From an uncultured delta proteobacterium (GTDB taxonomy: Bacteria > Desulfobacterota > Syntrophobacteria > BM002), in contig CAVQGX010000046.1 in assembly GCA_963712115.1 (NCBI GenBank), positions 64,001-128,000 of the forward strand: DNA of 64,000 nucleotides. Direction: 5' to 3'. The notes beneath the pieces were generated by a model. That model ran no database searches. It was given only the letters and a program-made list of their open reading frames with translations, and was not told where the DNA came from. Positions 1 through 64,000 of this stretch are shown here, piece by piece. Positions within the stretch are counted from its first letter, which is position 1. Each line of letters opens with the position of its first letter. The position numbers and the translations under genes are program-made.

Positions 1-24
1 TCCAGAAAGTACAAGAAATAGCCT

Positions 25-1671
25 ATGAAACTTCTTTGTTGGCAAGGCTCACCGGGCAAAGCACCTCTGATCCTTTTAATACTAGTCTGTTTACTCCTGA
101 TTACGCTCAGTACCGGGAGAGCCACAGCTGGAGAGAATAATCCAAAGATAATCATTCTCGAATTTCACGGTTTGAAGAGAGAAATTCTGGCTGAAAGCTT
201 AGAGGATCTGCCTAATTTCCGGGAAATTATTAAGGGGGTCAATGACGACCAGGCTTATGTCTATCTACCCCAAGTCTTTACCACCATTCCCGCTGCCTCC
301 CAGCCAGCTGTAACCTCCATGTACACCGGACTTTATCCTCAACGCACCGGGGTGGTTTCTACTATTTGGTTTGACCGAGCCACCTACCAAATCCGCACTC
401 TCATCTCCTATTCACAAGACAGGATCAACAACATTTTAAAGGCTGGGGAGGTCAAGTCCCTGTTTGACTACGTCGGTCAATCAGGCAAACGATCCATGAC
501 CACTATGCTCATGCTCACCAAAGGGGCTAATTGGTCAATTAAATCCGGCATGTTTTTCTGGGGTAATGCTTCTGTTCTTAATGCTTTTCGCCATGGTAAA
601 TGGGTTCCTAACAGCCATTACGTGGACAACAAAACCCTCGACGGTTTTCTCACTGGCCATGTATCGGCTTATAGGAGAAGTCTTGCAGGTATCTACCAAT
701 ATGACCATCTGATCCCAGATGTAATGGTAGTCCAACTGTTGGGTACTGACCTGTTTTCCCATTATCCCGTGGGTGATTTCAAAGAACGTCAGGCTTCCAT
801 GAACGAAATCCAGAAGCATTACGTTCAAACCGTACTGGATCCGCTCATGGGCAGGTTGATCAGTGCTCTAAAAGAGTTGGGAACCTATGAGGACACCATT
901 TTTATCCTGGCTTCGGAACACGGGTCCATCCGCATCCAAAAACATATTCCCGATAACACCTTAGCTCATAGTCTCCGCCACCATTTCAAGCTGCCAAATT
1001 GGTTAAGAAGCAACAGTCGGGCGGATGCTGTCATCATGCTAGGGGCTTGCACCAAAGAGGTGTACCTCAAGAACCGGCAAACCGGCAAATGGATGGATCC
1101 ACCCCGAATGCTGGCAGATGTCAAGCCGGCGGTGGATCTTATCCTGGCCAACCCGGAGGTGAAAACCTCTATGAAGGCAATGGTTGTACGCCAGTATCCT
1201 GGTGAACGGCACGAGGGTTTGGCAGAGAAAGACCAGTGGTGGTTCTTTGACTGGCAAGCATATCAGGCGGCCGGCGGCGAAGCTATTGCATTCCGTCAGG
1301 CCTTGCGGCCTCTAAGTGAACTGGCAGATAACTTTGAATTGGGCCAATATCTGCTTCAGGGGCTCAGAAGACAATACACCAGAGAGACGGCTCCGGACAT
1401 AAAGCTGATCAACAAGAAAGGATATTATTTCGAGCGTGACTTCGACAAGTATGGACATCACGGCAGTTACTATCCCGACGACTGCATCGTGTCGTTCTGG
1501 GTGGCAGGACCCGGACTGTCGCCAGTTGTCCCCGGCCAACATATCTATGAGGCTCATGCTTCAACATTGGACCTGGTTCCCATGGTAACTCACCTATTGG
1601 GAATACCCATACCTGAAGGGCTAGACGGATCTAATCCCCTGGCAAACTTGCAGACCAATACTGATCAATAA
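25..1671 (+). CDS. Secreted alkaline phosphatase superfamily protein (nucleotide pyrophosphatase/phosphodiesterase-like)
   Basis: Signal-like N-terminus; AlkP/NPP motifs TIPAASQPA..TGLYP, DLFSH, SEHG, GHHG, TLDLVP..LLG. Confidence 0.8.
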   Translation: MKLLCWQGSPGKAPLILLILVCLLLITLSTGRATAGENNPKIIILEFHGLKREILAESLEDLPNFREIIKGVNDDQAYVYLPQVFTTIPAASQPAVTSMYTGLYPQRTGVVSTIWFDRATYQIRTLISYSQDRINNILKAGEVKSLFDYVGQSGKRSMTTMLMLTKGANWSIKSGMFFWGNASVLNAFRHGKWVPNSHYVDNKTLDGFLTGHVSAYRRSLAGIYQYDHLIPDVMVVQLLGTDLFSHYPVGDFKERQASMNEIQKHYVQTVLDPLMGRLISALKELGTYEDTIFILASEHGSIRIQKHIPDNTLAHSLRHHFKLPNWLRSNSRADAVIMLGACTKEVYLKNRQTGKWMDPPRMLADVKPAVDLILANPEVKTSMKAMVVRQYPGERHEGLAEKDQWWFFDWQAYQAAGGEAIAFRQALRPLSELADNFELGQYLLQGLRRQYTRETAPDIKLINKKGYYFERDFDKYGHHGSYYPDDCIVSFWVAGPGLSPVVPGQHIYEAHASTLDLVPMVTHLLGIPIPEGLDGSNPLANLQTNTDQ

Positions 1672-1674
1672 GTT

Positions 1675-1802
1675 AGGTGTTCAGGTGTCAGATAATGCCC
1701 TCATGTTTGCTCTCCTGGCACCTGACACCCGAAACCAGACACCTTATTGATTGGAATTTGCGCCATGCGCTATGCTCTACCTGTCCTGAGCCTGTCGAAG
1801 GG
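1675..1802. repeat. Inverted tandem heptamer arms (AGGTGTC / TGACACC family), a CTATGCG half-arm and a REP-like CCTGAGCCTGTCGAAGGG motif
   Basis: aggtgttcaggtgtcaga (1675-1692) vs ctggcacctgacacccgaaaccagacacc (1715-1743); starts 3 nt after the stop codon. Confidence 0.75.
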
Positions 1803-1842
1803 CAGATGATGCCTTGCTGGTGGATCAGGGCACCATCGTTAT

Positions 1843-1871
1843 TTGACATAAAGCCCTGGCGTTTCTATAAT
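1843..1871 (+). promoter_or_regulatory. sigma70-type promoter
   Basis: Perfect TTGACA-N17-TATAAT, 50 nt upstream of the ATG at 1922, which has an AAGGAG RBS. Confidence 0.8.
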
Positions 1872-1921
1872 CTGCAGCCAATCTCTTAATGGCTATCACT
1901 AAAAAATAAGGAGACCAATCC

Positions 1922-2788
1922 ATGGGCAACAGGATAGGGTTATCTGCCTTCGTCGTTATCTTGACACTTCTGGTAAGTGGAGGGATATCAAATCTTTCGG
2001 CCCAGTCAACCACTTGGGCGGAAAATCCTTTACTCGACTGGGAAAGAGACAATCTCCAGGCCTTCGACAGAAACAATTACGACAAAGTTATCGACATGGC
2101 GCAAAACCAAGCAAATGATCCCAACGGCAATGCTTTTCTCTTCATCTACTATGGCCATGCCCAGAAATACTATTTGGAGCGCAACCGAACGTCTGCCGTT
2201 TACTACAAGCAACAATATCACATGACCCTAAATCGACTTTCAGGGGCCAATCTGGCCGTGCTGACAAGATTAATTGCCATGCCCCAGACGTCCTGGAATA
2301 AGAAAATTAACAATCAGTTTTTGGATGCAGCATTCGAAAAAGCAGCCACCATGGAGTATCTGGGTGCCGTCCTTTTCTATCTAGAGAGCCCGAATCCGGA
2401 TGTGGCCAAAGGTGCAATTGGAGGTCTGAAGGCCATTTTACAGGAGAAGCGTAACATAGTCATGAACGGCGGCACTCTGAGCAGTTCTGACCGGGCCTGG
2501 ATGAGCGACAACCGCCTGTTGCAGCTGCTGGTCAAAAAGGCAGGTGAAACCTCCAGCCCTGCTACCGGTTTCATCTCGAAGATTCCAGCCTTTGCCCGTC
2601 AAAAGGTACTGGGCGGTGCCCCTGCTTGCTTAGCCCTAATTGAAGACCCGGCTTTGCCCATGTTGCGCCAGGCTGCCACCATGGGTAATGCCAGCGCAGC
2701 TGCTGTAATCCAATTAATTCAAGATGCCAGGGGCGCCCGTCTTGCCAAGTACGCCAATAGTACCTGGTACAGCGCCACAGGCCCCTAG
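1922..2788 (+). CDS. Exported all-alpha hypothetical protein (possible HEAT/TPR-like repeats)
   Basis: 288 aa ORF, AAGGAG RBS, signal peptide, consensus promoter; no recognisable family. Confidence 0.75.
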   Translation: MGNRIGLSAFVVILTLLVSGGISNLSAQSTTWAENPLLDWERDNLQAFDRNNYDKVIDMAQNQANDPNGNAFLFIYYGHAQKYYLERNRTSAVYYKQQYHMTLNRLSGANLAVLTRLIAMPQTSWNKKINNQFLDAAFEKAATMEYLGAVLFYLESPNPDVAKGAIGGLKAILQEKRNIVMNGGTLSSSDRAWMSDNRLLQLLVKKAGETSSPATGFISKIPAFARQKVLGGAPACLALIEDPALPMLRQAATMGNASAAAVIQLIQDARGARLAKYANSTWYSATGP

Positions 2789-3143
2789 CCTGGATGAACC
2801 TTTTTCCTTGTGGATTTGCCGTCTACAATGGTGAGTATCTTGTGAGGCCAGGATGAGCTTATAACCCAGAAGAGACAGCAGAAGATCATTTTCATTGCTA
2901 AATCACCCACAACTTTGCAATGGGCTGAATCCGCAGCTACAAGGCAAACATTTTTGGGGAAACTCCTGGTTAGATAATACTTTTCATCTTTAGATGAAAA
3001 TGTTATAAATATATTTCAACAATTTGTTGTAATAATTAATTGATTTCGGTCTGATCTGAATTGTCCTCTCGGCAGGGATTGCACCGCAAGAATTCTATTG
3101 CCTTGGATAACAATCAGACCCAGATGAGGAGGCAGGGGAATTA

Positions 3144-3338
3144 ATGCCTACGCCCGCTAAGGAATTACAGAAAGAGCTCAGATACGGTAACGTAACTGCC
3201 CATAGATACTTTGACTGCCCCCACTACCAGAAGTGCCTAGAGGAGGCGGTGAAGAAGTACTGGGTGAGCTTTTCATGCCGCAATTGCCCAGAATTTAAAG
3301 AGTATAAAAAAACACAAGGCGCCACAAAGGTGCGCTAG
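3144..3338 (+). CDS. Small Cys-rich hypothetical protein (C-x5-C ... C-x2-C, putative metal binding)
   Basis: GAGGAGG/GGGGA upstream; HRYFDCPHYQKCL..W.SFSCRNC pattern. Confidence 0.7.
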   Translation: MPTPAKELQKELRYGNVTAHRYFDCPHYQKCLEEAVKKYWVSFSCRNCPEFKEYKKTQGATKVR

Positions 3339-3639
3339 TAATGGGCCCTCGCCCCCGGACGCGTTTTAGCCGGGGCTAACGACTCTCCGTTCGAAGACTA
3401 TATCTCCACAACCAAACTAGCCCTCCGAGGAATTAGAGGGGATAATTGACGTGAGATGGCAGATGATGACAAAGACTGTCAGAAATCGCAACCAAACCTT
3501 TCTAGTTAGCTTTGTGAGCCGGCATTTGTAGCAGAAAACAAAAATATTCTATAAGTATGTGCCATTTCAAGCATTATCATTGTGACCCAAGAGATTATCA
3601 TGGGTAATTTAAACGCTTTGGTGCAGTCTTTAGGGCTAT

Positions 3640-3655
3640 TGGCACTGATATTGCT
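3640..3655 (+). promoter_or_regulatory. sigma54 (-24/-12) promoter of pilin gene
   Basis: TGGCAC-TGATA-TTGCT matches TGGCAC-N5-TTGCW; pilin genes are typically RpoN/PilR driven. Confidence 0.8.
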
Positions 3656-3772
3656 AGATCACCATGATTGAAAGACCGGTGGATAGGTCTTTTGCCCTGG
3701 TTCCATATAGGTCGGGCGTATACTATAGGACACCGAAACCGAATGATTTTGTTCCAGCAGGAGGAAACGGAT

Positions 3773-4192
3773 ATGCGCTGCAAGATAACCCCTTTCCCCA
3801 TCTCCAATAAAAAAGGCTTCACTCTAATCGAGCTGTTGATGGTTATTGCTATCTTAGGAGTGCTCTCCACCATCGCAATCAAGACTGTCCAGGAAGAAAG
3901 GATGAAGGCCAACGACGCCCAAACCATATCTTTCATGCGAAATTTGTTGACCAGAGCCGAAACTGATTTGCCCACGTTCGTGGGAACGGTACCTGGCGGA
4001 ACATCCCCACCTGGTTATCCGGAGATCAGCTTAAATTCCGGAATGACTTTGACGGTCCTTTATGATGCTGACCTGGATGGTGCTAACAGATGGGACTTTT
4101 ATTTGGCCCACGAGGGGGGAAAACTGGGTTTCTACTTTTGGCTTCCCAGCGATGAATGCCCCTACGACCTGAAGCCAGCGGTTGGCTCCTGA
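3773..4192 (+). CDS. Type IV pilin / prepilin-type protein (possibly frameshifted near the 3' end)
   Basis: Class III signal KKG|FTLIELLMVIAILGVL; RBS GGAGGA before ATG 3773. Confidence 0.85.
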   Translation: MRCKITPFPISNKKGFTLIELLMVIAILGVLSTIAIKTVQEERMKANDAQTISFMRNLLTRAETDLPTFVGTVPGGTSPPGYPEISLNSGMTLTVLYDADLDGANRWDFYLAHEGGKLGFYFWLPSDECPYDLKPAVGS

Positions 4193-4567
4193 TCCAGCCA
4201 TACCATCCGATAAATTGGTGCCGACCTTTGATTCACGGAATGATTACGACGTAGCAGGATATCGCGCCTTGGCGGGGATATAAGACAAGTCAAGGCACCA
4301 TTTGTCCCCTGTGGGAGAAACCGAAACGGCTCGGAAGAATCCGGATTGCTCTCTATTTTCTCTGTCCAAGACAGCCCTAGCCTGTTTTCCCTTTTCTTAG
4401 TGAGTAGATCGTTTTTCTTTCAGCTTTGCCAGACAAATAACACATTTCTTTTTCTACTAGCCATTTCGGCTTGCATATTTCTTGCATATAAGATATAGAC
4501 AATTATCCACTGTGAAATCAAACTGTTCCAAGATTATGCTGAACACAATATCACCGGGGGGTGACGG

Positions 4568-5386
4568 ATGAAAGACAAGAAAATCATAATTCTTGCCGTC
4601 ATTCTATTGGCGCTGGTAGGTTACTACGTCTGGTACGCCAACAAGACCAAGGTTGTGGAACGTCCATCCAGCGCAGTTCAAAGGGCGGAGCGTAACCCTC
4701 AGATAGCACTCTTAAGACAAGTGAACAAGGCAATCTTAGCCCATAAAAAAGATAAGGGGAATGTACCCAAAAGCCTGGATGAGCTCAAAGGTAAATACCT
4801 CGATCCCAAGACTATCCAAGAGGCAAATGATAGAGAGTTTGAGTATCAGTACGTCAATGCTCAGGCTTACCGTCTGATTGCCCCGAAAACCAGCGGAGCA
4901 GTCAGGGTTGCGGCCAAGAAACCTGGGGGCAAGAAAGAGCCGGCAGGGGCCGCCTCCTCTGCGGCGAGTGCATCACCGGCTGCCACCACAGTACTTTCTA
5001 CCACCGACACCGGGTGGAAATATGATCCCACTGGCAAGCCTGATCCTTTCAAACCCTTCATCCTGGCCAGCGCAGCCACAGAGGAAGCCCCTACCGTGGT
5101 TCGCCGTCAGCTTACACCACTTCAGAAAATGCCCCTGAGTGAGATCCAAGCCGGTCTCAAGGCGATCATCTGGGGGCAGCTAGGCAACAAGGCTTTAGTG
5201 GAAGACGCCACCGGTAAGGGATACGTGGTTCAGGAGGGGACTTACGTTGGTCAGCACGACGGCATAGTCAAAAAGATATACCAAGACAGGATAATTGTTG
5301 AGGAGTACAGACGAGACCCCGCTAAAGGTCAATTGGAGCCAACTGAGGTAGTTCTGAAGCTGAAGAAGGTCGAGGCCGAAGAATAA
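4568..5386 (+). CDS. pilP: PilP-like type IV pilus assembly protein with an extra N-terminal domain
   Basis: C-terminal YDPTGKPDPF..LTPLQ..L.AIIWG..ALVEDATGKGY.V..GTYVG typical of deltaproteobacterial PilP. Confidence 0.75.
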   Translation: MKDKKIIILAVILLALVGYYVWYANKTKVVERPSSAVQRAERNPQIALLRQVNKAILAHKKDKGNVPKSLDELKGKYLDPKTIQEANDREFEYQYVNAQAYRLIAPKTSGAVRVAAKKPGGKKEPAGAASSAASASPAATTVLSTTDTGWKYDPTGKPDPFKPFILASAATEEAPTVVRRQLTPLQKMPLSEIQAGLKAIIWGQLGNKALVEDATGKGYVVQEGTYVGQHDGIVKKIYQDRIIVEEYRRDPAKGQLEPTEVVLKLKKVEAEE

Positions 5387-5630
5387 GCCAGCTTAATCAG
5401 TTCCATTAATAAGCAAAACTCTCCTTTATTACGCTCCAAAGAGCGCATTCATAGCCCCAACCAGCTGTGAATCCGAACACCCTTCCGAGATGACACCCTA
5501 AAATTGTGCGATAATTTGCCAGCATGGACCAAAGAAGTTAATTCCCCTAGCCAGTCCTCTTCCTGGTGATAACTGATTTTATTTTCATCCAGTGGAATTC
5601 TTTGTGCTAAAATTAACATGTTTTAGCTTG

Positions 5631-5706
5631 CCTGGATACTCCATGAATTGTCTTCCCGAGGCATGTTCGCAGTCACGCCAGGGCGTCAATTCATGAAATA
5701 TCCGGA
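5631..5706. mobile_element. Internally deleted copy of MITE family A
   Basis: Ends cctggatactccatgaattg / caattcatgaaatatccgga; internal cgcagtcacgccagggcgtcaattcatgaaa nearly identical to the reverse complement of the left end of the 31990 copy. Confidence 0.7.
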
Positions 5707-5768
5707 CTAGACTTGAAATGTGTACCCTGAGATGTTAAAGGCAGGTTGTACGAAGACGGAAAAGACTT

Positions 5769-6320
5769 GTGGCGCTTTGCAACGACGGGGTAGATATGAC
5801 AGCTTCCGACTTGGATCACGAAGAACGGGCACTGATCCAAGAGATTACAGCCTTGCTGCCCGGATTCGAAAAACACAGGGGAAACCTCATTCCCATTCTC
5901 CAGTCCATCCAAGAGAAACATTCTTTTCTTGCCTCCATCGCCATGGAAATGGTGGCAAGTCATCTAAACATCACTCCCAGCGAAGTTTATGGAGTAGCTA
6001 CGTTTTACAATCAGTTTCGCTTTCACCCCCCGGGCAGGAACCAGATAAAGGTTTGTCTTGGTACCGCCTGCCACGTAGCCGGAGGCGACATTATTCTGGA
6101 AAACTTCGAACGAAAACTGGGGATAAAGGACGGAGAGACCACTGCCGACCGTGAATACAGTATCGAAAGAGTGGCTTGTGTAGGATGCTGCGCCCTAGCA
6201 CCCGTCGCCGTGGTTAATGACAATGTTCAGGGACATATGCAACCGAGCAAGGTTGAGGGTATATTCGTACAATTCCAGATTGAGCGAGAACGGGAAGAAA
6301 GGGATAAAGCGAGTGAGTGA
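5769..6320 (+). CDS. NuoE/HydC/HoxE-like [2Fe-2S] subunit (start may be ATG 5796)
   Basis: VYGVATFYNQF, VCLGTACH, ACVGCCALAP motifs. Confidence 0.9.
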   Translation: MALCNDGVDMTASDLDHEERALIQEITALLPGFEKHRGNLIPILQSIQEKHSFLASIAMEMVASHLNITPSEVYGVATFYNQFRFHPPGRNQIKVCLGTACHVAGGDIILENFERKLGIKDGETTADREYSIERVACVGCCALAPVAVVNDNVQGHMQPSKVEGIFVQFQIEREREERDKASE

Positions 6321-8253
6321 GCAAAAGGCAAAAAAACGCTTTGCTCCCATTCAGACGGAGTCGGAACGGCGTATGGCGGAGCGAGAAAGAGAATCCACTC
6401 CAACTATCTTTCTTGTCATGTCCACTTGCGGCCTAGCTTCTGGAGCAACTGAGACCAAACAGGCCTTCGAAGAAGCCCTTTCTGAAAAGTCCATTGAAGC
6501 TCGAATCGTCCCCGTGGGCTGTCTCGGCCACTGTTATGCGGAACCCCTGGTAATCATCGATCATCCCAGTGCGGGATTCCCGCCCATCTGTTATTACCAA
6601 ATCAATGCTGACCGGGCGCGAATCTTGGTCAGATCCTACCTAGAAGGAGGAGATCCTGTTCTTAAATACGTTTTGGGCGCCATGGAAGAAAACGATCTGA
6701 TTCCCGCAGTAATGGATTTTCCCCGCTTCAACCTGGAACAACGTTTGGTCATGGAACACTGCGGCCGCATAGACCCAGACGACATTAATCAATACATCGC
6801 CAAAGGGGGATACTCCGGCTTGGTCAAGGCTCTGGATTCTGCTCCCGAAGAGGTAATTAACCTAGTAGAGGAATCGGGGCTGCGGGGCAGAGGTGGTGCC
6901 GGTTTTCCCACTGGACGCAAGTGGCGAATTGCCAGAGCTGCTGAGGCAGATGGGAAATTTGTTATTTGCAACGGTGATGAAGGGGACCCAGGCGCCTACA
7001 TGGACCGCACCATTCTAGAAAGCAATCCGCACCAGTTGCTGGAAGGTCTCGCCATTTGTGCTTATGCAGTAGGAGCCAGTCGATCCATTGTCTATGTGAG
7101 GGCGGAATATCCCCTTGCCGTAAAGGCAGTCCAGAAGGCAATAAAGAGTGCCGAGGAACTCTCCCTCCTCGGGGCTTCCATTCTCGGGACATCATTCAAT
7201 CTCGAAGTCTCAGTATTTCAAGGTTCCGGGGCTTTCGTTTGCGGCGAGGAAACAGCCCTTATCCAGTCCATCGAGGGAAAGCGTGGAATGCCACAGCACC
7301 GCCCGCCCTTCCCGGTGGAAAAGGGACTTTGGGGACGGCCGACTGTGGTCAACAACGTTAAGACCCTATCCTCCGTGCCCACCATCATCCTAAGGGGGGC
7401 TGAATGGTTTCGAACCATCGGTACTGAGCACAGCCCTGGAACCGCCATTTTCTCTGTGGTGGGCAATGTCAAACATCCAGGGCTAGTTGAAATTGCCATG
7501 GGCACAAGTCTGCGGACGCTTATCTTTGATGTCTGTGGTGGAATCCCCAACAAAAAGGAGTTCAAGGCGGTGCAGATCGGCGGACCCTCGGGCGGTTGTT
7601 TGCCTGCCAGCTTCCTCGATACCCCAATTGATTTCGATTCCCTCACCCAAGCAGGGGCGATGATGGGATCCGGCGGCATGGTGGTGATGGACGAGGACAG
7701 CTGCATGGTGGACGTATCCAGGTATTTTCTTGACTTCACCCAGAAAGAATCTTGCGGCAAATGCACCTTTTGCCGCATAGGGACTAATCATCTTCTCACT
7801 ATTTTACAACGTATCACCAAGGGCGAAGGTCGGGAGAAAGACCTCGAACTACTGGAGACACTAAGCAAGGACATCAAAGATGGCTCTCTCTGTGGACTGG
7901 GTAAAACTGCTCCCAACCCAGTGCTAACCTCACTCAAATATTTTCGGGACGAATACGAAGCGCACATCAATGAGAAGAGATGCCCGGCTTTGAAGTGTAG
8001 ACCTCTTACCGCCTTTTACATCGACTTGGAAAAATGCGCCCGGGGATGTGAAGTTTGTGTTGGCTGCTGTCCGGTGGATGCTATTTTCACCACCAAGGGG
8101 AGAAAAAAAGCTGTAGACCAGGAGCTCTGTGTCAAATGTGGAGAATGCAGGGTGGTCTGCCCTCCGGAATACGACGCGATATTGAAAGTTTCACCGCCGG
8201 AGCTAGCTCCCATTATCGAGCGGCCACCTGAGGAGAAAAAAGACAGGCCGTGA
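6313..8253 (+). CDS. NuoF/HydB/HoxF-like FMN/NADH-binding subunit with N-terminal thioredoxin-like FeS and C-terminal 2x[4Fe-4S] domains
   Basis: SGLRGRGGAGFP, NGDEGDPGAYMDR, GAFVCGEETAL, GGPSGG, ESCGKCTFCR, two ferredoxin motifs; GTG start overlapping the upstream gene end. Confidence 0.9.
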   Translation: MSEQKAKKRFAPIQTESERRMAERERESTPTIFLVMSTCGLASGATETKQAFEEALSEKSIEARIVPVGCLGHCYAEPLVIIDHPSAGFPPICYYQINADRARILVRSYLEGGDPVLKYVLGAMEENDLIPAVMDFPRFNLEQRLVMEHCGRIDPDDINQYIAKGGYSGLVKALDSAPEEVINLVEESGLRGRGGAGFPTGRKWRIARAAEADGKFVICNGDEGDPGAYMDRTILESNPHQLLEGLAICAYAVGASRSIVYVRAEYPLAVKAVQKAIKSAEELSLLGASILGTSFNLEVSVFQGSGAFVCGEETALIQSIEGKRGMPQHRPPFPVEKGLWGRPTVVNNVKTLSSVPTIILRGAEWFRTIGTEHSPGTAIFSVVGNVKHPGLVEIAMGTSLRTLIFDVCGGIPNKKEFKAVQIGGPSGGCLPASFLDTPIDFDSLTQAGAMMGSGGMVVMDEDSCMVDVSRYFLDFTQKESCGKCTFCRIGTNHLLTILQRITKGEGREKDLELLETLSKDIKDGSLCGLGKTAPNPVLTSLKYFRDEYEAHINEKRCPALKCRPLTAFYIDLEKCARGCEVCVGCCPVDAIFTTKGRKKAVDQELCVKCGECRVVCPPEYDAILKVSPPELAPIIERPPEEKKDRP

Positions 8254-8282
8254 ATCTCTGAAGCCAGATAGGCGCAAGGGAA

Positions 8283-8948
8283 ATGATCGAACTGATTGTC
8301 GACGAAAAAGAGATCAAGACGGAAACAGGAAAGTCTGTTCTCCAAGCATGTCTCGAGAATGGCATATTCATCCCCAATCTGTGTTTCATAAAAACAAGGC
8401 AGCACCCTCATGCCTCATGCAGATTGTGCTTCGTAGAAATCGATGGATTTGGCAGGCCTGTGACCTCGTGCACGAAGAAAGTAGGCGAAGGGTTGGTGGT
8501 GAGAACCGACACACCACCAGTGAGACGTTTGCAGCGCATGGCCTTTAAGCTTCTCATGTCAGGACATCCTTGTGACGCAAAAGTTTGTCCGGTCAAAGGT
8601 GGCTGTCAGCTGATCCGCATTGCCAAGCACCTCAAGGTCGGTTTGAACCCAAAACCTCTAGAGTTCATCGAACGAGAAGTTGCGCAAGAAGTCGACCTCA
8701 CTTTTTTCACCTATTACCCATTTCGCTGCGTACTTTGCGGGAAATGCGTCTATGTTTGCCGACAAAGAAATGGCCATAATCTTTTGACTTTTGCTCAACG
8801 GGGCTTCGACACCGTCATTGGTTTTTTCGGTAGCGTCGATCCAGCGGATCTACCCTGTCACACCTGCCTAGCCTGCGCCACAATTTGTCCCACCGGTGCC
8901 CTCATACCAAAGCCCGAGCTGATCAAAGGAGCCAACACCAACCCTTAA
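8283..8948 (+). CDS. Short NuoG-N/HoxU/BamI-like FeS subunit ([2Fe-2S] plus [4Fe-4S] clusters), no catalytic domain
   Basis: IPNLC..ASCRLC.VEI..TSC; HPC..C..C; RCVLCGKCVYVC; CHTCLACATICPTGAL; ends at 221 aa. Confidence 0.85.
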   Translation: MIELIVDEKEIKTETGKSVLQACLENGIFIPNLCFIKTRQHPHASCRLCFVEIDGFGRPVTSCTKKVGEGLVVRTDTPPVRRLQRMAFKLLMSGHPCDAKVCPVKGGCQLIRIAKHLKVGLNPKPLEFIEREVAQEVDLTFFTYYPFRCVLCGKCVYVCRQRNGHNLLTFAQRGFDTVIGFFGSVDPADLPCHTCLACATICPTGALIPKPELIKGANTNP

Positions 8949-8962
8949 CTGGTCGTCTATGG

Positions 8963-9063
8963 TATTTAAGAATTAAGATTGTAGATTTTAGATTTACGCA
9001 TAGTGCCTAGGGGGAGACATGAAATTCCGAGTTACCCAATCTACAATCCTCGGTAATCCATCC
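8963..9063. repeat. Inverted heptamer arms (ATTGTAG / CTACAAT family)
   Basis: aattaagattgtagattttagatt ... ccaatctacaatcc between convergent genes. Confidence 0.55.
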
Positions 9064-9118
9064 CCGCGACGATCATTTTGCGCCTTGTGGCGAAAGACTG
9101 CACTGCTGATTGTGGTCT

Positions 9119-10252
9119 TTAAAAAAGTGCTTGGTACATGGGCATCCGCTGCGTGACCCGCTGGAGGTAGTCCCTTGTCTCTTGAGGTGTCCGTTGTCGG
9201 AGAACCACGTAAAGCTGCTCTGGAGTCATGTTAGAGGTGGGATACCGACGGATGATCTTACGCTGGATAGAAGTGGGGCCCCAGTTGTAACCACAAATGG
9301 AAAGATACAGATTCTTCACCGGGTGCGTTTCTGTGGCGAAATGCTTGTAGATTAATAAGTTTAGATAGGCCGTTCCCAATTCGATATTGTTTGTGGGCTG
9401 GTAAAGGTAGTTGGCGGGAAGGACCCTATCATGTCCATAGACATACTGATAAGCTTCCCTCGCCCCATAAATTGGCACGAGTTGCATGAGTCCATAGGCC
9501 GGGACATGGGATCGTGCCAGGGGATCGAAATATGACTCAGTGTGCATTACTGCCATCACCAACTCTGGTCGCAAGCGAAATCTTTGGGATTGCCGTTTTA
9601 CTTCAGTGATATAGGGTCGTGCCCGCACTTCGGTATGATCGGGGATCAGTTTCATGGGGACAGAGAGCTTGTATCGGGGCAAACCATCTTTACCTAAGAG
9701 AGGTTTTGGGTCGCGCTTGAGTCGTGGAAAAATTTCTTCATTGAGATAGCGATCCAGGTTTTGTTGAGTGACAGGTTGTCCACTGCTATCGACGATTTGC
9801 CCTGCCAGGATGGAACGCCCAGAGGGGTTGTTGGATGAAAGGGCCTTGGCCAACTGCCTCCTAATCCGCTCTTTGCTTAGCTCGGTGATCCGGGTCTCGC
9901 TGGTCTTAATCATGGTAGCTAAAACCATGTCACCGTTTTCGAAGTTCACATAGGAACGAGTGGAGTACTGGTCACTGTAATCCACCCATTCTTTTTTTGT
10001 GGTGGTGAGGCTATCTAGCCAGATGCGGTCAATCTCCGCCACCATCCGCTCCCAGGCTTTCTGCTGTTCCCGGAGCATTTGCTGCCACTCCTGCTCCGTC
10101 TCTATAAACAAGTCTTCCCCTTCTTTGGTTAATTCCTCCCATTGCTCTTGTTGAAGTCTTTGATCTTCTTCAAAGTCTTCCTTCTGACCGGAGGCCATTG
10201 TAACCGTGAAAACCAAAATAGCAGTCAGGCAAATTGCCAATAATTCTCGCAT
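9119..10252 (-). CDS. Lytic murein transglycosylase, MltC-like (DUF3393 + SLT domain)
   Basis: AVMHTES.F.P.ARS..PAYGLMQLVP, NIELGTAYL, YNWG; signal peptide. Confidence 0.85.
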   Translation of the reverse strand: MRELLAICLTAILVFTVTMASGQKEDFEEDQRLQQEQWEELTKEGEDLFIETEQEWQQMLREQQKAWERMVAEIDRIWLDSLTTTKKEWVDYSDQYSTRSYVNFENGDMVLATMIKTSETRITELSKERIRRQLAKALSSNNPSGRSILAGQIVDSSGQPVTQQNLDRYLNEEIFPRLKRDPKPLLGKDGLPRYKLSVPMKLIPDHTEVRARPYITEVKRQSQRFRLRPELVMAVMHTESYFDPLARSHVPAYGLMQLVPIYGAREAYQYVYGHDRVLPANYLYQPTNNIELGTAYLNLLIYKHFATETHPVKNLYLSICGYNWGPTSIQRKIIRRYPTSNMTPEQLYVVLRQRTPQETRDYLQRVTQRMPMYQALF

Positions 10253-10487
10253 AACCCACCTACACCAGGAGAAGGACAGAAGTCTATTTGCTACGGTTTA
10301 GCCATTGGCTGTGCCGAATTTTGGGCATTATCCCCTTTCAGAGTCATTGAGTCAACCACAGGCAAAGTAGAACTTTACTGGTTCCAATACTTGGGTTAAT
10401 TCGTTATAATCCTTCCACGAAAAGTCAGAGGATACTTTTTTGAGGCCTGTTAATACCACTGACACCGCCAGAACAGAAGGTTTTCCC

Positions 10488-10925
10488 ATGCCGCAGGTTG
10501 GTCCCGGAACATACGTCACTATCGAATATGACGCCTTCCTGGAGTCTGGGACAAGAGTGCTCGGCACCAATAAGAAGGATCCCCTGGTCTTTCGTTTTGG
10601 TTCGGGTGAGGTCTTTCCTAAAATAGAGGAGCAGATTATCGGACTCAATCCTGGAACTGAAAGGGAATTTATGCTTGAGCCCGATGAAGCCTTTGGTAAG
10701 TTTGATGAGACCAGGGTTCTGCGCGTACCACTGGAAGAATTTCCTAAGGGCAAAAAACTCAAGAAAGGCACCCTCCTCCAGGTGGAAATATCAGCAGGCG
10801 AAACAGGTCTTTGTTTCGTAGGTGACATCCAGGATGACTATTTCGTCCTCGATTTCAACCATCCCTTAGCCGGAAGAACTCTTAAATATCGGATAAGAGT
10901 TGTGGACGTCCACCAGATCACTTAA
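10488..10925 (+). CDS. FKBP-type peptidyl-prolyl isomerase (SlyD/SlpA-like, no His-rich tail)
   Basis: PL.FRFGSG, PDEAFG, DFNHPLAGRTL motifs. Confidence 0.9.
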   Translation: MPQVGPGTYVTIEYDAFLESGTRVLGTNKKDPLVFRFGSGEVFPKIEEQIIGLNPGTEREFMLEPDEAFGKFDETRVLRVPLEEFPKGKKLKKGTLLQVEISAGETGLCFVGDIQDDYFVLDFNHPLAGRTLKYRIRVVDVHQIT

Positions 10926-10968
10926 CCCGGTTTGGCTTTGCAACATTAGGGTTAAGTTGAAGGCTGCC

Positions 10969-11991
10969 TTACTTTTTCTGCTCCTTAGCACTGTAAAGCA
11001 TCTCGTCAGCTTTCCTCAGGAGAGAGTGAGGATCCTCTACTCCAACATCTCCTATTGAAGAGATCCCATAACTGACCGAAACCGATATCTGCTCGCCACC
11101 AGCATCCATAGGGTTTCTGTGAAAATAGTTTTGCAGCCGCTGAATAAGGAGGAGACACTCTTGGGTGCTTGTACCCGGGAGAATGATTACAAATTCATCC
11201 CCTGCATACCTGGAGACCAAATCGCTATCACGAGTCAGCTCCTCAAGAACTTCCGCGACATATTGCAATAATTCGTCACCTCGGTCGTGGCCATAGTTGT
11301 CATTCACAGCCTTGAAATCATCTAAGTCCAAAAATGCCAGGGTTAGGGTGGACTTATATCGCTCAGCCCTTTTATATTCGCGCTTGAGCACCTTCTCCAT
11401 CACCCTCCGATTGACAAGACCTGTAAGGGGATCTCTCCAGGCGAACCATTTTAATTTTTCATGGGCTGTAACGTTGGATAGGCAGATGGACACCTTGACT
11501 GCGAGTTGCTCCAGCAATCGAGTGTCCATTCCAGGTCGATACCTTAGCCTGGAAAGATCTGCCTGGTTCAGGCTGCCAATGACTTCACCATCAAGGGTTA
11601 TGGGGGCGATGGCAAGAGAGCGAATGAAGTACATTTGGCCCTGGGGAAGAAGCTGGTAATAGGGTTTAAGGTCGCCACTAATGAGGATTGGTTTGGTCTC
11701 GTTCTCGATGAGGTTAAGAAAACTGTTCTTGCTTATAACGTTCAACCGCTCTTTGAGGATTTTCGATGCCTCCAGAGTTTTGATCAGGTCTGATACCTCG
11801 CTTTTGTCTATCATAGATATCCAGACATAGGGTACACCGAATTTTTCTCTAATCTCTGTGAGCAGCTTTTCAAAGAGATCCTTGAAGTTAAGGATAGACA
11901 AGATACTGACCTCGATTTCAAAAAATTTCTGAGCAATTTCTTCGTTTACCCTCAGGGTCTCAACTAGATCTTCTTCCATACGATTAGTCAT
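10969..11991 (-). CDS. Sensor diguanylate cyclase (GAF/DUF484-like + GGDEF)
   Basis: DPLTGLVNRR, DLDDFKAVNDNYGHDRGD, RxxD I-site (RDSD), RYAGDEF. Confidence 0.9.
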   Translation of the reverse strand: MTNRMEEDLVETLRVNEEIAQKFFEIEVSILSILNFKDLFEKLLTEIREKFGVPYVWISMIDKSEVSDLIKTLEASKILKERLNVISKNSFLNLIENETKPILISGDLKPYYQLLPQGQMYFIRSLAIAPITLDGEVIGSLNQADLSRLRYRPGMDTRLLEQLAVKVSICLSNVTAHEKLKWFAWRDPLTGLVNRRVMEKVLKREYKRAERYKSTLTLAFLDLDDFKAVNDNYGHDRGDELLQYVAEVLEELTRDSDLVSRYAGDEFVIILPGTSTQECLLLIQRLQNYFHRNPMDAGGEQISVSVSYGISSIGDVGVEDPHSLLRKADEMLYSAKEQKK

Positions 11992-12011
11992 TGTTCATCC
12001 AACATTTCTTT

Positions 12012-12407
12012 GTGCTCGCTGCGCTCCGCTCAGCTCCCTGCCAGATCTCCTTCGGAGATGTCCGTTGTCCGTCGTTCAAGTCGATCTATCATCCGGCTTC
12101 GCCGGATTCGTTCAAACCGTTGAAATCGTTAAAGTCGTTTGAATCGTTCAAATCGTAAAGGCTCAAGGAGCCAGTAGCAAGAATGAAAGAACACTCTTTA
12201 TGTTTTTGCCTCCTGGATTCTGAATTCTGACTCCTGGATTCTTTTTCAACGTCGCCTGATGACTCCTCTGGGTATTACCAAATCCGCAATTCGAAATTCT
12301 GTCCTCTGACCTCCGACTTCTGACCTCTGATCTCTCTCTTCCCCATGCTCTATGCTCTATGCCTCTTACGCGACGGACCACTGACTCCTTGGTGCCTAGT
12401 GCCTAGT
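12012..12407. repeat. Dense stack of several 7-9 nt tandem-repeat arms and small hairpins
   Basis: (TCGTTCAAA)n, (CTCCTGG/ATTCTGA)n, (TGACCTC)n, (CTCTATG)n, (GTGCCTA)n; hairpins atccggcttcgccggat and ctccttcggag. Confidence 0.75.
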
Positions 12408-12432
12408 TAAAATAACTGCCTGTTGCTATACT

Positions 12433-13614
12433 CTACTTACCCTCTAAAAGAGTCCCCGGAACTATGGCCTCATCACCGAATTTTTCTGAGATAGTGTCAA
12501 GGGCCTTGTTCAGTCTCCTCCTCTTATCCGGTTCTTCCACTGCAAAAAGAGCAAGCTGCTTTGTTTCATCCGAGTCACTGAGCTGCGACAAAGATATACC
12601 AAAGAGCCTTACCGGCCTTCTGCCCACCTCGGTCTTCCCCAAGAGATCACAACAAGTCTGAAATATCTTTCTGCTGTCATCCGTTGGCTCTCCGAGGGTA
12701 ATTGAGCGGGTAATTTGGACAAAGTCGTAATACTTCACTTTGAGGGTTACTGTCTTGCCGACTAAACCGTAACCTCGAAGTCTTTTCGCCACCCTGGTGG
12801 CAAGAGAAAGTAGTTGTTTTCTTGCCTCTGCTAAATCGGAGATGTCCATGGGATAAGTGTCCTCATGGCCAATGGACTTGACCTCCCGCTCCGGCTCCAC
12901 CTCCCTTTGGTCAACTCCCTTGGCCAGGAGATAGAGATGCAAGCCTTGTTTTCCCAACTTCCTCACCAAAAGCTTTGAGGAAAGAAGGCCTAGATCTCCA
13001 ATGGTTTTTACCCCCAGATGTGCAAGGATCTTGCGAGTTGCCTTCCCCACTCCCCACAGCTTTTCAATTGGCAGTGGTTCCAGGAATTCTTCCACTTTTC
13101 CTTCCGGCACAATGGTGAGCCCATCGGGCTTTTGCATGTCAGAGGCGATCTTGGCCACAAATTTGCTGGGAGCAACCCCGGCAGAAACCGTAAGTCCCGT
13201 CTCCTCGACCACCTGTTCCTTGATCTTTCTGGCAATCTCCTCCGGGGGTCCGAAAAGACGGGTGGAGCCAGTAACATCCAAGAAGGCCTCATCCAATGAT
13301 AGAGGCTCAATTAGAGGGCTAAAAAGCTGAAAAATTTTAAAAATCTGCTGTGAAACCTCCTGGTATCTCCACATTCTCACCGGCAGGAAAACCCCCTGGG
13401 GACACAGTCGTGCGGCAGTGGCAATTGGCTGAGCTGAATGGACGCCAAACTTCCGGGCCTCATAGGAGGCCGATGAGACTACACCTCTCTCTTTGCTGCC
13501 GCCAACAATAACCGGTTTTCCTCTCAACTCGGGACTATCCAAAACCTCTACGGCAGCATAGAAGGCATCCATGTCGAGGTGAATGATTGCTCTGGTCCAG
13601 CTAGAAGTCTCCAT
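12433..13614 (-). CDS. dinB: DNA polymerase IV (Y-family)
   Basis: IIHLDMDAFYAAVE, SYEARKFGV, SLDEAFLD, C-terminal clamp motif QLALF. Confidence 0.95.
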   Translation of the reverse strand: METSSWTRAIIHLDMDAFYAAVEVLDSPELRGKPVIVGGSKERGVVSSASYEARKFGVHSAQPIATAARLCPQGVFLPVRMWRYQEVSQQIFKIFQLFSPLIEPLSLDEAFLDVTGSTRLFGPPEEIARKIKEQVVEETGLTVSAGVAPSKFVAKIASDMQKPDGLTIVPEGKVEEFLEPLPIEKLWGVGKATRKILAHLGVKTIGDLGLLSSKLLVRKLGKQGLHLYLLAKGVDQREVEPEREVKSIGHEDTYPMDISDLAEARKQLLSLATRVAKRLRGYGLVGKTVTLKVKYYDFVQITRSITLGEPTDDSRKIFQTCCDLLGKTEVGRRPVRLFGISLSQLSDSDETKQLALFAVEEPDKRRRLNKALDTISEKFGDEAIVPGTLLEGK

Positions 13615-13679
13615 GGAGTTAGTAACCCACTATTCAGAATTCTATTTTTCCAGTCTGCTTGTTTGGCCGGTTTGCCTAC

Positions 13680-14549
13680 TTACAACCCCCTCATCCATTC
13701 AGGTTTCAGATCAATTTCACCCCGCAGTGCCGCATCAATGAGATTCAAAGTCTTCTCCCGGTCTTTAGGCAACCTGGCCTTGACTGGCAGGTAATTGGAG
13801 GCATGGTTCGACATGAAAAGACCCCCACTTAGATGAGTGTGCTCGAACATTTCTCGCAATTCCAGGAGAAGCTCACGGGTGTCAGGAAGTTCGAATCGAC
13901 CTGCCCTATAAGCATCTTCAAGGGGTGTGTTTGGCAGGATCATTACGGTTAGAGCACCTATATAATTTGGATCCATGGCGCTGAGAAGTTTTCCTGTTGC
14001 CCTGGCGTGTTTGAGGGAGTCCGAGGGACCAGCAATTCCCAGGAGAACCGTCACCGAAAGCTTGATCCCGGCCTCCTTTATTCTTCTCCCCTGTTTGATC
14101 AGGTTTTCTGCCGTGGTCCCTTTGCAGACCTGCCTAAGTGTTTCGTCATCGCCGCTTTCAACACCCAGATAAAGAATACCAAGGCCCTTTTCCTTAAGCT
14201 GAACCAAATCCTCATCACTTTTCATCTTGACGCTCTTGGCATTGGCATAGGCGCCAACCCTTCTCACCCAAGGGAGGTGCTCTTTGATCATGTCCAATAT
14301 CCACACCAGCTTTCGCTGTGGAATTATTAGTGCATCTCCATCCATTAGGAATAGCCGATGTTGATTGCCCATGTATTTCGAGGCAAACCGTATATCCGCC
14401 ATAATGGTGTGGTCATCTTTAATGGTGAAACGCTTATCTTTATAAGTCCCACAAAAGGTACACTTATTATGAGAACACCCTAGTGTCACTTGGAGCAGGA
14501 TGCTGAATGCTTCGCTGGGGGGGCGAATGATGGTTCCTTCGTAGTTCAT
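13680..14549 (-). CDS. Radical SAM protein of unknown function (alternative start 14567)
   Basis: IIRPPSEA..ILLQVTLGCSHNKCTFC (CxxxCxxC), SNHASNY. Confidence 0.9.
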   Translation of the reverse strand: MNYEGTIIRPPSEAFSILLQVTLGCSHNKCTFCGTYKDKRFTIKDDHTIMADIRFASKYMGNQHRLFLMDGDALIIPQRKLVWILDMIKEHLPWVRRVGAYANAKSVKMKSDEDLVQLKEKGLGILYLGVESGDDETLRQVCKGTTAENLIKQGRRIKEAGIKLSVTVLLGIAGPSDSLKHARATGKLLSAMDPNYIGALTVMILPNTPLEDAYRAGRFELPDTRELLLELREMFEHTHLSGGLFMSNHASNYLPVKARLPKDREKTLNLIDAALRGEIDLKPEWMRGL

Positions 14550-14737
14550 GCCCTCGGATTCTCTCATCTTATTCCCTCTTCCAAGCTAGCAGGATTCAGT
14601 CTGTCAAGATTTTATCACAATGTGCATAGGGAGAAACTGATAGCTGACCACTGAAAGCTTAACTGGTATATTAGGTGCTTCCACCTTTTTTGGAAAGACT
14701 TTTCAAAAGTTAGGTTCTGGCTGTGACCATTGCACTG

Positions 14738-16240
14738 ATGAAAAAATCCAGAGTTCTCGTGCTTACCGCCGCCTTACTGGCGGTTTTCTTAGGTGCCCTG
14801 GATGCTCTCATCATTGGGGCAGCAATGCCCACCATCATTGCCGACCTGGGGGGCCTAGAGCTCTACAGTTGGGTTTTCTCAGCCTACATGCTGACCCGCA
14901 CCATTGCCTTGCCCTTGTTCGGCAAATTAGCTGATCTCTACAGCAGTAAAAAACTCTTCGTTTTTGCGGTGGGAACTTTTCTCATGGGCTCCTTACTAGC
15001 GGGCATGGTGGATAGTATGCCACAGCTTGTGTTCTTGCGGGCCTTACAGGGCATCGGGGCGGGGGGAAATTTCGCCCTCGCCTACATCGTGGTCTCTGAA
15101 GTGTCTTCGCCAGAGGAGCGCGGCCGGATGATGGGACTTATCAGCTTCGTCTGGGGAGTCTCATCCGTTTTGGGTCCGATTATGGGGGGCTTGATTGTCA
15201 CTTATCTAACTTGGCCTTGGGTGTTCTACATTAACCTGCCTGTCGGCGGTTTGGCAGTTTTTTGTATCCTTCGATATTTCCAGGAATCGCGCCAGAAAAA
15301 GAGTGGTGCTACTGTTGACTACCTAGGCGCCTTTGCTTTGACTACTTCAATCCTGGCCTTGTTATTTGCCTTCCTCCTCTTAGGTGAGGCTCACGTCTGG
15401 TATTCACCAGACCTGATTGCTCTTGTTGTGCTTTCTGCCTCTGCGGGCGGTCTTTTCTGCTACGCTGAAAAAAGGGCCTCGGAGCCAATCCTACCCCTGC
15501 ATTTCTTGCGGACACCCGGTTTTACTTTGCCCAACGGAGCTGCCTTTTGCAGCAGTTTTGCAATATTTTCCCTCCTGGCTTTCCTTCCCCTCTTCATTCA
15601 GGGTACTCTGGGAAGAACCGCCGCAGAGCTTGGCCTGGTAATGGTACCCCTGAGCTTGGGGTGGTCGGCCGGTGCATTGGTATGCGGCTTTGTTGTGAAC
15701 CGACTCGGAGAGAAACTATCTGGTGTGGTGGGAGCAATTCTCATGTTTGTCAGTATTGCTCTGACTTTAACCTTCAACTCGGATACAGGTCTATTTTATT
15801 TTAGTATGGTTGTTTGCCCCATCGGTATTGGTATGGGATTTGTCTCCGTTTCCACCTTACTCAAGGTACAAAACAGCTTACACGAGAAAGACCTGGGCAT
15901 TGCCACATCTTCACAACAATTTGCCAGAACCTTGGGGGGAACTATAGGAATTGGTTTTTCCGGCGCTCTGGTATCCCATTACATTGACAAGTCGATCAAC
16001 AGCCTGCTGAACTCTCCGCTGCGCTCGGAGATACCACCAGATATGGCGACTCAGCTCTCCCAAAATCTGCAAGAATTTCTTCGTCCAGAAATTGTGGAAT
16101 CCCTTTCTACCAAGGCTATTACAGCCATCCGGGCATCTATTGGCGAGGGGGTGGAAGCTGTTTTCTGGACGGCATTGCTTGTATCTTCTCTCAGCATTAT
16201 AATGTGTAAAATGATGCCGGAAAGGAAAGTTGTACGGTGA
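14738..16240 (+). CDS. MFS drug:H+ antiporter (DHA2, EmrB/QacA-like; start may be GTG 14723)
   Basis: 14-TM-type hydrophobicity; GKLADLY, RALQGIGAG, WPWVFYINLPVG. Confidence 0.9.
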   Translation: MKKSRVLVLTAALLAVFLGALDALIIGAAMPTIIADLGGLELYSWVFSAYMLTRTIALPLFGKLADLYSSKKLFVFAVGTFLMGSLLAGMVDSMPQLVFLRALQGIGAGGNFALAYIVVSEVSSPEERGRMMGLISFVWGVSSVLGPIMGGLIVTYLTWPWVFYINLPVGGLAVFCILRYFQESRQKKSGATVDYLGAFALTTSILALLFAFLLLGEAHVWYSPDLIALVVLSASAGGLFCYAEKRASEPILPLHFLRTPGFTLPNGAAFCSSFAIFSLLAFLPLFIQGTLGRTAAELGLVMVPLSLGWSAGALVCGFVVNRLGEKLSGVVGAILMFVSIALTLTFNSDTGLFYFSMVVCPIGIGMGFVSVSTLLKVQNSLHEKDLGIATSSQQFARTLGGTIGIGFSGALVSHYIDKSINSLLNSPLRSEIPPDMATQLSQNLQEFLRPEIVESLSTKAITAIRASIGEGVEAVFWTALLVSSLSIIMCKMMPERKVVR

Positions 16241-16779
16241 TACCCACTGAGAAAGAATGTTACGATCTGATGGATCAGTACCGGATGTTGGACAACGTTA
16301 GAGAGCACAGTATTGTGGTAGCTGAGATTGTCAGGGCCATCTCTCAAGGCCTTGTGACTTCCGGAGTGCAGATTTCGGTAGATAAGGCAGTAGCAGGGGC
16401 TTTGCTGCACGACATCGCTAAGACCCAGTGTCTCCAAACAGGTGGGGATCACGCCGCCCTTGGTAGGGAAATATGTTTACAACACCACTTAGATGAAATC
16501 GCCGACATCGTCGCTGAGCACGTTTGGCTGAAGAGCTACTCCCTCGATGGAGTGTATTCCGAAAAAGAAATTGTCTACTATGGAGACAAGAGGATTTTAC
16601 ACACCTCAGTAGTCAGTCTGGATGAGAGGATGCATGACATCATAGATCGCTACGGTAGGAATGACTCCAGACTCACACAACTGGTACGGATGAATTTTGA
16701 TATTTGCCAAGGGATTGAAAGGAAGTTGTTTAAAAGACTGGATTTCAGGCCTGAAGAATTGACCAGGATGATCTTGTAG
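16237..16779 (+). CDS. HD-domain (HDIG-type) phosphohydrolase
   Basis: REHS..ALLHDIAK..DHA..EH..YGDKR. Confidence 0.85.
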   Translation: MIPTEKECYDLMDQYRMLDNVREHSIVVAEIVRAISQGLVTSGVQISVDKAVAGALLHDIAKTQCLQTGGDHAALGREICLQHHLDEIADIVAEHVWLKSYSLDGVYSEKEIVYYGDKRILHTSVVSLDERMHDIIDRYGRNDSRLTQLVRMNFDICQGIERKLFKRLDFRPEELTRMIL

Positions 16780-16800
16780 CTTGAATAACCTGCACGACTG

Positions 16801-16998
16801 TCATTCTTCCACCCAACAAATACAGCCGGTAGGGCAGAAATTGATGGCCTCCTGAACCTCCAGCTCAGGGTAACTGTCACATTCGATCACCTCAATGTAA
16901 CCCATGCTTTCATTGTGGCAGAATACCTCAGGACAGACTTCTACGCAGCCATCACATTCGACACATTCACCCAAGTCAACCTCAGGAACCTTCGCCAT
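16801..16998 (-). CDS. Single-cluster ferredoxin
   Basis: CVECDGCVEVCPEVF ... CPTGCI; GGAAGG RBS. Confidence 0.9.
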   Translation of the reverse strand: MAKVPEVDLGECVECDGCVEVCPEVFCHNESMGYIEVIECDSYPELEVQEAINFCPTGCICWVEE

Positions 16999-17026
16999 AA
17001 ATTATCAGCCTTCCAATTAGACCATA

Positions 17027-17112
17027 GAATATCGAATGTAGAACAAGGAACCGCAGAATAATGAAGTGATTACTTCGAAATTCGATATTTCTTGTTCGAT
17101 ATTCTGCGGTTT
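17027..17112. repeat. Inverted heptamer arms (AATATCG / TTCGATA family)
   Basis: gaatatcgaatgtagaacaaggaaccgcagaataatgaag vs cttcgaaattcgatatttcttgttcgatattctgcggtt; abuts the stop codon of the SDR gene. Confidence 0.8.
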
Positions 17113-17845
17113 AACTCGCCGGATCCTTCCCAATCCAATCCCTGGCTTCCAAGCTCTGTCCATTAATATGAGTATCAGCCCTGGCCAGCCAGACAAAAAC
17201 CGGGGAGATATCTTCCGGAGCGGGCAAGGTCTTGGGATCTTCCTGGGGATAGGCTGCAGCCCTCATCTGGGTGCGGGTTCCTCCCGGATTTACTGCATTA
17301 ACCCTTATGTTTTCTCCCAGCAACTCCTGGGCCCAAACCTGAGTTAACCCCTCCACCCCGAACTTGCTCACCACATAAGCTCCCCACTCAGCACGGCCCA
17401 CGCGGCCTACTCCGCTAGAGATAAATATCACTGAGGGATGGTCACCTTTCCTCAGGAGCGGTAAGAGTTTCTGGGTAAGGAGAAACGGGACGGCGAGATT
17501 GATCCGGATGACTTCATCCCACTCTTTCTGAGGATAGGTAGCCAACGGAGTCTTGGGACCTAGAATCCCTGCACTATGAACCAGTACGTCCAGTTTGTCA
17601 TGTAGCCTGACGAACCTCTCAACCAGTGCTTCCGATCCTCCAAGGGTGTTCAGATCAGCGGCAATACAGTTATGCTTCGGCGATTCTGGCAAGCTTGCCA
17701 AACACTTACGCAGTGTTGCCTTGTCTCTACCGTGGAGCGTGACAATTGCCCCATTATCTGCAAAGACCCGGGCAATTCCCAGACCGATCCCCCGACTAGA
17801 GCCAGTGATCAAACAGACCCTGCCGGCTAAAAGCTCATTAGCCAT
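17111..17845 (-). CDS. Short-chain dehydrogenase/reductase, YciK-like
   Basis: TGSSRGIG, WGAYVVSK, NPGGTRTQMRAAAYP. Confidence 0.9.
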   Translation of the reverse strand: MANELLAGRVCLITGSSRGIGLGIARVFADNGAIVTLHGRDKATLRKCLASLPESPKHNCIAADLNTLGGSEALVERFVRLHDKLDVLVHSAGILGPKTPLATYPQKEWDEVIRINLAVPFLLTQKLLPLLRKGDHPSVIFISSGVGRVGRAEWGAYVVSKFGVEGLTQVWAQELLGENIRVNAVNPGGTRTQMRAAAYPQEDPKTLPAPEDISPVFVWLARADTHINGQSLEARDWIGKDPAS

Positions 17846-17919
17846 TATCCAAGACCTCTCTTTTTACCCAAAACTTACCGGGTAAAAAGTGGGTAAAAAT
17901 ATGTATATCACTTGTGTTG

Positions 17920-18669
17920 TCAAACTATTAGATTTGCCAGGGAATTATCGAGTTTGTCCACTATCCGGTCAACTCTTTCTTTGTCACCCGTACTGAGAAC
18001 ATGGCTAACAATTTCGAATTTAAGCTTAACAGCCCTCTGCAACCCCAGCGAGATGGAGGCCAGCAAAAAGCTCAAATCAGAGAAATACTCTTGATGAAAC
18101 TTGTCGTGCCATGGTACCAGTTCTTCTGATATTGCCTCAATTCTATCGGATGTTTGCAGAAGCAATGCATCCTCCACCAATGCATCTCCCTCCAACTCTA
18201 CGTATGGGCAGTAGTCCAAGTGGAAGTCAACAACCTCCTGCGGCAGCGAAACTCCCAACCTTTGCCACTGCCGCTGGCTGAGGGTCTTTGCCTGTCGGCT
18301 CTGTTCTGCCTTTTTCCGGTAATGCTCTTCTGTCCAAAGTCCATAGGCCCTGCAACCAAAAAATCTGTTCCGATAAATTAAACAGTTCTGACCTTCCAAA
18401 AATGGACACGATAGAATCTCAACCGGGTTCAAAAAGAAATAGCGGATCAGTCGTCTGTTCATCCACAACCTTTGCTCGGGTTTCATCTCCAGCAGCTGTT
18501 GAACTGCTGACAGGGCCTCGAGCAAATTCATCTCAGGAAGAAGAGAGCAGCAGTGCGTTCGCCGTCGGCACCGTGTACCCGGCAATTGAGCATAGGCCTC
18601 TTTCAAGGCCGACCTGTGCTCAGTTGATCTCTCTAGTAGCGCTCCTATCACTTCGCTGGAAAATGCCAC
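17920..18669 (-). CDS. YkgJ-family Cys-cluster protein
   Basis: CRRRTHCC ... CPFL...C.IY..R.FGCR.YG. Confidence 0.75.
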   Translation of the reverse strand: MAFSSEVIGALLERSTEHRSALKEAYAQLPGTRCRRRTHCCSLLPEMNLLEALSAVQQLLEMKPEQRLWMNRRLIRYFFLNPVEILSCPFLEGQNCLIYRNRFFGCRAYGLWTEEHYRKKAEQSRQAKTLSQRQWQRLGVSLPQEVVDFHLDYCPYVELEGDALVEDALLLQTSDRIEAISEELVPWHDKFHQEYFSDLSFLLASISLGLQRAVKLKFEIVSHVLSTGDKERVDRIVDKLDNSLANLIV

Positions 18670-18768
18670 TCGAACTCAACCTCTTTTGGCAGGCAGCGCC
18701 AATTATTCAGCCCATGGAGTTGGATTGAAAAACGCCTCAAACTTACGGATGTCTGCATTTTAGTTTCT

Positions 18769-18827
18769 ACATTACTCCAGTACTCCACTACTCCATTACT
18801 CCAGTTCCTTGCTGCCTGCTGCCTTCT
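18769..18827. repeat. Orphan right arms (ATTACTCC)x4 and (TGCTGCC)x2
   Basis: attactccagtactccactactccattactcc; directly after the stop of the OYE gene. Confidence 0.75.
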
Positions 18828-19946
18828 CTATACAAACTTTTCCTTCCAAACTCGCATCTTCTGATGGGGCCACCGTACGCAGAAGGCTGGTTTTCCTTTG
18901 ATTACCAATTGGGTGCAAGTATCGCACTCTGGGTCGCAATGAAGGATCTCATTCTCTCTTCCCTGCTCTACTTTTTCAGGCCATTTTGGATCTGTCCATA
19001 AAACCCTGGCAAGACCGATTAAATCCGCCTTGCCGCTGGCAATTATGTGCTCCGCCACCTCTCCGGTGTCTATTCTGCCAGCGGTAATAACGGGCACATC
19101 AATCTTTTTCTTGACTGCCGCAGCCAAATCAACCATGTAACCCTTATTTTTGGATCTTTCTATAATCTCCGGCAAGAAAAAGGACTCATAGGTCCCCCCC
19201 ATCACTGAAATATATTCGACCCCTGCTGAAGCCAGAGATTTGGCGAATTCCGTTGACTCTTCCAGCTTGAGACCATGGGGAAGCCATTCCTCCGCCAGAA
19301 ACCTATAGCCTACGGGAAAATCTCCTACCGCATCTTTTACTGCGGACAATACTTCCAGGGGAAACCTCTGGCGATTCTCTAAGGTCCCGCCGTACTCATC
19401 CTCTCTTTTGTTGGTCAGGGGAGAGACGAACTGGGCGAGCAAATAGCCAGTGCCTCCGTGCAGTTCTACCATGTCGAACCCAGCCTTTTTGACCCTGAGA
19501 GCTCCATTGGCAAATTTGCCCACTATCTCCCCTATGTCATTCTTGCTCAAGGCCCTGGGGAACCGGCCAAAGGTTTCCACCGCTGAAGGTGCCACTGGCT
19601 GCGCAAAACCGGCAAAACGTCCGGCGTGGTTGATTTGCAGACAAGCCAGAGCACCTTGCCCTTTTATGGTCGCTGCAAGTCGAGTCAGACCCTCTAAATT
19701 ATCATCAGTATCTGCTCTTATTGTTCTGTTGGAACCACTACCTTCAGGGTGATCAACGGTGGCATTCTCAACCACCACCAAAGCCACGCCGCTCTTTGCC
19801 ATTTCCTGATAATAATCCAATAGTAAGCTGCTAACAGTGCCACCCTCTCCAGCATAACCAAGGTAGAGGGGCGCCATGGTTATACGGTTTCTTAAGCTGA
19901 GTTTACCTATATTCAGTGGTGAAAACAGATTATTGAATGTAGTCAT
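18828..19946 (-). CDS. NADH:flavin oxidoreductase, old yellow enzyme family
   Basis: LRNRITMAP, QINHAG, GFDMVELHG..GYLLAQF.SP..NKR.DEYGG, C-terminal Cys cluster. Confidence 0.9.
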   Translation of the reverse strand: MTTFNNLFSPLNIGKLSLRNRITMAPLYLGYAGEGGTVSSLLLDYYQEMAKSGVALVVVENATVDHPEGSGSNRTIRADTDDNLEGLTRLAATIKGQGALACLQINHAGRFAGFAQPVAPSAVETFGRFPRALSKNDIGEIVGKFANGALRVKKAGFDMVELHGGTGYLLAQFVSPLTNKREDEYGGTLENRQRFPLEVLSAVKDAVGDFPVGYRFLAEEWLPHGLKLEESTEFAKSLASAGVEYISVMGGTYESFFLPEIIERSKNKGYMVDLAAAVKKKIDVPVITAGRIDTGEVAEHIIASGKADLIGLARVLWTDPKWPEKVEQGRENEILHCDPECDTCTQLVIKGKPAFCVRWPHQKMRVWKEKFV

Positions 19947-19981
19947 AGCACACCTCCTTCAGGGCAACGACAGAAAGTTAG

Positions 19982-20191
19982 AACCACAGAGTGCACGGCG
20001 CCAATTCATCAAATAGTCGATTAGTCAGATCGTCAAGTCGTTCAATGGTTAACTGGTCAAGTAGGCTATTTCTCACCATTTGACGAATAAACGAATTGAC
20101 GATTTAACTTAATTACACCTGTCTGCTATCAGCTACCAGCTGAATATTCGTTATGCTCTATGCGCTTTGCCTCGATTGTGCTCTTGGTGGT
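19982..20191. repeat. Nested inverted repeat arms (ACCACAGAG..GTGGT outer; 8-mer TAGTC/GACGA inner) plus half-arms
   Basis: aaccacagagtgcac ... ttgtgctcttggtggt enclosing aatagtcgattagtc.. / ..tgacgaataaacgaattgacgatt, gctatcagctaccagc, tatgctctatgcgc. Confidence 0.65.
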
Positions 20192-20211
20192 GCAAGCTAT
20201 CGCACAGCCAT

Positions 20212-21201
20212 TTACCAGCGAATCAGACTGCTGCCCCAGGTTAGACCACCCCCAAAACCGCAAAGAAGCACGAGATCTCCTTTTTGGATACGACCCTGTT
20301 GATTGGCCTCATCCAAGGCAATTGCCATACTTGCTGAGGAGATGTTGCCATAACGATCTATGTTTACAAAGATGCGATCCATGGGTACTCTGAGCTTCTT
20401 GGCCATGGCCTGCATGATTCTAATATTCGCCTGATGGGGAATATACAAAGCAATTTGATCCGCGGTGAGTCTATTTACTTCCAAGGCCTCCTCACAGGCC
20501 ATAGTAAAATGTTCCACCGCCACCCGAAAGGTCGTGGGAGCATCAACGAGTTGCAGGTAATGAACTCCTCGATCTACGCTTTCATGGCTTATGGGGGTAG
20601 TCCTTGAACCGCCCCCGGGCATTAGAAGATTCTCCCCCCTGGAACCATCCGTGTGAAGGATAGTAGATATAATCTCGGCACCATTCCTACTCCCGGTGTC
20701 CAATATTACAGCCCCCGCCCCGTCACCCCAAAGTATGGAGGAACTGCGATCCTGCCAGTTTACCGTTCGACTCATCACTTCCGCAGCTACTACCATGGCA
20801 TTCGCAAAGGTTCCAACTTTTAAATAGTGCTCTGCCACCGAAAGACCAAAAAGAAAGCCACAGCAGGCAGCTGTAACGTCAAAGGAGACCGCTCCACTGG
20901 CACCAATTCTCTTTTCCAACCAGTTAGCGCCGGATGGACAACAGGTATCTGGAGTGATTGTGGCCATAATCAAAAGATCAAGGTCGTTCGGTTCCATTCC
21001 TGCCCGAGCTAGAGCCTGGAAAGCCGCCTTTTGACCCAAATCCGAAGCTGCTTGATCAGGTTGAGCCAGACGCCGCTCACTGATGCCTGTTCGTTTGCGA
21101 ATCCACTCATCAGAGGTGTCAACCATTTTTTCAAGATCAAAATTAGAAAGGACCTTTTCCGGTAAGTAGGATCCTGTTCCTGCAATCCTAATTGCTTTCA
21201 T
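20212..21201 (-). CDS. fabH: 3-oxoacyl-ACP synthase III
   Basis: DTSDEWI..RTGI.ERR, AACCGF, PHQANIRI, YGNISSAS, FGGGLTWG. Confidence 0.9.
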   Translation of the reverse strand: MKAIRIAGTGSYLPEKVLSNFDLEKMVDTSDEWIRKRTGISERRLAQPDQAASDLGQKAAFQALARAGMEPNDLDLLIMATITPDTCCPSGANWLEKRIGASGAVSFDVTAACCGFLFGLSVAEHYLKVGTFANAMVVAAEVMSRTVNWQDRSSSILWGDGAGAVILDTGSRNGAEIISTILHTDGSRGENLLMPGGGSRTTPISHESVDRGVHYLQLVDAPTTFRVAVEHFTMACEEALEVNRLTADQIALYIPHQANIRIMQAMAKKLRVPMDRIFVNIDRYGNISSASMAIALDEANQQGRIQKGDLVLLCGFGGGLTWGSSLIRW

Positions 21202-21383
21202 GACAGTTTATCCCCCCCAATGGCTAAGAGAACTTTACCTCTTTTGGCAGACTGACCTAATCTCTACTAAAACATCCGGGCCATGCCTCCGGCCCACAGG
21301 GCCCAGGGCCCGGCGGGAGGACCCTGCTTTGGACTGCCCCCAGAGCTGGTCTTTCCTTTGCGCGAAAGTCTGCTGGAATAATG

Positions 21384-21475
21384 AAATCCCAAACTACAAG
21401 CACCAAATTTCCGGGTTTCAGGTTTTACCCTTTGTCTTTATTTTCCTGACACCTGACACCCGAAACCTGACACCT
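21384..21475. repeat. AAATCCC half-arm followed by inverted CAGGTTT / TGACACC arms
   Basis: cgggtttcaggttt ... cctgacacctgacacccgaaacctgacacc; same family as 1675-1744. Confidence 0.75.
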
Positions 21476-21662
21476 TACAGTGACCACCCACTACTGGCCA
21501 ATAGCCAATGTTAAAAACATGTTAATTACTCTGTTGATAATAATATTTGGTTTTTTCTCCGTTTTTAGCATTTTTTTCTTGAGAAATGAGAAAAAATATT
21601 TTACACTCCGCTCTTATTACTCCTCACTCTGGCTAAAGCAAACCTGAGTTCAGGAAAATCTG

Positions 21663-22796
21663 ATGGGATCCCCACCACTCGCAACTTCCGACCTCAACGG
21701 CCGAACCAATCTCGATGGAACTGGAGGGGTGGAAGATTGTGTCCACCGCTACCACCGCCTTTTCGAAAACGCCCCTTTAGTGGCCTACAGCTTGGACGGC
21801 CAGCTTCGTACTCTCTACATCAGCCCTTATTGTCTCAAGATATTTGGCTATAGTGATGAGGAAATCCAAAAAGATTATCTTTTCTGGGACAGACATATAC
21901 ACCCCGAGGATCAGCAGCGAGTTCACCTCCGCAGAGAACGTTACCTAAAAGAGGGCAAGAGTTTCAATATTGAATATCGAATCATCCACCAAGATCAAAC
22001 GGTGCGACACATTATTAACCACACAATTCCCATCACCCATAACAACAAGATTAACCTGATTGACGGCTTTATCTTTGACATCACAGCCAGAAAACACTTA
22101 GAAGATCAGCTCATACTCACAGAGAGGATCAAAGTCCTCAACGACATGTCTTTGGGGGTGGCCCACGAGATCAGAAATCCACTTACCTCTATCGGTGGTT
22201 TTGCCCGTTTGCTCGAGCGCAGGATGGCGCAAAGCGATCCCAATCGTTCCCACCTTGAGATTATTCTTAAGGAGGTATCCCGCCTGGAAGCGACGCTCAA
22301 TCGAGTTCTGGACGGGTTCAAGCGAATTCGCTTGCACCAGGTGCCAGCTGATATAAATGCAATCCTCGCCAGGGTCCTCAATCAGCTGAGCCACGAATTT
22401 CATCACACGGGTATCCAGCTCACTACTAAACTGAGTAATAGGATACCCGAAATAGAATTGGATCGGCATCTTATCGAGGAAGGCCTCCGTTCCATAATCA
22501 AGACCTCCATACGGGGCATGCAAAGTGGTGGTGAACTCACCATTACCACTGCCCCCAACCATCGCCATGTGGTGATCGAAATCTGTGGCTGGAATCTCAA
22601 TCCGGGACCTCTCGATAAATGTCAGCTGTTCTTTCCCTTTTACCGTGAACCAGCATTTGATGGCGGGATCGGCATTCCCCTCTCTCAGCAAATCATCGCC
22701 CAACATGGTGGCAACGTAGTTATCAAGAACGGCTCTGACCGGAAGGCAAGCCTAGTGATCACCCTGCCCATGCCTCGCCAGGCCCCAAGCAAGTAA
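21663..22796 (+). CDS. PAS-domain histidine kinase-like protein with degenerate ATPase domain
   Basis: PAS (HIHPED, FNIEYRI, DITARK), H-box AHEIRNPL; N and G1 boxes not conserved. Confidence 0.85.
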   Translation: MGSPPLATSDLNGRTNLDGTGGVEDCVHRYHRLFENAPLVAYSLDGQLRTLYISPYCLKIFGYSDEEIQKDYLFWDRHIHPEDQQRVHLRRERYLKEGKSFNIEYRIIHQDQTVRHIINHTIPITHNNKINLIDGFIFDITARKHLEDQLILTERIKVLNDMSLGVAHEIRNPLTSIGGFARLLERRMAQSDPNRSHLEIILKEVSRLEATLNRVLDGFKRIRLHQVPADINAILARVLNQLSHEFHHTGIQLTTKLSNRIPEIELDRHLIEEGLRSIIKTSIRGMQSGGELTITTAPNHRHVVIEICGWNLNPGPLDKCQLFFPFYREPAFDGGIGIPLSQQIIAQHGGNVVIKNGSDRKASLVITLPMPRQAPSK

Positions 22797-23032
22797 CCCG
22801 TCATCTTTGCTCACAACCATCCCCAGTTAGCTCTATTAAGGCTTGAATTCTCCCCCTTGTGACTTTATAAATGAAGTTAGCTACGTTTCACTCCGCTACT
22901 CCATTATTCCAGGAGCGTAGCAGAAGGCAGTGGGGACCAAAATCTGTTTAACCCAATAGCTTTTATACTTCCGTGAAAGTTAACTAATATAGGCCCAAAT
23001 CTAGCCCCAGAGTTTTGAATTTAGAGGAGCCA

Positions 23033-24457
23033 ATGCACCAGCACCAGAGTAAGATGGAAAGAGTTCGTGAGAGGGTCAGAGAAAAGCGCGAAAATTATAC
23101 CCTTTACAACTTCGAGCGTCTCCAGGAAGAGGCCTTTGCCTCCTTCTTTGATTTGGCCCAAGAATATACTACCCTAGAAAATCTCTATCTTGTTTGCACC
23201 CTCGTGCCCAAGGAATTTTTTGATCTCGATGTTCGTCTTTACTTGCTGGATGAAGACGGTATAACCCTTAGTCTTGTTTGCTCCAGCAATAATGGGCTCG
23301 AAAAGGACTCCTCAGCCGGAAATCCTGAGGTAGTGGTCCAAGAAAGCCCTTATTTCTCGGGAGAGTCATATGTGATTCCCATTCGAGGCAACAAGGCGGT
23401 GGGGGAACTTTTGCCATTCCAGTATCTCAAGGATATCCTCGGCATGTTTGAGATATATCCTGCTGAAAAAATCACCGAACAGCAGCGTTTTTTTCTAGAG
23501 AAATTCACCAATCGCATTGGCTACAATCTGCATCAAAAGCAGCTAATCCATCAAAACCTACATCACATCAAATTCATCAACCAACTGGTTGCGGACATCG
23601 ATCACAATGTCATCTCGCCTAATCTTTACTATCGGCTATTTCTGCGAAAGCTTAAACGGCAGATCAAAGAGAATGTTGTTATCCAGGAAAAAGTACGTGA
23701 GTTGGTATCTTTCTGCCCGGAGATCGATAATCGGACTTGCCAAAAACTGCGGGAAATATACCACGGCCTAGGTGACAACATCGCCACCCTGGATGAGTCA
23801 AGAAAAGAGATGGAAAGGCATTACGAGCGCACCAGCCTCTACCTGGAAACCTTACTAAGACGTGAACATTTCCGCCACGGGACCTACGTTCTCCGTAAGC
23901 AACGTTGCAACTTCAGAACGGAAATCATCGAACCCACTTTGGCCCGTTACTTGCCGCAGTTCAAGCAAAGGGAAATCAAGGTTGACAACCGCTTGGAAGA
24001 AGTTCCAGACGAACTATTGGAGCTGGTCGTTGACAAAGGCCTTCTCGCGCAAGTTTATGACAATTTTTTTTCCAATGCAGTGAAATACACTGAGGAGATC
24101 GAAGACGAGTACGGCTACAAGGTGAAGTTCTTATCCTATGGAAAGAAACTTTTAACAGACTATTTTAGCCAGGGGATAGACGGGATTAAGTTCACCGTTT
24201 TCACCACCGGCAAACCAGTTGACCCTGACGAGAGTGATCGCGTTTTTGACGAGGGCTACAGGAGTGCCGGAAGCGAATTAGAGGTAGGCACTGGTCACGG
24301 CCTACACTTTGTCAAACACGTAATCGAGATCCACGGTGGAGAGGTGGGAGTGGAGCCCCAAAAGTATGGAAACACCTTTTACTTCATTTTGCCACAAAGA
24401 CATGACAAGGTGGATGTGACCAGTGACGAAGAAGCAACCAGGAGAATAATATGGTGA
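23033..24457 (+). CDS. Cytoplasmic sensor histidine kinase with atypical H-box
   Basis: GAGGAG RBS; N-box NFFSNAVKY, F-box RVFDEGYR, G2 GTGHGL, HGG; candidate H-box DIDHNVISP. Confidence 0.8.
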   Translation: MHQHQSKMERVRERVREKRENYTLYNFERLQEEAFASFFDLAQEYTTLENLYLVCTLVPKEFFDLDVRLYLLDEDGITLSLVCSSNNGLEKDSSAGNPEVVVQESPYFSGESYVIPIRGNKAVGELLPFQYLKDILGMFEIYPAEKITEQQRFFLEKFTNRIGYNLHQKQLIHQNLHHIKFINQLVADIDHNVISPNLYYRLFLRKLKRQIKENVVIQEKVRELVSFCPEIDNRTCQKLREIYHGLGDNIATLDESRKEMERHYERTSLYLETLLRREHFRHGTYVLRKQRCNFRTEIIEPTLARYLPQFKQREIKVDNRLEEVPDELLELVVDKGLLAQVYDNFFSNAVKYTEEIEDEYGYKVKFLSYGKKLLTDYFSQGIDGIKFTVFTTGKPVDPDESDRVFDEGYRSAGSELEVGTGHGLHFVKHVIEIHGGEVGVEPQKYGNTFYFILPQRHDKVDVTSDEEATRRIIW

Positions 24458-24765
24458 GGAAGTTGCTCTGGTGGACCGCATGCGGTGCCAGTGCAATAAT
24501 GTCCATCTTTTTCCTTTTTGTGGGCATCAGTCTCTGCATAGCCTCTTACAATCTCAATCATCCCCATCAATTTATCCTCACCTTTTTTGCCTCCAACCTG
24601 ATCATACTAATCAGCGTTGTGATCATTGTTGCGGTTATCATCAGAGTTATAGGTCGTCTGCGCCATGGTGGTCCACAGCCGGCTGTGGACAGTTCCCAAC
24701 TGACTCCAGATTCTTCTGGATCCGCGGATCCTATAGATTCTACCGGAAGCAGTCCTCGGCGTTGA
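24451..24765 (+). CDS. Small two-TM membrane protein
   Basis: AGGAGA RBS, overlaps the kinase 3' end, two hydrophobic helices. Confidence 0.7.
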   Translation: MVRKLLWWTACGASAIMSIFFLFVGISLCIASYNLNHPHQFILTFFASNLIILISVVIIVAVIIRVIGRLRHGGPQPAVDSSQLTPDSSGSADPIDSTGSSPRR

Positions 24766-24794
24766 AATCCCCATTCCCAGCCCGGATTTTTCCC

Positions 24795-25712
24795 ATGCCC
24801 AACTTAACACCTGAAGAGTACTTTGCTCCATTTTCTCAAATAATTCCAAATTTTGCCGCTTTCTGTAGCAAACTATCCGCTCCCCTGCCAGTACACTTCC
24901 GGATGAACACCCTAAAAGCCCCTGTGAGAGAGACTCGCTTGCGCTTAGAACAGCAAGGCATTGCTTTAGTGAAAGAAGATCCACTCAAATTAGTATACCG
25001 AGCCGAGAATATTAGCCAACCTGGACATCTCTTGGAATTCTCTTTGGGTCACCTGCACTCTCAGGCCTTCTCATCAGTACTGGCTGCTTTTGCTCTTGGA
25101 CCCGAGCCGGGCGAAACAGTGTTAGATCTCTGTGCTGCGCCTGGAAGCAAGACTAGCCTCATTGCTCAGTTAATGCAAAATAAAGGAATAATTGTGGCCA
25201 ACGACAGAAACCCAGACCGTCTTATTCCTCTACGAGCAAATTTAAAAAGGTTGGGTGTGACCAACACGGTGATCACTCGCTATCCGGGCCAACAATTTCC
25301 CAGGAGATTTTTCTTTGACCGAGTTCTGGTGGATGTACCATGTTCAGCCGAGGGCACCTTACGTGCCGGTCCGAATGGAACCTTCAGACAGTCAACTTGG
25401 GCTAGCCAAAAACTAACTAGATTGCAACGTGACCTTCTCCTAGTGGCATTTGATCTGCTCAAGGTTGGCGGCACCTTGGTTTATTCCACCTGCACCTATT
25501 CTCCCGATGAAAATGAAAGCGCGGTCCAGTTTTTACTAAAAACCAGGCCGGCAGAGATTCAACCCATTGAAATTGACCTGCCACACAGTCCTGGTCTGGA
25601 GCAATGGAAGGATACCTCCTATGATCCCTCCATCAAATACTGCTGGCGGATCTACCCCCACCAAATCGATACAGTGGGATTCTTCATGGCCAGAGTTGTT
25701 AAAGGATCCTGA
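24795..25712 (+). CDS. RsmB/RsmF/NOP2-family RNA (cytosine-5)-methyltransferase, catalytic domain
   Basis: VLDLCAAPGSKT, FDRVLVDVPCS, LVYSTCT..P.ENE. Confidence 0.9.
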   Translation: MPNLTPEEYFAPFSQIIPNFAAFCSKLSAPLPVHFRMNTLKAPVRETRLRLEQQGIALVKEDPLKLVYRAENISQPGHLLEFSLGHLHSQAFSSVLAAFALGPEPGETVLDLCAAPGSKTSLIAQLMQNKGIIVANDRNPDRLIPLRANLKRLGVTNTVITRYPGQQFPRRFFFDRVLVDVPCSAEGTLRAGPNGTFRQSTWASQKLTRLQRDLLLVAFDLLKVGGTLVYSTCTYSPDENESAVQFLLKTRPAEIQPIEIDLPHSPGLEQWKDTSYDPSIKYCWRIYPHQIDTVGFFMARVVKGS

Positions 25713-26172
25713 GCGAGATCATCTGTTGGGATTCTTCCGCCATCGCTTCGGCATCTCCAGAGCGGTTTTTTCCAATTATTACCTTTACAGGCGAAGGCGT
25801 ACTGTATGGGTGTTTAATAAGGATGATCGCTTGAGGGATTTGGCTTCGCTGCAGGTGGAATCGGTTGGCATACCACTGCTCCGCTGGGTGGGAACTCACC
25901 TCAAACCAACTTCGGTGGCATTGCAGCTCTTTGGTGCTCATGCAGACAGGAATATAGTCAGTCTGCCATCAGACCAGTTGCGTGATCTGGTTAAAAGCAA
26001 AGAAATCAAGAGTGAATTCGCCGGCAGTCCAGGTTATGTCATTGTCGCCAGCAACTCTGTAATCATTGGTTGCGCTCTCTACTTACCCGGCCGGCTTATC
26101 TCCCAGTTCCCCCGACATATGTTTACATCTCAGACCTGGGAATATGTTCTGCAAGACAGGGGAGATGGGTGA
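25696..26172 (+). CDS. RsmF C-terminal / NOL1-NOP2-Fmu (PUA-like) domain protein
   Basis: Overlaps the MTase stop; RFGI..., G.PLLR....KPT..ALQLFG....RN.V.L pattern; start codon uncertain. Confidence 0.6.
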   Translation: MLKDPERDHLLGFFRHRFGISRAVFSNYYLYRRRRTVWVFNKDDRLRDLASLQVESVGIPLLRWVGTHLKPTSVALQLFGAHADRNIVSLPSDQLRDLVKSKEIKSEFAGSPGYVIVASNSVIIGCALYLPGRLISQFPRHMFTSQTWEYVLQDRGDG

Positions 26173-26218
26173 GGCGTGACTCGAGATGGTGGGTCCTTCT
26201 AGATAAGATGGTATGGAT

Positions 26219-26509
26219 TTAGGACTCAGTAACGCTCTTGGTGCTGCTTTCGCTCGTTTCCGACTTGCTACCCTTATCCTCTTTATCACCACTATCGGTA
26301 GAGCTTCTCTCCGCTTGACTGCCAGGTTTTTTCCCGGCGTAGTCGGTTACATACCAGCCATTGCCCTTAAGGTGAAAACTGTTCAAAGAGATAAGCTTCT
26401 TCAGATTCCCTTTACAGTGCGGACAATCAGTCAAGGGAGGATCAGAGAATTTTTGCAATGCTTCAGTTGTCTGGTGACATCTTCCGCACTCGTACTCATA
26501 AATAGGCAC
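26219..26509 (-). CDS. FmdB-family zinc ribbon protein
   Basis: MPIYEYEC..C ... CP.C.G.L.KLIS...F.LKG.GWY.TDY; GGAGG RBS. Confidence 0.9.
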   Translation of the reverse strand: MPIYEYECGRCHQTTEALQKFSDPPLTDCPHCKGNLKKLISLNSFHLKGNGWYVTDYAGKKPGSQAERSSTDSGDKEDKGSKSETSESSTKSVTES

Positions 26510-26564
26510 TTTTAATCACCTCCAACAATCATGTCGAATATGCGACCAGGTTCACAACCTGATT

Positions 26565-26594
26565 TTTATATAATCAGCTTCCGTAGTTTGTCAA
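26565..26594 (-). promoter_or_regulatory. Possible sigma70 promoter for the FmdB-family gene
   Basis: Minus strand TTGACA-N18-TATAAA. Confidence 0.45.
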
Positions 26595-27130
26595 GTGGGA
26601 GCAGCGAGAGAGTGATCTTTGAGTTGTTCCATGAACTGGTAGCCACGGTAGACTTCCAGAACGTAATCCAGGTGAGGAATTCTCAGACTGCCGAGTACCC
26701 TTTGGGTGATCTCATGAACCCTCATTTCCTCTTGCTGACGCTCCGGGGGTTCAGCATCGAAGCGTTGGAGAAATTTACAGAAACGAACAATGTGAACCAA
26801 TTCGTGAGTAACCACATAGACACCGAGAGGAAGCAGTTTCACCCTTTCATCCCGTTCTACTGCCGCCATTATGTTTTGGTCTTGCAGACAGATCTTGAAG
26901 TAATCATAATGCCGTTGCCTGGAAAGGTCGTGGTCGGGTTTGCCACTGTAGCGGGTGATCTGGGCAAAGGCATGGTCTGCTACCTCATCCGGGCTGAGCT
27001 CAGCAAGAGTGCGGATATCGTAGCGCACATGTTTCCACTGGGCGGTGGAAATCTTGAAATGATTGGCCGTCACATCCTCAGCAACTTCCACCGCCTGAGA
27101 GACCACCTGGATTTCTGCTGGGCTGAACAT
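26591..27130 (-). CDS. Hypothetical protein with HExxH motif
   Basis: 179 aa ORF in an operon-like run; YVVTHELVH..RF, downstream EE. Confidence 0.75.
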   Translation of the reverse strand: MFSPAEIQVVSQAVEVAEDVTANHFKISTAQWKHVRYDIRTLAELSPDEVADHAFAQITRYSGKPDHDLSRQRHYDYFKICLQDQNIMAAVERDERVKLLPLGVYVVTHELVHIVRFCKFLQRFDAEPPERQQEEMRVHEITQRVLGSLRIPHLDYVLEVYRGYQFMEQLKDHSLAAPT

Positions 27131-27140
27131 GACCGTTAGC

Positions 27141-27458
27141 CTACTTGCCCTCAGCTGCTATTACCTCTTCCACCCATCCCATAGCGGCAATCATTGCCGG
27201 AAATCCTACCGTAGTCAGAGCCAGCAGCAAGGCATGATAGATTTCTGCGGTGGAAGCTCCCTGCTCAAGGGCTTTACGGGCATGAGACTTCACAGCCCCC
27301 GGAGAGACCGCACCTACAGCGATTCCCAAATTAATCAAATACCGTGTCTTGGCATCCAGAGGTCCGGCTGATTGGCACTTGGCTCCCAACTGTTCATAGA
27401 GTTTGGCAATGTCGGGATACTGACTCTCAAATTTCTTGAATGGCTTAGGCAAGTACAT
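27141..27458 (-). CDS. Carboxymuconolactone decarboxylase (CMD/AhpD-like) family protein
   Basis: GPLDAKTR.LI.LG.A, SHARKALEQGAS..EI, T.GFP; AAGGAG RBS. Confidence 0.9.
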   Translation of the reverse strand: MYLPKPFKKFESQYPDIAKLYEQLGAKCQSAGPLDAKTRYLINLGIAVGAVSPGAVKSHARKALEQGASTAEIYHALLLALTTVGFPAMIAAMGWVEEVIAAEGK

Positions 27459-27478
27459 TATTATCTCCTTTCGTTGTA

Positions 27479-27552
27479 CGCATAGCGCAGAGCGCCAAGC
27501 GCATAGCGGTAATCCATTTTAGGTTTTACGCTCCGCGCTATGCCCTTTGCGT
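27479..27552. repeat. Inverted heptamer arms (GCATAGC / GCTATGC family)
   Basis: cgcatagcgcagagcgccaagcgcatagcgg ... acgctccgcgctatgccctttgcg. Confidence 0.8.
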
Positions 27553-27555
27553 CTA

Positions 27556-28329
27556 TCACTCCGGCCAAACTGGCCCCCTTTTTTCCAAGAAAGAGGCCAT
27601 ACCTTCCCGAGCTACTGGCATCACCCCGTTAACCGAAATAACCTCACTGGCGTAGGCATAGGCCAGCCTTTCAGACATCTCAATCTGTCGGTAAAAGGCC
27701 TCCTTTCCTACTCCGAGGACTGTTCGGCTAAACTGGCAAATATGCTCAGCCAGTTTTTTTACAGTTTCATCGAGCTCCTCTGTTGGCACTACCCTGTTGA
27801 CTAGTCCAAACTGTAACGCTTCTTGAGCTGAGATGAACTCCCCGGTGAACAGCATCTCTAGGGCTTTTTTCCGACCCACTACTCGACTCAAAGGCACCAT
27901 TGGCGTTGTACAAAAGAATCCTATCTTCACTCCAGGGGTGGCGAAGCGCGCATCCTCGGTGGCAACCGCCAAATCACATGCCGCCACTAGTTGACAGCCG
28001 GCAGCGGTGGCAATTCCATGCACAGCCGCAATTACCGGTTGCGGAATCTCGCGCAGCAAGAGCATCATGTTCATACAGGTTGCGAAAATTTTACGATATT
28101 CATTCAGTCCACCATCTGCGAGTTCTTTCAGGTCATGCCCGGCTGAAAACACCGGACCGCTACCTCTGAGGATCACTACCCTCACCTCTTGGCGTCTCGC
28201 CAGATCTTTGAGAGCATGGCCCATCTCCTCTAGAGTGTTTAGGGACAGAGCGTTCCTCTTTTCCGGCCGGTTCAGAAGGATATTACTTATACGACCGTCA
28301 GTTTGGACCTGGATGTCCTTGTAATTCAT
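27556..28329 (-). CDS. Enoyl-CoA hydratase/isomerase family protein
   Basis: LNRPEKRNAL, FSAGHDL, ATAAGCQLVAACDL, FATPGVKIG. Confidence 0.9.
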   Translation of the reverse strand: MNYKDIQVQTDGRISNILLNRPEKRNALSLNTLEEMGHALKDLARRQEVRVVILRGSGPVFSAGHDLKELADGGLNEYRKIFATCMNMMLLLREIPQPVIAAVHGIATAAGCQLVAACDLAVATEDARFATPGVKIGFFCTTPMVPLSRVVGRKKALEMLFTGEFISAQEALQFGLVNRVVPTEELDETVKKLAEHICQFSRTVLGVGKEAFYRQIEMSERLAYAYASEVISVNGVMPVAREGMASFLEKRGPVWPE

Positions 28330-28345
28330 TGCTACTCCTGTTCGC

Positions 28346-28477
28346 TGTGGTCAGTTGTAGTTTCACTTCGTTCACCTTTTGGAGCGTGGTGCTTGGCGCA
28401 TGGAGTTTTCGTTTTAGCCCTATGCTCCATGCCCCATGCTCTATGCTCTATGCCGTTTACACAACAGACAACTGACC
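28346..28477. repeat. Two-level nested inverted arms (GGTCAGTTGT/ACAACTGACC outside, GCATGG/CTATGC inside)
   Basis: Perfect 10 bp outer complement; inner (gctctat)n array. Confidence 0.8.
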
Positions 28478-28486
28478 TCCTAGATG

Positions 28487-28765
28487 TTATTTTCCTCTGA
28501 TTGCAGTTAGATATTTAATGATTATCTCCGCCTCTTCGTCGCTTATCCGATCACCAGCACGGGCTTTCATCCTCATCACCGTCTGTCGCCATTCCTCCCC
28601 ACTTTTGCTCATGCTCAAAGGCTTGTCGTAGGGATGGCACATAGAACAACGGTTTTCAAAAAGGGCTTTAGCATCACTATCCGCTGCTTTTATGTCCGCC
28701 GCCTGAATCAAGCTAAATGCAACCAACGGAACTAGGAACAATCCAATTTTCAATAAACTTCTCAT
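28487..28765 (-). CDS. Small periplasmic monoheme cytochrome c
   Basis: Signal peptide, single CSMCH heme motif, W...V.RM; AGGAGG RBS. Confidence 0.85.
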   Translation of the reverse strand: MRSLLKIGLFLVPLVAFSLIQAADIKAADSDAKALFENRCSMCHPYDKPLSMSKSGEEWRQTVMRMKARAGDRISDEEAEIIIKYLTAIRGK

Positions 28766-28853
28766 TACAAATCCTCCTGCTTTAGGAATCTAAGGTGGTG
28801 CGGTCCGACAGAGACCACCGTCCGGTTGACATGGATAGAGTTTGCTGGTCTTT

Positions 28854-30437
28854 TTATGGAATAGCCAACAGTTGCACAGAATTAACGTTGGCAAGATCCA
28901 TAAGGTCTTCCATGGTCTTTTCGTCCACCGGGCTATCAACCCTGAGGAGCAGAACATTCTCTCCCGTTTCAATGATCTGGCCGGCTTTCCACATTGAGAT
29001 ATTGATATTGTGCTTGCCAAAGCAGGTGCCGATGCTCCCGAACGTCCCGGGCACATCTTCATTGTAAATGAGCACCAGATTTCCCCTCATGTCTGCCTCT
29101 AGAGAAATGTCATTGAAACGAACGAGCCTAGGTTCCTTTTTTCCAAACAACGTTCCCGAGGCCGATGTTTCTTCAGCCGTACTCCTCACCCGAATGGTAA
29201 TAAGATTCAGGTAATCCTGGGCCTCCTCACTCCGGGAATCCTTGACAAAAATCCCCCTTTCCCTGGCCAGAATCGGAGCGTTCACATAGTTTACCTCGTG
29301 TTGGAGGATAGGCTCCAAAAGCCCTTTCAGGGCTGACAGGGTGATAGGTGCTGTGTCCAGCTGAGCAACACCGCCCATGTATTCGATGGTCACCTCTTTC
29401 ATGGCGCCCTGAGTTGTCTGTCCCAGAAAAGACCCTAATCTCTCAGCCAATGTGAGGTAATGGCAAATCTCGCTCATAAGTTCGCAGGTTATCTGGGGAG
29501 TATTTACCGCATTACGAATGCCCCCAGCGAGAAGAAACTCTTTTATCTGCTCGGCCACGGACACGGCCACATTCTCTTGGGCTTCACCGGTGGAGGCCCC
29601 TAGATGGGGAGTGCAGATCACTTGATCTAATTTGAGAAGTGGATGGTCCCCGGGCGGTTCTTGTTCAAACACATCGAGGGCTGCCCCTGCTACCTTGCCA
29701 TTGGAAATTGCCTCATATAGGTCCTGCTCGCTGACAATGCCGCCCCGGGCGCAGTTAATTATCATGACACCGTCCTTCATTTTGGCGAAGGCCTCACGGT
29801 TGAGCAGTCCCTTTGTCTCCCTGGTGAGAGGTGTGTGTACGCTTATGTAGTCTGAGCTCTGGAAAAGCCGATCTAAATCAACGGGAACAACCCCCAGTTT
29901 CTGAATGGTCTCAGGCTCCATGTGGGGGTCGTAGGCAATCACTTGCATCCGCAACCCTAGGGCACGTTCGGCCACAATCCGTCCGATGCGGCCGATGCCC
30001 ATTATTCCCAAGGTTTTGCGGAATACTTCTTGTCCAAGAAATCTCTTTTTTTCCCATTTTCCGGTTTTCATAGAAGTGGTGGCTTGATGGATATTCCTGG
30101 ACAGGGCCATAAGCATGGCTATGGAGTGTTCGGCCGTGGTAATCACATTTCCATCAGGGGTGTTCATTACCACAATACCTCGTTTGCTCGCCGCCGGGAT
30201 ATCTACGTTATCCAGCCCTATTCCGGCTCGACCAATTACTCTTAGCCTCCCAGCCGCCGCAATTAGCTCCGAAGTCACCTTGGTGCCACTCCTGATGATT
30301 AGTGCCTCAGCATCACTGATAGCACTCTTGAGATCTTCCGGAGAAAGCCCGGGTTTGAATTCCACCTCGAATTCAGGGACACTGCTTAGCAGATCAATCC
30401 CTTTCTGAGCGAGGTTGTCACTAATAAGGATTTTCAT
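28854..30437 (-). CDS. serA: D-3-phosphoglycerate dehydrogenase (long form with ASB and ACT domains)
   Basis: IGRAGIGLDNVD, GIGRIG, INCARGG, TPHLGAST.EAQ. Confidence 0.95.
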   Translation of the reverse strand: MKILISDNLAQKGIDLLSSVPEFEVEFKPGLSPEDLKSAISDAEALIIRSGTKVTSELIAAAGRLRVIGRAGIGLDNVDIPAASKRGIVVMNTPDGNVITTAEHSIAMLMALSRNIHQATTSMKTGKWEKKRFLGQEVFRKTLGIMGIGRIGRIVAERALGLRMQVIAYDPHMEPETIQKLGVVPVDLDRLFQSSDYISVHTPLTRETKGLLNREAFAKMKDGVMIINCARGGIVSEQDLYEAISNGKVAGAALDVFEQEPPGDHPLLKLDQVICTPHLGASTGEAQENVAVSVAEQIKEFLLAGGIRNAVNTPQITCELMSEICHYLTLAERLGSFLGQTTQGAMKEVTIEYMGGVAQLDTAPITLSALKGLLEPILQHEVNYVNAPILARERGIFVKDSRSEEAQDYLNLITIRVRSTAEETSASGTLFGKKEPRLVRFNDISLEADMRGNLVLIYNEDVPGTFGSIGTCFGKHNINISMWKAGQIIETGENVLLLRVDSPVDEKTMEDLMDLANVNSVQLLAIP

Positions 30438-30578
30438 TTAATTTTGTCCTCCTGAAACTCTAATTTAATTTTTTCAAGAATAGCTTAGTTAAGCGAATAT
30501 ATACCTCCCAGACTGTTCCTAAGATGATTGTCCGTAGCCTAACTAGCTAATCTTGAGAGCGCAAGAAAAAAGTGGTCA

Positions 30579-31238
30579 TTATGTCTCAAAGCTTGTCTCC
30601 AGCTTTGGCGAGCCTAGCCGACGTCGCATCACATAAACAAGAAGGTAAACAAAAGGCGTATCTAGTAAGGCGATCCCCACTTTTACAACCCATTGTCCCA
30701 ATATGAGTGGCATCACCGGCATGGAACCATAGAAAGCAATGGTAATGAACACCACACTGTCCAATAATTGGGAGACAATCGTAGAGGCATTGTTCCGCAA
30801 CCATAGAAATCGTTCGGTAGTCACTCGCTTCCAGAAATGGAAGGCCCAGACATCATGATACTGACTGAAGAGATAGGCGGTTAGACTGGCTACCATTATT
30901 CGGGCGCTACTCCCAAGGATGGTCTGGTATGATTGCTGATGGGGCCAGAAAGAGGCTGGAGGCCATACAATACTTGCGGTTGTCAGGACAAAGACTAGCA
31001 CCAGAGTAATAAACCCGCCCATAACCACTGTCTGAGCCTGCTCTTTACCCCAGATCTCACTGATGACATCCGTGATCAGGAAGGTGAGGCAATAGGCTAA
31101 CACCCCGGCCGGAACAACTAGTGATCCCACCGCAATAATTTTGCTTGCCATCACAGCAGCAAGCACCAAGCTCCCGGCATAAATGCAAGCCAGTAGAGCC
31201 AGGTATTTTAGCCCTCGCTGCGAATCATTCGATGTCAT
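30579..31238 (-). CDS. yhhQ: Queuosine precursor transporter (YhhQ/VUT family)
   Basis: FLITDVISEIWG, ASLTAYL.SQ..DV, LWLRNNAST.VSQ..D, DTPFVY. Confidence 0.9.
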   Translation of the reverse strand: MTSNDSQRGLKYLALLACIYAGSLVLAAVMASKIIAVGSLVVPAGVLAYCLTFLITDVISEIWGKEQAQTVVMGGFITLVLVFVLTTASIVWPPASFWPHQQSYQTILGSSARIMVASLTAYLFSQYHDVWAFHFWKRVTTERFLWLRNNASTIVSQLLDSVVFITIAFYGSMPVMPLILGQWVVKVGIALLDTPFVYLLVYVMRRRLGSPKLETSFET

Positions 31239-31635
31239 GAGCTTTATGCTCCACCCTTACAGTCAACCCTATCCCACCTCTGGGATTCATTTCACTTTCC
31301 ACCTCCATCCAGCGGGGACGGCATATTTCGACCAGATCGTCGAGGATGCGATTGGCCATATCCTCAGCGAACATGCCACTTTGCCTATAACTGAAAAGAT
31401 ACAGCTTCAGTGATTTGGACTCCAGACATTGACGATAGGGGATATAGGTTATGGTTATTCGGTAAAAGTCGGGTTGACCGGTGATTGGACACAAACTGGT
31501 CAATTCACTGGTGGTGAAAGTCACCTTGTAGCCCCGATCCGGATGGGGGTTGTCAAAAGTCTCCAATAGCTTTGGATTCACTTCGTATTCATACTTGGTC
31601 TCACCACTGCCAAGATGCCGGAAGTTATCAGTCAT
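31225..31635 (-). CDS. queF: NADPH-dependent preQ0 reductase (short type I)
   Basis: ELTSLCPITGQPDF, ESKSLKLYLFSY, PRGGI. Confidence 0.95.
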   Translation of the reverse strand: MTDNFRHLGSGETKYEYEVNPKLLETFDNPHPDRGYKVTFTTSELTSLCPITGQPDFYRITITYIPYRQCLESKSLKLYLFSYRQSGMFAEDMANRILDDLVEICRPRWMEVESEMNPRGGIGLTVRVEHKAHDIE

Positions 31636-31669
31636 CGTTCTTTCCCCCAAATCTGTAAGACATCAAAAG

Positions 31670-31893
31670 CTCACCACAGAGACTCACGGGAGAAAAATCC
31701 GAAATCCGAATATCTAAATCCGAAACAAACTCGAATTTCCGAAATCCAAATGACCAAAACACCGGACCTGTCTCTTTGGGTAGTCATGTTTTGAACATTT
31801 GAGCATTCGGATTTTAGATTTGTTTCGTGCTTCGGATTTAGGATTTAGGATTTTGAGTGTACACCCCCTATGTAATCTCTGTGTTTTCTCCGT
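31670..31893. repeat. Nested element: ACCACAGAG-type outer arms around ~67 bp AAATCCG / CGGATTT inverted arms
   Basis: Left 31694-31760, right 31788-31854; same architecture as 58984-59210. Confidence 0.85.
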
Positions 31894-31989
31894 TAGGAAT
31901 AACCGAATTTTAGAACCTTTTCTCCTGATGAGCAAGGATGTTCGCAGGCAAGGAAATATTTGTTGGCAATTTTAAGTTCACAAATGTTA

Positions 31990-32190
31990 ACCTGGATGTT
32001 TCATGAATTCACGCCTTGGCGTGACTGCGACCACGGATATGGCCGTTCTTCCTGTCGTCCTCGGGTGTCGGTCCCTGCGACGTACCGTTCAGGTACGCCT
32101 CGGCACCAATCCCGCGGTACCGCGGGACGGTTGCCAGGTGAAACGCCCATCTTCGCGGTCTCGCGACAGTAATTCATGAAACATCCGGGT
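31990..32190. mobile_element. MITE family A, full-length copy
   Basis: TIR acctggatgtttcatgaatt / aattcatgaaacatccgggt; colinear with the reverse complement of 61547-61722. Confidence 0.85.
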
Positions 32191-32203
32191 GGGCTGCTTA
32201 TCG

Positions 32204-32229
32204 CTTTAATGAACGACTGTTCATTAAAG
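32204..32229. promoter_or_regulatory. Secondary operator-like inverted repeat
   Basis: CTTTAATGAAC-GACT-GTTCATTAAAG, sharing AATGAAC half-sites with the main operator. Confidence 0.55.
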
Positions 32230-32328
32230 AAATTCTCTTTTTGCCCTCTTAGGTGAAACTAAAACATTTGATTTTTTAAGCCACAAATGCAAGTAACCAC
32301 ATTATTTATTTTCACAAATACAAAATCG

Positions 32329-32358
32329 TTGACATCTTGGCGAGGCAAAATGTATAAT
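32329..32358 (+). promoter_or_regulatory. sigma70 promoter of the tetR-fad operon
   Basis: TTGACA-N18-TATAAT. Confidence 0.8.
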
Positions 32359-32365
32359 AGCTTTA

Positions 32366-32385
32366 ATGAATGAACGTTCATTCAT
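32366..32385. promoter_or_regulatory. FadR(YsiA)-type TetR operator at the predicted transcription start
   Basis: Perfect palindrome ATGAATGAACGTTCATTCAT resembling the Bacillus FadR box TGAATGA-N4-TCATTCA. Confidence 0.8.
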
Positions 32386-32443
32386 AAATTAACTGGTCAT
32401 ACAGTAAATCCCTCCAAGAGTAGATTTGCTGAGGTTTCTGCTT

Positions 32444-33034
32444 ATGGGGCGAGTAAAAGAAACCAACGACAAGCGCGACCGGATTATGAATGCGGCCATA
32501 GCCTCCTTTGCTAAGCGCGGATATCACCAAGCAACAATTGCTGATGTGGCCCGAGAAGCGGGAGTGGCTGCTGGAACTATCTATCTCTATTTCAAGAACA
32601 AAGATGACCTCCTCGTCAGCATCTTCGAGGAGAAAGTCCAAGGGTTTATCCAAGAATTCCATCGACGGTTGAGCCAAGAAGAGAATGCAGAGGTCAAACT
32701 GAGAAAGCTTGTCCACCTCCACCTCTTCGAGATGCAGAATCATCCTGATCTTGCAGCAGTTTTTCAACTCGAACTCCGCCAGAGTCGTCATTTTATGAGC
32801 GCTTACCCAAAGACGGACCTCAAGGTTTATTTCGACCTCATTGGGGACATTATCGAGGAGGGGCAGCAGCAGGGGCTGTTTCGCAAAGATCTCTACTTGA
32901 GTGCCGTTAAAAAGGCCTTTTTTGGGGCTTTGGATGAAACGGTCACCTCATGGTTGTTGGCCGGTAAAAACTATGATCTCAGCCAGATGGCGGATCCAGT
33001 GGCCGATTTGTTTGTCCGAGGATTCAGGGAGTAG
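32444..33034 (+). CDS. fadR: TetR-family fatty acid degradation regulator (Bacillus FadR/YsiA type)
   Basis: TetR HTH VA..AGVA.GTIYLYFKNKDDLL; C-domain LAAVFQLELRQS; heads the beta-oxidation genes. Confidence 0.8.
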   Translation: MGRVKETNDKRDRIMNAAIASFAKRGYHQATIADVAREAGVAAGTIYLYFKNKDDLLVSIFEEKVQGFIQEFHRRLSQEENAEVKLRKLVHLHLFEMQNHPDLAAVFQLELRQSRHFMSAYPKTDLKVYFDLIGDIIEEGQQQGLFRKDLYLSAVKKAFFGALDETVTSWLLAGKNYDLSQMADPVADLFVRGFRE

Positions 33035-33042
33035 CCCTCTTT

Positions 33043-33152
33043 AGCTGTCAGCCATCAGCTGTCAGCAAGAAGGCAGAAAACTTGCATGACTAACAGGGGA
33101 TTCTTTCGGACTATTCATATCATAGTTTTTCCTGAAGGCTGAACGCTGATCG
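33043..33152. repeat. Inverted heptamer arms (GCTGTCA / GCTGAAC family)
   Basis: agctgtcagccatcagctgtcagc ... ctgaaggctgaacgctgatcgc. Confidence 0.65.
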
Positions 33153-33169
33153 CCGCGAAGGAGACAAAA

Positions 33170-35029
33170 ATGGCAAATTCAGTGGTGGACAAAAGAGATG
33201 TCAAATTCGTGCTCTATGAGCAACTCGACATCGAACAACTGAGCAACACCGCCAAATATGCAGAGTATTCCAAGGAAATGTACGATATGGTCCTAGAGCA
33301 GGCATGGAAATTGGCGGAAAATGAAATGGAGCCCGCTAATAGTAAGGGCGACCGGGATGGCTGCGTCTGGGAAGACGGCAAGGTGAGGGTTCCTGAGTCC
33401 TTTCATCGTCCTTATCAGATGTACCGAGAAGGTGGTTGGCTCCCCATCTCAGAAGATGTGGAAGCGGGTGGCCAGGGTTTCCCGGTGGTCATGGGATTGT
33501 CAGCCGTCGAAGCCTTCGGCGCCGCGAACTTAGCTCTTTTTTTGTACCCCGGCCTTACGCATGGGGCAGCAAGGCTGCTTGAGGTCTATGGAACCGAGAC
33601 GCAAAAGCGCAATTTCATGGACAAACTATACAGCGGCGAGTGGTGCGGTACCATGTGCCTCACTGAACCTCAGGCTGGAAGCGATGTTGGCGCCTCTCGC
33701 ACCAAGGCAGTCCCTAATCAGGACGGCTCTTATAGCATCTCCGGCACAAAAATCTTTATCTCCTGTGGCGAACATGACCTAACAGAAAATATAGTCCACA
33801 TGGTGCTGGCCCGGATCGAAGGTGCCCCCCCTGGGACCAAAGGTCTCTCTCTGTTCATTATTCCCAAACTACGCCCAGAAAACGGACAACTGGTGGATAA
33901 CGATGTTAATTGCGGCGGTATCGAGCACAAGATGGGAATTCACGGCTCCTCCACCTGCACTTTGAACTTTGGCGAGAATAACAACTGCACCGGCTACCTT
34001 TTGGGCATAGAAAACCAAGGAATGCGCATAATGTTTCAGATGATGAACGAGTCCAGACTCTTTATAGGGATGCAGGGCCAGAGCCATGCCAGCGCCGCCT
34101 TCCTGTATGCTCTGCAGTACGCCAAAGAGAGGACCCAAGGTTCCGATGTCAGCCGGTTAAAGGATCCCTCTGCGCCCAAAGTGGCCATCATCAATCATCC
34201 CGATGTGCGGCGGATGCTCATGTTTATGAAGTCTGTAACAGAAGGGTTGCGGGCTCTACTATATTATGTAGGCTTTTGCGAAGACATGGTCCGTTCCACC
34301 GAAAGCGACGAGGAGAAAGAGAAGTATCAGGACTTTATTGATATCCTCATCCCGGTCTGCAAGGCCTACGGCAGCGACATGGGATTCAGGGTTTGTGAAA
34401 CCGCTATCCAGGTACTCGGTGGCTATGGCTATTGCCAGGAACATCCGGTGGAGCAATTTTTGCGAGACTGCAAAATCGCTTCTATTTATGAGGGTACCAA
34501 CGGAATACAGGCCTTGGACTTAGTAGGTCGCAAGTTGGTGGTCAAGAGAGGACAGCTTTTCAAACGACTTATAGGGGAAACCGAAGACTTCCTTAAGTGG
34601 GCCCGTAAAAATTTTGAACTGCGGGAACTAGTGGCCACCTTCGAAGCTGCCCGGGAGCAACTCATTCAAGTGACCAAGTACTTTGGTCTCAAAGGAATGA
34701 CTGCAGACTATGTCGTACCCCTTCTTTATGCTACTCCCTATTTGGAATTGTTTGGGGATGTTGCCGTGGGGTTTATGCTCCTGTGGCAGGCGCTCATCGC
34801 CCACAGGCGTCTGCAGGAGATCTATGTTGATGCAGGAGCCAAAGATGGAGAATCGCAGAAGGAGGTCTTGGCCACAAACCGTAGCGCTGCCTTTTATCGA
34901 GGCAAGGTAGCTTCAGCTGAATTCTTCATTACTAATGTCCTCTCTCTGTCTAGGGGCAAGGCCAAAGCAATTATGAGCGGGCAGCGGGCAGCAGTTGACA
35001 TCCCAGAGGAGTCATTCGCTCTGAGCTGA
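33170..35029 (+). CDS. Acyl-CoA dehydrogenase (long ~600 aa type)
   Basis: GTMCLTEPQAGSD, GTKIFIS, EHKMGIHGS, GGYGY, IYEGTNGIQALDL. Confidence 0.95.
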   Translation: MANSVVDKRDVKFVLYEQLDIEQLSNTAKYAEYSKEMYDMVLEQAWKLAENEMEPANSKGDRDGCVWEDGKVRVPESFHRPYQMYREGGWLPISEDVEAGGQGFPVVMGLSAVEAFGAANLALFLYPGLTHGAARLLEVYGTETQKRNFMDKLYSGEWCGTMCLTEPQAGSDVGASRTKAVPNQDGSYSISGTKIFISCGEHDLTENIVHMVLARIEGAPPGTKGLSLFIIPKLRPENGQLVDNDVNCGGIEHKMGIHGSSTCTLNFGENNNCTGYLLGIENQGMRIMFQMMNESRLFIGMQGQSHASAAFLYALQYAKERTQGSDVSRLKDPSAPKVAIINHPDVRRMLMFMKSVTEGLRALLYYVGFCEDMVRSTESDEEKEKYQDFIDILIPVCKAYGSDMGFRVCETAIQVLGGYGYCQEHPVEQFLRDCKIASIYEGTNGIQALDLVGRKLVVKRGQLFKRLIGETEDFLKWARKNFELRELVATFEAAREQLIQVTKYFGLKGMTADYVVPLLYATPYLELFGDVAVGFMLLWQALIAHRRLQEIYVDAGAKDGESQKEVLATNRSAAFYRGKVASAEFFITNVLSLSRGKAKAIMSGQRAAVDIPEESFALS

Positions 35030-35051
35030 AAAATAGCAACGGGGTTGTATT

Positions 35052-35183
35052 AACCACAAAGAGCACGAAGGTATCTAATTGCAGATTGCAGAATCTCCCA
35101 GTTCCAACTTTTGTCAATCTAGAATCTCAGATGCCAAATCTACAATCTCAAATCTAAAATCTCCTTTTGTGTCCTTCGTGGTG
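35052..35183. repeat. Two-level nested arms (ACCACAAAG / CTTCGTGGT outside, ATTGCAG / AATCT inside)
   Basis: aaccacaaagagcacgaag [..] tttgtgtccttcgtggt enclosing aattgcagattgcagaat / aatctagaatctc..aaatctacaatctcaaatct. Confidence 0.8.
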
Positions 35184-35221
35184 TGATACTTGCCTTTGTT
35201 CTCTAATTAAGGAGTCAAGAT

Positions 35222-36457
35222 ATGAAAGCACGAGAAGTGGTCCTGGTGGATGGCATTCGCACAGCCTTCGGTAGGGCCGGAGAAAAAGGATTCTTTTGGC
35301 ACACTCGCGCCGATGACATGGTGGTGAAAGTAATCCGCGAGCTTCTCCGCCGCAATCCTCAGGTTACACCTGACATGGTGGAGGAGAATGTCTGGGGAGC
35401 CACAACTCAAGAGGGAGATCAGGGCCTTACCCTCGGGAGAACCTCCGCCATACTCGCCGGACTTTCTGAGAAATGCGCTGGTGCTTCCATAGATCGTATG
35501 TGCGCCGGAGGCATGACAGCTGTCACCACTGCCGCTTCAGAGATCGCTCTGGGCGCTTTTGATATCGCCATAGCAGGTGGTGTTGAGCATATGGGTCATC
35601 ACCCCATGGGCGCCACCGCGGATCCCAATCCTAGATTTCTAGTGGATCGGCTGGTTTCGGAAGATGCAATAGTCATGGGAAAAACAGCCGAGAATCTTCA
35701 CGACATGTTCCCTGAAATAACCAAGGAGATGGCGGATGAATACGCCATGCTCTCCCAGCAAAAGACTGGCAAGGCTTATAAAGAGGGCAGAATCAAAAAA
35801 ATGATTGTCCCCATGACAGTCTATACCCCTGAGGGTTGGGTGGTAGCGGATCGTGACCAACAACCTCGTCCCGATACCACCAAGGAGGGCTTACAGGACC
35901 TGCAAACGCCCTTCCGTTCTATGGGGAAGGTTACGCCCGGCAATGCCTCAGGTCTCAATGACGGTGCCTGTGGTGTTCTGCTCATGTCCGCTGATAAAGC
36001 TAAAGAATTGGACCTTCAGCCCAAGATGCGTCTAGTGGCATTCACCTACGCTGGGGTCCGAGCCGAAGTCATGGGATTAGGGCCCATCCCGGCCACCCAT
36101 AAGGTTTTCAAGATCTCAGGTTTGAGCATGGAAGATATCGATTTTATAGAACTCAATGAAGCCTTCGCCGTTCAGTGCATTGCTTTCATGCAGGAATTCA
36201 AACTTAAATGGCCTGATGAACCGCGGTTGAACCCATGGGGAGGAGCCATTGCCTTCGGACACCCTCTGGCCTCTTCTGGCCCCCGTTTGATGATTCACCT
36301 TATGCACGAGTTCGCTGCAAATCCCAAAGCTAAGTACGGGCTGGCCACAATGTGTGTGGGCCTAGGTCAAGGGGGTTCAGTAATTTGGGAAAATCTCCAA
36401 GGTAACGGCAAGAAAACACCTACGAAAAAGGCTGCAACCAAGAGGAAAAAGAAGTAA
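35222..36457 (+). CDS. fadA: 3-ketoacyl-CoA thiolase
   Basis: IDRMCAGG, GNASGLNDGA, NEAFA, GHPLASSG, MCVGLGQG. Confidence 0.9.
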   Translation: MKAREVVLVDGIRTAFGRAGEKGFFWHTRADDMVVKVIRELLRRNPQVTPDMVEENVWGATTQEGDQGLTLGRTSAILAGLSEKCAGASIDRMCAGGMTAVTTAASEIALGAFDIAIAGGVEHMGHHPMGATADPNPRFLVDRLVSEDAIVMGKTAENLHDMFPEITKEMADEYAMLSQQKTGKAYKEGRIKKMIVPMTVYTPEGWVVADRDQQPRPDTTKEGLQDLQTPFRSMGKVTPGNASGLNDGACGVLLMSADKAKELDLQPKMRLVAFTYAGVRAEVMGLGPIPATHKVFKISGLSMEDIDFIELNEAFAVQCIAFMQEFKLKWPDEPRLNPWGGAIAFGHPLASSGPRLMIHLMHEFAANPKAKYGLATMCVGLGQGGSVIWENLQGNGKKTPTKKAATKRKKK

Positions 36458-36536
36458 TCGGTTTAGTCAGTTTGGTCGGTTTGGCCAGTTTAGTCAGTTG
36501 ACCGGCTTAACTGGCATAACAGGCTCAACCGGCCAA
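36458..36536. repeat. 9-mer tandem arms (CAGTTTAGT / CCGGCTTAA family)
   Basis: tcggtttagtcagtttggtcggtttggccagtttag.. then accggcttaactggcataacaggctcaaccgg; starts at the stop codon. Confidence 0.75.
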
Positions 36537-36558
36537 CCTAATTGGTAAGGAGAAAACC

Positions 36559-38604
36559 ATGGCCAAAATAGTCACTCAGTTTTATCCGCGCTTCTATGAG
36601 TCCAGAGTGGGTAAGATTGCGCTGCTTACCATGGACAACGGAGAAGATTACAAGAAACCAACCACTTTTGACGAGGAGGCACTAAATTCTCTAAACAAGG
36701 CCCTGGACTTCATTCAGAGGGAACCTGATGTCAAAGGTCTTTTACTCACGGGAAAGCTGTACATTTTCGCCGCCGGCGCCGATCTTACCCAGATACCTTT
36801 CATCAATACTTTTGAGCAGGGAAAAGCAATTGGACAGTTTGGCCATGCAACCTTCAAGAGAATAATGGAAGTGCCTTACCCCACAGTGGCAGCGATAAAC
36901 GGTGCTGCCCTCGGCGGTGGGTTGGAGATATCACTTTACTGCGATTACCGAACAATTTCCAAGGGTGTCACTGCCATAGCCTTCCCCGAGTGTTTTTTGG
37001 GTCTCATTCCTGGCTGGGGTGGTTCCACTTTGGCACCCCGGTTGATTGGCCCAGAGAAGGCGCTGGAACTGATCATCTATAATCCCCTTAACCAAAATCG
37101 CATGATCAAAGGGTTCCAGGCTTTCGAGATGGGGCTGGCAGACCGCTTATTTGATACTGCTGAGTTCCTGGACGATTCTATTCGTTTTCTGGAAGGGATC
37201 ATAGATGGCAGCGAGAAGGTTGAGCCTAAACCGGCTGACTCCAGCAATCTAAAATCGCTCCTGGGAAAAGCCCGTAGTTTTGTGGACAGCAAGGTTCATG
37301 GTGCCGCCATTGCTCCTTATAGAGCCCTGGAATTGATCGAGGGCGCATTCAGCTGGGACGTAGATCAGGGATTCGCCGAGGAAGATAAAGCCCTAGGCGA
37401 CCTCATCAAAAGCCGCCAATGTAAGGCCAGTGTATATTCCTTTGATTTGGTTCAGCGACGGGCCAAGCGTCCTGCAGGAGTTCCAAAAGTAGAGCCCCTG
37501 AAAGTTGCCAAAATCGGGATCATCGGGGCGGGTCTCATGGCCTCCCAACTGGCCCTTTTATTCCTCCGACGCTACGAGATACCTGTGGTGATGAAAGACA
37601 TCAAGCAGGAATTTGTTGACAAGGGCATTGGATACATCCGGGCGGAACTGGATAAACTGGTGGAAAAAGGAAGGTTGCTCGAGGCCAAAGCACGCTACCT
37701 TTTCACCCTGGTGAAGGGTACTCTCGATTGGACCGATTTTGCCGACTGTGACTTCGTCATCGAGGCGGTTTTTGAGCAGATGCAGGTAAAACAGCAGGTA
37801 TTTGCCGAGGCCGAGGAGGTAGTCTCATCTAATTGCATCCTTGCCACCAACACCTCTAGCCTTTCTATAACAGCCATGGCCTCGAAGCTCAGACATCCTG
37901 AGAGGGTGGTAGGACTTCACTTTTTCAACCCTGTTGCAGTGCTGCCGCTGGTAGAGATAATCCCCGGAGGCAAAACAAACGACGTCACTCTTGCCACCAC
38001 TTTCTCCGTTGCCAAGCAACTGAGGAAGACTGCAATACGAGTGAAGGATTCTGCTGGATTTCTGGTCAATCGCATTCTGACCAAAATGCTGGTGGACTGT
38101 CTCGATATGGTTGATGAGGGAGCTGATTTTCAATTTGTTGATGAGGTCGCGCTCAGCCTGGGGTTGCCCATGGCACCTTTTGAACTGTTGGGGTTTGTCG
38201 GACCGGCCGTAGCAGCTCATGTGCAACAGACCTTGAACCGCGCTTTCGGACCTCAACGCTTTCCCATTAACGAGAATTTGAAGCGAATGGTTGACGCTAA
38301 TATCCCGGGGATCTATGTGGGTGAGCCTCCAAACCTTAGATTAAATCCGGCACTAAAGGATTTATGGCAGAAAAAGGGAGAAAAGGATTTCCGCAAAGAG
38401 GAGATCATCGAGCGTGTCCTTACCAGCCTTACCCGCGAGATTGATCTCATCCTGGAGGAGAAAGTCGTGGGAGACACCAGGGACGTGGATTTAGCCATGA
38501 TCATGGGCGCGGGCTGGCCATTCTTCATGGGTGGGGTAACCATGTACCTTGATTTGGCGGGGTATACACCCAAGGTGTTGCAGAAGGTGTTCTTTACTTT
38601 CTAG
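36559..38604 (+). CDS. fadB: Multifunctional enoyl-CoA hydratase / 3-hydroxyacyl-CoA dehydrogenase
   Basis: FAAGADL, GGGLE, PECFLG; GAGLMA, IEAVFE, TNTSSLS, HFFNP. Confidence 0.9.
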   Translation: MAKIVTQFYPRFYESRVGKIALLTMDNGEDYKKPTTFDEEALNSLNKALDFIQREPDVKGLLLTGKLYIFAAGADLTQIPFINTFEQGKAIGQFGHATFKRIMEVPYPTVAAINGAALGGGLEISLYCDYRTISKGVTAIAFPECFLGLIPGWGGSTLAPRLIGPEKALELIIYNPLNQNRMIKGFQAFEMGLADRLFDTAEFLDDSIRFLEGIIDGSEKVEPKPADSSNLKSLLGKARSFVDSKVHGAAIAPYRALELIEGAFSWDVDQGFAEEDKALGDLIKSRQCKASVYSFDLVQRRAKRPAGVPKVEPLKVAKIGIIGAGLMASQLALLFLRRYEIPVVMKDIKQEFVDKGIGYIRAELDKLVEKGRLLEAKARYLFTLVKGTLDWTDFADCDFVIEAVFEQMQVKQQVFAEAEEVVSSNCILATNTSSLSITAMASKLRHPERVVGLHFFNPVAVLPLVEIIPGGKTNDVTLATTFSVAKQLRKTAIRVKDSAGFLVNRILTKMLVDCLDMVDEGADFQFVDEVALSLGLPMAPFELLGFVGPAVAAHVQQTLNRAFGPQRFPINENLKRMVDANIPGIYVGEPPNLRLNPALKDLWQKKGEKDFRKEEIIERVLTSLTREIDLILEEKVVGDTRDVDLAMIMGAGWPFFMGGVTMYLDLAGYTPKVLQKVFFTF

Positions 38605-38638
38605 AGGGACTGCCTCGTACACAAACGCGGGGTCCTGC

Positions 38639-38900
38639 CACTAGGCACTAGGAACTATGCACTAAGCACTACAACTCAGAACGAGGAATTGGTAACTCTT
38701 AATATTAAATTCGAACTTTCAAGCACACAAAAAATCCCGAGCAACAGATTTGGGATGTGTTCTATGTGATGTGAGATTCAACATTTCTCTCTGGATTTCG
38801 TATCCCAGATCTCACATCCATCTTGGGGTTGTCTCAGATTTTTCTGCGAGTTCCGCTTTCTTGCCCTTGGTGCCTAGTGCTTACTCCCTAGTGCCTAGTA
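38639..38900. repeat. Three-level nested inverted arms
   Basis: (CACTAGG)n [aaaaatcccgagcaac [gatgtgagat .. atctcacatc] gttgtctcagattttt] (GTGCCTA)n. Confidence 0.75.
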
Positions 38901-39112
38901 GAAATCCCTGCCTGCTGCGGGCTGTCTAGCATCCTCTCCACAAATAATCGTTGAAAATCCATCGGCTATATGCTAAAAATCTCACATTTATTCTCTGGGT
39001 ATCCCCATTAGTTGAAAAAGAACGGATTCCATGTTAGAAGTCCGAGGTGCGGCTTTCGTGTTACACTAGCTTTATCTCTATTAAATCAGCATTTTAAGCG
39101 GATAAGGGGAGG

Positions 39113-40291
39113 ATGGCGATGAAAAAGAGTTGGATTCTTATTGTCCCATGTTTGGTGATTGGCTTGGTATTTTCACCTTCAGCCTGGTGCAAGTCCGATA
39201 CCATCAAGATCGGTATCAACGCCCCCATGACTGGTGATATCCCCAAAGTGGGAGAAGGCACAAAGTTCGCAGCCCAAATGTGGCTCGAAGACATCAATAA
39301 AGCCGGGGGGCTTCAAGTTGGAAAGAAAAAGTACAAGGTAGAATTGGTCATTGAAGACAACGAGTCCAAGGCTGAGTCTGCGGTAAAAGCTGCTACCAAA
39401 ATGATTGTCGAGGACGAAGTTCTGGCTATTGTCGGGCCTCAGTCCTCCAAGCAGGCGGTACCTGCAGGCTCTGTGGCCAACGCCTACAAAACACCGATGA
39501 TTAGCCCGTGGTCAACAAATCCGGATACTACCAAAGGTCGTCCTTTTGTTTTCCGTGGCTGCTTCCTCGATCCCTTTCAAGGGCCGGTTTTGGCCAATTT
39601 CATCACCCAGGAGTTCCTGTTCACTAAAGCCGCGGTTTTGTATGACGTGGCAAGTGACTACCCCAAGGGATTGGCCGAGTTCTTTAGAGAGGCCTGGGAA
39701 AAGCTCCATGGCCCGGGCTCTGTGGTGGCCTATGAAAGTTTCACCACCAAAGACACCGACTTCAGTTCCCAGTTGACCAAGATCATTCGCTCAGGAGCCG
39801 AAGTACTGTTCACCCCCCAGTATTACAATGAGGTGGCTTTGATCGTGCAGCAGGCCCATGAACTGGGGTGGAACAAACCCATCGTGGGCAGCGACAGCTG
39901 GGGTTCGGCCGAGACGGTCACCCTCTGCGGCAAAGACTGTTACGGCCTCTTCTTCAGCACCCATTATGCTGCCGCCGGTGCTACAGGGGCCACCAAGGCT
40001 TTCATCGATCGTTACAACAAGACCTACGGCTACGTGCCTGACGATGTTGGCGCCTTGACCTGGGACTCAATTCGCATTGTTCAAAGGGCCATTGAGAATT
40101 GTGGAGAGATTACCGGCAAGATTGAGAAGGACCGCCAGTGTGTTCGTGACGCCCTGGCCAAGATCAGGGAATTCGACGGCATTACCGGCAAGATGACCTT
40201 CACCGAAGAGGGCGACCCACTTAAGTGTGCCGTTGTTGTTAGGATAAGCGATAAGGGGGAGTTCGAATTTTACAAATCTGTCTGCCCGTAG
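39113..40291 (+). CDS. livK: Branched-chain amino acid ABC transporter substrate-binding protein
   Basis: IKIG..APMTG, IN.AGG, ISPWSTNP, FR.CFLD.FQG, DFSSQLTKI. Confidence 0.85.
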   Translation: MAMKKSWILIVPCLVIGLVFSPSAWCKSDTIKIGINAPMTGDIPKVGEGTKFAAQMWLEDINKAGGLQVGKKKYKVELVIEDNESKAESAVKAATKMIVEDEVLAIVGPQSSKQAVPAGSVANAYKTPMISPWSTNPDTTKGRPFVFRGCFLDPFQGPVLANFITQEFLFTKAAVLYDVASDYPKGLAEFFREAWEKLHGPGSVVAYESFTTKDTDFSSQLTKIIRSGAEVLFTPQYYNEVALIVQQAHELGWNKPIVGSDSWGSAETVTLCGKDCYGLFFSTHYAAAGATGATKAFIDRYNKTYGYVPDDVGALTWDSIRIVQRAIENCGEITGKIEKDRQCVRDALAKIREFDGITGKMTFTEEGDPLKCAVVVRISDKGEFEFYKSVCP

Positions 40292-40351
40292 ACTGGAGTC
40301 CGAGCTTAGCCTAGTGGGCACTAACTCCGGTGATTAAAATTAGATTGAAGT

Positions 40352-40390
40352 AAGCGGGCCAGGGCTAAGAGCCCTGGCCTCGTTTTCTTT
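40352..40390 (+). terminator. Rho-independent terminator / stabilising hairpin after livK
   Basis: GGCCAGGGCT-AAG-AGCCCTGGCC followed by TCGTTTTCTTT. Confidence 0.8.
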
Positions 40391-40578
40391 AAAGATCAAG
40401 GGAACATTTCACGCCTCTCCTCGCCTTTTCCTTGTTGAATCAGATAGTACGTTTGACAGGGTAGGCCCTTTTACCCCACGTCGCAGACAGTGAGCTGTAG
40501 CAGCCGCTTGGGCCCCGGAATGCTGAGGGAATAGGGTTTCGGGGGGATGTGGGATGTTTCAAACAAGGAGCGCATGCG

Positions 40579-41502
40579 GTGACATTTTTCCTGCAAAACC
40601 TAGTCAACGCTCTTCAATGGGGTAGTTTCTACGCCTTGATCGCCCTGGGTTACTCCATGGTTTATGGCGTCCTGATGCTCTTTAATTTTGCCCATGGCGA
40701 TATTTTTATGGTGGGAGCGTACATAGGTTTCGGGGTTGCAACCGGGCTAGTGGCCCTGGCCTCCATGGGAGCCCTTGCCATACCCCATTGGTTGATTCTG
40801 GTATTGACCATCCTCATTTCCATGTTTTTGACTTCCTTCGTGGGCATGATTGTGGAGCGGGTGGGCTATAGGCCCCTGCGAGATGCCCCTAGGGCCTCCG
40901 CTGCAATTACCGGCTTGATGATCGGCATCATATTGGAGACCGGAAACCTGGCCCTTCTGGGCGCCCAACGGATAAGTTTTCCTACCTTGGTCAAGTCAAC
41001 CACTTACAACCTGGGTGGGGTGTTCGTCACCAATAAGAAGATCATGATCGTTGTTGTCTCCATTGCCCTCATGTATGCTCTTCATCTGTTCGTCCGCAAG
41101 ACCCGGTGGGGAATGGCCATGCGCGCCATGGCCTTTGACTTTGTTGTTGTTCCCCTCCTGGGAGTGCCCATAAACAACATTGCCCGCCTGACGTTTGCCA
41201 TCGGTTCGGCGCTGGCAGCCGTGGCAGGAATACTCTTTGGTGTGGCCTATCCTGTCCTCGACCCTTACATGGGGATTATCTTCGGCTGGAAGGCCTTTGT
41301 GGCTGCCATTCTGGGAGGTAGGGGCTCCATTCTCGGGGCTTGCTTGGCCGGCTTTCTCCTCGGATTCATTGAGATCTTTGTAGCCATGATCTTCCCGTCC
41401 ACTTTAAGGGATTTCATCGCTTATTCTATAATTCTGCTGATTTTGGCCTTCAGGCCCCATGGCTTTTTCGGAGAGCCCTACAGTGCCCGCCTGAGGTTGT
41501 AA
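40579..41502 (+). CDS. livH: Branched-chain amino acid ABC permease
   Basis: GS.YALIALGYSMVYG...NFAHG, KAFVAAILGG; AAGGAG RBS before GTG. Confidence 0.9.
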   Translation: MTFFLQNLVNALQWGSFYALIALGYSMVYGVLMLFNFAHGDIFMVGAYIGFGVATGLVALASMGALAIPHWLILVLTILISMFLTSFVGMIVERVGYRPLRDAPRASAAITGLMIGIILETGNLALLGAQRISFPTLVKSTTYNLGGVFVTNKKIMIVVVSIALMYALHLFVRKTRWGMAMRAMAFDFVVVPLLGVPINNIARLTFAIGSALAAVAGILFGVAYPVLDPYMGIIFGWKAFVAAILGGRGSILGACLAGFLLGFIEIFVAMIFPSTLRDFIAYSIILLILAFRPHGFFGEPYSARLRL

Positions 41503-41550
41503 TATAGAACCTGTATCAAAATGGGGATGTAACTACGGAATAACTAGGAA

Positions 41551-42849
41551 GTGGTTGTGAAAATAAACAACTCCCTTTCGCCTGGAAACAAGACGCTCGC
41601 AAACCGCATCCGGGATTCCTTTGCCCAGGCTCCCCTGTTGGCCTGGCTATGTGGCATTCTGGGTGCCGTCTTGCTTGAACGCTTTCTGGGAGACCCGCTC
41701 ACGGAACTCTTGGGCCTGCCTAAAATCCCCGCCCTTTTTGGCGCCGTAACTATTCTCAAGAAACCTCAGCTTATTCCCGGCACCGTCGCCTTTCTGTTCC
41801 TAATATATGTAGTACCCGTAATTGTCGTCCCGAGGCTGTTTGGTTCAATGCTGAATAGGTTAGTGGGCTGGCTTTTCCATCTGTCCCCAACTGTTTCTGT
41901 GGCTATCCACCTCGGCCTGTTATACGGAATCTTAAGTTTGTGGGCTGACATAAGCGGTTACCGGCTTCTCACCCTTAAACTCACTTTAATTGCGGTCATC
42001 GTCACCTTGAGCCTCAACGTGATCAATGGTTATATGGGAGAGTTCTCATGTTCCCACCCAGGGTTTCTCGCCCTGGGCGCCTACACTGCCTCGATCTTCA
42101 CCCTCCTTTTCTTTGTTGACGACAAAGTGTTCGGAGCTGCACTTCTCCCTGAGTTCCTAGGCCCCTTCTTGTTTCCTCTCGCATTGATCTTGGGCGGAGT
42201 CGTCGCTGCCATCGGTGCCATTGCTATTGCTATCCCGTCTTTCAGGACAAGGGGTGACTATCTGGCAATCATCTCCCTGGCTTTTATGTTTATCGTCAAA
42301 AGTGTGATTGAGAACCTGGAATTCGTTCGAGGGCCCCGTGGCTTGGGCAGCCAACCAAATTATGTCGATCTGCCTACGGTGTTCATTTGGACCGTGGCCG
42401 CCGTGTGGATTATCAACAATTTTGTTCGCTCCACCACAGGAAAGGCCCTCAATGCGGTTAGGGACGACGAAATGGCGGCCGATGCCATGACCGTCAACAC
42501 CAGACGCACCAAAATAGTGGCCTTCCTTTTCGCCGCCTTTTGGGCCGGTGTTGCAGGTGGGCTGTTTGCTCACGTGCTGAGGTATGTCAATCCAGGAACT
42601 TTCGGTATCCAGAAACTCGCTGAAGTCTTGGCCATGGTCTATTTTGGAGGACTCAATTCCGTCTACGGTTCCATTGTCGGCGCTGTGAGCTTGAGCCTTC
42701 TCGGTGAGGCTTTGCGGCCATTGGAAATATTCAAATGGATCATCATTCCGCTCCTATTGATACTAGTTATGATTTTCAGGCCCACTGGCTTGATTGCTTT
42801 TAAAGACTTCGATGTGATGAAGCTGATTAGACCGAAGGGAATGAGTTAA
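41551..42849 (+). CDS. livM: Branched-chain amino acid ABC permease
   Basis: SLNVINGY.G, R.RGDYLAI, G.AL.AVRDDE.AA; exact start uncertain. Confidence 0.9.
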   Translation: MVVKINNSLSPGNKTLANRIRDSFAQAPLLAWLCGILGAVLLERFLGDPLTELLGLPKIPALFGAVTILKKPQLIPGTVAFLFLIYVVPVIVVPRLFGSMLNRLVGWLFHLSPTVSVAIHLGLLYGILSLWADISGYRLLTLKLTLIAVIVTLSLNVINGYMGEFSCSHPGFLALGAYTASIFTLLFFVDDKVFGAALLPEFLGPFLFPLALILGGVVAAIGAIAIAIPSFRTRGDYLAIISLAFMFIVKSVIENLEFVRGPRGLGSQPNYVDLPTVFIWTVAAVWIINNFVRSTTGKALNAVRDDEMAADAMTVNTRRTKIVAFLFAAFWAGVAGGLFAHVLRYVNPGTFGIQKLAEVLAMVYFGGLNSVYGSIVGAVSLSLLGEALRPLEIFKWIIIPLLLILVMIFRPTGLIAFKDFDVMKLIRPKGMS

Positions 42850-42851
42850 TA

Positions 42852-42955
42852 AATGGAGTATTGGAGTGTTGGAGTAATGGAGTGTTGGAAGAATTTCAGA
42901 TCTCGAGAAATTTTTTATCTCATTACTCCAGTACTCCACTACTCCATCACTCCAG
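42852..42955. repeat. Inverted octamer arms (TGGAGTAA / TTACTCCA family) inside the liv operon
   Basis: aatggagtattggagtgttggagtaatggagtgttgg ... cattactccagtactccactactccatcactccag. Confidence 0.9.
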
Positions 42956-43039
42956 TGCTGTCGTGGTCGGCTGAAAGACAAACCCGTCAAACCTCCTCTT
43001 TCGGAGATACGGAGACGTAGGGTAGAGACTGGATACAAC

Positions 43040-43810
43040 ATGCCATTGCTGCAGATTAATAATATGAGCCACGATTTCGGCGGGCTAAGGGCTGTAAATA
43101 ACTACAACCTTGAGGTCGAACCCGGCCAAATCAGGGGACTGATCGGGCCTAATGGCGCGGGTAAGACCACCATCTTCAATCTCATAAGTGGCATCTACCG
43201 GCCAACCGAGGGCGATATCCTGCTGAATGGCAAATCCCTCGTCGGTCTCAAACCTTATCAGATCGCCGCCATGGGTCTCGGCAGGACTTTTCAGAACCTC
43301 CGTCTGTGGCGACACATGACTGTCCTCGATCATGTAAAAATGGCCCGTTACTCAAAAATAAAATACGGACTGCTTGGAGCCTTTTTCGGCACACCAAAAC
43401 GGAGAAGAGAAGAAGCAGAGATAGAAGAGAAAGCATACAGTCTGTTAAAACTGGTGGGTGTGGCTGATCTCGCAGATCAGGTAATTCTCAATCTCCCCTA
43501 TGGGGCCCAGCGAAGGGTGGAGATGGCCAGAGCTCTCGCCACAGAGCCAAAGATATTGTTTCTTGATGAGCCTACTGCGGGAATGAATCCTGAAGAACTC
43601 AAGCAGATGATGGAAATTATCCGGCGAATCCACAGGGAATTGGGACTGGCGATCTTTCTCATCGAACACCGGCTAAAAGTGGTCATGGAACTCTGTGAGA
43701 TCATTCAGACCCTGGTTTTCGGTGAGGTCATCGCCGAGGGTTCTTCTGAGGAGATCCAAAACGATCCTAAGGTGATAGAAGCCTATTTGGGCAAGGAGAC
43801 GATTCTCTGA
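43040..43810 (+). CDS. livG: BCAA ABC transporter ATP-binding protein
   Basis: GPNGAGKTT, RTFQN, LPYG.QRRVE, LDEP.AG, V.EAYLG. Confidence 0.95.
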   Translation: MPLLQINNMSHDFGGLRAVNNYNLEVEPGQIRGLIGPNGAGKTTIFNLISGIYRPTEGDILLNGKSLVGLKPYQIAAMGLGRTFQNLRLWRHMTVLDHVKMARYSKIKYGLLGAFFGTPKRRREEAEIEEKAYSLLKLVGVADLADQVILNLPYGAQRRVEMARALATEPKILFLDEPTAGMNPEELKQMMEIIRRIHRELGLAIFLIEHRLKVVMELCEIIQTLVFGEVIAEGSSEEIQNDPKVIEAYLGKETIL

Positions 43811-44526
43811 TGTTGGTGGTGGAAAACCTGAGGGTCTCCTATGGCAGGATTCGGGCCCTCCACGGCATAAACTTCAATGTTGATGAGGGCGAAATAGTAT
43901 GTATTATCGGCGCCAATGGTGCCGGAAAGAGCACCACCTTGCGCGCCATCTCCAGGATGATCCCTGTTGAACCGGGTACCAGGATGAGCTACAAGAACGA
44001 AGACCTGCTCAAATATCCCGCCGATAGGGTGGTTAGTAAGCTTGGCATATCCCACGTCCCCGAAGGAAGGCGCATTCTTGACAACTTGACGGTCATGGAA
44101 AACCTGAAACTTGCCACCTACGCCAGAAAAGACGGCACTGGCAAAATCGGGGAAGATCTGGAGAAGCTATTTTCCATTTTCCCCCGGCTTGAAGAGAGGC
44201 GAAACCAAAAGGGCGGAACCTTGAGTGGTGGTGAGCAGCAGATGCTGGCAATCGGCAGAGCTTTCATGAGTGGAAGGAATGTGATGTTGCTCGACGAACC
44301 CTCCATGGGTCTGGCGCCTTTGCTGATGTTGCATATGTTCGAAGCTCTCCAGGAGATAAACAGGGAGGGTGGGACCACCATTCTTCTGGTTGAGCAGAAT
44401 GCCCGACTGGCACTTCAGTTTGCCCAGAGAGGGTACGTGCTGGAGCACGGGAATATGGTGCTTGAAGGCAGATCTGAGGAGCTTCTTGACGACCCGGAAG
44501 TAAAGAAAGCCTATTTAGGAGGTTAG
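43810..44526 (+). CDS. livF: BCAA ABC transporter ATP-binding protein
   Basis: GANGAGKST, VPEGRR, LSGGEQQMLA, LDEPS.GLAP, VEQNA. Confidence 0.95.
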   Translation: MLVVENLRVSYGRIRALHGINFNVDEGEIVCIIGANGAGKSTTLRAISRMIPVEPGTRMSYKNEDLLKYPADRVVSKLGISHVPEGRRILDNLTVMENLKLATYARKDGTGKIGEDLEKLFSIFPRLEERRNQKGGTLSGGEQQMLAIGRAFMSGRNVMLLDEPSMGLAPLLMLHMFEALQEINREGGTTILLVEQNARLALQFAQRGYVLEHGNMVLEGRSEELLDDPEVKKAYLGG

Positions 44527-44603
44527 CCGGTCTAGCCGGTTATGCCTGTCAAATTGGCTAACTGGCCAAACCTGCTAAACAGGCTAAACCGATTGACCAG
44601 TTT
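44523..44603. repeat. 9-mer tandem arms overlapping the livF stop (same family as 36458)
   Basis: ttagccggtctagccggttatgcctgtc .. aactggccaaacctgctaaacaggctaaaccg. Confidence 0.7.
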
Positions 44604-44713
44604 ACTGGTAAGATATAAGGAACACTCAGCTCAGCAAAGAGAAGGAAAAGAGTGCTATGTGATTCAAAAATTTTTTTTAGACCTTAGCGATCGCGGCTGC
44701 CTGCTTGAAAACA

Positions 44714-45865
44714 CTAGAGTGCCCCTATAAGGCGGGCGATGACAATGCGCATTACCTCTGAGGTTCCCTCACCAATCTCCAAGAGCTTCTGGTCCCGATA
44801 AAACCGCTCCACGTCATATTCCTTCATGAGTCCATAGCCGCCATGCAATTGCACTGCATGATTGGCGCAGCGGCTCATCATCTCGGAACAATACAGCTTG
44901 GCCATGGCAGCCTCTTTGGTGAGCGGCTTGCCATTGTCTTTGAGCCAGCAGGCCTTGTAGAGAAGGATCCTGGCCAATTCTATTTCAGTGGCCATATCGG
45001 CAAGTTTAAACGCATTTACCTGAAACTGCGAAATGGGACGGTTGAACTGAACTCGCTCCTTGGCATACTGTAGCGCCCGGTCGTAGCAGCCCTGAGCTCC
45101 GCCTAAACCCATAGCGGCTATGGAGAGCCGACCGCCGTCCAGGGTCTTGAGCATCTGGTGAAATCCCTCTCCCCTTTTGCCCAAAAGGTTCTCCTTGGGA
45201 ACCCGGCAATCCTCGAAGTAGAGTTCACTGGTGTTTGAAGCCCGCCAGACCATTTTCCCTTTCATTTCTCTGGCCTCATAGCCTGGCGCACCGTTTTCCA
45301 CCAGAATACAGCTAAGCTCGTTCTTGCCATCCTCCCGGATTCCGGTTTTAGCTAGAACAGTGACGCCGAGGGAGATTTCCGATGAGGCATTGGTGATAAA
45401 GATTTTACTTCCATTAATGACCCATTCGTTTCCGTCCAAGACAGCTGTTGTCTGAGTATTGCCTGCGTCAGAACCGGCATTGGCCTCTGTAAGGCCAAAA
45501 CCCCATAGTGCCTCGCCACTACAGAGCCTAGGGAGATACTTCCGTTTCTGTTCTTCGGTGCCAAATTCATAAATGGGACTGCTTCCCAGAGAATTTGCTG
45601 CTGCCACTGTTGCCGCCTGCGAGCCATCTACTCGGGCTAGTTCCTCAACCGCAATGATATATCCAAGATGGTCAAGTCCCTGACCGCCGTATTCCTCGGA
45701 AATCACCATACCGAAAAGACCCAAGCTGCCCATGGCCCGAGTTAGCTCTACAGAAAATTCTTCCCGCTCATCCAGATCCCGTGCCAAGGGTTGGATCTCC
45801 TTGATACTAAAATTGCGCACCGAGTTTCGCAGAATCTCATGTTCGGTTGACAGACTGAAATCCAT
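44714..45865 (-). CDS. Short/branched-chain acyl-CoA dehydrogenase (candidate isovaleryl-CoA dehydrogenase)
   Basis: FGLTE..AGSD, GSKIFITN, LDGGR, R.QF, HGGYG, EIGEGTSE; liu-like context. Confidence 0.9.
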   Translation of the reverse strand: MDFSLSTEHEILRNSVRNFSIKEIQPLARDLDEREEFSVELTRAMGSLGLFGMVISEEYGGQGLDHLGYIIAVEELARVDGSQAATVAAANSLGSSPIYEFGTEEQKRKYLPRLCSGEALWGFGLTEANAGSDAGNTQTTAVLDGNEWVINGSKIFITNASSEISLGVTVLAKTGIREDGKNELSCILVENGAPGYEAREMKGKMVWRASNTSELYFEDCRVPKENLLGKRGEGFHQMLKTLDGGRLSIAAMGLGGAQGCYDRALQYAKERVQFNRPISQFQVNAFKLADMATEIELARILLYKACWLKDNGKPLTKEAAMAKLYCSEMMSRCANHAVQLHGGYGLMKEYDVERFYRDQKLLEIGEGTSEVMRIVIARLIGAL

Positions 45866-46027
45866 GGTATCTCCTCACCATGATGAAATGAATAGAATCG
45901 AATGGTTGCAAGAATTTTTCCTTGCAAAGCACCCTAGACCGGCTATGATGACATTATATTAGGTACGCACACTCTAACGAAACAATAATTGGAATTTTGT
46001 TTATTTTTCCCTTGATGGAGAATAGCG

Positions 46028-46726
46028 ATGACTCAAGGTAACGACGACCAGTCAACTCGAGATCCATCCTTTTCTAAGCCTTTTTATGGCCAGGATCCGC
46101 ATGAGATAGATTTTTTGGAGGGCATCAGCCGAAGTTCGGAACATGACCTAGAGCCGGAAGAACCAATCGGTGTTGGTGAACGGATTAAAAAGCTGCGTGA
46201 ACTCAAGAAACTTTCCCTCAAAGATGTAGCACAAAGAAGCGGCATCTCTGAACAGATGCTTGAGAGCATTGAAGCCGACGCTACCGCTCCTCCCCTGGGA
46301 ACCCTAACAAAACTGGCTCGTGCCTTGGAAATGAAAATGGGCTATTTGCTCACAGCTGGCGAGCCCAAGCCGTTTGTGATCACCCGCAAGGATGAAAGAA
46401 AGCCAGTGAGCCGACACGCAGCTGAACAGCAAAGTAAATATGGCTATTCATACCTGTCTCTGTCCCCCGGGATGCGAGACCGCAACATGGAACCGTTCCT
46501 AGTGACCCTATCGCCCACATTAGAGGAAGTTCCTGGTTCAGTTCATGAGGGCGAGGAGTTCATCTACGTACTGGAAGGTGAGATGGAGGTAATAATTGGC
46601 GAACATCGTGAGGTACTCTATCCGGGCGATACCATCTATTACCACTCATCCATACCTCACGTGGTCAAATGTCACCAAGAAAAACCAACCCGCATTTTAG
46701 CGGTTCTGTTTGCGGAAACGAAATGA
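46028..46726 (+). CDS. XRE-family HTH + cupin transcriptional regulator
   Basis: GERIKKLR..LSL..VA..SG, MEPFLV, HEGEEFIYVLEG, Y.SSIPH. Confidence 0.9.
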   Translation: MTQGNDDQSTRDPSFSKPFYGQDPHEIDFLEGISRSSEHDLEPEEPIGVGERIKKLRELKKLSLKDVAQRSGISEQMLESIEADATAPPLGTLTKLARALEMKMGYLLTAGEPKPFVITRKDERKPVSRHAAEQQSKYGYSYLSLSPGMRDRNMEPFLVTLSPTLEEVPGSVHEGEEFIYVLEGEMEVIIGEHREVLYPGDTIYYHSSIPHVVKCHQEKPTRILAVLFAETK

Positions 46727-46751
46727 TCGCAAAGCGCATGCCGCTTTGCTC

Positions 46752-46822
46752 CAGCTAACAGCGGACAGCAGACAGCTAGCAGTTTCCTTTTATCTGCAGC
46801 CGGCTGCATGCTGCCTGCTGAC
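46752..46822. repeat. Inverted heptamer arms (GCAGACA / CTGCCTG family)
   Basis: cagctaacagcggacagcagacagctagcag .. ctgcagccggctgcatgctgcctgctgac. Confidence 0.7.
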
Positions 46823-46825
46823 TCC

Positions 46826-47851
46826 TCAGGTTACTTCCCGGATCCCCGTCGGTTCCTTGGGCACTCGGCCCGTATGCACCGTCTCGGAACGCAGTTGCCG
46901 ACCAAGTATTTTCTCCATGGCCCGGCCAACTTCTAAAAGCCGATCTACATCAACCCCGGTATCGATCCCCATTTCATCCATCATAACCACCATGTCTTCC
47001 ACAGAGACCAAGCCAGTTATAGTGGGGTCCTGATAGTAATAAACACCCGTTCCTGCCACCGGGACACCATCAACGAAATTTGCCGGTTGACCTCCGGTTC
47101 CTCCCAGGGTGCCTTCAAAATGTGTAATACCAGTTTGCAGGGCGGCTAATACATTGGCCAGGCCCCAGCCTCTTGTGGTATGAAAGTGGGCCACGTGCAG
47201 CTTAGGATCTGGTAAGGCGTCCAACACCATGCTGTAATAATCATACACCTTGTTGGGTGAGGCAGAGCCGTCATGATCCGCGTGTTCAATATCATCCGCT
47301 CCAATGTCCAACCACCTGCGGGTAAATTCAAGAGCCTTTTTGGTGTCAGTGGGTCCTTCTATGGGGCAACCCCAAATGGTACTCACCGTTCCGCATACGG
47401 TTAGGCCGTTGTCGTGGGCTAGCTGGATATATTTCTCTGCCATCTTCCAGTAGTCTTCGAGAGAGAGACCAGAATTAACTTTGTGGTGCGATTCACTGGT
47501 GGAGACCATCATGAGAATGCGGTCCGGCCCAAAACCTTTCTGTCGAGAGGCCACAGCTCTCTCAACCGCCCTCTCCCTTATAGTGATCGCTGTCGTTTCA
47601 ACATCCTTGATGTGATCGGCAATGAGTTTACTCGTGTAGAGAAGCTCCATGAGATCATCTGCGTCAGCGAACTGCGGCATGCCTTTGGGGTTACCGAAGT
47701 TCGTCACCTCGACCCGCTTGAACCCTGCGAGAATTAGTTGCTCTGCCAGCCAGAGCTTGGCCCTGGTAGGAATAAACTTCTCTTCGTGCTGAAGCCCATC
47801 TCGCACACTGATATCGCCAATTACCACTTTAGAGGGGTATTTCAGGCTCAT
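46826..47851 (-). CDS. HMG-CoA lyase-like (DRE-TIM metallolyase) protein
   Basis: VRDGLQ, HFHTTRG.GLAN, GG.GG.P; context downstream of carboxyltransferase and hydratase. Confidence 0.85.
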   Translation of the reverse strand: MSLKYPSKVVIGDISVRDGLQHEEKFIPTRAKLWLAEQLILAGFKRVEVTNFGNPKGMPQFADADDLMELLYTSKLIADHIKDVETTAITIRERAVERAVASRQKGFGPDRILMMVSTSESHHKVNSGLSLEDYWKMAEKYIQLAHDNGLTVCGTVSTIWGCPIEGPTDTKKALEFTRRWLDIGADDIEHADHDGSASPNKVYDYYSMVLDALPDPKLHVAHFHTTRGWGLANVLAALQTGITHFEGTLGGTGGQPANFVDGVPVAGTGVYYYQDPTITGLVSVEDMVVMMDEMGIDTGVDVDRLLEVGRAMEKILGRQLRSETVHTGRVPKEPTGIREVT

Positions 47852-47894
47852 TGAGTCTCCTTTCCATTGTCATCAAACCGTGAAGAAAGAATTC

Positions 47895-48010
47895 AACCAC
47901 AAAGGTCACAAAGAACACAAAGAGGGTTCTTTAGTGAATATGATAATCACTCGATCTCTTAACTGAGGCTACTATTATTTTCTTTGTGCTCTTCGTGTCC
48001 TTCGTGGTGA
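47895..48010. repeat. Inverted 9-mer arms (ACACAAAGA / CTTTGTG family)
   Basis: aaccacaaaggtcacaaagaacacaaag ... ctttgtgctcttcgtgtccttcgtggtga. Confidence 0.85.
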
Positions 48011-48026
48011 ACTCTCGACTGGTATG

Positions 48027-49643
48027 TCAAAAACGAAAATTGCCGAAAGTACTCTCAGGAATGGGCCTCAGAAGGCTAACTTCCAAGGCGAGAGCTAGTG
48101 CATCGCGAATTTCACTAAAGAAAAGCACGCGGTCGTTAAAAAGTCTGGCACCACAGTAAAAGGGGTGAGCTTCGAACTCATATTTTTTTAGCAGTTCGTC
48201 CTTGAAGGAGGCAGCCTCTGCTTCAGTCATCTCTTGGCCATCGGTTTGACGCTTTCTCTTTTCGAGGCTAAGCAGAACTTCAGCGGCAGAACGTCCCGAC
48301 ATTACTGAAGTTCTGGCCCGCATAGTGGAGAAAAGTAAATGAGGCCGATATGCCCGGCCACACATCCCATAGTTGGCTGCACCATTGTCCGGGCCTATAA
48401 CCAGCTGTATTCTTGGCACTCTAGCGTTGGAAACTGCTCGCACCATGTCTGCACCGTATTTGCCAATGCCGCCGTGCTCCGCCTCAGATCCAACCATATA
48501 GCCAGGTGAATTCTGCACAAATAGGAGGGGTATCTTTTCCATGCTGCAGCGGACAATGAATTCAGTTGCTTTGCGCGCCGCTTCTACAAAAATGATGCCG
48601 GAATCATTGGCGGCCACTACTCCCACGGGAATTCCTTTGATTCTGATCTTACCGGTTACAATCTTATCTCCTCGACCTGGAGCATAGTCACCCTTGTATC
48701 CCAGCAATCCCACCCCATCAGCAAAGCATTCAATAATGCCACCAACGTCGATGGCCTGGTGAACTCTAGCAGGCATCAGCTCGTAGATGCGCTCCTCGTT
48801 TACAGCCGGGGGTACCTCTTCCCAACGCCGACAATGTATCTTCTGAAGATGCTCCTGAGACAAAATCTCCCGAACTCTCTCTATCCCTTCAATTTGATCC
48901 TTGCATAGATGGTCTGCACCTCCAGATATTCTGGCATGCACCCCTGCACCCCCCAGGGCCTCGGCGTCGATCTCCTCGCCGATTGCAGCCTTGACTAGTG
49001 GCGGACCGCCCAGGAAAGAATAGGCAAGATCTTCTATCATTACCGCTTCATCGGCCATGAAAACGATATAGGCGCCGCCCGCTGTATTACCGCCGGTGCT
49101 CAAGGTAATCTGTTTCAATCCCATAGCCGACATTCGGGCCATATTGTAAAACATGGAGCCAAAGTGACCGTCATCTGGAAAAACATCGGCCTGCATAGGC
49201 AGGAAAGCCCCACCAGAGTCTGCTATGTAGACACAATTGAGGCCACACTGCTCAGCTATGGCCTGGGCCCGCATGTGTTTTTTCAGAGTGATGGGAAAAT
49301 AGGTTCCCGCCTTAACCCTGCTGTCATTGGCAAATATCATACTCCAGTTACCATGAATCTTGCCAAGACCTGTAACCAAGCCACCGCACGGCACGTCCCT
49401 TACGCCACCAGGGTAGTCCATGCCGAAACCGGCAATCACCCCTAGCTCAAAAAAATCTGTACCAGGATCGATGAGGGCCTGGACTAGTTCACGTACCGGT
49501 TTTTTTCCCTGTTTGGCCAACCGGGCGATGGCTCGCTCCCCTCCTGGGTTGACGGCCTGCTGAATGCGCTGGGCCAAATGCTCTTCTTCCTCAAGCCAAT
49601 GATCTCTGTTTATTTTTCCCTGGCTATGATGGTCTTCTTGCAT
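48027..49643 (-). CDS. Acyl-CoA carboxylase carboxyltransferase (beta) subunit, 3-methylcrotonyl-CoA carboxylase-like
   Basis: VKAGTYFPITLKKH.RAQ, DSGGAFLP.Q, TAGGAY, GPPLVKAA.GE, GAANYGMCGRAY. Confidence 0.9.
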   Translation of the reverse strand: MQEDHHSQGKINRDHWLEEEEHLAQRIQQAVNPGGERAIARLAKQGKKPVRELVQALIDPGTDFFELGVIAGFGMDYPGGVRDVPCGGLVTGLGKIHGNWSMIFANDSRVKAGTYFPITLKKHMRAQAIAEQCGLNCVYIADSGGAFLPMQADVFPDDGHFGSMFYNMARMSAMGLKQITLSTGGNTAGGAYIVFMADEAVMIEDLAYSFLGGPPLVKAAIGEEIDAEALGGAGVHARISGGADHLCKDQIEGIERVREILSQEHLQKIHCRRWEEVPPAVNEERIYELMPARVHQAIDVGGIIECFADGVGLLGYKGDYAPGRGDKIVTGKIRIKGIPVGVVAANDSGIIFVEAARKATEFIVRCSMEKIPLLFVQNSPGYMVGSEAEHGGIGKYGADMVRAVSNARVPRIQLVIGPDNGAANYGMCGRAYRPHLLFSTMRARTSVMSGRSAAEVLLSLEKRKRQTDGQEMTEAEAASFKDELLKKYEFEAHPFYCGARLFNDRVLFFSEIRDALALALEVSLLRPIPESTFGNFRF

Positions 49644-49663
49644 CTTGTTGCATCCTTTACTAA

Positions 49664-49738
49664 CTGTCCTCTGTCCTCCGCCCTCTGACCCTCGTCTCGC
49701 CCGTCTCGCCGCAGACGCTATGCGCTAAGCGCCATGCG
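49664..49738. repeat. Stacked half-arms (CTGTCCT)n and (GCGCTAT)n
   Basis: ctgtcctctgtcctccgccctctgaccct; cgctatgcgctaagcgccatgc. Confidence 0.65.
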
Positions 49739-49745
49739 GCTGACT

Positions 49746-50528
49746 CTACCGTCCTTTATAAACAGGAAGCCTCTTTTGTTGGAATGCCTTAAGGCCTTCT
49801 ATTCGATCTTCCGTTGGAATGCATGTTTCATAGGCACTGGCTTCAATTGCCAATCCTGTGTGAAGCTCCACATCTTGCCCCTTGTTGATAGCAAACTTAG
49901 CCTGTGCCACAGCAATGGGGCCGGCTTTGGCAATCTCGCCGGCCAGCTCCAGGCAAACTGCCATGAGCTTGTCCCTTGCCGCGATCCGGTTCACCAGCCC
50001 CTTGGCCAATGCCTCCTGAGCCGTAAGTTGCCTCCCTGTGTAAATGAGTTCTTTGGCCAGGGGAATTCCTATGAGCCGCGGTAGACGCTGAGTGCCTCCG
50101 GCTCCAGGTATGATGGCGAAGCGCGTTTCCGTAAGCCCCAGAGTGGCATCATCCACGGCTACCCTCAAATCGCAAGCCAGTGCAAGCTCTGTGCCGCCAC
50201 CTAGGGCAAATCCATTGATGGCGGCAATTACCGGCAGTGGTAACTCCTCGATCTTGATTAACAACCTGCGAATGGCAGAGAGGAAGCTGCGCACTTCGGT
50301 TTCAGACATGGATAGCCGTTCTTTGAGGTCCGCGCCCGCGCAAAAAGCCTTGTCGCCACCTCCGGTGATTAGCAGCACTCGCAGATCTTCCTGCAACCGC
50401 GCTTCATCTATAGCTAGTTCCAACTCCTGTAGAAGTTTGGAATCCAAGGCATTTCGCACCTCGGGTCGATTGAGAGTGAGAATCAGCAAAGGCGGCCGAT
50501 GCTCTATGAGAAGTACTTGATCAGACAT
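49746..50528 (-). CDS. Enoyl-CoA hydratase (candidate methylglutaconyl-CoA hydratase, AUH/YngF-like)
   Basis: AFCAGADLKER, GGG.ELALACD, ET..AIIPGAGGTQRLPR. Confidence 0.9.
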   Translation of the reverse strand: MSDQVLLIEHRPPLLILTLNRPEVRNALDSKLLQELELAIDEARLQEDLRVLLITGGGDKAFCAGADLKERLSMSETEVRSFLSAIRRLLIKIEELPLPVIAAINGFALGGGTELALACDLRVAVDDATLGLTETRFAIIPGAGGTQRLPRLIGIPLAKELIYTGRQLTAQEALAKGLVNRIAARDKLMAVCLELAGEIAKAGPIAVAQAKFAINKGQDVELHTGLAIEASAYETCIPTEDRIEGLKAFQQKRLPVYKGR

Positions 50529-50751
50529 AGAATTGCTCTCCTTTGAACTGCCGTGAAGTCATAGCTCATTGAAAACTAAATTATGGCCGCAACATCTGGC
50601 AAAATAAAGCAATGTCTGTGGATTAATGTATACCCTAACTCCCTTTACAATCAAGATTTTTTCAACATTAATGAAATAATGACGGCCTTGATTCCAAACA
50701 ACAAGTACAGTCACAAAGTACAACATTGTTGATCCCCTAAAAACTCACTAA

Positions 50752-50881
50752 TGATACGGCACAGTAAAAAGCGCCAGATGCAAGGCGCGCGAATCTTTGG
50801 GAATGAGGCGTACTACAGGTACGCCGCAATGACTAAAGATGAAGCGCAACACAGCAGATGGACTTTTTACGAAGCCGTCAA
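50752..50881. mobile_element. MITE-like palindromic element, family B (~130 bp)
   Basis: Imperfect TIR acggcacagtaaaaag / ctttttacgaagccgt; central hairpin gaggcgtac-tacag-gtacgccgca. Confidence 0.75.
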
Positions 50882-50986
50882 CATTTATTAGCTAAAACCT
50901 GCAGAGAAGACATACTGAAATCATAGCTTTTGCGTTGAAAATCCTTAGCTCCGTATTATTTTTTCGGTACGTACCGGCTCCACATT

Positions 50987-51157
50987 ATGGCGCTTCAACT
51001 TTTCAATCGCCACCAAGCGGTGGTGATGAGCATAATGACCCTGCCCCGAGAAGAAAGCAAAGACTGGTTGGTGGTTATTAGGCTCAAGGTAAAAGATGGA
51101 ACCGCTGTTGTCGACGACCTGAGAAAGGCCGGTTTACAAGTGAGTTATGCGGGTTAG
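50987..51157 (+). pseudogene. Probable 3' remnant of an ACT-domain (CBS-ACT/AcuB-like) gene
   Basis: Hand-translated 56 aa MALQLFNRHQAVVMSIMTLP..VVIRLKVKD..AVVDDLRKAGLQV; no RBS, ACT N-terminal strand missing. Confidence 0.5.
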
Positions 51158-51301
51158 CCTTGGCCTAGATATTTTCTATTCCAATTTTTCCGGAAATATT
51201 CTATGCTGTGGCACGTGAAAGTTATTTTTATCTCTTACTTTCTCTTCAGCTCTTTTTTTCGACGCGAATACTCGCCGCTAAGATCGGAGTGATAGCAGGT
51301 C

Positions 51302-51829
51302 ATGGCGCAGGTTATGTGGAAAGACATTGTATGGACGGGTGAGGACAGAGAACTAGGTATCAAGGAGCTTCTAACTATCCTCAAAGGCTACGGCCCCATG
51401 GAGGTGCTCCAATTTGAAAAGCCCAACCATTACAAGGGCAAGATTAGCTTGTGGTTGGACGAAAAAGGGATCAAGCACATAACTCTATATCATCTGGAAG
51501 TCCTGGGCGAAAGGCGCAAGGGCGCGGGTAGGAAAGCTCTGCAACACCTACACAAAATATTTGGTGGCTCCGTCCACGTGGAAGATCCAGGCGAAACGGT
51601 ATCTTCGGAGGAGAAGGCGGGCGGCATACATGTGCGCCAGCCAAACCAAGAAAGCGCCCTGTTTTGGATCAAGATGTTTAAAGAGAATCTCGTTCAGACG
51701 GTGGAAGGCGATCTCATGAACCTAGATGATAATACCTCCCCCCGTGATCTGGATAAGCTGAGATACAAGTTTTCAACCGAACTCGAGGATGCTCCGCAAG
51801 CTACCTCTTTAGAGTACAATTCATCCTGA
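51302..51829 (+). CDS. Hypothetical protein, possible GNAT-like fold
   Basis: 175 aa ORF; LYHLEV..RRKGAGRKALQ resembles the acetyl-CoA binding motif A. Confidence 0.7.
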   Translation: MAQVMWKDIVWTGEDRELGIKELLTILKGYGPMEVLQFEKPNHYKGKISLWLDEKGIKHITLYHLEVLGERRKGAGRKALQHLHKIFGGSVHVEDPGETVSSEEKAGGIHVRQPNQESALFWIKMFKENLVQTVEGDLMNLDDNTSPRDLDKLRYKFSTELEDAPQATSLEYNSS

Positions 51830-52045
51830 CGGCTGATATGTCATAAGCCTTTCGCGCTGCTCCCTCCTCTGCGCCTTTGTGGGTGGTAGGTAATAGCGAA
51901 AGCCACCGCACTCAAATACCCTTATGGTTCCATCAACTGCTAGGCCGCAGCTCTGCTCAGGCTGCCCTCCAATAATTGAGTTAGTCTGATGCTTGCAGTT
52001 GTAGCACTCCTTGTAACGGCAGCGGCTATCTCTAGGGGCGCTCAT
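51821..52045 (-). CDS. Small Cys-rich hypothetical protein
   Basis: Strong AAAGGAGG RBS 6 nt before ATG; five Cys including CxxC. Confidence 0.7.
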   Translation of the reverse strand: MSAPRDSRCRYKECYNCKHQTNSIIGGQPEQSCGLAVDGTIRVFECGGFRYYLPPTKAQRREQRERLMTYQPSG

Positions 52046-52362
52046 AGGGGTCCTCCTTTCCCATCAAGGGTTTCATAATGTAATCGGACCGGGTATTTGC
52101 GCGCAGCAATGCAGCTTTCTGGGAGGAACGGCGTGGAGAGATGATCATCCAATAATAAGCTTTGGCCATCTCTAAGGAATTAATGGTAGGTTTGGGGCAC
52201 GATCAAAATGCCTGCGCTTCAATTTTAATTTTATAGGTTCATTTCCCAAATGGCAAAGTCTTTTTTTGAGGTTTTTGTCTTTAAAAGAGACTTAGCTGCT
52301 TGTCACCAACTTATCTGGAGAGTAAGGTTATGTCTGTTTTTCGCTAAGCGCATAGCGTTAAT

Positions 52363-52522
52363 AAGTGTCCATCCGGAAACACAATAATCTCCTCCCCCTT
52401 GACGGGGGAGGATTGAGGTGGGGGTGATGAAATAATAAGTATTTTGACCTTGTATTGTTTCCCCCTCCCCTTTATCCCCTCCCGCCAGGGGAGGGGAAAT
52501 GGAGCTCTCCGGATGGGCTCTA
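52363..52522. mobile_element. MITE-like element family C carrying two inverted REP-like hairpins
   Basis: TIR agtgtccatccggaaa / tctccggatgggctct; hairpins ctcccccttgacgggggag and cccctcccgccaggggagggg. Confidence 0.75.
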
Positions 52523-52597
52523 ATGAGTGTTCATCTGGAGTTTGAGAATGTCATTGCTGACAGACCAATGCTGAGAGATGAACGCTGGAATATAAGT

Positions 52598-54019
52598 ATG
52601 GTTGAGTTAAAAAAAGGAACTGAAATCGAACTGGTGGTGGAAAACCTTTCCTTCGGCGGCAAAGGTTTGGCTCGAGTTGATGGCTTCGTCGTCTTTATCG
52701 ATCGCACCATCCCCGGTCAGCGAGTCCTGGTTCGAATTACTCGCAAGAAACCTTCTTATGCTGAGGCCAGGGTACTAGAGGTATTAGAAGATTCACCTCA
52801 GGCCATTACTCCACGGTGCAGCCACTTTGGAACTTGCGGCGGTTGTCTGTGGCAAAACCTTCCTTACGAAGAACAACTCAAGGTTAAAAGAAATCTCGTC
52901 TGGGAGTGTCTGGACCACATTGGTGGGCTTTCCCATGATGTGGTCCTGCCAACCCTCCCCTCTCCACAAATCTTCTACTATCGCAATAAGATGGAATTCT
53001 CCTTTGCGCCCCGCCGCTGGTTATTGCCAGAGGAAATAGATCTCGACCAGTTGGCAAAACCTCGCAATTTCGCTCTCGGCCTGCATGTTAAGGGGTTCTA
53101 TAACCGGGTGTTGGATATTGAGGAATGCCACCTGCAAAGTCCCTTAAGTGTAGCCATTCTTAAACGGGTGCGGCAGTTTGCCTTAACCTCAGGGCTTCCA
53201 CCTTACAATACCCTCGACCACACGGGTTTTTGGCGTTTTCTGGTAGTGCGAGACAGCAAGCACACCGGACAAATACTGGTAGAGCTTATCACCGCATCTA
53301 ACCGCAGCGGCTCCACAGAGATAGAACAGCTTTCCTCGGTGCTCCTGGCCGAGATCCCTGAAATAACTACCTTAGTGCATAGTGTTAGCGCTAAGAAAGC
53401 ACAAATAGCTAGTGCAGATACCCGTAAAGTAATCTTGGGCCCGGGTTATATTGAAGAGAGGCTCGGTGACTTCCAGTTTCGCATTTCCTCAGGAGCCTTT
53501 TTCCAGACCAATAGCCAAGCAAGCAAGATCCTTCTGGATCAGGTATTAGCAGGCTGCGCTCTCACCGGTTCTGAAGTTGTTTGGGATCTCTACTGTGGTA
53601 CCGGGACTATGGCCATTGGGGTGGCAAATGGAGCCCGAAATGTTATCGGCTTTGAACTAATTGAGGAAGCCTTGGCTGATGCCAGGACCAATGCCAGATT
53701 AAATGGCGTTGATAACTGCGGTTTCGTTCTTGGTGATTTGAAGGGTTTATTTGCCGACCTATCTTCTCTCATTGAGCGGTACGGTAGTCCAGACGTAGTA
53801 GTGACTGATCCACCCAGAGCAGGCATGCACCCTTCTGTGGTAAAACAGCTTGCGGCCCTGGCCCCGCCAAAAATTGTCTCTGTTTCTTGTAACCCTGCCA
53901 CTTTAGCCCGGGATTTAAAAATGCTCATGGAGAAATATCGCCTCATCCGGGTGCAGCCCGTGGATATGTTTCCCCACACCCCCCATATCGAAGCGGTGGC
54001 TGTTTTAGAGAAGAGGTAG
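52598..54019 (+). CDS. rlmD: 23S rRNA (uracil-1939-C5)-methyltransferase
   Basis: TRAM domain, C.HFG.CGGC..Q, YRNKMEF, FFQTN, DLYCG.G, DPPRAG, SCNPATLARD, DMFPHT.H.E. Confidence 0.9.
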   Translation: MVELKKGTEIELVVENLSFGGKGLARVDGFVVFIDRTIPGQRVLVRITRKKPSYAEARVLEVLEDSPQAITPRCSHFGTCGGCLWQNLPYEEQLKVKRNLVWECLDHIGGLSHDVVLPTLPSPQIFYYRNKMEFSFAPRRWLLPEEIDLDQLAKPRNFALGLHVKGFYNRVLDIEECHLQSPLSVAILKRVRQFALTSGLPPYNTLDHTGFWRFLVVRDSKHTGQILVELITASNRSGSTEIEQLSSVLLAEIPEITTLVHSVSAKKAQIASADTRKVILGPGYIEERLGDFQFRISSGAFFQTNSQASKILLDQVLAGCALTGSEVVWDLYCGTGTMAIGVANGARNVIGFELIEEALADARTNARLNGVDNCGFVLGDLKGLFADLSSLIERYGSPDVVVTDPPRAGMHPSVVKQLAALAPPKIVSVSCNPATLARDLKMLMEKYRLIRVQPVDMFPHTPHIEAVAVLEKR

Positions 54020-54048
54020 ATTGGCCTTTTGTATTGGGAAGACCTGTT

Positions 54049-54169
54049 AACTAGGAACACTAAGCACTAGGCACTGAGGAGAAAAATACTTGATTAATAT
54101 TAGCAAGTTGGAGTTATCTTGTTTGATCAGACAATCATATGCTATGCGCTAGGCGCTTTGCGCTTAGCG
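54049..54169. repeat. Facing half-arms (CACTAGG)n and (GCGCTAT)n between convergent genes
   Basis: aactaggaacactaagcactaggcact; atgctatgcgctaggcgctttgcgct. Confidence 0.65.
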
Positions 54170-54171
54170 GC

Positions 54172-56076
54172 CTATGCATCTATTTCGTGGACGAATACAG
54201 CGTTTTCCTGGATGAAGGCATAGCGCCGGGCAGGTTCGCGACCGAAAAGAGTCTCAAAGGCTTCGTTTGTCCGTGCACCATCTTCCACAGTCACCTGGAG
54301 AGCCCTTCTGGTTTTGGGGTCCATGGTGGTTGTTTTGAGCTCCGCCGCATTCATCTCTCCGAGGCCTTTAAATCTTTGGATGGAGACCTCTTTGGCAGTA
54401 TAATTCACCAGCAGCTTCTCTTTGTCCTCCTCACTGTATACGTAATGAAAACGCTTTTTTTTATTTTCCTTGGTCTGAATTCTATAGAGAGGCGGCTGGG
54501 CCAAGTAAATATGCCCCTTTTCGATCAGTTCTCGCATATAGCGATAGAAAAAAGTAAGGAGAAGGGTGGATATGTGAAAGCCATCAACGTCCGCATCGCA
54601 ATTAATGAAAATCTTGCCATAACGCAACCGACTGTAGTCGAAATAATCCCCTACCCCTGTGCCAATACACCTGCTGAGTGCTTGGATTTCTTTGTTTTTC
54701 CTAATTTTGTCTGCACTGGCCTGTTCCACATTTAAAATTTTACCTCGCAAGGGAAGCACCGCCTGAAAGCGGCGGTCACGAGCCTGCTTGCTCGAACCGC
54801 CGGCGGAATCGCCCTCCACAATGAACAACTCGGTTTCATCCACCCGGTTTGAGGTACAGTCGGCCAGTTTGCCCGGCATAGTAAGGCGACCGGTTGCGCT
54901 CTTGCGCCGCACACTCTGACGAGCCTGGCGCGAAGCCTCCCTGGCCTGGGTTGCCAGTACTATCCTGTCAACTATGGCCTCGGCAGCGGTACGATTGTGG
55001 AAAAGATAGTTTTCGAAACCGTCCTTGACCACCGTCTCCACTTGAGGTTGTATGTCTGAGTTGAGTCGCTCCTTAGTCTGTCCTTGAAATTCCAGGTCCC
55101 CAGAGACAAAAATACTTAGCACTGCCACCAACCCTTCTCGGACATCTTCCCCGGTGATCCCCTTTATCTTCTTTAGCTGATTGTTTTGCCGTGACATGTA
55201 TTCACGGACTGCCCGGGTAAGTCCATGACGGAAACCATTCTCATGGGAGCCGCCACCGCTGGTGTAAACAGAGTTGGCATAGGAGTAAAGAGCCCTGTCA
55301 GTGGTGGTTGTCCACCACAGGACCGTTTCCAACCGCAGATCGTTGTCGTAGTCAAAATAAAAGGGTGCCTCGGTGATAACCTCCTTATCCTTTACTAAAT
55401 CCTCAATATAATCTCTAATACCCCGGTCGAAGTAAAATTTATCCACCGTACCGTTGATCTGGTCATTCACGACAATAGTCAAACCTCGGGTAAGAAAGGC
55501 TTTGGCCTTGGCCTGTTCCTTGATTATTTTGGGACTGAAAACAACATCTTTGAAGATGTCAGGATCCGGTCGAAACACCACTGTTGTTCCACGTTTTGTG
55601 GTGGGGCCAAGGTCCTGCAGCTTACTCTTCCGCTTACCCCGGGCGAAATTCTGCTGCCACTCCACCCCGTCCCGTCTGGAGTAAACCTCCATAAATTCGC
55701 TCAGAGCATTTACCACCGAAATACCCACTCCGTGGAGCCCTCCGGAGATCTTATAGCTCTTGGTTGAAAACTTCCCCCCGGAGTGCAGAGAGGTCATGAT
55801 GGTCTCTAAAGTGTTCTTTCGTGACTGGGGGTGCTTGTCTACCGGGATACCCCGGCCGTTGTCGGTGACCTCTATGCTGTTGTCTGCACCGATGGTGATA
55901 TTAATTCGGTCACAATGGCCATTAAGTGCTTCATCCACTGCATTGTCCAGGGCCTCTGTGAACAGATGGTGCAGACCGGTAGTCGAGGTATTGCCGATGA
56001 ACATTCCCGGTCGCAGCCGCACGGGTGCCAGCCCTTTAAGTACCTGAATGTCCCTTCCGGTGTAAGTGCTCTCCAT
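54172..56076 (-). CDS. parE: Type IIA topoisomerase B subunit, topoisomerase IV-like
   Basis: VRLRPGMFIG, DNGRGIP, SGGLHGVG, EGDSAGG, PLRGKILN, DADVDG, RFKGLGEM; 634 aa. Confidence 0.8.
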   Translation of the reverse strand: MESTYTGRDIQVLKGLAPVRLRPGMFIGNTSTTGLHHLFTEALDNAVDEALNGHCDRINITIGADNSIEVTDNGRGIPVDKHPQSRKNTLETIMTSLHSGGKFSTKSYKISGGLHGVGISVVNALSEFMEVYSRRDGVEWQQNFARGKRKSKLQDLGPTTKRGTTVVFRPDPDIFKDVVFSPKIIKEQAKAKAFLTRGLTIVVNDQINGTVDKFYFDRGIRDYIEDLVKDKEVITEAPFYFDYDNDLRLETVLWWTTTTDRALYSYANSVYTSGGGSHENGFRHGLTRAVREYMSRQNNQLKKIKGITGEDVREGLVAVLSIFVSGDLEFQGQTKERLNSDIQPQVETVVKDGFENYLFHNRTAAEAIVDRIVLATQAREASRQARQSVRRKSATGRLTMPGKLADCTSNRVDETELFIVEGDSAGGSSKQARDRRFQAVLPLRGKILNVEQASADKIRKNKEIQALSRCIGTGVGDYFDYSRLRYGKIFINCDADVDGFHISTLLLTFFYRYMRELIEKGHIYLAQPPLYRIQTKENKKKRFHYVYSEEDKEKLLVNYTAKEVSIQRFKGLGEMNAAELKTTTMDPKTRRALQVTVEDGARTNEAFETLFGREPARRYAFIQENAVFVHEIDA

Positions 56077-56220
56077 TATCTCCTCCGGCTATGGGAGAAC
56101 TTTCCCTAGCCGTAATTTACTCAGACTAAATTTAAGTTTAAACTTTGATTTACAAATGTCAAATAAATTCCACATATTTTGTTTACAAAATCAGCAAATT
56201 ACGCTTCTTCAACATTCTTA

Positions 56221-56438
56221 TCTCACTCTCCGCCTCACCGATTCTGCGTGTCTCTCACTCAATTACATCAACCGCATTCATTTGGCCGACACAGAAGCCG
56301 CCCCTACAGTCATTATTTGTGACCGCTCTCATTCTCCTCTGGCTCGTCTCGCCATTCTCGCAGTTTCCCTTGTGCCTTGCGCCCTGCGCCTTGTGCCCCT
56401 AACTATGCCTCAGATCTACCTGCTGTCTGCTGCCTGCT
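56221..56438. repeat. Stack of half-arms between parC and parE
   Basis: (CCTTGTG/CCTTGCG)n, (CTGCCTG)n starting at the parC stop codon, TCTC-rich 8-mers, gccgcccctac REP-like half. Confidence 0.65.
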
Positions 56439-58848
56439 AAGTATTCTGCATCTCGCCCTCAGCCTGCTCCGAATCACCATCATTTTCAAGCCCAGCCAGT
56501 TCCTCCTTTGTGGGTTTTAGCTGCACCTTCTCGATCCCGCCCCGAATTACCGCACCCTTGGCACCACGATTGTAGATGGGCATTTCTGCCACAGCCATTT
56601 CTTTTTCCTTTCCCTTCTTGTTCCGGACTATAAGGAAATCGTCTTGATTCACCATAAAGAAATCCTTTACACCCGGTGGATCGGGCTTAATGAGCCTGAT
56701 CCCGCGGCCAGCTCCCGCCAAGACATTCACCTGCCCCATTGGCGTAACCAGGACCCTACGGTTGGTGGCTATGGCCAGGAGTGGTCTTTCCACTGGACGC
56801 ACACCAGCTACTTCATCACCAGAGCGAAGCCGAATCAGGGTTCGTCCGGCTCTAGCACTGGGATCCTTCAGACTGCTGCGCTCGAAACAAAACCCCATTC
56901 CCTGGCGGGTTACCACCAGACAAAGGGGTGGAGGTGATTCTGGCGATACCCCCTTGCCAGGTTCTGCATCCTTACCCAGGTCAGGAAAAAACGTCAGTTG
57001 CCCTGGTTCAGCTTGACCATCACCTGTGTCTGATTGCACCATGAAAGAGATATCCAACCCAGCTCCAGGCTCAGGTTCCGCAGCTAAGGCTGCTACGATC
57101 TTTTCCTCGTCTTGAAAGTTGAAGACGGTTTGAATTGGGTCCCCATAGCCTTTCCCGGAGACATCCAGATCGTAAACACGACTAATATAAACTTTGCCAA
57201 AATTCGAGAAGAAGGCAACCGCCTCTCTGGTGTTGGACCTTATTACGGCCTGCACCTCGTCACCTTCTTTGAGCATCTGGGTGCTTGGATCGTAGGACTT
57301 CACCCGCTTGAGCCAGCCATTTCGGGTGATCACCACATAGACATCTTCATGGATCACAAAATCTTCTTTGTCATAGGTGAGTTGCGGCCCGTCAGCGATC
57401 ACAGCAGTAAGCCGCTTGTCGCCATAGGTCTTCTTCATTTCAGTGATTTCTTTTCGCACTTCCTTCCAGACCCTGGCCCGGCTGGCCAAGATAGTGTTGA
57501 TCTGCTTTAGCCGCTTTTCCTTCCCGGCCAGCTCTTCCTCTATTTTACTTACCTCCAACCTTACTAGGGCGTGTAAGCGAAGATCCAGAATTGCTTTCGC
57601 CTGTTCGTCATCCAGGTCGAAACGACCCTTTAGATTGTCGTGGGCCTCCTGTCTATCCAGGGCCACACGAATAATTGCGATTGCAGCGTCCAAATCGACA
57701 AAGATCTTGATGAAACCTAAAAGTATATGGATTCTCCTTTCCAGGCTGGCTCTCTCGAACTCTAGTTTGCCCACAATCACTTCTTTACGAAAATCAAGAA
57801 AATGATTGAGAATCTCCTTTATGGACAGCCGTTCTGGAGTCGCTGAGGGGGTCAAGCAAGTGAAGTTAAGGGGGAAGTTTATCTCCATATCAGTGTGTTT
57901 GAACAGAAAAGTCTTTACCTTTTCGGGGTCTACTTTGCCGTCTTTTAATTCCAGCACAACTCGCACGCTTTCGGCGCTCTCGTCCTTCACGTCGTTAACC
58001 ATGAGAAGCTTTTTCGAAAGGATCAACTCGGCGATTTTCTCAACCAGACGCGATTTGTTAACTGAATATGGCAGTGAAGTGATGACCAACTGCTTCATAC
58101 CCCTTTTGAGGTTTTCCACCTCGAACTCTCCCCGCACCTTAATGCTGCCTTTGCCGCGGCGGTATATCTCACTTAAATCTTTGGGCGAGGAGATAATCTG
58201 GCCGCCGGTGGGAAAATCGGGTCCCTTGATCCGAGCCATTATCTCAGCGGTGTCGGCGTCTTCGTTGCCGATCAAATTAATCAGAGCATCACAGACCTCG
58301 CTTAGGTTGTGGGGGGGGATATTTGTGGCCATGCCCACGGCAATTCCACTAGAGCCGTTAATCAGCAGATTAGGTATCCGCGACGGCAACACGGCTGGCT
58401 CAGTAAGAGTGCCGTCGTAATTGTCTCTGAAAGCTACTGTCTGCGCCTTAAGATCAGCTAACAACTCCCCCGCAATGGCGGTAAGTTTTGCTTCCGTGTA
58501 GCGCATGGCTGCAGCGGAGTCGCCATCTAGGGAGCCGAAATTTCCTTGCCCATCCACCAGAGGATATCTGAGAGAAAAGTCTTGAGCCATTCGCACCATG
58601 GCATCGTAGACGGCAGCATCACCATGGGGGTGGTATTTTCCTATAACCTCCCCCACCACTCTGGCAGACTTCACGTGACGGGCAGCCTGCCTCGCCCCGA
58701 TTGTGTCCATGGCGTAGATGATGCGCCGATGTACCGGCTTGAGACCGTCACGTACATCGGGAAGGGCTCGGGAAACAATGGTAGAAAGGGCATAGGCAAG
58801 ATAGCGGGATTCAACTTCTTCATGAAGGATGGTTTGGGAAACCCCCAT
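56437..58848 (-). CDS. parC: Type IIA topoisomerase A subunit, topoisomerase IV-like
   Basis: [37 protein letters not shown]; no GyrA-box; GGAGA RBS supports ATG 58848. Confidence 0.8.
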
Positions 58849-58983
58849 AGGCAGGTTTTCTCCTTTAAAGTTTACACTAGACAACCTCCTTTGCTGGCGA
58901 CTTGTAGCACCTGCAGTCACCACTGTCAAGTCGTAGTGAGCCAGCAATTTTACAAAATTTACTATCAGAAGGTCGTCGGGAGG

Positions 58984-59210
58984 AAATTCGAAATCCTAAG
59001 CACTAAATCCTAAACAAATTCAAATGTCCAAAGCACAAAATCCCAAACGTTTTGAGAAAAGACGCATTGTGAACTTATTTATGAAATCATCAATGCGGTA
59101 CCCGAAATATTATCTCTTAAATATATTATTTTATACCTATTATGGTTTTGAACATTTGGTAATTCGGATTTCGCATTTGTTTCGGATTTAGGATTTAGAT
59201 ATTAGGATTT
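58984..59210. repeat. ~66 bp AAATCCT / AGGATTT inverted arms around an AT-rich spacer
   Basis: Arms align with those at 31694-31854; spacer ~95 nt and unrelated to the spacer there. Confidence 0.85.
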
Positions 59211-59330
59211 GAAGCCGAGATTGACGTGCAGGAGGGCTATCATATCCCATGGCCTGTTAACTTCCTGTTGAATTATCCTCGTTTTTGTTGTCTCATAGGG
59301 ACAATTTAAGCCCGGCTAGGGGAGGAGATC

Positions 59331-60389
59331 ATGAAAGACCTAATAAAGCTTTTGGAAGAATTCTCTTCCTGCCCCGGACCACCGGGGGGGGAAGAACCGG
59401 TAGCCAGTCTAATCAGAAAACATTTGAAGCCTCAGTGTCAGATTCAACGTGACGGCCTGGGCTCTCTCATCGCAGTTAAGGAAGGAACGAGGAAGCAGCC
59501 GCGCATTATGCTCACGGCCCACATGGACGAGGTGGGCTTCATGCTGCAGAATATCACCAAGGATGGTTACTTGCGGCTCCAGCCATTAGGTGGCTGGATC
59601 GCCAGCCACCTGCCTGGCCAGCGGCTATTTGTTCATGGGCGCAAAGGGTCAGTCGAGGGAATTGTAGCCTCCATACCCCCTCATTTCACCAAAGAGCAGA
59701 AAAGCGAGACAAAGGTTGAAGACCTGCTGCTCGATGTGGGTGCTGTTTCAAGAGAGCAGGTTGCCTCTTTGGGGTTACAACTGGGGGATCTCATAACACC
59801 GGTCAGCCACTTCGCTGTTTACAACAAGAAATTTCTTGCCAATAAGGCTTGGGATGATAGGGTCGGCTGCGCGGTGCTGGTGGCTGCCATGCAAAAGCTC
59901 AAGAAACATCCAAATACTGTGGTGGCCGCGGCAACTGTACAAGAGGAAGTGGGGTCTAGGGGTGCGGTAACTGCAGTTGAGGTGGCGAAACCGCAGGCGG
60001 CCATTGTGCTTGAAGGTCCACCGGCAGATGACCTCCCGGGAGTAGCCAAGGACAGTCCCCAGGGAGCTTTGGGCAAGGGCTGCCAGATCCGCCTCTACGA
60101 TCCTTCCATCATTATCCACCGTCGATTCTGGCAGTGGGTTACAGAACTCGCTCAAGCAAAAAAGATCGCTCACCAATTGGCTGTACGCCAGAGTGGAGCA
60201 ACGGACGCTCGTGCCATTCATCTGGCTCAGGGTGGCATTCCCACGGTAGTGCTCGGCGTCCCGGTCCGCCACGCCCACAGCCACAGCGGCTTAATTAATT
60301 TGCAGGATGTTCAAGCCACCCTGGATCTCACATTAGCGATTCTGGAGAAACTGGACAATAAAACCCTTAAATCCCTTTTGCCAGCGTAG
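59331..60389 (+). CDS. M42 family (TET) aminopeptidase
   Basis: AHMDEVG, KAWDDRVG, QEEVG.RGA, G.TDA, HAHS. Confidence 0.95.
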   Translation: MKDLIKLLEEFSSCPGPPGGEEPVASLIRKHLKPQCQIQRDGLGSLIAVKEGTRKQPRIMLTAHMDEVGFMLQNITKDGYLRLQPLGGWIASHLPGQRLFVHGRKGSVEGIVASIPPHFTKEQKSETKVEDLLLDVGAVSREQVASLGLQLGDLITPVSHFAVYNKKFLANKAWDDRVGCAVLVAAMQKLKKHPNTVVAAATVQEEVGSRGAVTAVEVAKPQAAIVLEGPPADDLPGVAKDSPQGALGKGCQIRLYDPSIIIHRRFWQWVTELAQAKKIAHQLAVRQSGATDARAIHLAQGGIPTVVLGVPVRHAHSHSGLINLQDVQATLDLTLAILEKLDNKTLKSLLPA

Positions 60390-60395
60390 TGGATC

Positions 60396-60493
60396 GACAC
60401 GGCGATACGGTGACCTGGCGACACGGAGATAACTTGACACTACAATGGCTTGTATTCAATCGCCGTATCTCCCCTTCTCCTTTTCCCCGCGTC
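60396..60493. repeat. Inverted octamer arms (GACACGGC / CGCCGTAT family)
   Basis: gacacggcgatacggtgacctggcgacacggagat ... atcgccgtatctccccttctccttttccccgcgtc. Confidence 0.75.
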
Positions 60494-60532
60494 ACATTGC
60501 TTACCTAAAGACAGAAGGTTACGGCATCAGAT

Positions 60533-61561
60533 ATGCACAAAGATTTCGGCCTAATCTACCTAACTCACGACCTGCCCGGCACCGGCGGTCGCATCAAAGA
60601 AAAGGTGGAAGATTTCATCGTTGAAGAGGTCCCACTTTACCAATTTTCAGACGAGGGGGGCTTCGCCTTTCTTTTCGTGGAAAAAAACAACCTTTCCAGC
60701 CTGGATCTGGTGAATGTCATACGGGAACATTTAGACCTCGAAGACCACGAGGTTGGCGTGGCGGGCTGGAAAGACAAACGTGCCATTACCCGCCAGTGGA
60801 TTTCTCTTCCCCGTGAGAAAACATCTGAAGACCGATTAGCCGCGCTGACCGATAAAGGTATAAAGATCCTGCAAAAGAGATGTCACTCCAACAAGCTCCG
60901 TATCGGACACCTTTTAGGAAACCGTTTTTCCGTTCTTATCCGAAAACCAGATCCACAAGCTGAAAATAGGGCCGCATCCATCATCCAACGTCTGCTGATA
61001 CATGGCCTTCCCAACTTTTATGGAGGTCAACGCTTCGGCGCTGGAGGTGACAATCCGCAAAAAGGCCTGGCGTTGTTACTGGGGAAATATCGTCTTCGCT
61101 CGGTGCGTAAGAGGAAACTTTTGATCAGCGCCTATAGCTCCCTCCTTTTTAACCTCACCCTGAAAGATCGCATAGAGCAGGACCTTTTCACCAGACTACT
61201 TCCTGGCGACATTGCCAAAAAGCATGACACTGGAGGACTTTTCTTGGTCAGTGATGCGGCTAAGGAACAGCCTCGGGCAGACCGGTTGGAGATAAGTGCC
61301 ACAGGTCCCATTTGGGGAAAGAAGATGAGAAGGGCTGGGGAAGAAGCCGGTGCTCTCGAGGAAAGAATCCTCACCTCGCAGGGTTTGACACCAGATGTTT
61401 TTCACAAACAACCAGGAAGCAGGAGATCCCTTAGGGTGGTTATAAGGGAATTTACCATGCAGTCAGAGTTAGAGGGGCTGCGGTTGGAATTTTTTCTGCC
61501 TAAAGGTTCTTACGCTACTGTCTTGCTCGACGAGATAATGAAGATCAGCCCGGATGTTTGA
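60533..61561 (+). CDS. truD: tRNA pseudouridine-13 synthase
   Basis: EDF.VEE, AG.KDKRAIT.Q, G.L.GNRF, PNFYG.QRFG, F.LPKGSYAT. Confidence 0.95.
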   Translation: MHKDFGLIYLTHDLPGTGGRIKEKVEDFIVEEVPLYQFSDEGGFAFLFVEKNNLSSLDLVNVIREHLDLEDHEVGVAGWKDKRAITRQWISLPREKTSEDRLAALTDKGIKILQKRCHSNKLRIGHLLGNRFSVLIRKPDPQAENRAASIIQRLLIHGLPNFYGGQRFGAGGDNPQKGLALLLGKYRLRSVRKRKLLISAYSSLLFNLTLKDRIEQDLFTRLLPGDIAKKHDTGGLFLVSDAAKEQPRADRLEISATGPIWGKKMRRAGEEAGALEERILTSQGLTPDVFHKQPGSRRSLRVVIREFTMQSELEGLRLEFFLPKGSYATVLLDEIMKISPDV

Positions 61562-61722
61562 TGAATTGCTGTCACGAGACCACTAAGATGGGCGTGCCAC
61601 CGGGCAACCGCAGGGGTTGGTCCCGAGGCGTACCTAAATGGTACGTCGCAGGGGACACCAGAGGACGCGGAAGGGCGACCATATCCGTGGTCGCAGTAAG
61701 CGATTCATCAAACATCCGGGCT
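61547..61722. mobile_element. MITE family A copy with perfect 20 bp TIR overlapping two convergent gene ends
   Basis: agcccggatgtttgatgaat / attcatcaaacatccgggct. Confidence 0.9.
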
Positions 61723-62205
61723 AACGATTTCCTCAAACCTGTTCAGTTCCATGTTCTTCCTAATTTTACTCGGATGGTAAATGCGTCCGTTGAATGCGAT
61801 GTAGACACCAGCAGGCAAAACTTGCACCGCAATCACTGCAGAACCGATATTAAAGGGGGCATCGCTGACCTTTGATCTGGCGGGTTCGATCGCTCCTGTT
61901 AGTACTATAACTTTGTTTGGAATACCTATCAGCCTTTGTGCCGTTTCAATCATAGTGTCAGTACCGTGAATCACTATGACATATTTATGGGCATCGGATG
62001 ATATCTTATTAAACAAAAGCCGACGATCATCATCAGTCATATCGAGGCTATCTTTCTTAAACAAGGATTCACACTCATAGTCAAAATTAACCTGGGATTC
62101 GCTCAATGTCTGTTCCACTGTTGGCTCACCCACCTCATACTTACTCTTTTTGTCAAAATAAACCTTGTCTATCGTACCCCCTGTGGTATAGATCTTGATC
62201 TTCAT
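61708..62205 (-). CDS. Short single-domain L-asparaginase-family protein (~165 aa)
   Basis: TTGGTIDK, KDS..M, HGTDTM, VLTGA..P, DA.FN.G; true start ATG 62205. Confidence 0.9.
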   Translation of the reverse strand: MKIKIYTTGGTIDKVYFDKKSKYEVGEPTVEQTLSESQVNFDYECESLFKKDSLDMTDDDRRLLFNKISSDAHKYVIVIHGTDTMIETAQRLIGIPNKVIVLTGAIEPARSKVSDAPFNIGSAVIAVQVLPAGVYIAFNGRIYHPSKIRKNMELNRFEEIVSPDV

Positions 62206-62236
62206 ATTTCTTTTCTCACTACCCTCTACCTTACAG

Positions 62237-64000
62237 TTACCAACCGCCGCCGCCGCCACCCCCGCCGCCGCCGCCGGACGATCCTCCTCCGCCACTTCCA
62301 GAAGATGAGCCAGGTGCGGTGGAAGAAGAAGATATAGCTCCTGTAAGGGAACTACCCAGGCTGGATGCAACTCCCGTTATACCATCCGTTCTCCAGGAAT
62401 TTCCACTATACCAGTTGGGGCGGTATCTTCCCCCCACAGCACTCGCGGCCAGCACAGTGGCGAATTGCTCACTCCATTCATGTTCCACATCTAGGGCCAA
62501 GGCATAAGGAAGGTATTTTTCGAACAGTTCCGGAGTCTTCTCTGGTGGATTCAGGATATTCAGCCGCTCTTTTTCCGCCACCGAGAGGTAGAGCTTAAAT
62601 CCCTCGATTTTGTCCATGAGCTTTCTGCCCATTAAGGTAGGGGCTTTCAACAGATGGTAAAAAATCGCGTTGATGAAAACTATTACCACAAGAGTGATCC
62701 CGGCAAAAGGTGATACAGCGGATGAGAATGCTACCAGGCCGAAAATTTCCCCGGCGAAAAATGGTAGGGCAAAAAGCGTTACTCCTATTGCACCAGTACC
62801 GGGAAATAAAAGGAACCCGCCTGAGCCAAGAACTGACTTCCAGGCATTTATCACCATCAAGCCCAGAAAGAAGCACCCTGCCGTCCATATTGACAACCAA
62901 AAACACATGAAGACTGCAACTGGTAAGTTCTCGGCAGTGAGAATTACCGAGGCAAGGGTCACAAATGTAATAACCAATCCGACAATAAAATAGCTGGAGT
63001 TGAGAATAAAATACTTCTTGTTTGCCCCTTTCATTAGATACTTTTGCAGCTCCTCTAAGGCACCGCCAATCTTCTCGTGGTTTGAGTTCTTTAGTTTGAT
63101 TTTGTCGCTACCGCCGAAAAGCTTCCGGGCAATTTTCACCTCACCCCCAGACAACTTGGCCTCACCACCACCTGTCCTCTTGAGGGTGAAAGTACCCGCC
63201 TCGTCTTCTTTGATGGTTAAGTAGCCCTTTACCGCCATGTTGACCACTGCCACTGCAAACAACTTGTGGTCGAGGCGGCCCAAACGCATAATCAATCGTG
63301 CCAAAGCCGGGGAAACCCATTTGGGCGGAGAAAAAAGGGGAAAAATAGTCCCCTCTGGCGGATCTTTGCCCACCTGATACCAAGCGACAAAATAGAAAAA
63401 GGTGAGCGCTAATAGCCCAATTAATGCCGCAGCTACAGCACCGTTGTCCTTCAACATATAGCTCAGTTTTTCCTCGCTAGTAGGCTGGGTTACAAAACCC
63501 TTGGGCCAGGCCACGGCTATGGTCAAACCCTCTTTGGGCATGAGTGTTCTGGTGGTAGTGAAGATAATATTGCCGTATTGGTCATAATCTGTGATGAAAT
63601 CCTGACCTTTTTCTCCGAATCTCCCAGTATAGGCAGCGCTCTTGAGAACATCTGCCCCCGGAGGTAGCACCACCAGCGCCTCAACCTTTTCGATAACGAA
63701 CTCCCAGCCGTTGCCGGTGACATTCCAGTAAAGCTCGTCGAAATCGTCGAAAAAACCCAGTTGACGATCTGTTTTGTAAGTGATGGTGTAGGTGTAGGTT
63801 CCAGGTTTGAGCAATACCTCTTTCTTTCCTATATACACTCTTTTGCCGTTCGAGAGCTCTTTGAAGTGGTAAGGCTCGGAAAAACCGTCGCGAAGAACCT
63901 CTAACACCTCGAAACCCACCTTGACCTTATTACCGTAACGGTCTTTGTATTTTGTCGGGAAGTCACGGTAAATGCCTCGTTTGATCTGTTGCCTGGCACA
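62237..64000 (-). CDS. DUF2207-family membrane protein (5' end beyond window)
   Basis: Frame open to the window edge (IKRGIYRDFP), ELYWNVTG, FEKYLPYA.AL, Gly-rich GGGGGGW end. Confidence 0.9.
   Translation of the reverse strand, partial: CARQQIKRGIYRDFPTKYKDRYGNKVKVGFEVLEVLRDGFSEPYHFKELSNGKRVYIGKKEVLLKPGTYTYTITYKTDRQLGFFDDFDELYWNVTGNGWEFVIEKVEALVVLPPGADVLKSAAYTGRFGEKGQDFITDYDQYGNIIFTTTRTLMPKEGLTIAVAWPKGFVTQPTSEEKLSYMLKDNGAVAAALIGLLALTFFYFVAWYQVGKDPPEGTIFPLFSPPKWVSPALARLIMRLGRLDHKLFAVAVVNMAVKGYLTIKEDEAGTFTLKRTGGGEAKLSGGEVKIARKLFGGSDKIKLKNSNHEKIGGALEELQKYLMKGANKKYFILNSSYFIVGLVITFVTLASVILTAENLPVAVFMCFWLSIWTAGCFFLGLMVINAWKSVLGSGGFLLFPGTGAIGVTLFALPFFAGEIFGLVAFSSAVSPFAGITLVVIVFINAIFYHLLKAPTLMGRKLMDKIEGFKLYLSVAEKERLNILNPPEKTPELFEKYLPYALALDVEHEWSEQFATVLAASAVGGRYRPNWYSGNSWRTDGITGVASSLGSSLTGAISSSSTAPGSSSGSGGGGSSGGGGGGGGGGGW

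Follow-up and report, generated by a model that had tools for sequence, protein, structure and literature searches.

Inverted tandem-repeat brackets in the intergenic DNA of a bacterial genome and their association with two small gene families

Many intergenic gaps of the window, i.e., the whole 64-kb stretch of DNA analyzed here, hold tandem arrays of 7-9-nt units, and a number of these arrays face each other as inverted arms around a spacer. What such brackets are, and whether they belong to particular genes, are the questions raised by this locus. The window is part of a host genome (G000) of 4.9 Mb in 70 contigs with a completeness of 94%, and the whole genome was scanned for arrays of period 7-9.

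Tandem arrays and brackets in the window and the host genome

For the window, Tandem Repeats Finder reported 55 rows that correspond to 41 arrays of period 7-9 (Table 1). Seven of these are in genes and the remainder occupy 21 of the 45 intergenic gaps; the original prediction had given approximately 25 gaps. Reading of the sequence at 1675, 19982, 27479, 28382, 31694, 35052, 47895, and 58984 confirmed the proposed order of left arm, spacer, and reverse-complement right arm. A stricter automatic criterion recovered seven complete brackets in the window, which indicates that several of those proposed earlier have degenerate arms. For six bracket stretches, the predicted fold is more stable than that of shuffled sequences (z -2.6 to -8.2). 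At 19982, 31694, and 35052, an outer 9-mer-type pair (ACCACARAG...GTGG) surrounds an inner inverted pair of shorter units, which are 7-mers at the latter two sites and roughly 8-9 nt at 19982.

Table 1. Arrays and brackets in the window, with their surroundings and predicted folding.
Position	Arrays or arms	Context	Fold or partner
1675..1746	Bracket (GGTGTCA)n ... (TGACACC)n	4 nt past stop of ORF 25-1671	RNA fold -24.7 kcal/mol, z -4.0
12108..12407	Array-filled gap: TCGTTCAAA 9-mer, then CTGAATT, TCTGACC, ATGCTCT, GTGCCTA 7-mers; the last three are right-arm (C-rich) forms of polarized families		
18773..18824	Single arrays of TACTCCAG 8-mer and TGCTGCC 7-mer		No partner above threshold
19982..20195	Nested set: outer ACCACAGAG...CTCTTGGTGG, inside AAATAGTC-type / TTGACGAA pair and more right-arm arrays		
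27479..27543	Bracket (CGCATAG)n, 20-nt spacer, (CGCTATG)n	Co-directional genes on either side	z -4.35
28382..28454	Bracket: GCATGG-type left arm, 11-nt spacer, right arm (CCATGCN)5		
31685..31890	Nested: outer ACCACAGAG...CTCTGTG (9-mer type), inner (AAATCCG)n ... (CGGATTT)n, spacer ~108 nt		
35052..35182 (C46:99053-99182)	Clean nesting: outer ACCACAAAGAGCACGAAGG...CCTTCGTGGTG, inner (ATTGCAG)n ... (AATCTNC)n	Beta-oxidation genes on both sides	
38639..38899	Bracket (CACTAGG)4.7 ... (CCTAGTG)4.3; 198-nt spacer with further arrays	Begins 35 nt past stop of ORF 36559-38604	
42854..42956	8-mer bracket (TGGAGTAT)4.5 ... (TACTCCAG)4.1	5 nt past a stop, within branched-chain amino-acid ABC transporter operon	-48.7 kcal/mol, z -8.2
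44508..44589	9-mer bracket TGTTTAGCC / GGCTAAACA		
46758..46820	Bracket (ACAGCAG)n, 17 nt, (CTGCTGC)n	Convergent gap	z -3.3
47895..48008	9-mer bracket ACCACAAAGGTCACAAAGAACACAAAG ... CTTTGTGCTCTTCGTGTCCTTCGTGGTG; arms of the type flanking GxxExxY genes elsewhere		z -5.05
54141..54164	Lone GCTATGC array	ORF 52499-54019 on one side, topoisomerase IV subunit B (parE-type) gene on the other	
58984..59210	Bracket with ~60-nt complex arms (AAATCC...AAACAAATTCAAATGTCCAAAGCAC / inverse); arm sequence also encloses a four-helix-bundle gene at C30:121488-121947	Divergent gap	

Across the host genome, we found 2981 arrays of 7-9-nt units, with period 7 far ahead (2115 rows; period 6, 87; period 10, 213); these counts are slightly inflated by an assembly duplication of ~23 kb (C70/C43 and C35/C34). 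By gene calls from a simple ORF model (75% coverage), 2566 arrays are outside genes and 416 were classed as genic. Related neighboring arrays no more than 300 nt apart form 200 inverted but only 10 direct pairs (~1.8% expected for each), and the excess of inverted pairs is limited to distances below ~750 nt. A local-alignment search found an inverted partner for 664 arrays and a direct one for 103, with about three-quarters of the arrays having no detectable partner. The inverted-partner arrays collapse to 441 distinct hairpin brackets, so the predicted intergenic brackets exist genome-wide; the median stem is 25.5 bp (83% paired) and the median spacer 34 nt. Array length is bounded: the number of arrays falls from 941 at 4-5 units to 169 at 5-6, a drop unlike what free slippage would be expected to give. 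Single linkage at no more than one mismatch unites 88 unit types, and the most abundant unit family, ACTAGGC, comprises 144 arrays.

Each family had been predicted to keep one polarity, and this expectation was borne out at the genome scale. Among unit families with at least four paired arrays, 490 arrays have the majority orientation and 5 the minority one, and both polarities were seen in only 6 of the 146 unit types. L-forms precede R-forms within gaps in 389 ordered pairs vs. 58, an order that extends to singly classed arrays, and each form keeps to its side of the gap (L left, R right) even where their order is unmirrored. The strand entering the element 5'->3' is G-rich and C-poor on both sides: G-rich left arms outnumber the reverse by 282 to 86 brackets in G000, and left arms around four-helix-bundle genes of other genomes have more G than C in 20 of 22 cases (summed G and C of 279 and 82 on the left, 86 and 277 on the right). 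C-rich left arms occur in 31 of the 146 unit types and in two Bacteroidetes cassettes, and the arms around GxxExxY genes are G/C-balanced (14 vs. 9).

Nesting of brackets, which was part of the original prediction, is recurrent but not a rule. A complete inner bracket is present inside 11 of the 44 motif-defined 9-mer-type outer pairs, whereas among fully detected bracket pairs crossing is as common as nesting (six each; serial four, other seven). Simple loop insertion does not account for the six crossing orders (A B ... A' B').

Genes enclosed by the arms and relation to known systems

A profile search of the host genome gave 14 matches to TIGR02436 at 13 loci, and all 13 of these four-helix-bundle loci (TIGR02436 / 23S_rRNA_IVP) are located between inverted tandem arms, in elements of 355-755 nt. 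Nine of the 13 have a flank inverted-repeat score of at least 38, compared to 12 of 1037 small genes, three of which are four-helix-bundle genes themselves. The assignment is supported by Pfam (PF05635, E 5e-23 to 4e-34 in the three proteins scanned). In 26 further genomes of the phylum, 20 of the 26 such loci analyzed score at least 30 (shifted controls, 0/49), and a Bacteroidetes genome has such arms at all seven full-length copies. Genes of the GxxExxY family (TIGR04256), which belong to the PD-(D/E)XK nucleases (PDDEXK_3 in Pfam), are similarly enclosed in three to four of five cases in G000 and 25 of 28 across the phylum (score of at least 30; shifted controls, 0/53). The arms that the original prediction had proposed around both families are therefore real. 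They differ in period, mostly 7- or 8-mers for the four-helix-bundle genes and 9-mers for GxxExxY.

Filled elements are ~430-550 nt, with a stem of ~30 bp and arms of 3-5 tandem units, and the minimum-free-energy fold of one of them has a closing stem of ~33 bp with the ORF in the loop (z -5.7). The gene-less brackets have loops of mostly 20-68 nt, and only gene fragments were found beyond the 13 four-helix-bundle loci. Gene-less arrays outnumber cassettes by more than 100:1 (2981 arrays vs. 18 genes), and the ACTAGGC family has no cassette in G000. The four-helix-bundle paralogues of G000 are only 21-31% identical, which indicates that the cassettes have not expanded recently here.

These cassettes resemble the intervening sequences (IVS) of 23S rRNA. 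The Coxiella IVS is 428-444 nt, has a 28-bp stem, is excised by RNase III, and encodes in its loop a protein of the same family as the four-helix-bundle cassettes; 23S rRNA IVS have a patchy occurrence, spread horizontally, and are considered selfish (PMC4990558). IVS with an S23p / 23S_rRNA_IVP ORF (Leptospira and Coxiella) match the host cassettes in size, in a closing stem of ~28-34 bp, and in having one four-helix-bundle ORF in the loop. However, IVS reside in helix 9, 25, or 45 of 23S rRNA, whereas protein-coding ORFs flank all 13 host loci. Moreover, the host arms are tandem 7-9-mers with hundreds of gene-less arm pairs, and a second cargo family, the PD-(D/E)XK protein, occurs with the same layout.

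Other known repeats share part of this picture. As in MITE, the gene-less brackets are short, dispersed, and bounded by terminal inverted repeats, and in relation to the elements with a gene they would be the non-autonomous form; however, where genes share these arms, their products are 23S_rRNA_IVP or PDDEXK_3 proteins and no known transposase. The cyanobacterial short tandemly repeated repetitive (STRR) heptamers, suggested previously as the nearest class, are likewise plentiful between genes and come in many unit types. This frame proved wrong: Photo_RC (photosynthetic reaction center) has no match in the host genome (completeness 94%) and dsrA is present above the family cut-off, so a cyanobacterial host was rejected and STRR are an analogy rather than a class. 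Compared by description, the accounts of STRR in two papers do not feature inverted pairing, fixed polarity, or enclosed genes, and still give the function of the heptamers as unknown (bioRxiv 2022.06.06.494920, PMC4679880).

Turnover, dispersal, and placement relative to genes

Orthologous gaps differ in their brackets. The site C18:8195-8660 is filled in G000 and G014, G016 has the same GCATGGA arms in an empty state, and G012 and G007 have other families there. Downstream of ORF 36559-38604, the gap contains other families in 10 sister genomes next to a conserved promoter region, and a hairpin of some kind comes right after this ORF's stop codon in all 11 congeneric genomes; in the gap 47852-48026, sister genomes also have other families, with a hairpin in all five versions read. 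A hairpin in every orthologous gap inspected would also fit a host need for one there. One composite module is dispersed in near-identical form (35 copies aligned, BLAST identity ~80-100%), with the order of unit variants kept across these copies.

The prediction that the brackets are small mobile cassettes, now empty, holds in part. Filled and empty alleles exist at C18:8195-8660, but the short loops do not support an emptied origin of the gene-less brackets, which could equally be targets or MITE-like derivatives. We identified no mobilizing enzyme for the brackets in this analysis and saw no target-site duplication at C18:8195-8660, the one filled/empty comparison, so mobility is argued from distribution patterns only.

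Brackets tend to begin close to stop codons, as predicted. At a distance of up to 15 nt, 70 of the 305 brackets in co-directional gaps start next to the upstream stop and 24 lie next to the downstream start; over all distances, the stop is the nearer of the two for 182 and the start for 121. Divergent gaps are depleted: they make up 15% of all gaps in number and 21% in length but hold 42 of 414 brackets, and 17 brackets are inside genes. In co-directional gaps, the composite module is sense-oriented in 16 of 19 cases, and cassette genes are co-oriented with both neighbors in 8 of 8 cases for the four-helix-bundle family and 4 of 5 for GxxExxY. Intrinsic (Rho-independent) terminators were rejected as an identity of these hairpins because the stems lack a downstream U-tract (a T4 run is present in 15 of 305 sense tails vs. 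19 of 305 antisense tails). The stems also have no strand-specific G:U excess (sense 282 vs. antisense 271); RNA-level selection has left no trace in stem mismatches.

Origin of the brackets

If slippage had generated this low-complexity DNA, heptamers would have grown in place and inverted pairs would be chance or hairpin-stabilized by-products. In many bacteria, heptamers are indeed the most frequent type of long simple repeat (Mrazek 2007, summarized in PMC4679880), and the many partnerless arrays and the mutational network of unit variants are in line with such growth. It is nevertheless scarcely credible given the inverted pairing, the single polarity, the L-before-R order, the unit-variant order kept over 35 dispersed copies, the sharp drop in copy number at 5 units, and the specific tie to two gene families across phyla. 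Non-random orientation, stop-codon enrichment, two enriched gene families, and presence/absence polymorphism, by which the original prediction had set mobile cassettes apart from slippage, contradict it as well. REPINs are high-copy intergenic inverted doublets that form hairpins and are thought to be non-autonomous mobile DNA (PMC3116915), a description that the brackets share, and the host genome has four matches to Y1 transposases. Movement by a REP-associated tyrosine transposase (RAYT) acting on single-stranded hairpins is still highly improbable: very many unit types make up the tandem arms, no cognate Y1 transposase has these arms at its flanks, the inverted repeats flanking the three strong Y1_Tnp genes are not above background (scores 23-25), the palindrome on both sides of the RAYT-like gene (C20, 171 aa) is of another, GTAG-headed kind without tandem periodicity, and one or a few sequence-specific enzymes would hardly account for more than 100 unit types.

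Arms might also be written by end extension, i.e., de novo synthesis through repeated templated addition to both 3' ends, at a break or at an insertion site, followed by joining with or without cargo, in which case polarity would be a mechanical signature. The G-rich strand running 5'->3' into the element on both sides, the L- and R-forms keeping their sides without mirrored order, and the bounded unit number per arm would all fit, and four-helix-bundle proteins of the same family are reverse transcriptase accessory factors in diversity-generating retroelements (PMC10053308, bioRxiv 2021.01.26.428298). We consider this very unlikely, since no polymerase or template was identified in this analysis, the conserved unit-variant order points to copying of finished arms, and C-rich left arms and the balanced GxxExxY arms depart from the expected composition. 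Selection by the host for intercistronic hairpins that function at the RNA or DNA level (3'-end protection, processing, or termination, REP-like), with sequences that turn over and small genes as secondary loop parasites, is an unlikely explanation. In its favor are the hairpins at the same junctions despite differing families (11/11 and 5/5), the stop-proximal enrichment and divergent-gap depletion, the sense bias of the asymmetric module, the arm limit of ~5 units, and the replacement of tetraloops of existing helices by IVS (PMC4990558), which fits loop targeting. Against it are the lacking U-tract and G:U excess and the brackets in divergent gaps and genes, and structure alone explains neither the single polarity at hundreds of loci nor the arm period that tracks the enclosed gene family.

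The brackets are probably the stems of a family of IVS-like selfish hairpin elements. This reading is based on the observed architecture, gene association, polarity, dispersal of whole modules, and turnover with cargo presence/absence at orthologous sites, and on the transcription-linked placement. It has to accommodate the missing enzyme and target-site duplication, the divergent paralogues, the great excess of arrays over cassettes, the ACTAGGC family without cassette, the partnerless arrays, the six crossing arrangements, the equal sense and antisense G:U, and the hairpin in every orthologous gap inspected. A full element would be ~430-550 nt, with two imperfect inverted arms of ~25-35 bp (3-5 units each) and one small gene in the loop, either four-helix-bundle between 7-/8-mer arms or GxxExxY between 9-mer arms. 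The several hundred gene-less brackets per genome would be the same arm families over a short loop, as cargo-less derivatives or vacant sites. Such elements would live in transcribed spacer DNA, often just past a stop codon. Arm pairs may spread by copying as units, which would fix the polarity of each family, and conserved arms may gain or lose the cargo between them, perhaps through recombination via short dispersed arm homologies or, in the GxxExxY class, through nuclease-driven homing. By analogy with 23S rRNA IVS, base pairing of the arms in RNA could give a long duplex open to clipping by RNase III, so that an insert would do little harm inside operons.

More tentatively, the two small proteins may be maintenance or mobility factors of their own arms, a possible but doubtful role in which a pentameric four-helix bundle would read 4-5 heptamers and the PD-(D/E)XK protein would cut or home at 9-mers. 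The link between brackets and genes connects an enigmatic class of bacterial repeats with an element that resembles a cassette. If the two proteins do have this role, there would be a class of autonomous and non-autonomous mobile elements without a canonical transposase, and the STRR-type heptamers of cyanobacteria, Bacteroidetes, and sulfur bacteria would be arms and relics of such elements. The small dispersed repeats (SDR) of Nostoc punctiforme, treated by Elhai and co-workers in 2008, are reportedly tiny, hairpin-forming, mobile intergenic repeats that are nested and associated with heptamers, and may bear on the novelty of the nesting found here.

Mirrored tandem arms and their polarity

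Our analysis, which covered two phyla, shows that genes of the 23S_rRNA_IVP and PDDEXK_3 families both lie inside mirrored tandem arms, and that gene-less copies of such cassette arms, with strict polarity, occupy a large share of the intergenic gaps. The window corresponds to positions 64001-128000 of contig C46. Tandem Repeats Finder reported 55 rows in it, which were merged into 41 arrays (single tandem runs) of period 7-9; seven of these are genic and the remainder are spread over 21 of the 45 intergenic gaps. The original prediction had described brackets here, namely, a left arm of tandem 7-9-nt units, a spacer, and a reverse-complement right arm, and the examples it quoted were recovered when the sequence was read base by base. 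No Rfam family reached the gathering score within the window, and intrastrand-triplex repeats (PMC4666352) were rejected because their motif class differs from that of the brackets.

Across the genome (4.9 Mb in 70 contigs; 49% G+C), period 7 is dominant (2115 rows; periods 6 and 10 have 87 and 213, respectively). Among the 2981 merged arrays, neighbors with related units were inverted in 200 cases and direct in 10, the expectation under random pairing being ~1.8% for either orientation; the excess of inverted pairs is limited to separations below ~750 nt. In a local-alignment search with a limit of 300 nt, 664 arrays had an inverted partner and 103 had a direct one, with no partner detectable for about three-quarters of all arrays. 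Collapsing the partnered arrays yielded 441 distinct brackets, with a median stem of 25.5 bp (83% of positions paired) and a median spacer of 34 nt. The distribution of array lengths is a cliff rather than a decay, with 941 arrays having 4-5 units and 169 having 5-6 units. Genome-wide, copy number shows a plateau up to five units and then a five-fold drop.

Each unit family was predicted to keep the same polarity at independent loci, and this is the case: when families with four or more paired arrays are counted, 490 arrays have the majority orientation and five the minority one, and both polarities are seen for just 6 of the 146 stranded unit types. Because an inverted pair is identical when read from either strand, polarity belongs to the pair itself rather than to the genes on either side. 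Arrays classed as single follow it too, with the left-arm version of a unit family (L-form) preceding the right-arm version (R-form) within gaps in 389 vs. 58 ordered pairs. In co-directional gaps, sense-strand L-forms lie near the stop codon in 234 of 296 cases and R-forms near the next start in 173 of 270. The G-rich, C-poor arm is usually the left one (282 vs. 86 brackets; 87 vs. 31 unit types).

The bracket families consist of copies and were not independently invented. Several of the largest are dispersed modules with conserved unit-variant order, loops, and flanks. One composite module, which consists of (GCAGGCA)n, a CAGAGGT hairpin, TGATGGACGA, and (CTTCAACGA)n, has ~45 BLAST matches at roughly 80-96% identity and 35 copies that can be aligned lengthwise, and is sense-oriented in 16 of 19 co-directional gaps. 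Other families (e.g., ACTAGGC) have the arms alone in common, with unrelated spacers of 13-246 nt. Sorting the unit types into independent superfamilies by single linkage was rejected; the linkage percolates into one network of 88 types, so that this method does not yield a count of independent families.

The host is not a cyanobacterium; a photosynthetic reaction-centre gene was not found in its genome, and dsrA scored above the family cut-off. Genes in the window include those encoding beta-oxidation enzymes, two topoisomerase IV subunits, and type IV pilus assembly proteins. In a protein search, topoisomerase IV subunit A had a best-segment identity of at most 59% and full-length matches of 47% or less. 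The comparison set comprised 17 congeneric species genomes, and gene positions in the host genome were taken from our own crude ORF model (75% coverage). The assembly contains about 23 kb of redundant sequence. Two overlaps between contig ends (see the table) represent assembly redundancy or strain mixture and are consistent with the 6% contamination estimate. The idea of a composite transposon, with inverted copies of the ACCTCTG module around gene blocks of 2-7 kb that occur twice, was rejected since the 'second copies' are overlapping contig ends with 99% identity.

Small genes enclosed by the arms

The original prediction proposed that such arms flank TIGR02436 (four-helix-bundle) and TIGR04256 (GxxExxY) genes in related genomes, and both links were confirmed. 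The four-helix-bundle cargo corresponds to Pfam 23S_rRNA_IVP. The host genome has 14 TIGR02436 matches at 13 loci, and all 13 are enclosed by inverted tandem arms in elements of 355-755 nt. A flank score (inverted-repeat score of the gene flanks) of 38 was reached by 9 of these 13 loci, compared with 12 of 1037 small genes, three of those 12 also being four-helix-bundle genes. The arms belong to many families (including GCATGGA, CAGAGGT, GCATAGA, GGTCATTA, GCGAGACGA, TAAAATGTC, and AAATCC...) and conform to family polarity, and the paralogs that they enclose have just 21-31% mutual identity. Of 151 genomes sampled from the phylum, 88 have TIGR02436, and flank scores of at least 30 were found at 20 of 26 loci (26 genomes, one each) vs. 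none of 49 shifted controls, related genomes in these phylum-wide counts not being independent samples. The arms at these loci are tandem 7- or 8-mers, with a G-rich left arm in 20 of 22. In a Bacteroidetes genome reached via an unrelated locus, each of the seven full-length copies lies between inverted tandem arms separated by 430-680 nt; the left arm is C-rich in two of these seven cassettes.

The GxxExxY cargo corresponds to Pfam PDDEXK_3, and no solved structure matching this protein by sequence was found. TIGR04256 is present in 50 of the 151 sampled genomes, with flank scores of at least 30 at 25 of 28 loci vs. none of 53 controls. Its arms are mostly 9-mers that start with ACCRCARAG and end with CTYTGYGGT; tight arms of this type occur at three of the five copies in the host genome, and the outer brackets at 19982, 31694, 35052, and 47895 of the window have the same arm type. 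In co-directional gaps, the cassette gene is co-oriented with both neighbors in eight of eight four-helix-bundle and four of five GxxExxY cases.

Six other small genes have flank scores of 38-68 (see the table). These may be further cargo types, or genes merely located between two gaps of one array family. Judging from by-eye translations of the high-scoring genes, one is presumably like a DUF559/Vsr-type endonuclease and two like PilZ-domain proteins.

Features of the host genome by contig (C) and nucleotide position
Feature	Position	Description
RAYT-like Y1 transposase ORF	C20:238065-238633 (L004:1386-1954)	171 aa; flanking 26-nt GTAG-headed palindrome pair, 92% complementary
Filled cassette	C18:8195-8660	four-helix-bundle gene between GCATGGA arms
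Three four-helix-bundle cassettes	C30:121488-124898	three arm families, alternating with two ordinary genes in 3.4 kb
Small gene, high flank score	C2:306-644	
Small gene, high flank score	C1:33508-33846	
Small gene, high flank score	C8:44988-45362	
Small gene, high flank score	C65:3636-4022	
Small gene, high flank score	C38:74178-74666	
Small gene, high flank score	C22:94554-94943	
Dispersed repeat	C18:9195-9422	~230 nt; outside the window; very many copies at 76-93% identity, in most of 18 genus genomes
Probable insertion sequence	C35:17980-19385 and six other places	1406 nt; seven copies in total, 99.6-99.8% identity
Overlapping contig ends	C70:13923-27355 and C43:123626-137071	99.2-99.5% identity (both overlaps)
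Overlapping contig ends	C35:1-9559 and C34:16332-25882	99.2-99.5% identity (both overlaps)

Turnover, nesting, and position among genes

Where orthologous gaps were compared among congeneric species, these elements are responsible for much of the intergenic turnover. For the gap downstream of ORF 36559-38604, synteny is kept in 11 congeneric genomes; its promoter-proximal half aligns and its stop-proximal half differs. In two genomes, the latter has CACTAGG arms with different spacers; in three, it has remnants of the CACTAGG left arm alongside other brackets. Five genomes have an 8-mer bracket of the GACGCGGA type there, and the remaining one has a GCTGACA bracket. The window gap 47852-48026 is occupied by other families, some nested, in four congeners; an allele filled with a GxxExxY gene was sought and not found among the 17 congeners, where the gap measures 95-237 nt. 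Polymorphism between filled and empty alleles, which had also been predicted, was observed at the one site dissected, on contig C18. This site is filled in the host genome and in the congeneric genome G014, and in G016 the same flanks enclose no gene, just a 31-nt spacer between a short left arm and a right-arm remnant. At the same site, G012 has a 9-mer bracket and G007 has mixed arms; no target-site duplication was seen at this sole dissected site. Also on C18, the dispersed repeat of ~230 nt is missing from the orthologous G012 site, where the flanking matches are 2 nt apart and not 227.

The brackets had been described as nestable, and nested cases do occur; crossing is as frequent, with fully detected pairs being nested in six cases, crossing in six, and serial in four. 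One 360-nt gap has the order A B C D E | B' C' X E', in which polarity is kept and mirror order is not. With the 9-mer end motifs as the definition, there are 44 outer pairs, compared with 15 in the reverse-order control; 11 of the 44 enclose a complete inner bracket.

Co-directional gaps contain 305 of the 414 intergenic brackets, convergent gaps 67, and divergent gaps 42, compared with a background by count of 71.5, 13.3, and 15.2%, respectively (divergent gaps being 21% by length). Consistent with the predicted proximity to stop codons, brackets in co-directional gaps start within 15 nt of the upstream stop in 70 of 305 cases and lie within 15 nt of the downstream start in 24, based on the crude ORF model. 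A reading as canonical terminators was rejected; the U-tract is absent, and T-runs after the stem occur in 15 of 305 tails on the sense side and in 19 of 305 on the antisense side. Selection on one RNA strand was likewise rejected, as the mismatches have no G:U vs. A:C asymmetry (G:U, 282 vs. 271).

Likeness to 23S rRNA intervening sequences and rival readings

In PMC4990558, the 23S rRNA intervening sequence (IVS) of Coxiella is described as 428-444 nt long, with a 28-bp stem formed from terminal inverted repeats and a loop ORF of the same family as the four-helix-bundle cargo; it is excised by RNase III and considered a horizontally acquired selfish element, and pentamers are reported for the protein family. 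The elements found here are alike in size, stem, and cargo but differ in location, their sites lying between genes for proteins. When folded, one filled cassette has its ORF in a loop closed by a stem of ~33 bp (z -5.7). In PMC3936711, 23S_rRNA_IVP genes are reported to be wedged between cas genes, which is consistent with the habit of the cassettes seen here. As for REP/RAYT, the host genome has such a system, but its palindromes are different and GTAG-headed; the RAYT-like gene on C20 belongs to this separate system.

The best-supported reading is that the brackets make up a family of selfish, IVS-like hairpin cassettes, accompanied by gene-less arms in far greater numbers. Copying of each arm pair as one unit would account for the polarity of the families, and gain or loss of cargo between conserved arms would give the filled and empty alleles. 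By analogy with the rRNA case, RNase III may clip the arm duplex, and a G-rich first arm may avoid the exposure of C-rich, Rho-attracting RNA before the stem closes. The main rival is that the hairpins are intercistronic structures selected by the host, into the loops of which small genes insert. Host selection is favored by the finding that every version examined of these orthologous junctions has some hairpin; the polarity of the families and the correspondence of arm period to cargo family speak against it. Pure slippage as the origin of the arrays is contradicted on every point by which the original prediction would have recognized it, namely, random arm orientation, no enrichment at stop codons, no gene family enriched between arms, and no presence/absence polymorphism.

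Catalogues of bacterial tandem heptamer repeats go back to 1990, and two sources still call the role of these repeats unknown (PMC4679880; bioRxiv 2022.06.06.494920). 23S_rRNA_IVP and PDDEXK_3 are large, widespread families of unknown function. The proposed selfish hairpin cassette of transcribed spacers places these three puzzles in one testable frame. We found no description of this arrangement in the literature searched, with supplements, NCBIfam curator comments, the original STRR papers, and Elhai 2008 lying outside the search. The elements probably break short-read assemblies, and they might mislead tools for finding terminators or CRISPR arrays.

Estuary and marine-sediment metagenome runs contain DNA nearly identical to positions 36559-44526 of the window, as do metatranscriptome libraries. 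One 262-nt contig from an RNA library begins in the upstream ORF, crosses the left arm, and reaches the spacer, although DNA carry-over is possible and RNA ends are not visible in contigs. Candidate alleles in public runs, in which 5-31 other letters replace the 198-nt spacer 38672-38870, were rejected as paralogous loci because their sides are 23-32 nt long and two of them match the spacers found in other copies of this arm family in the genome. Contigs matching positions 36559-44526 of the window end at or near bracket arms in four of four runs (X1, X6, X15, and X16).
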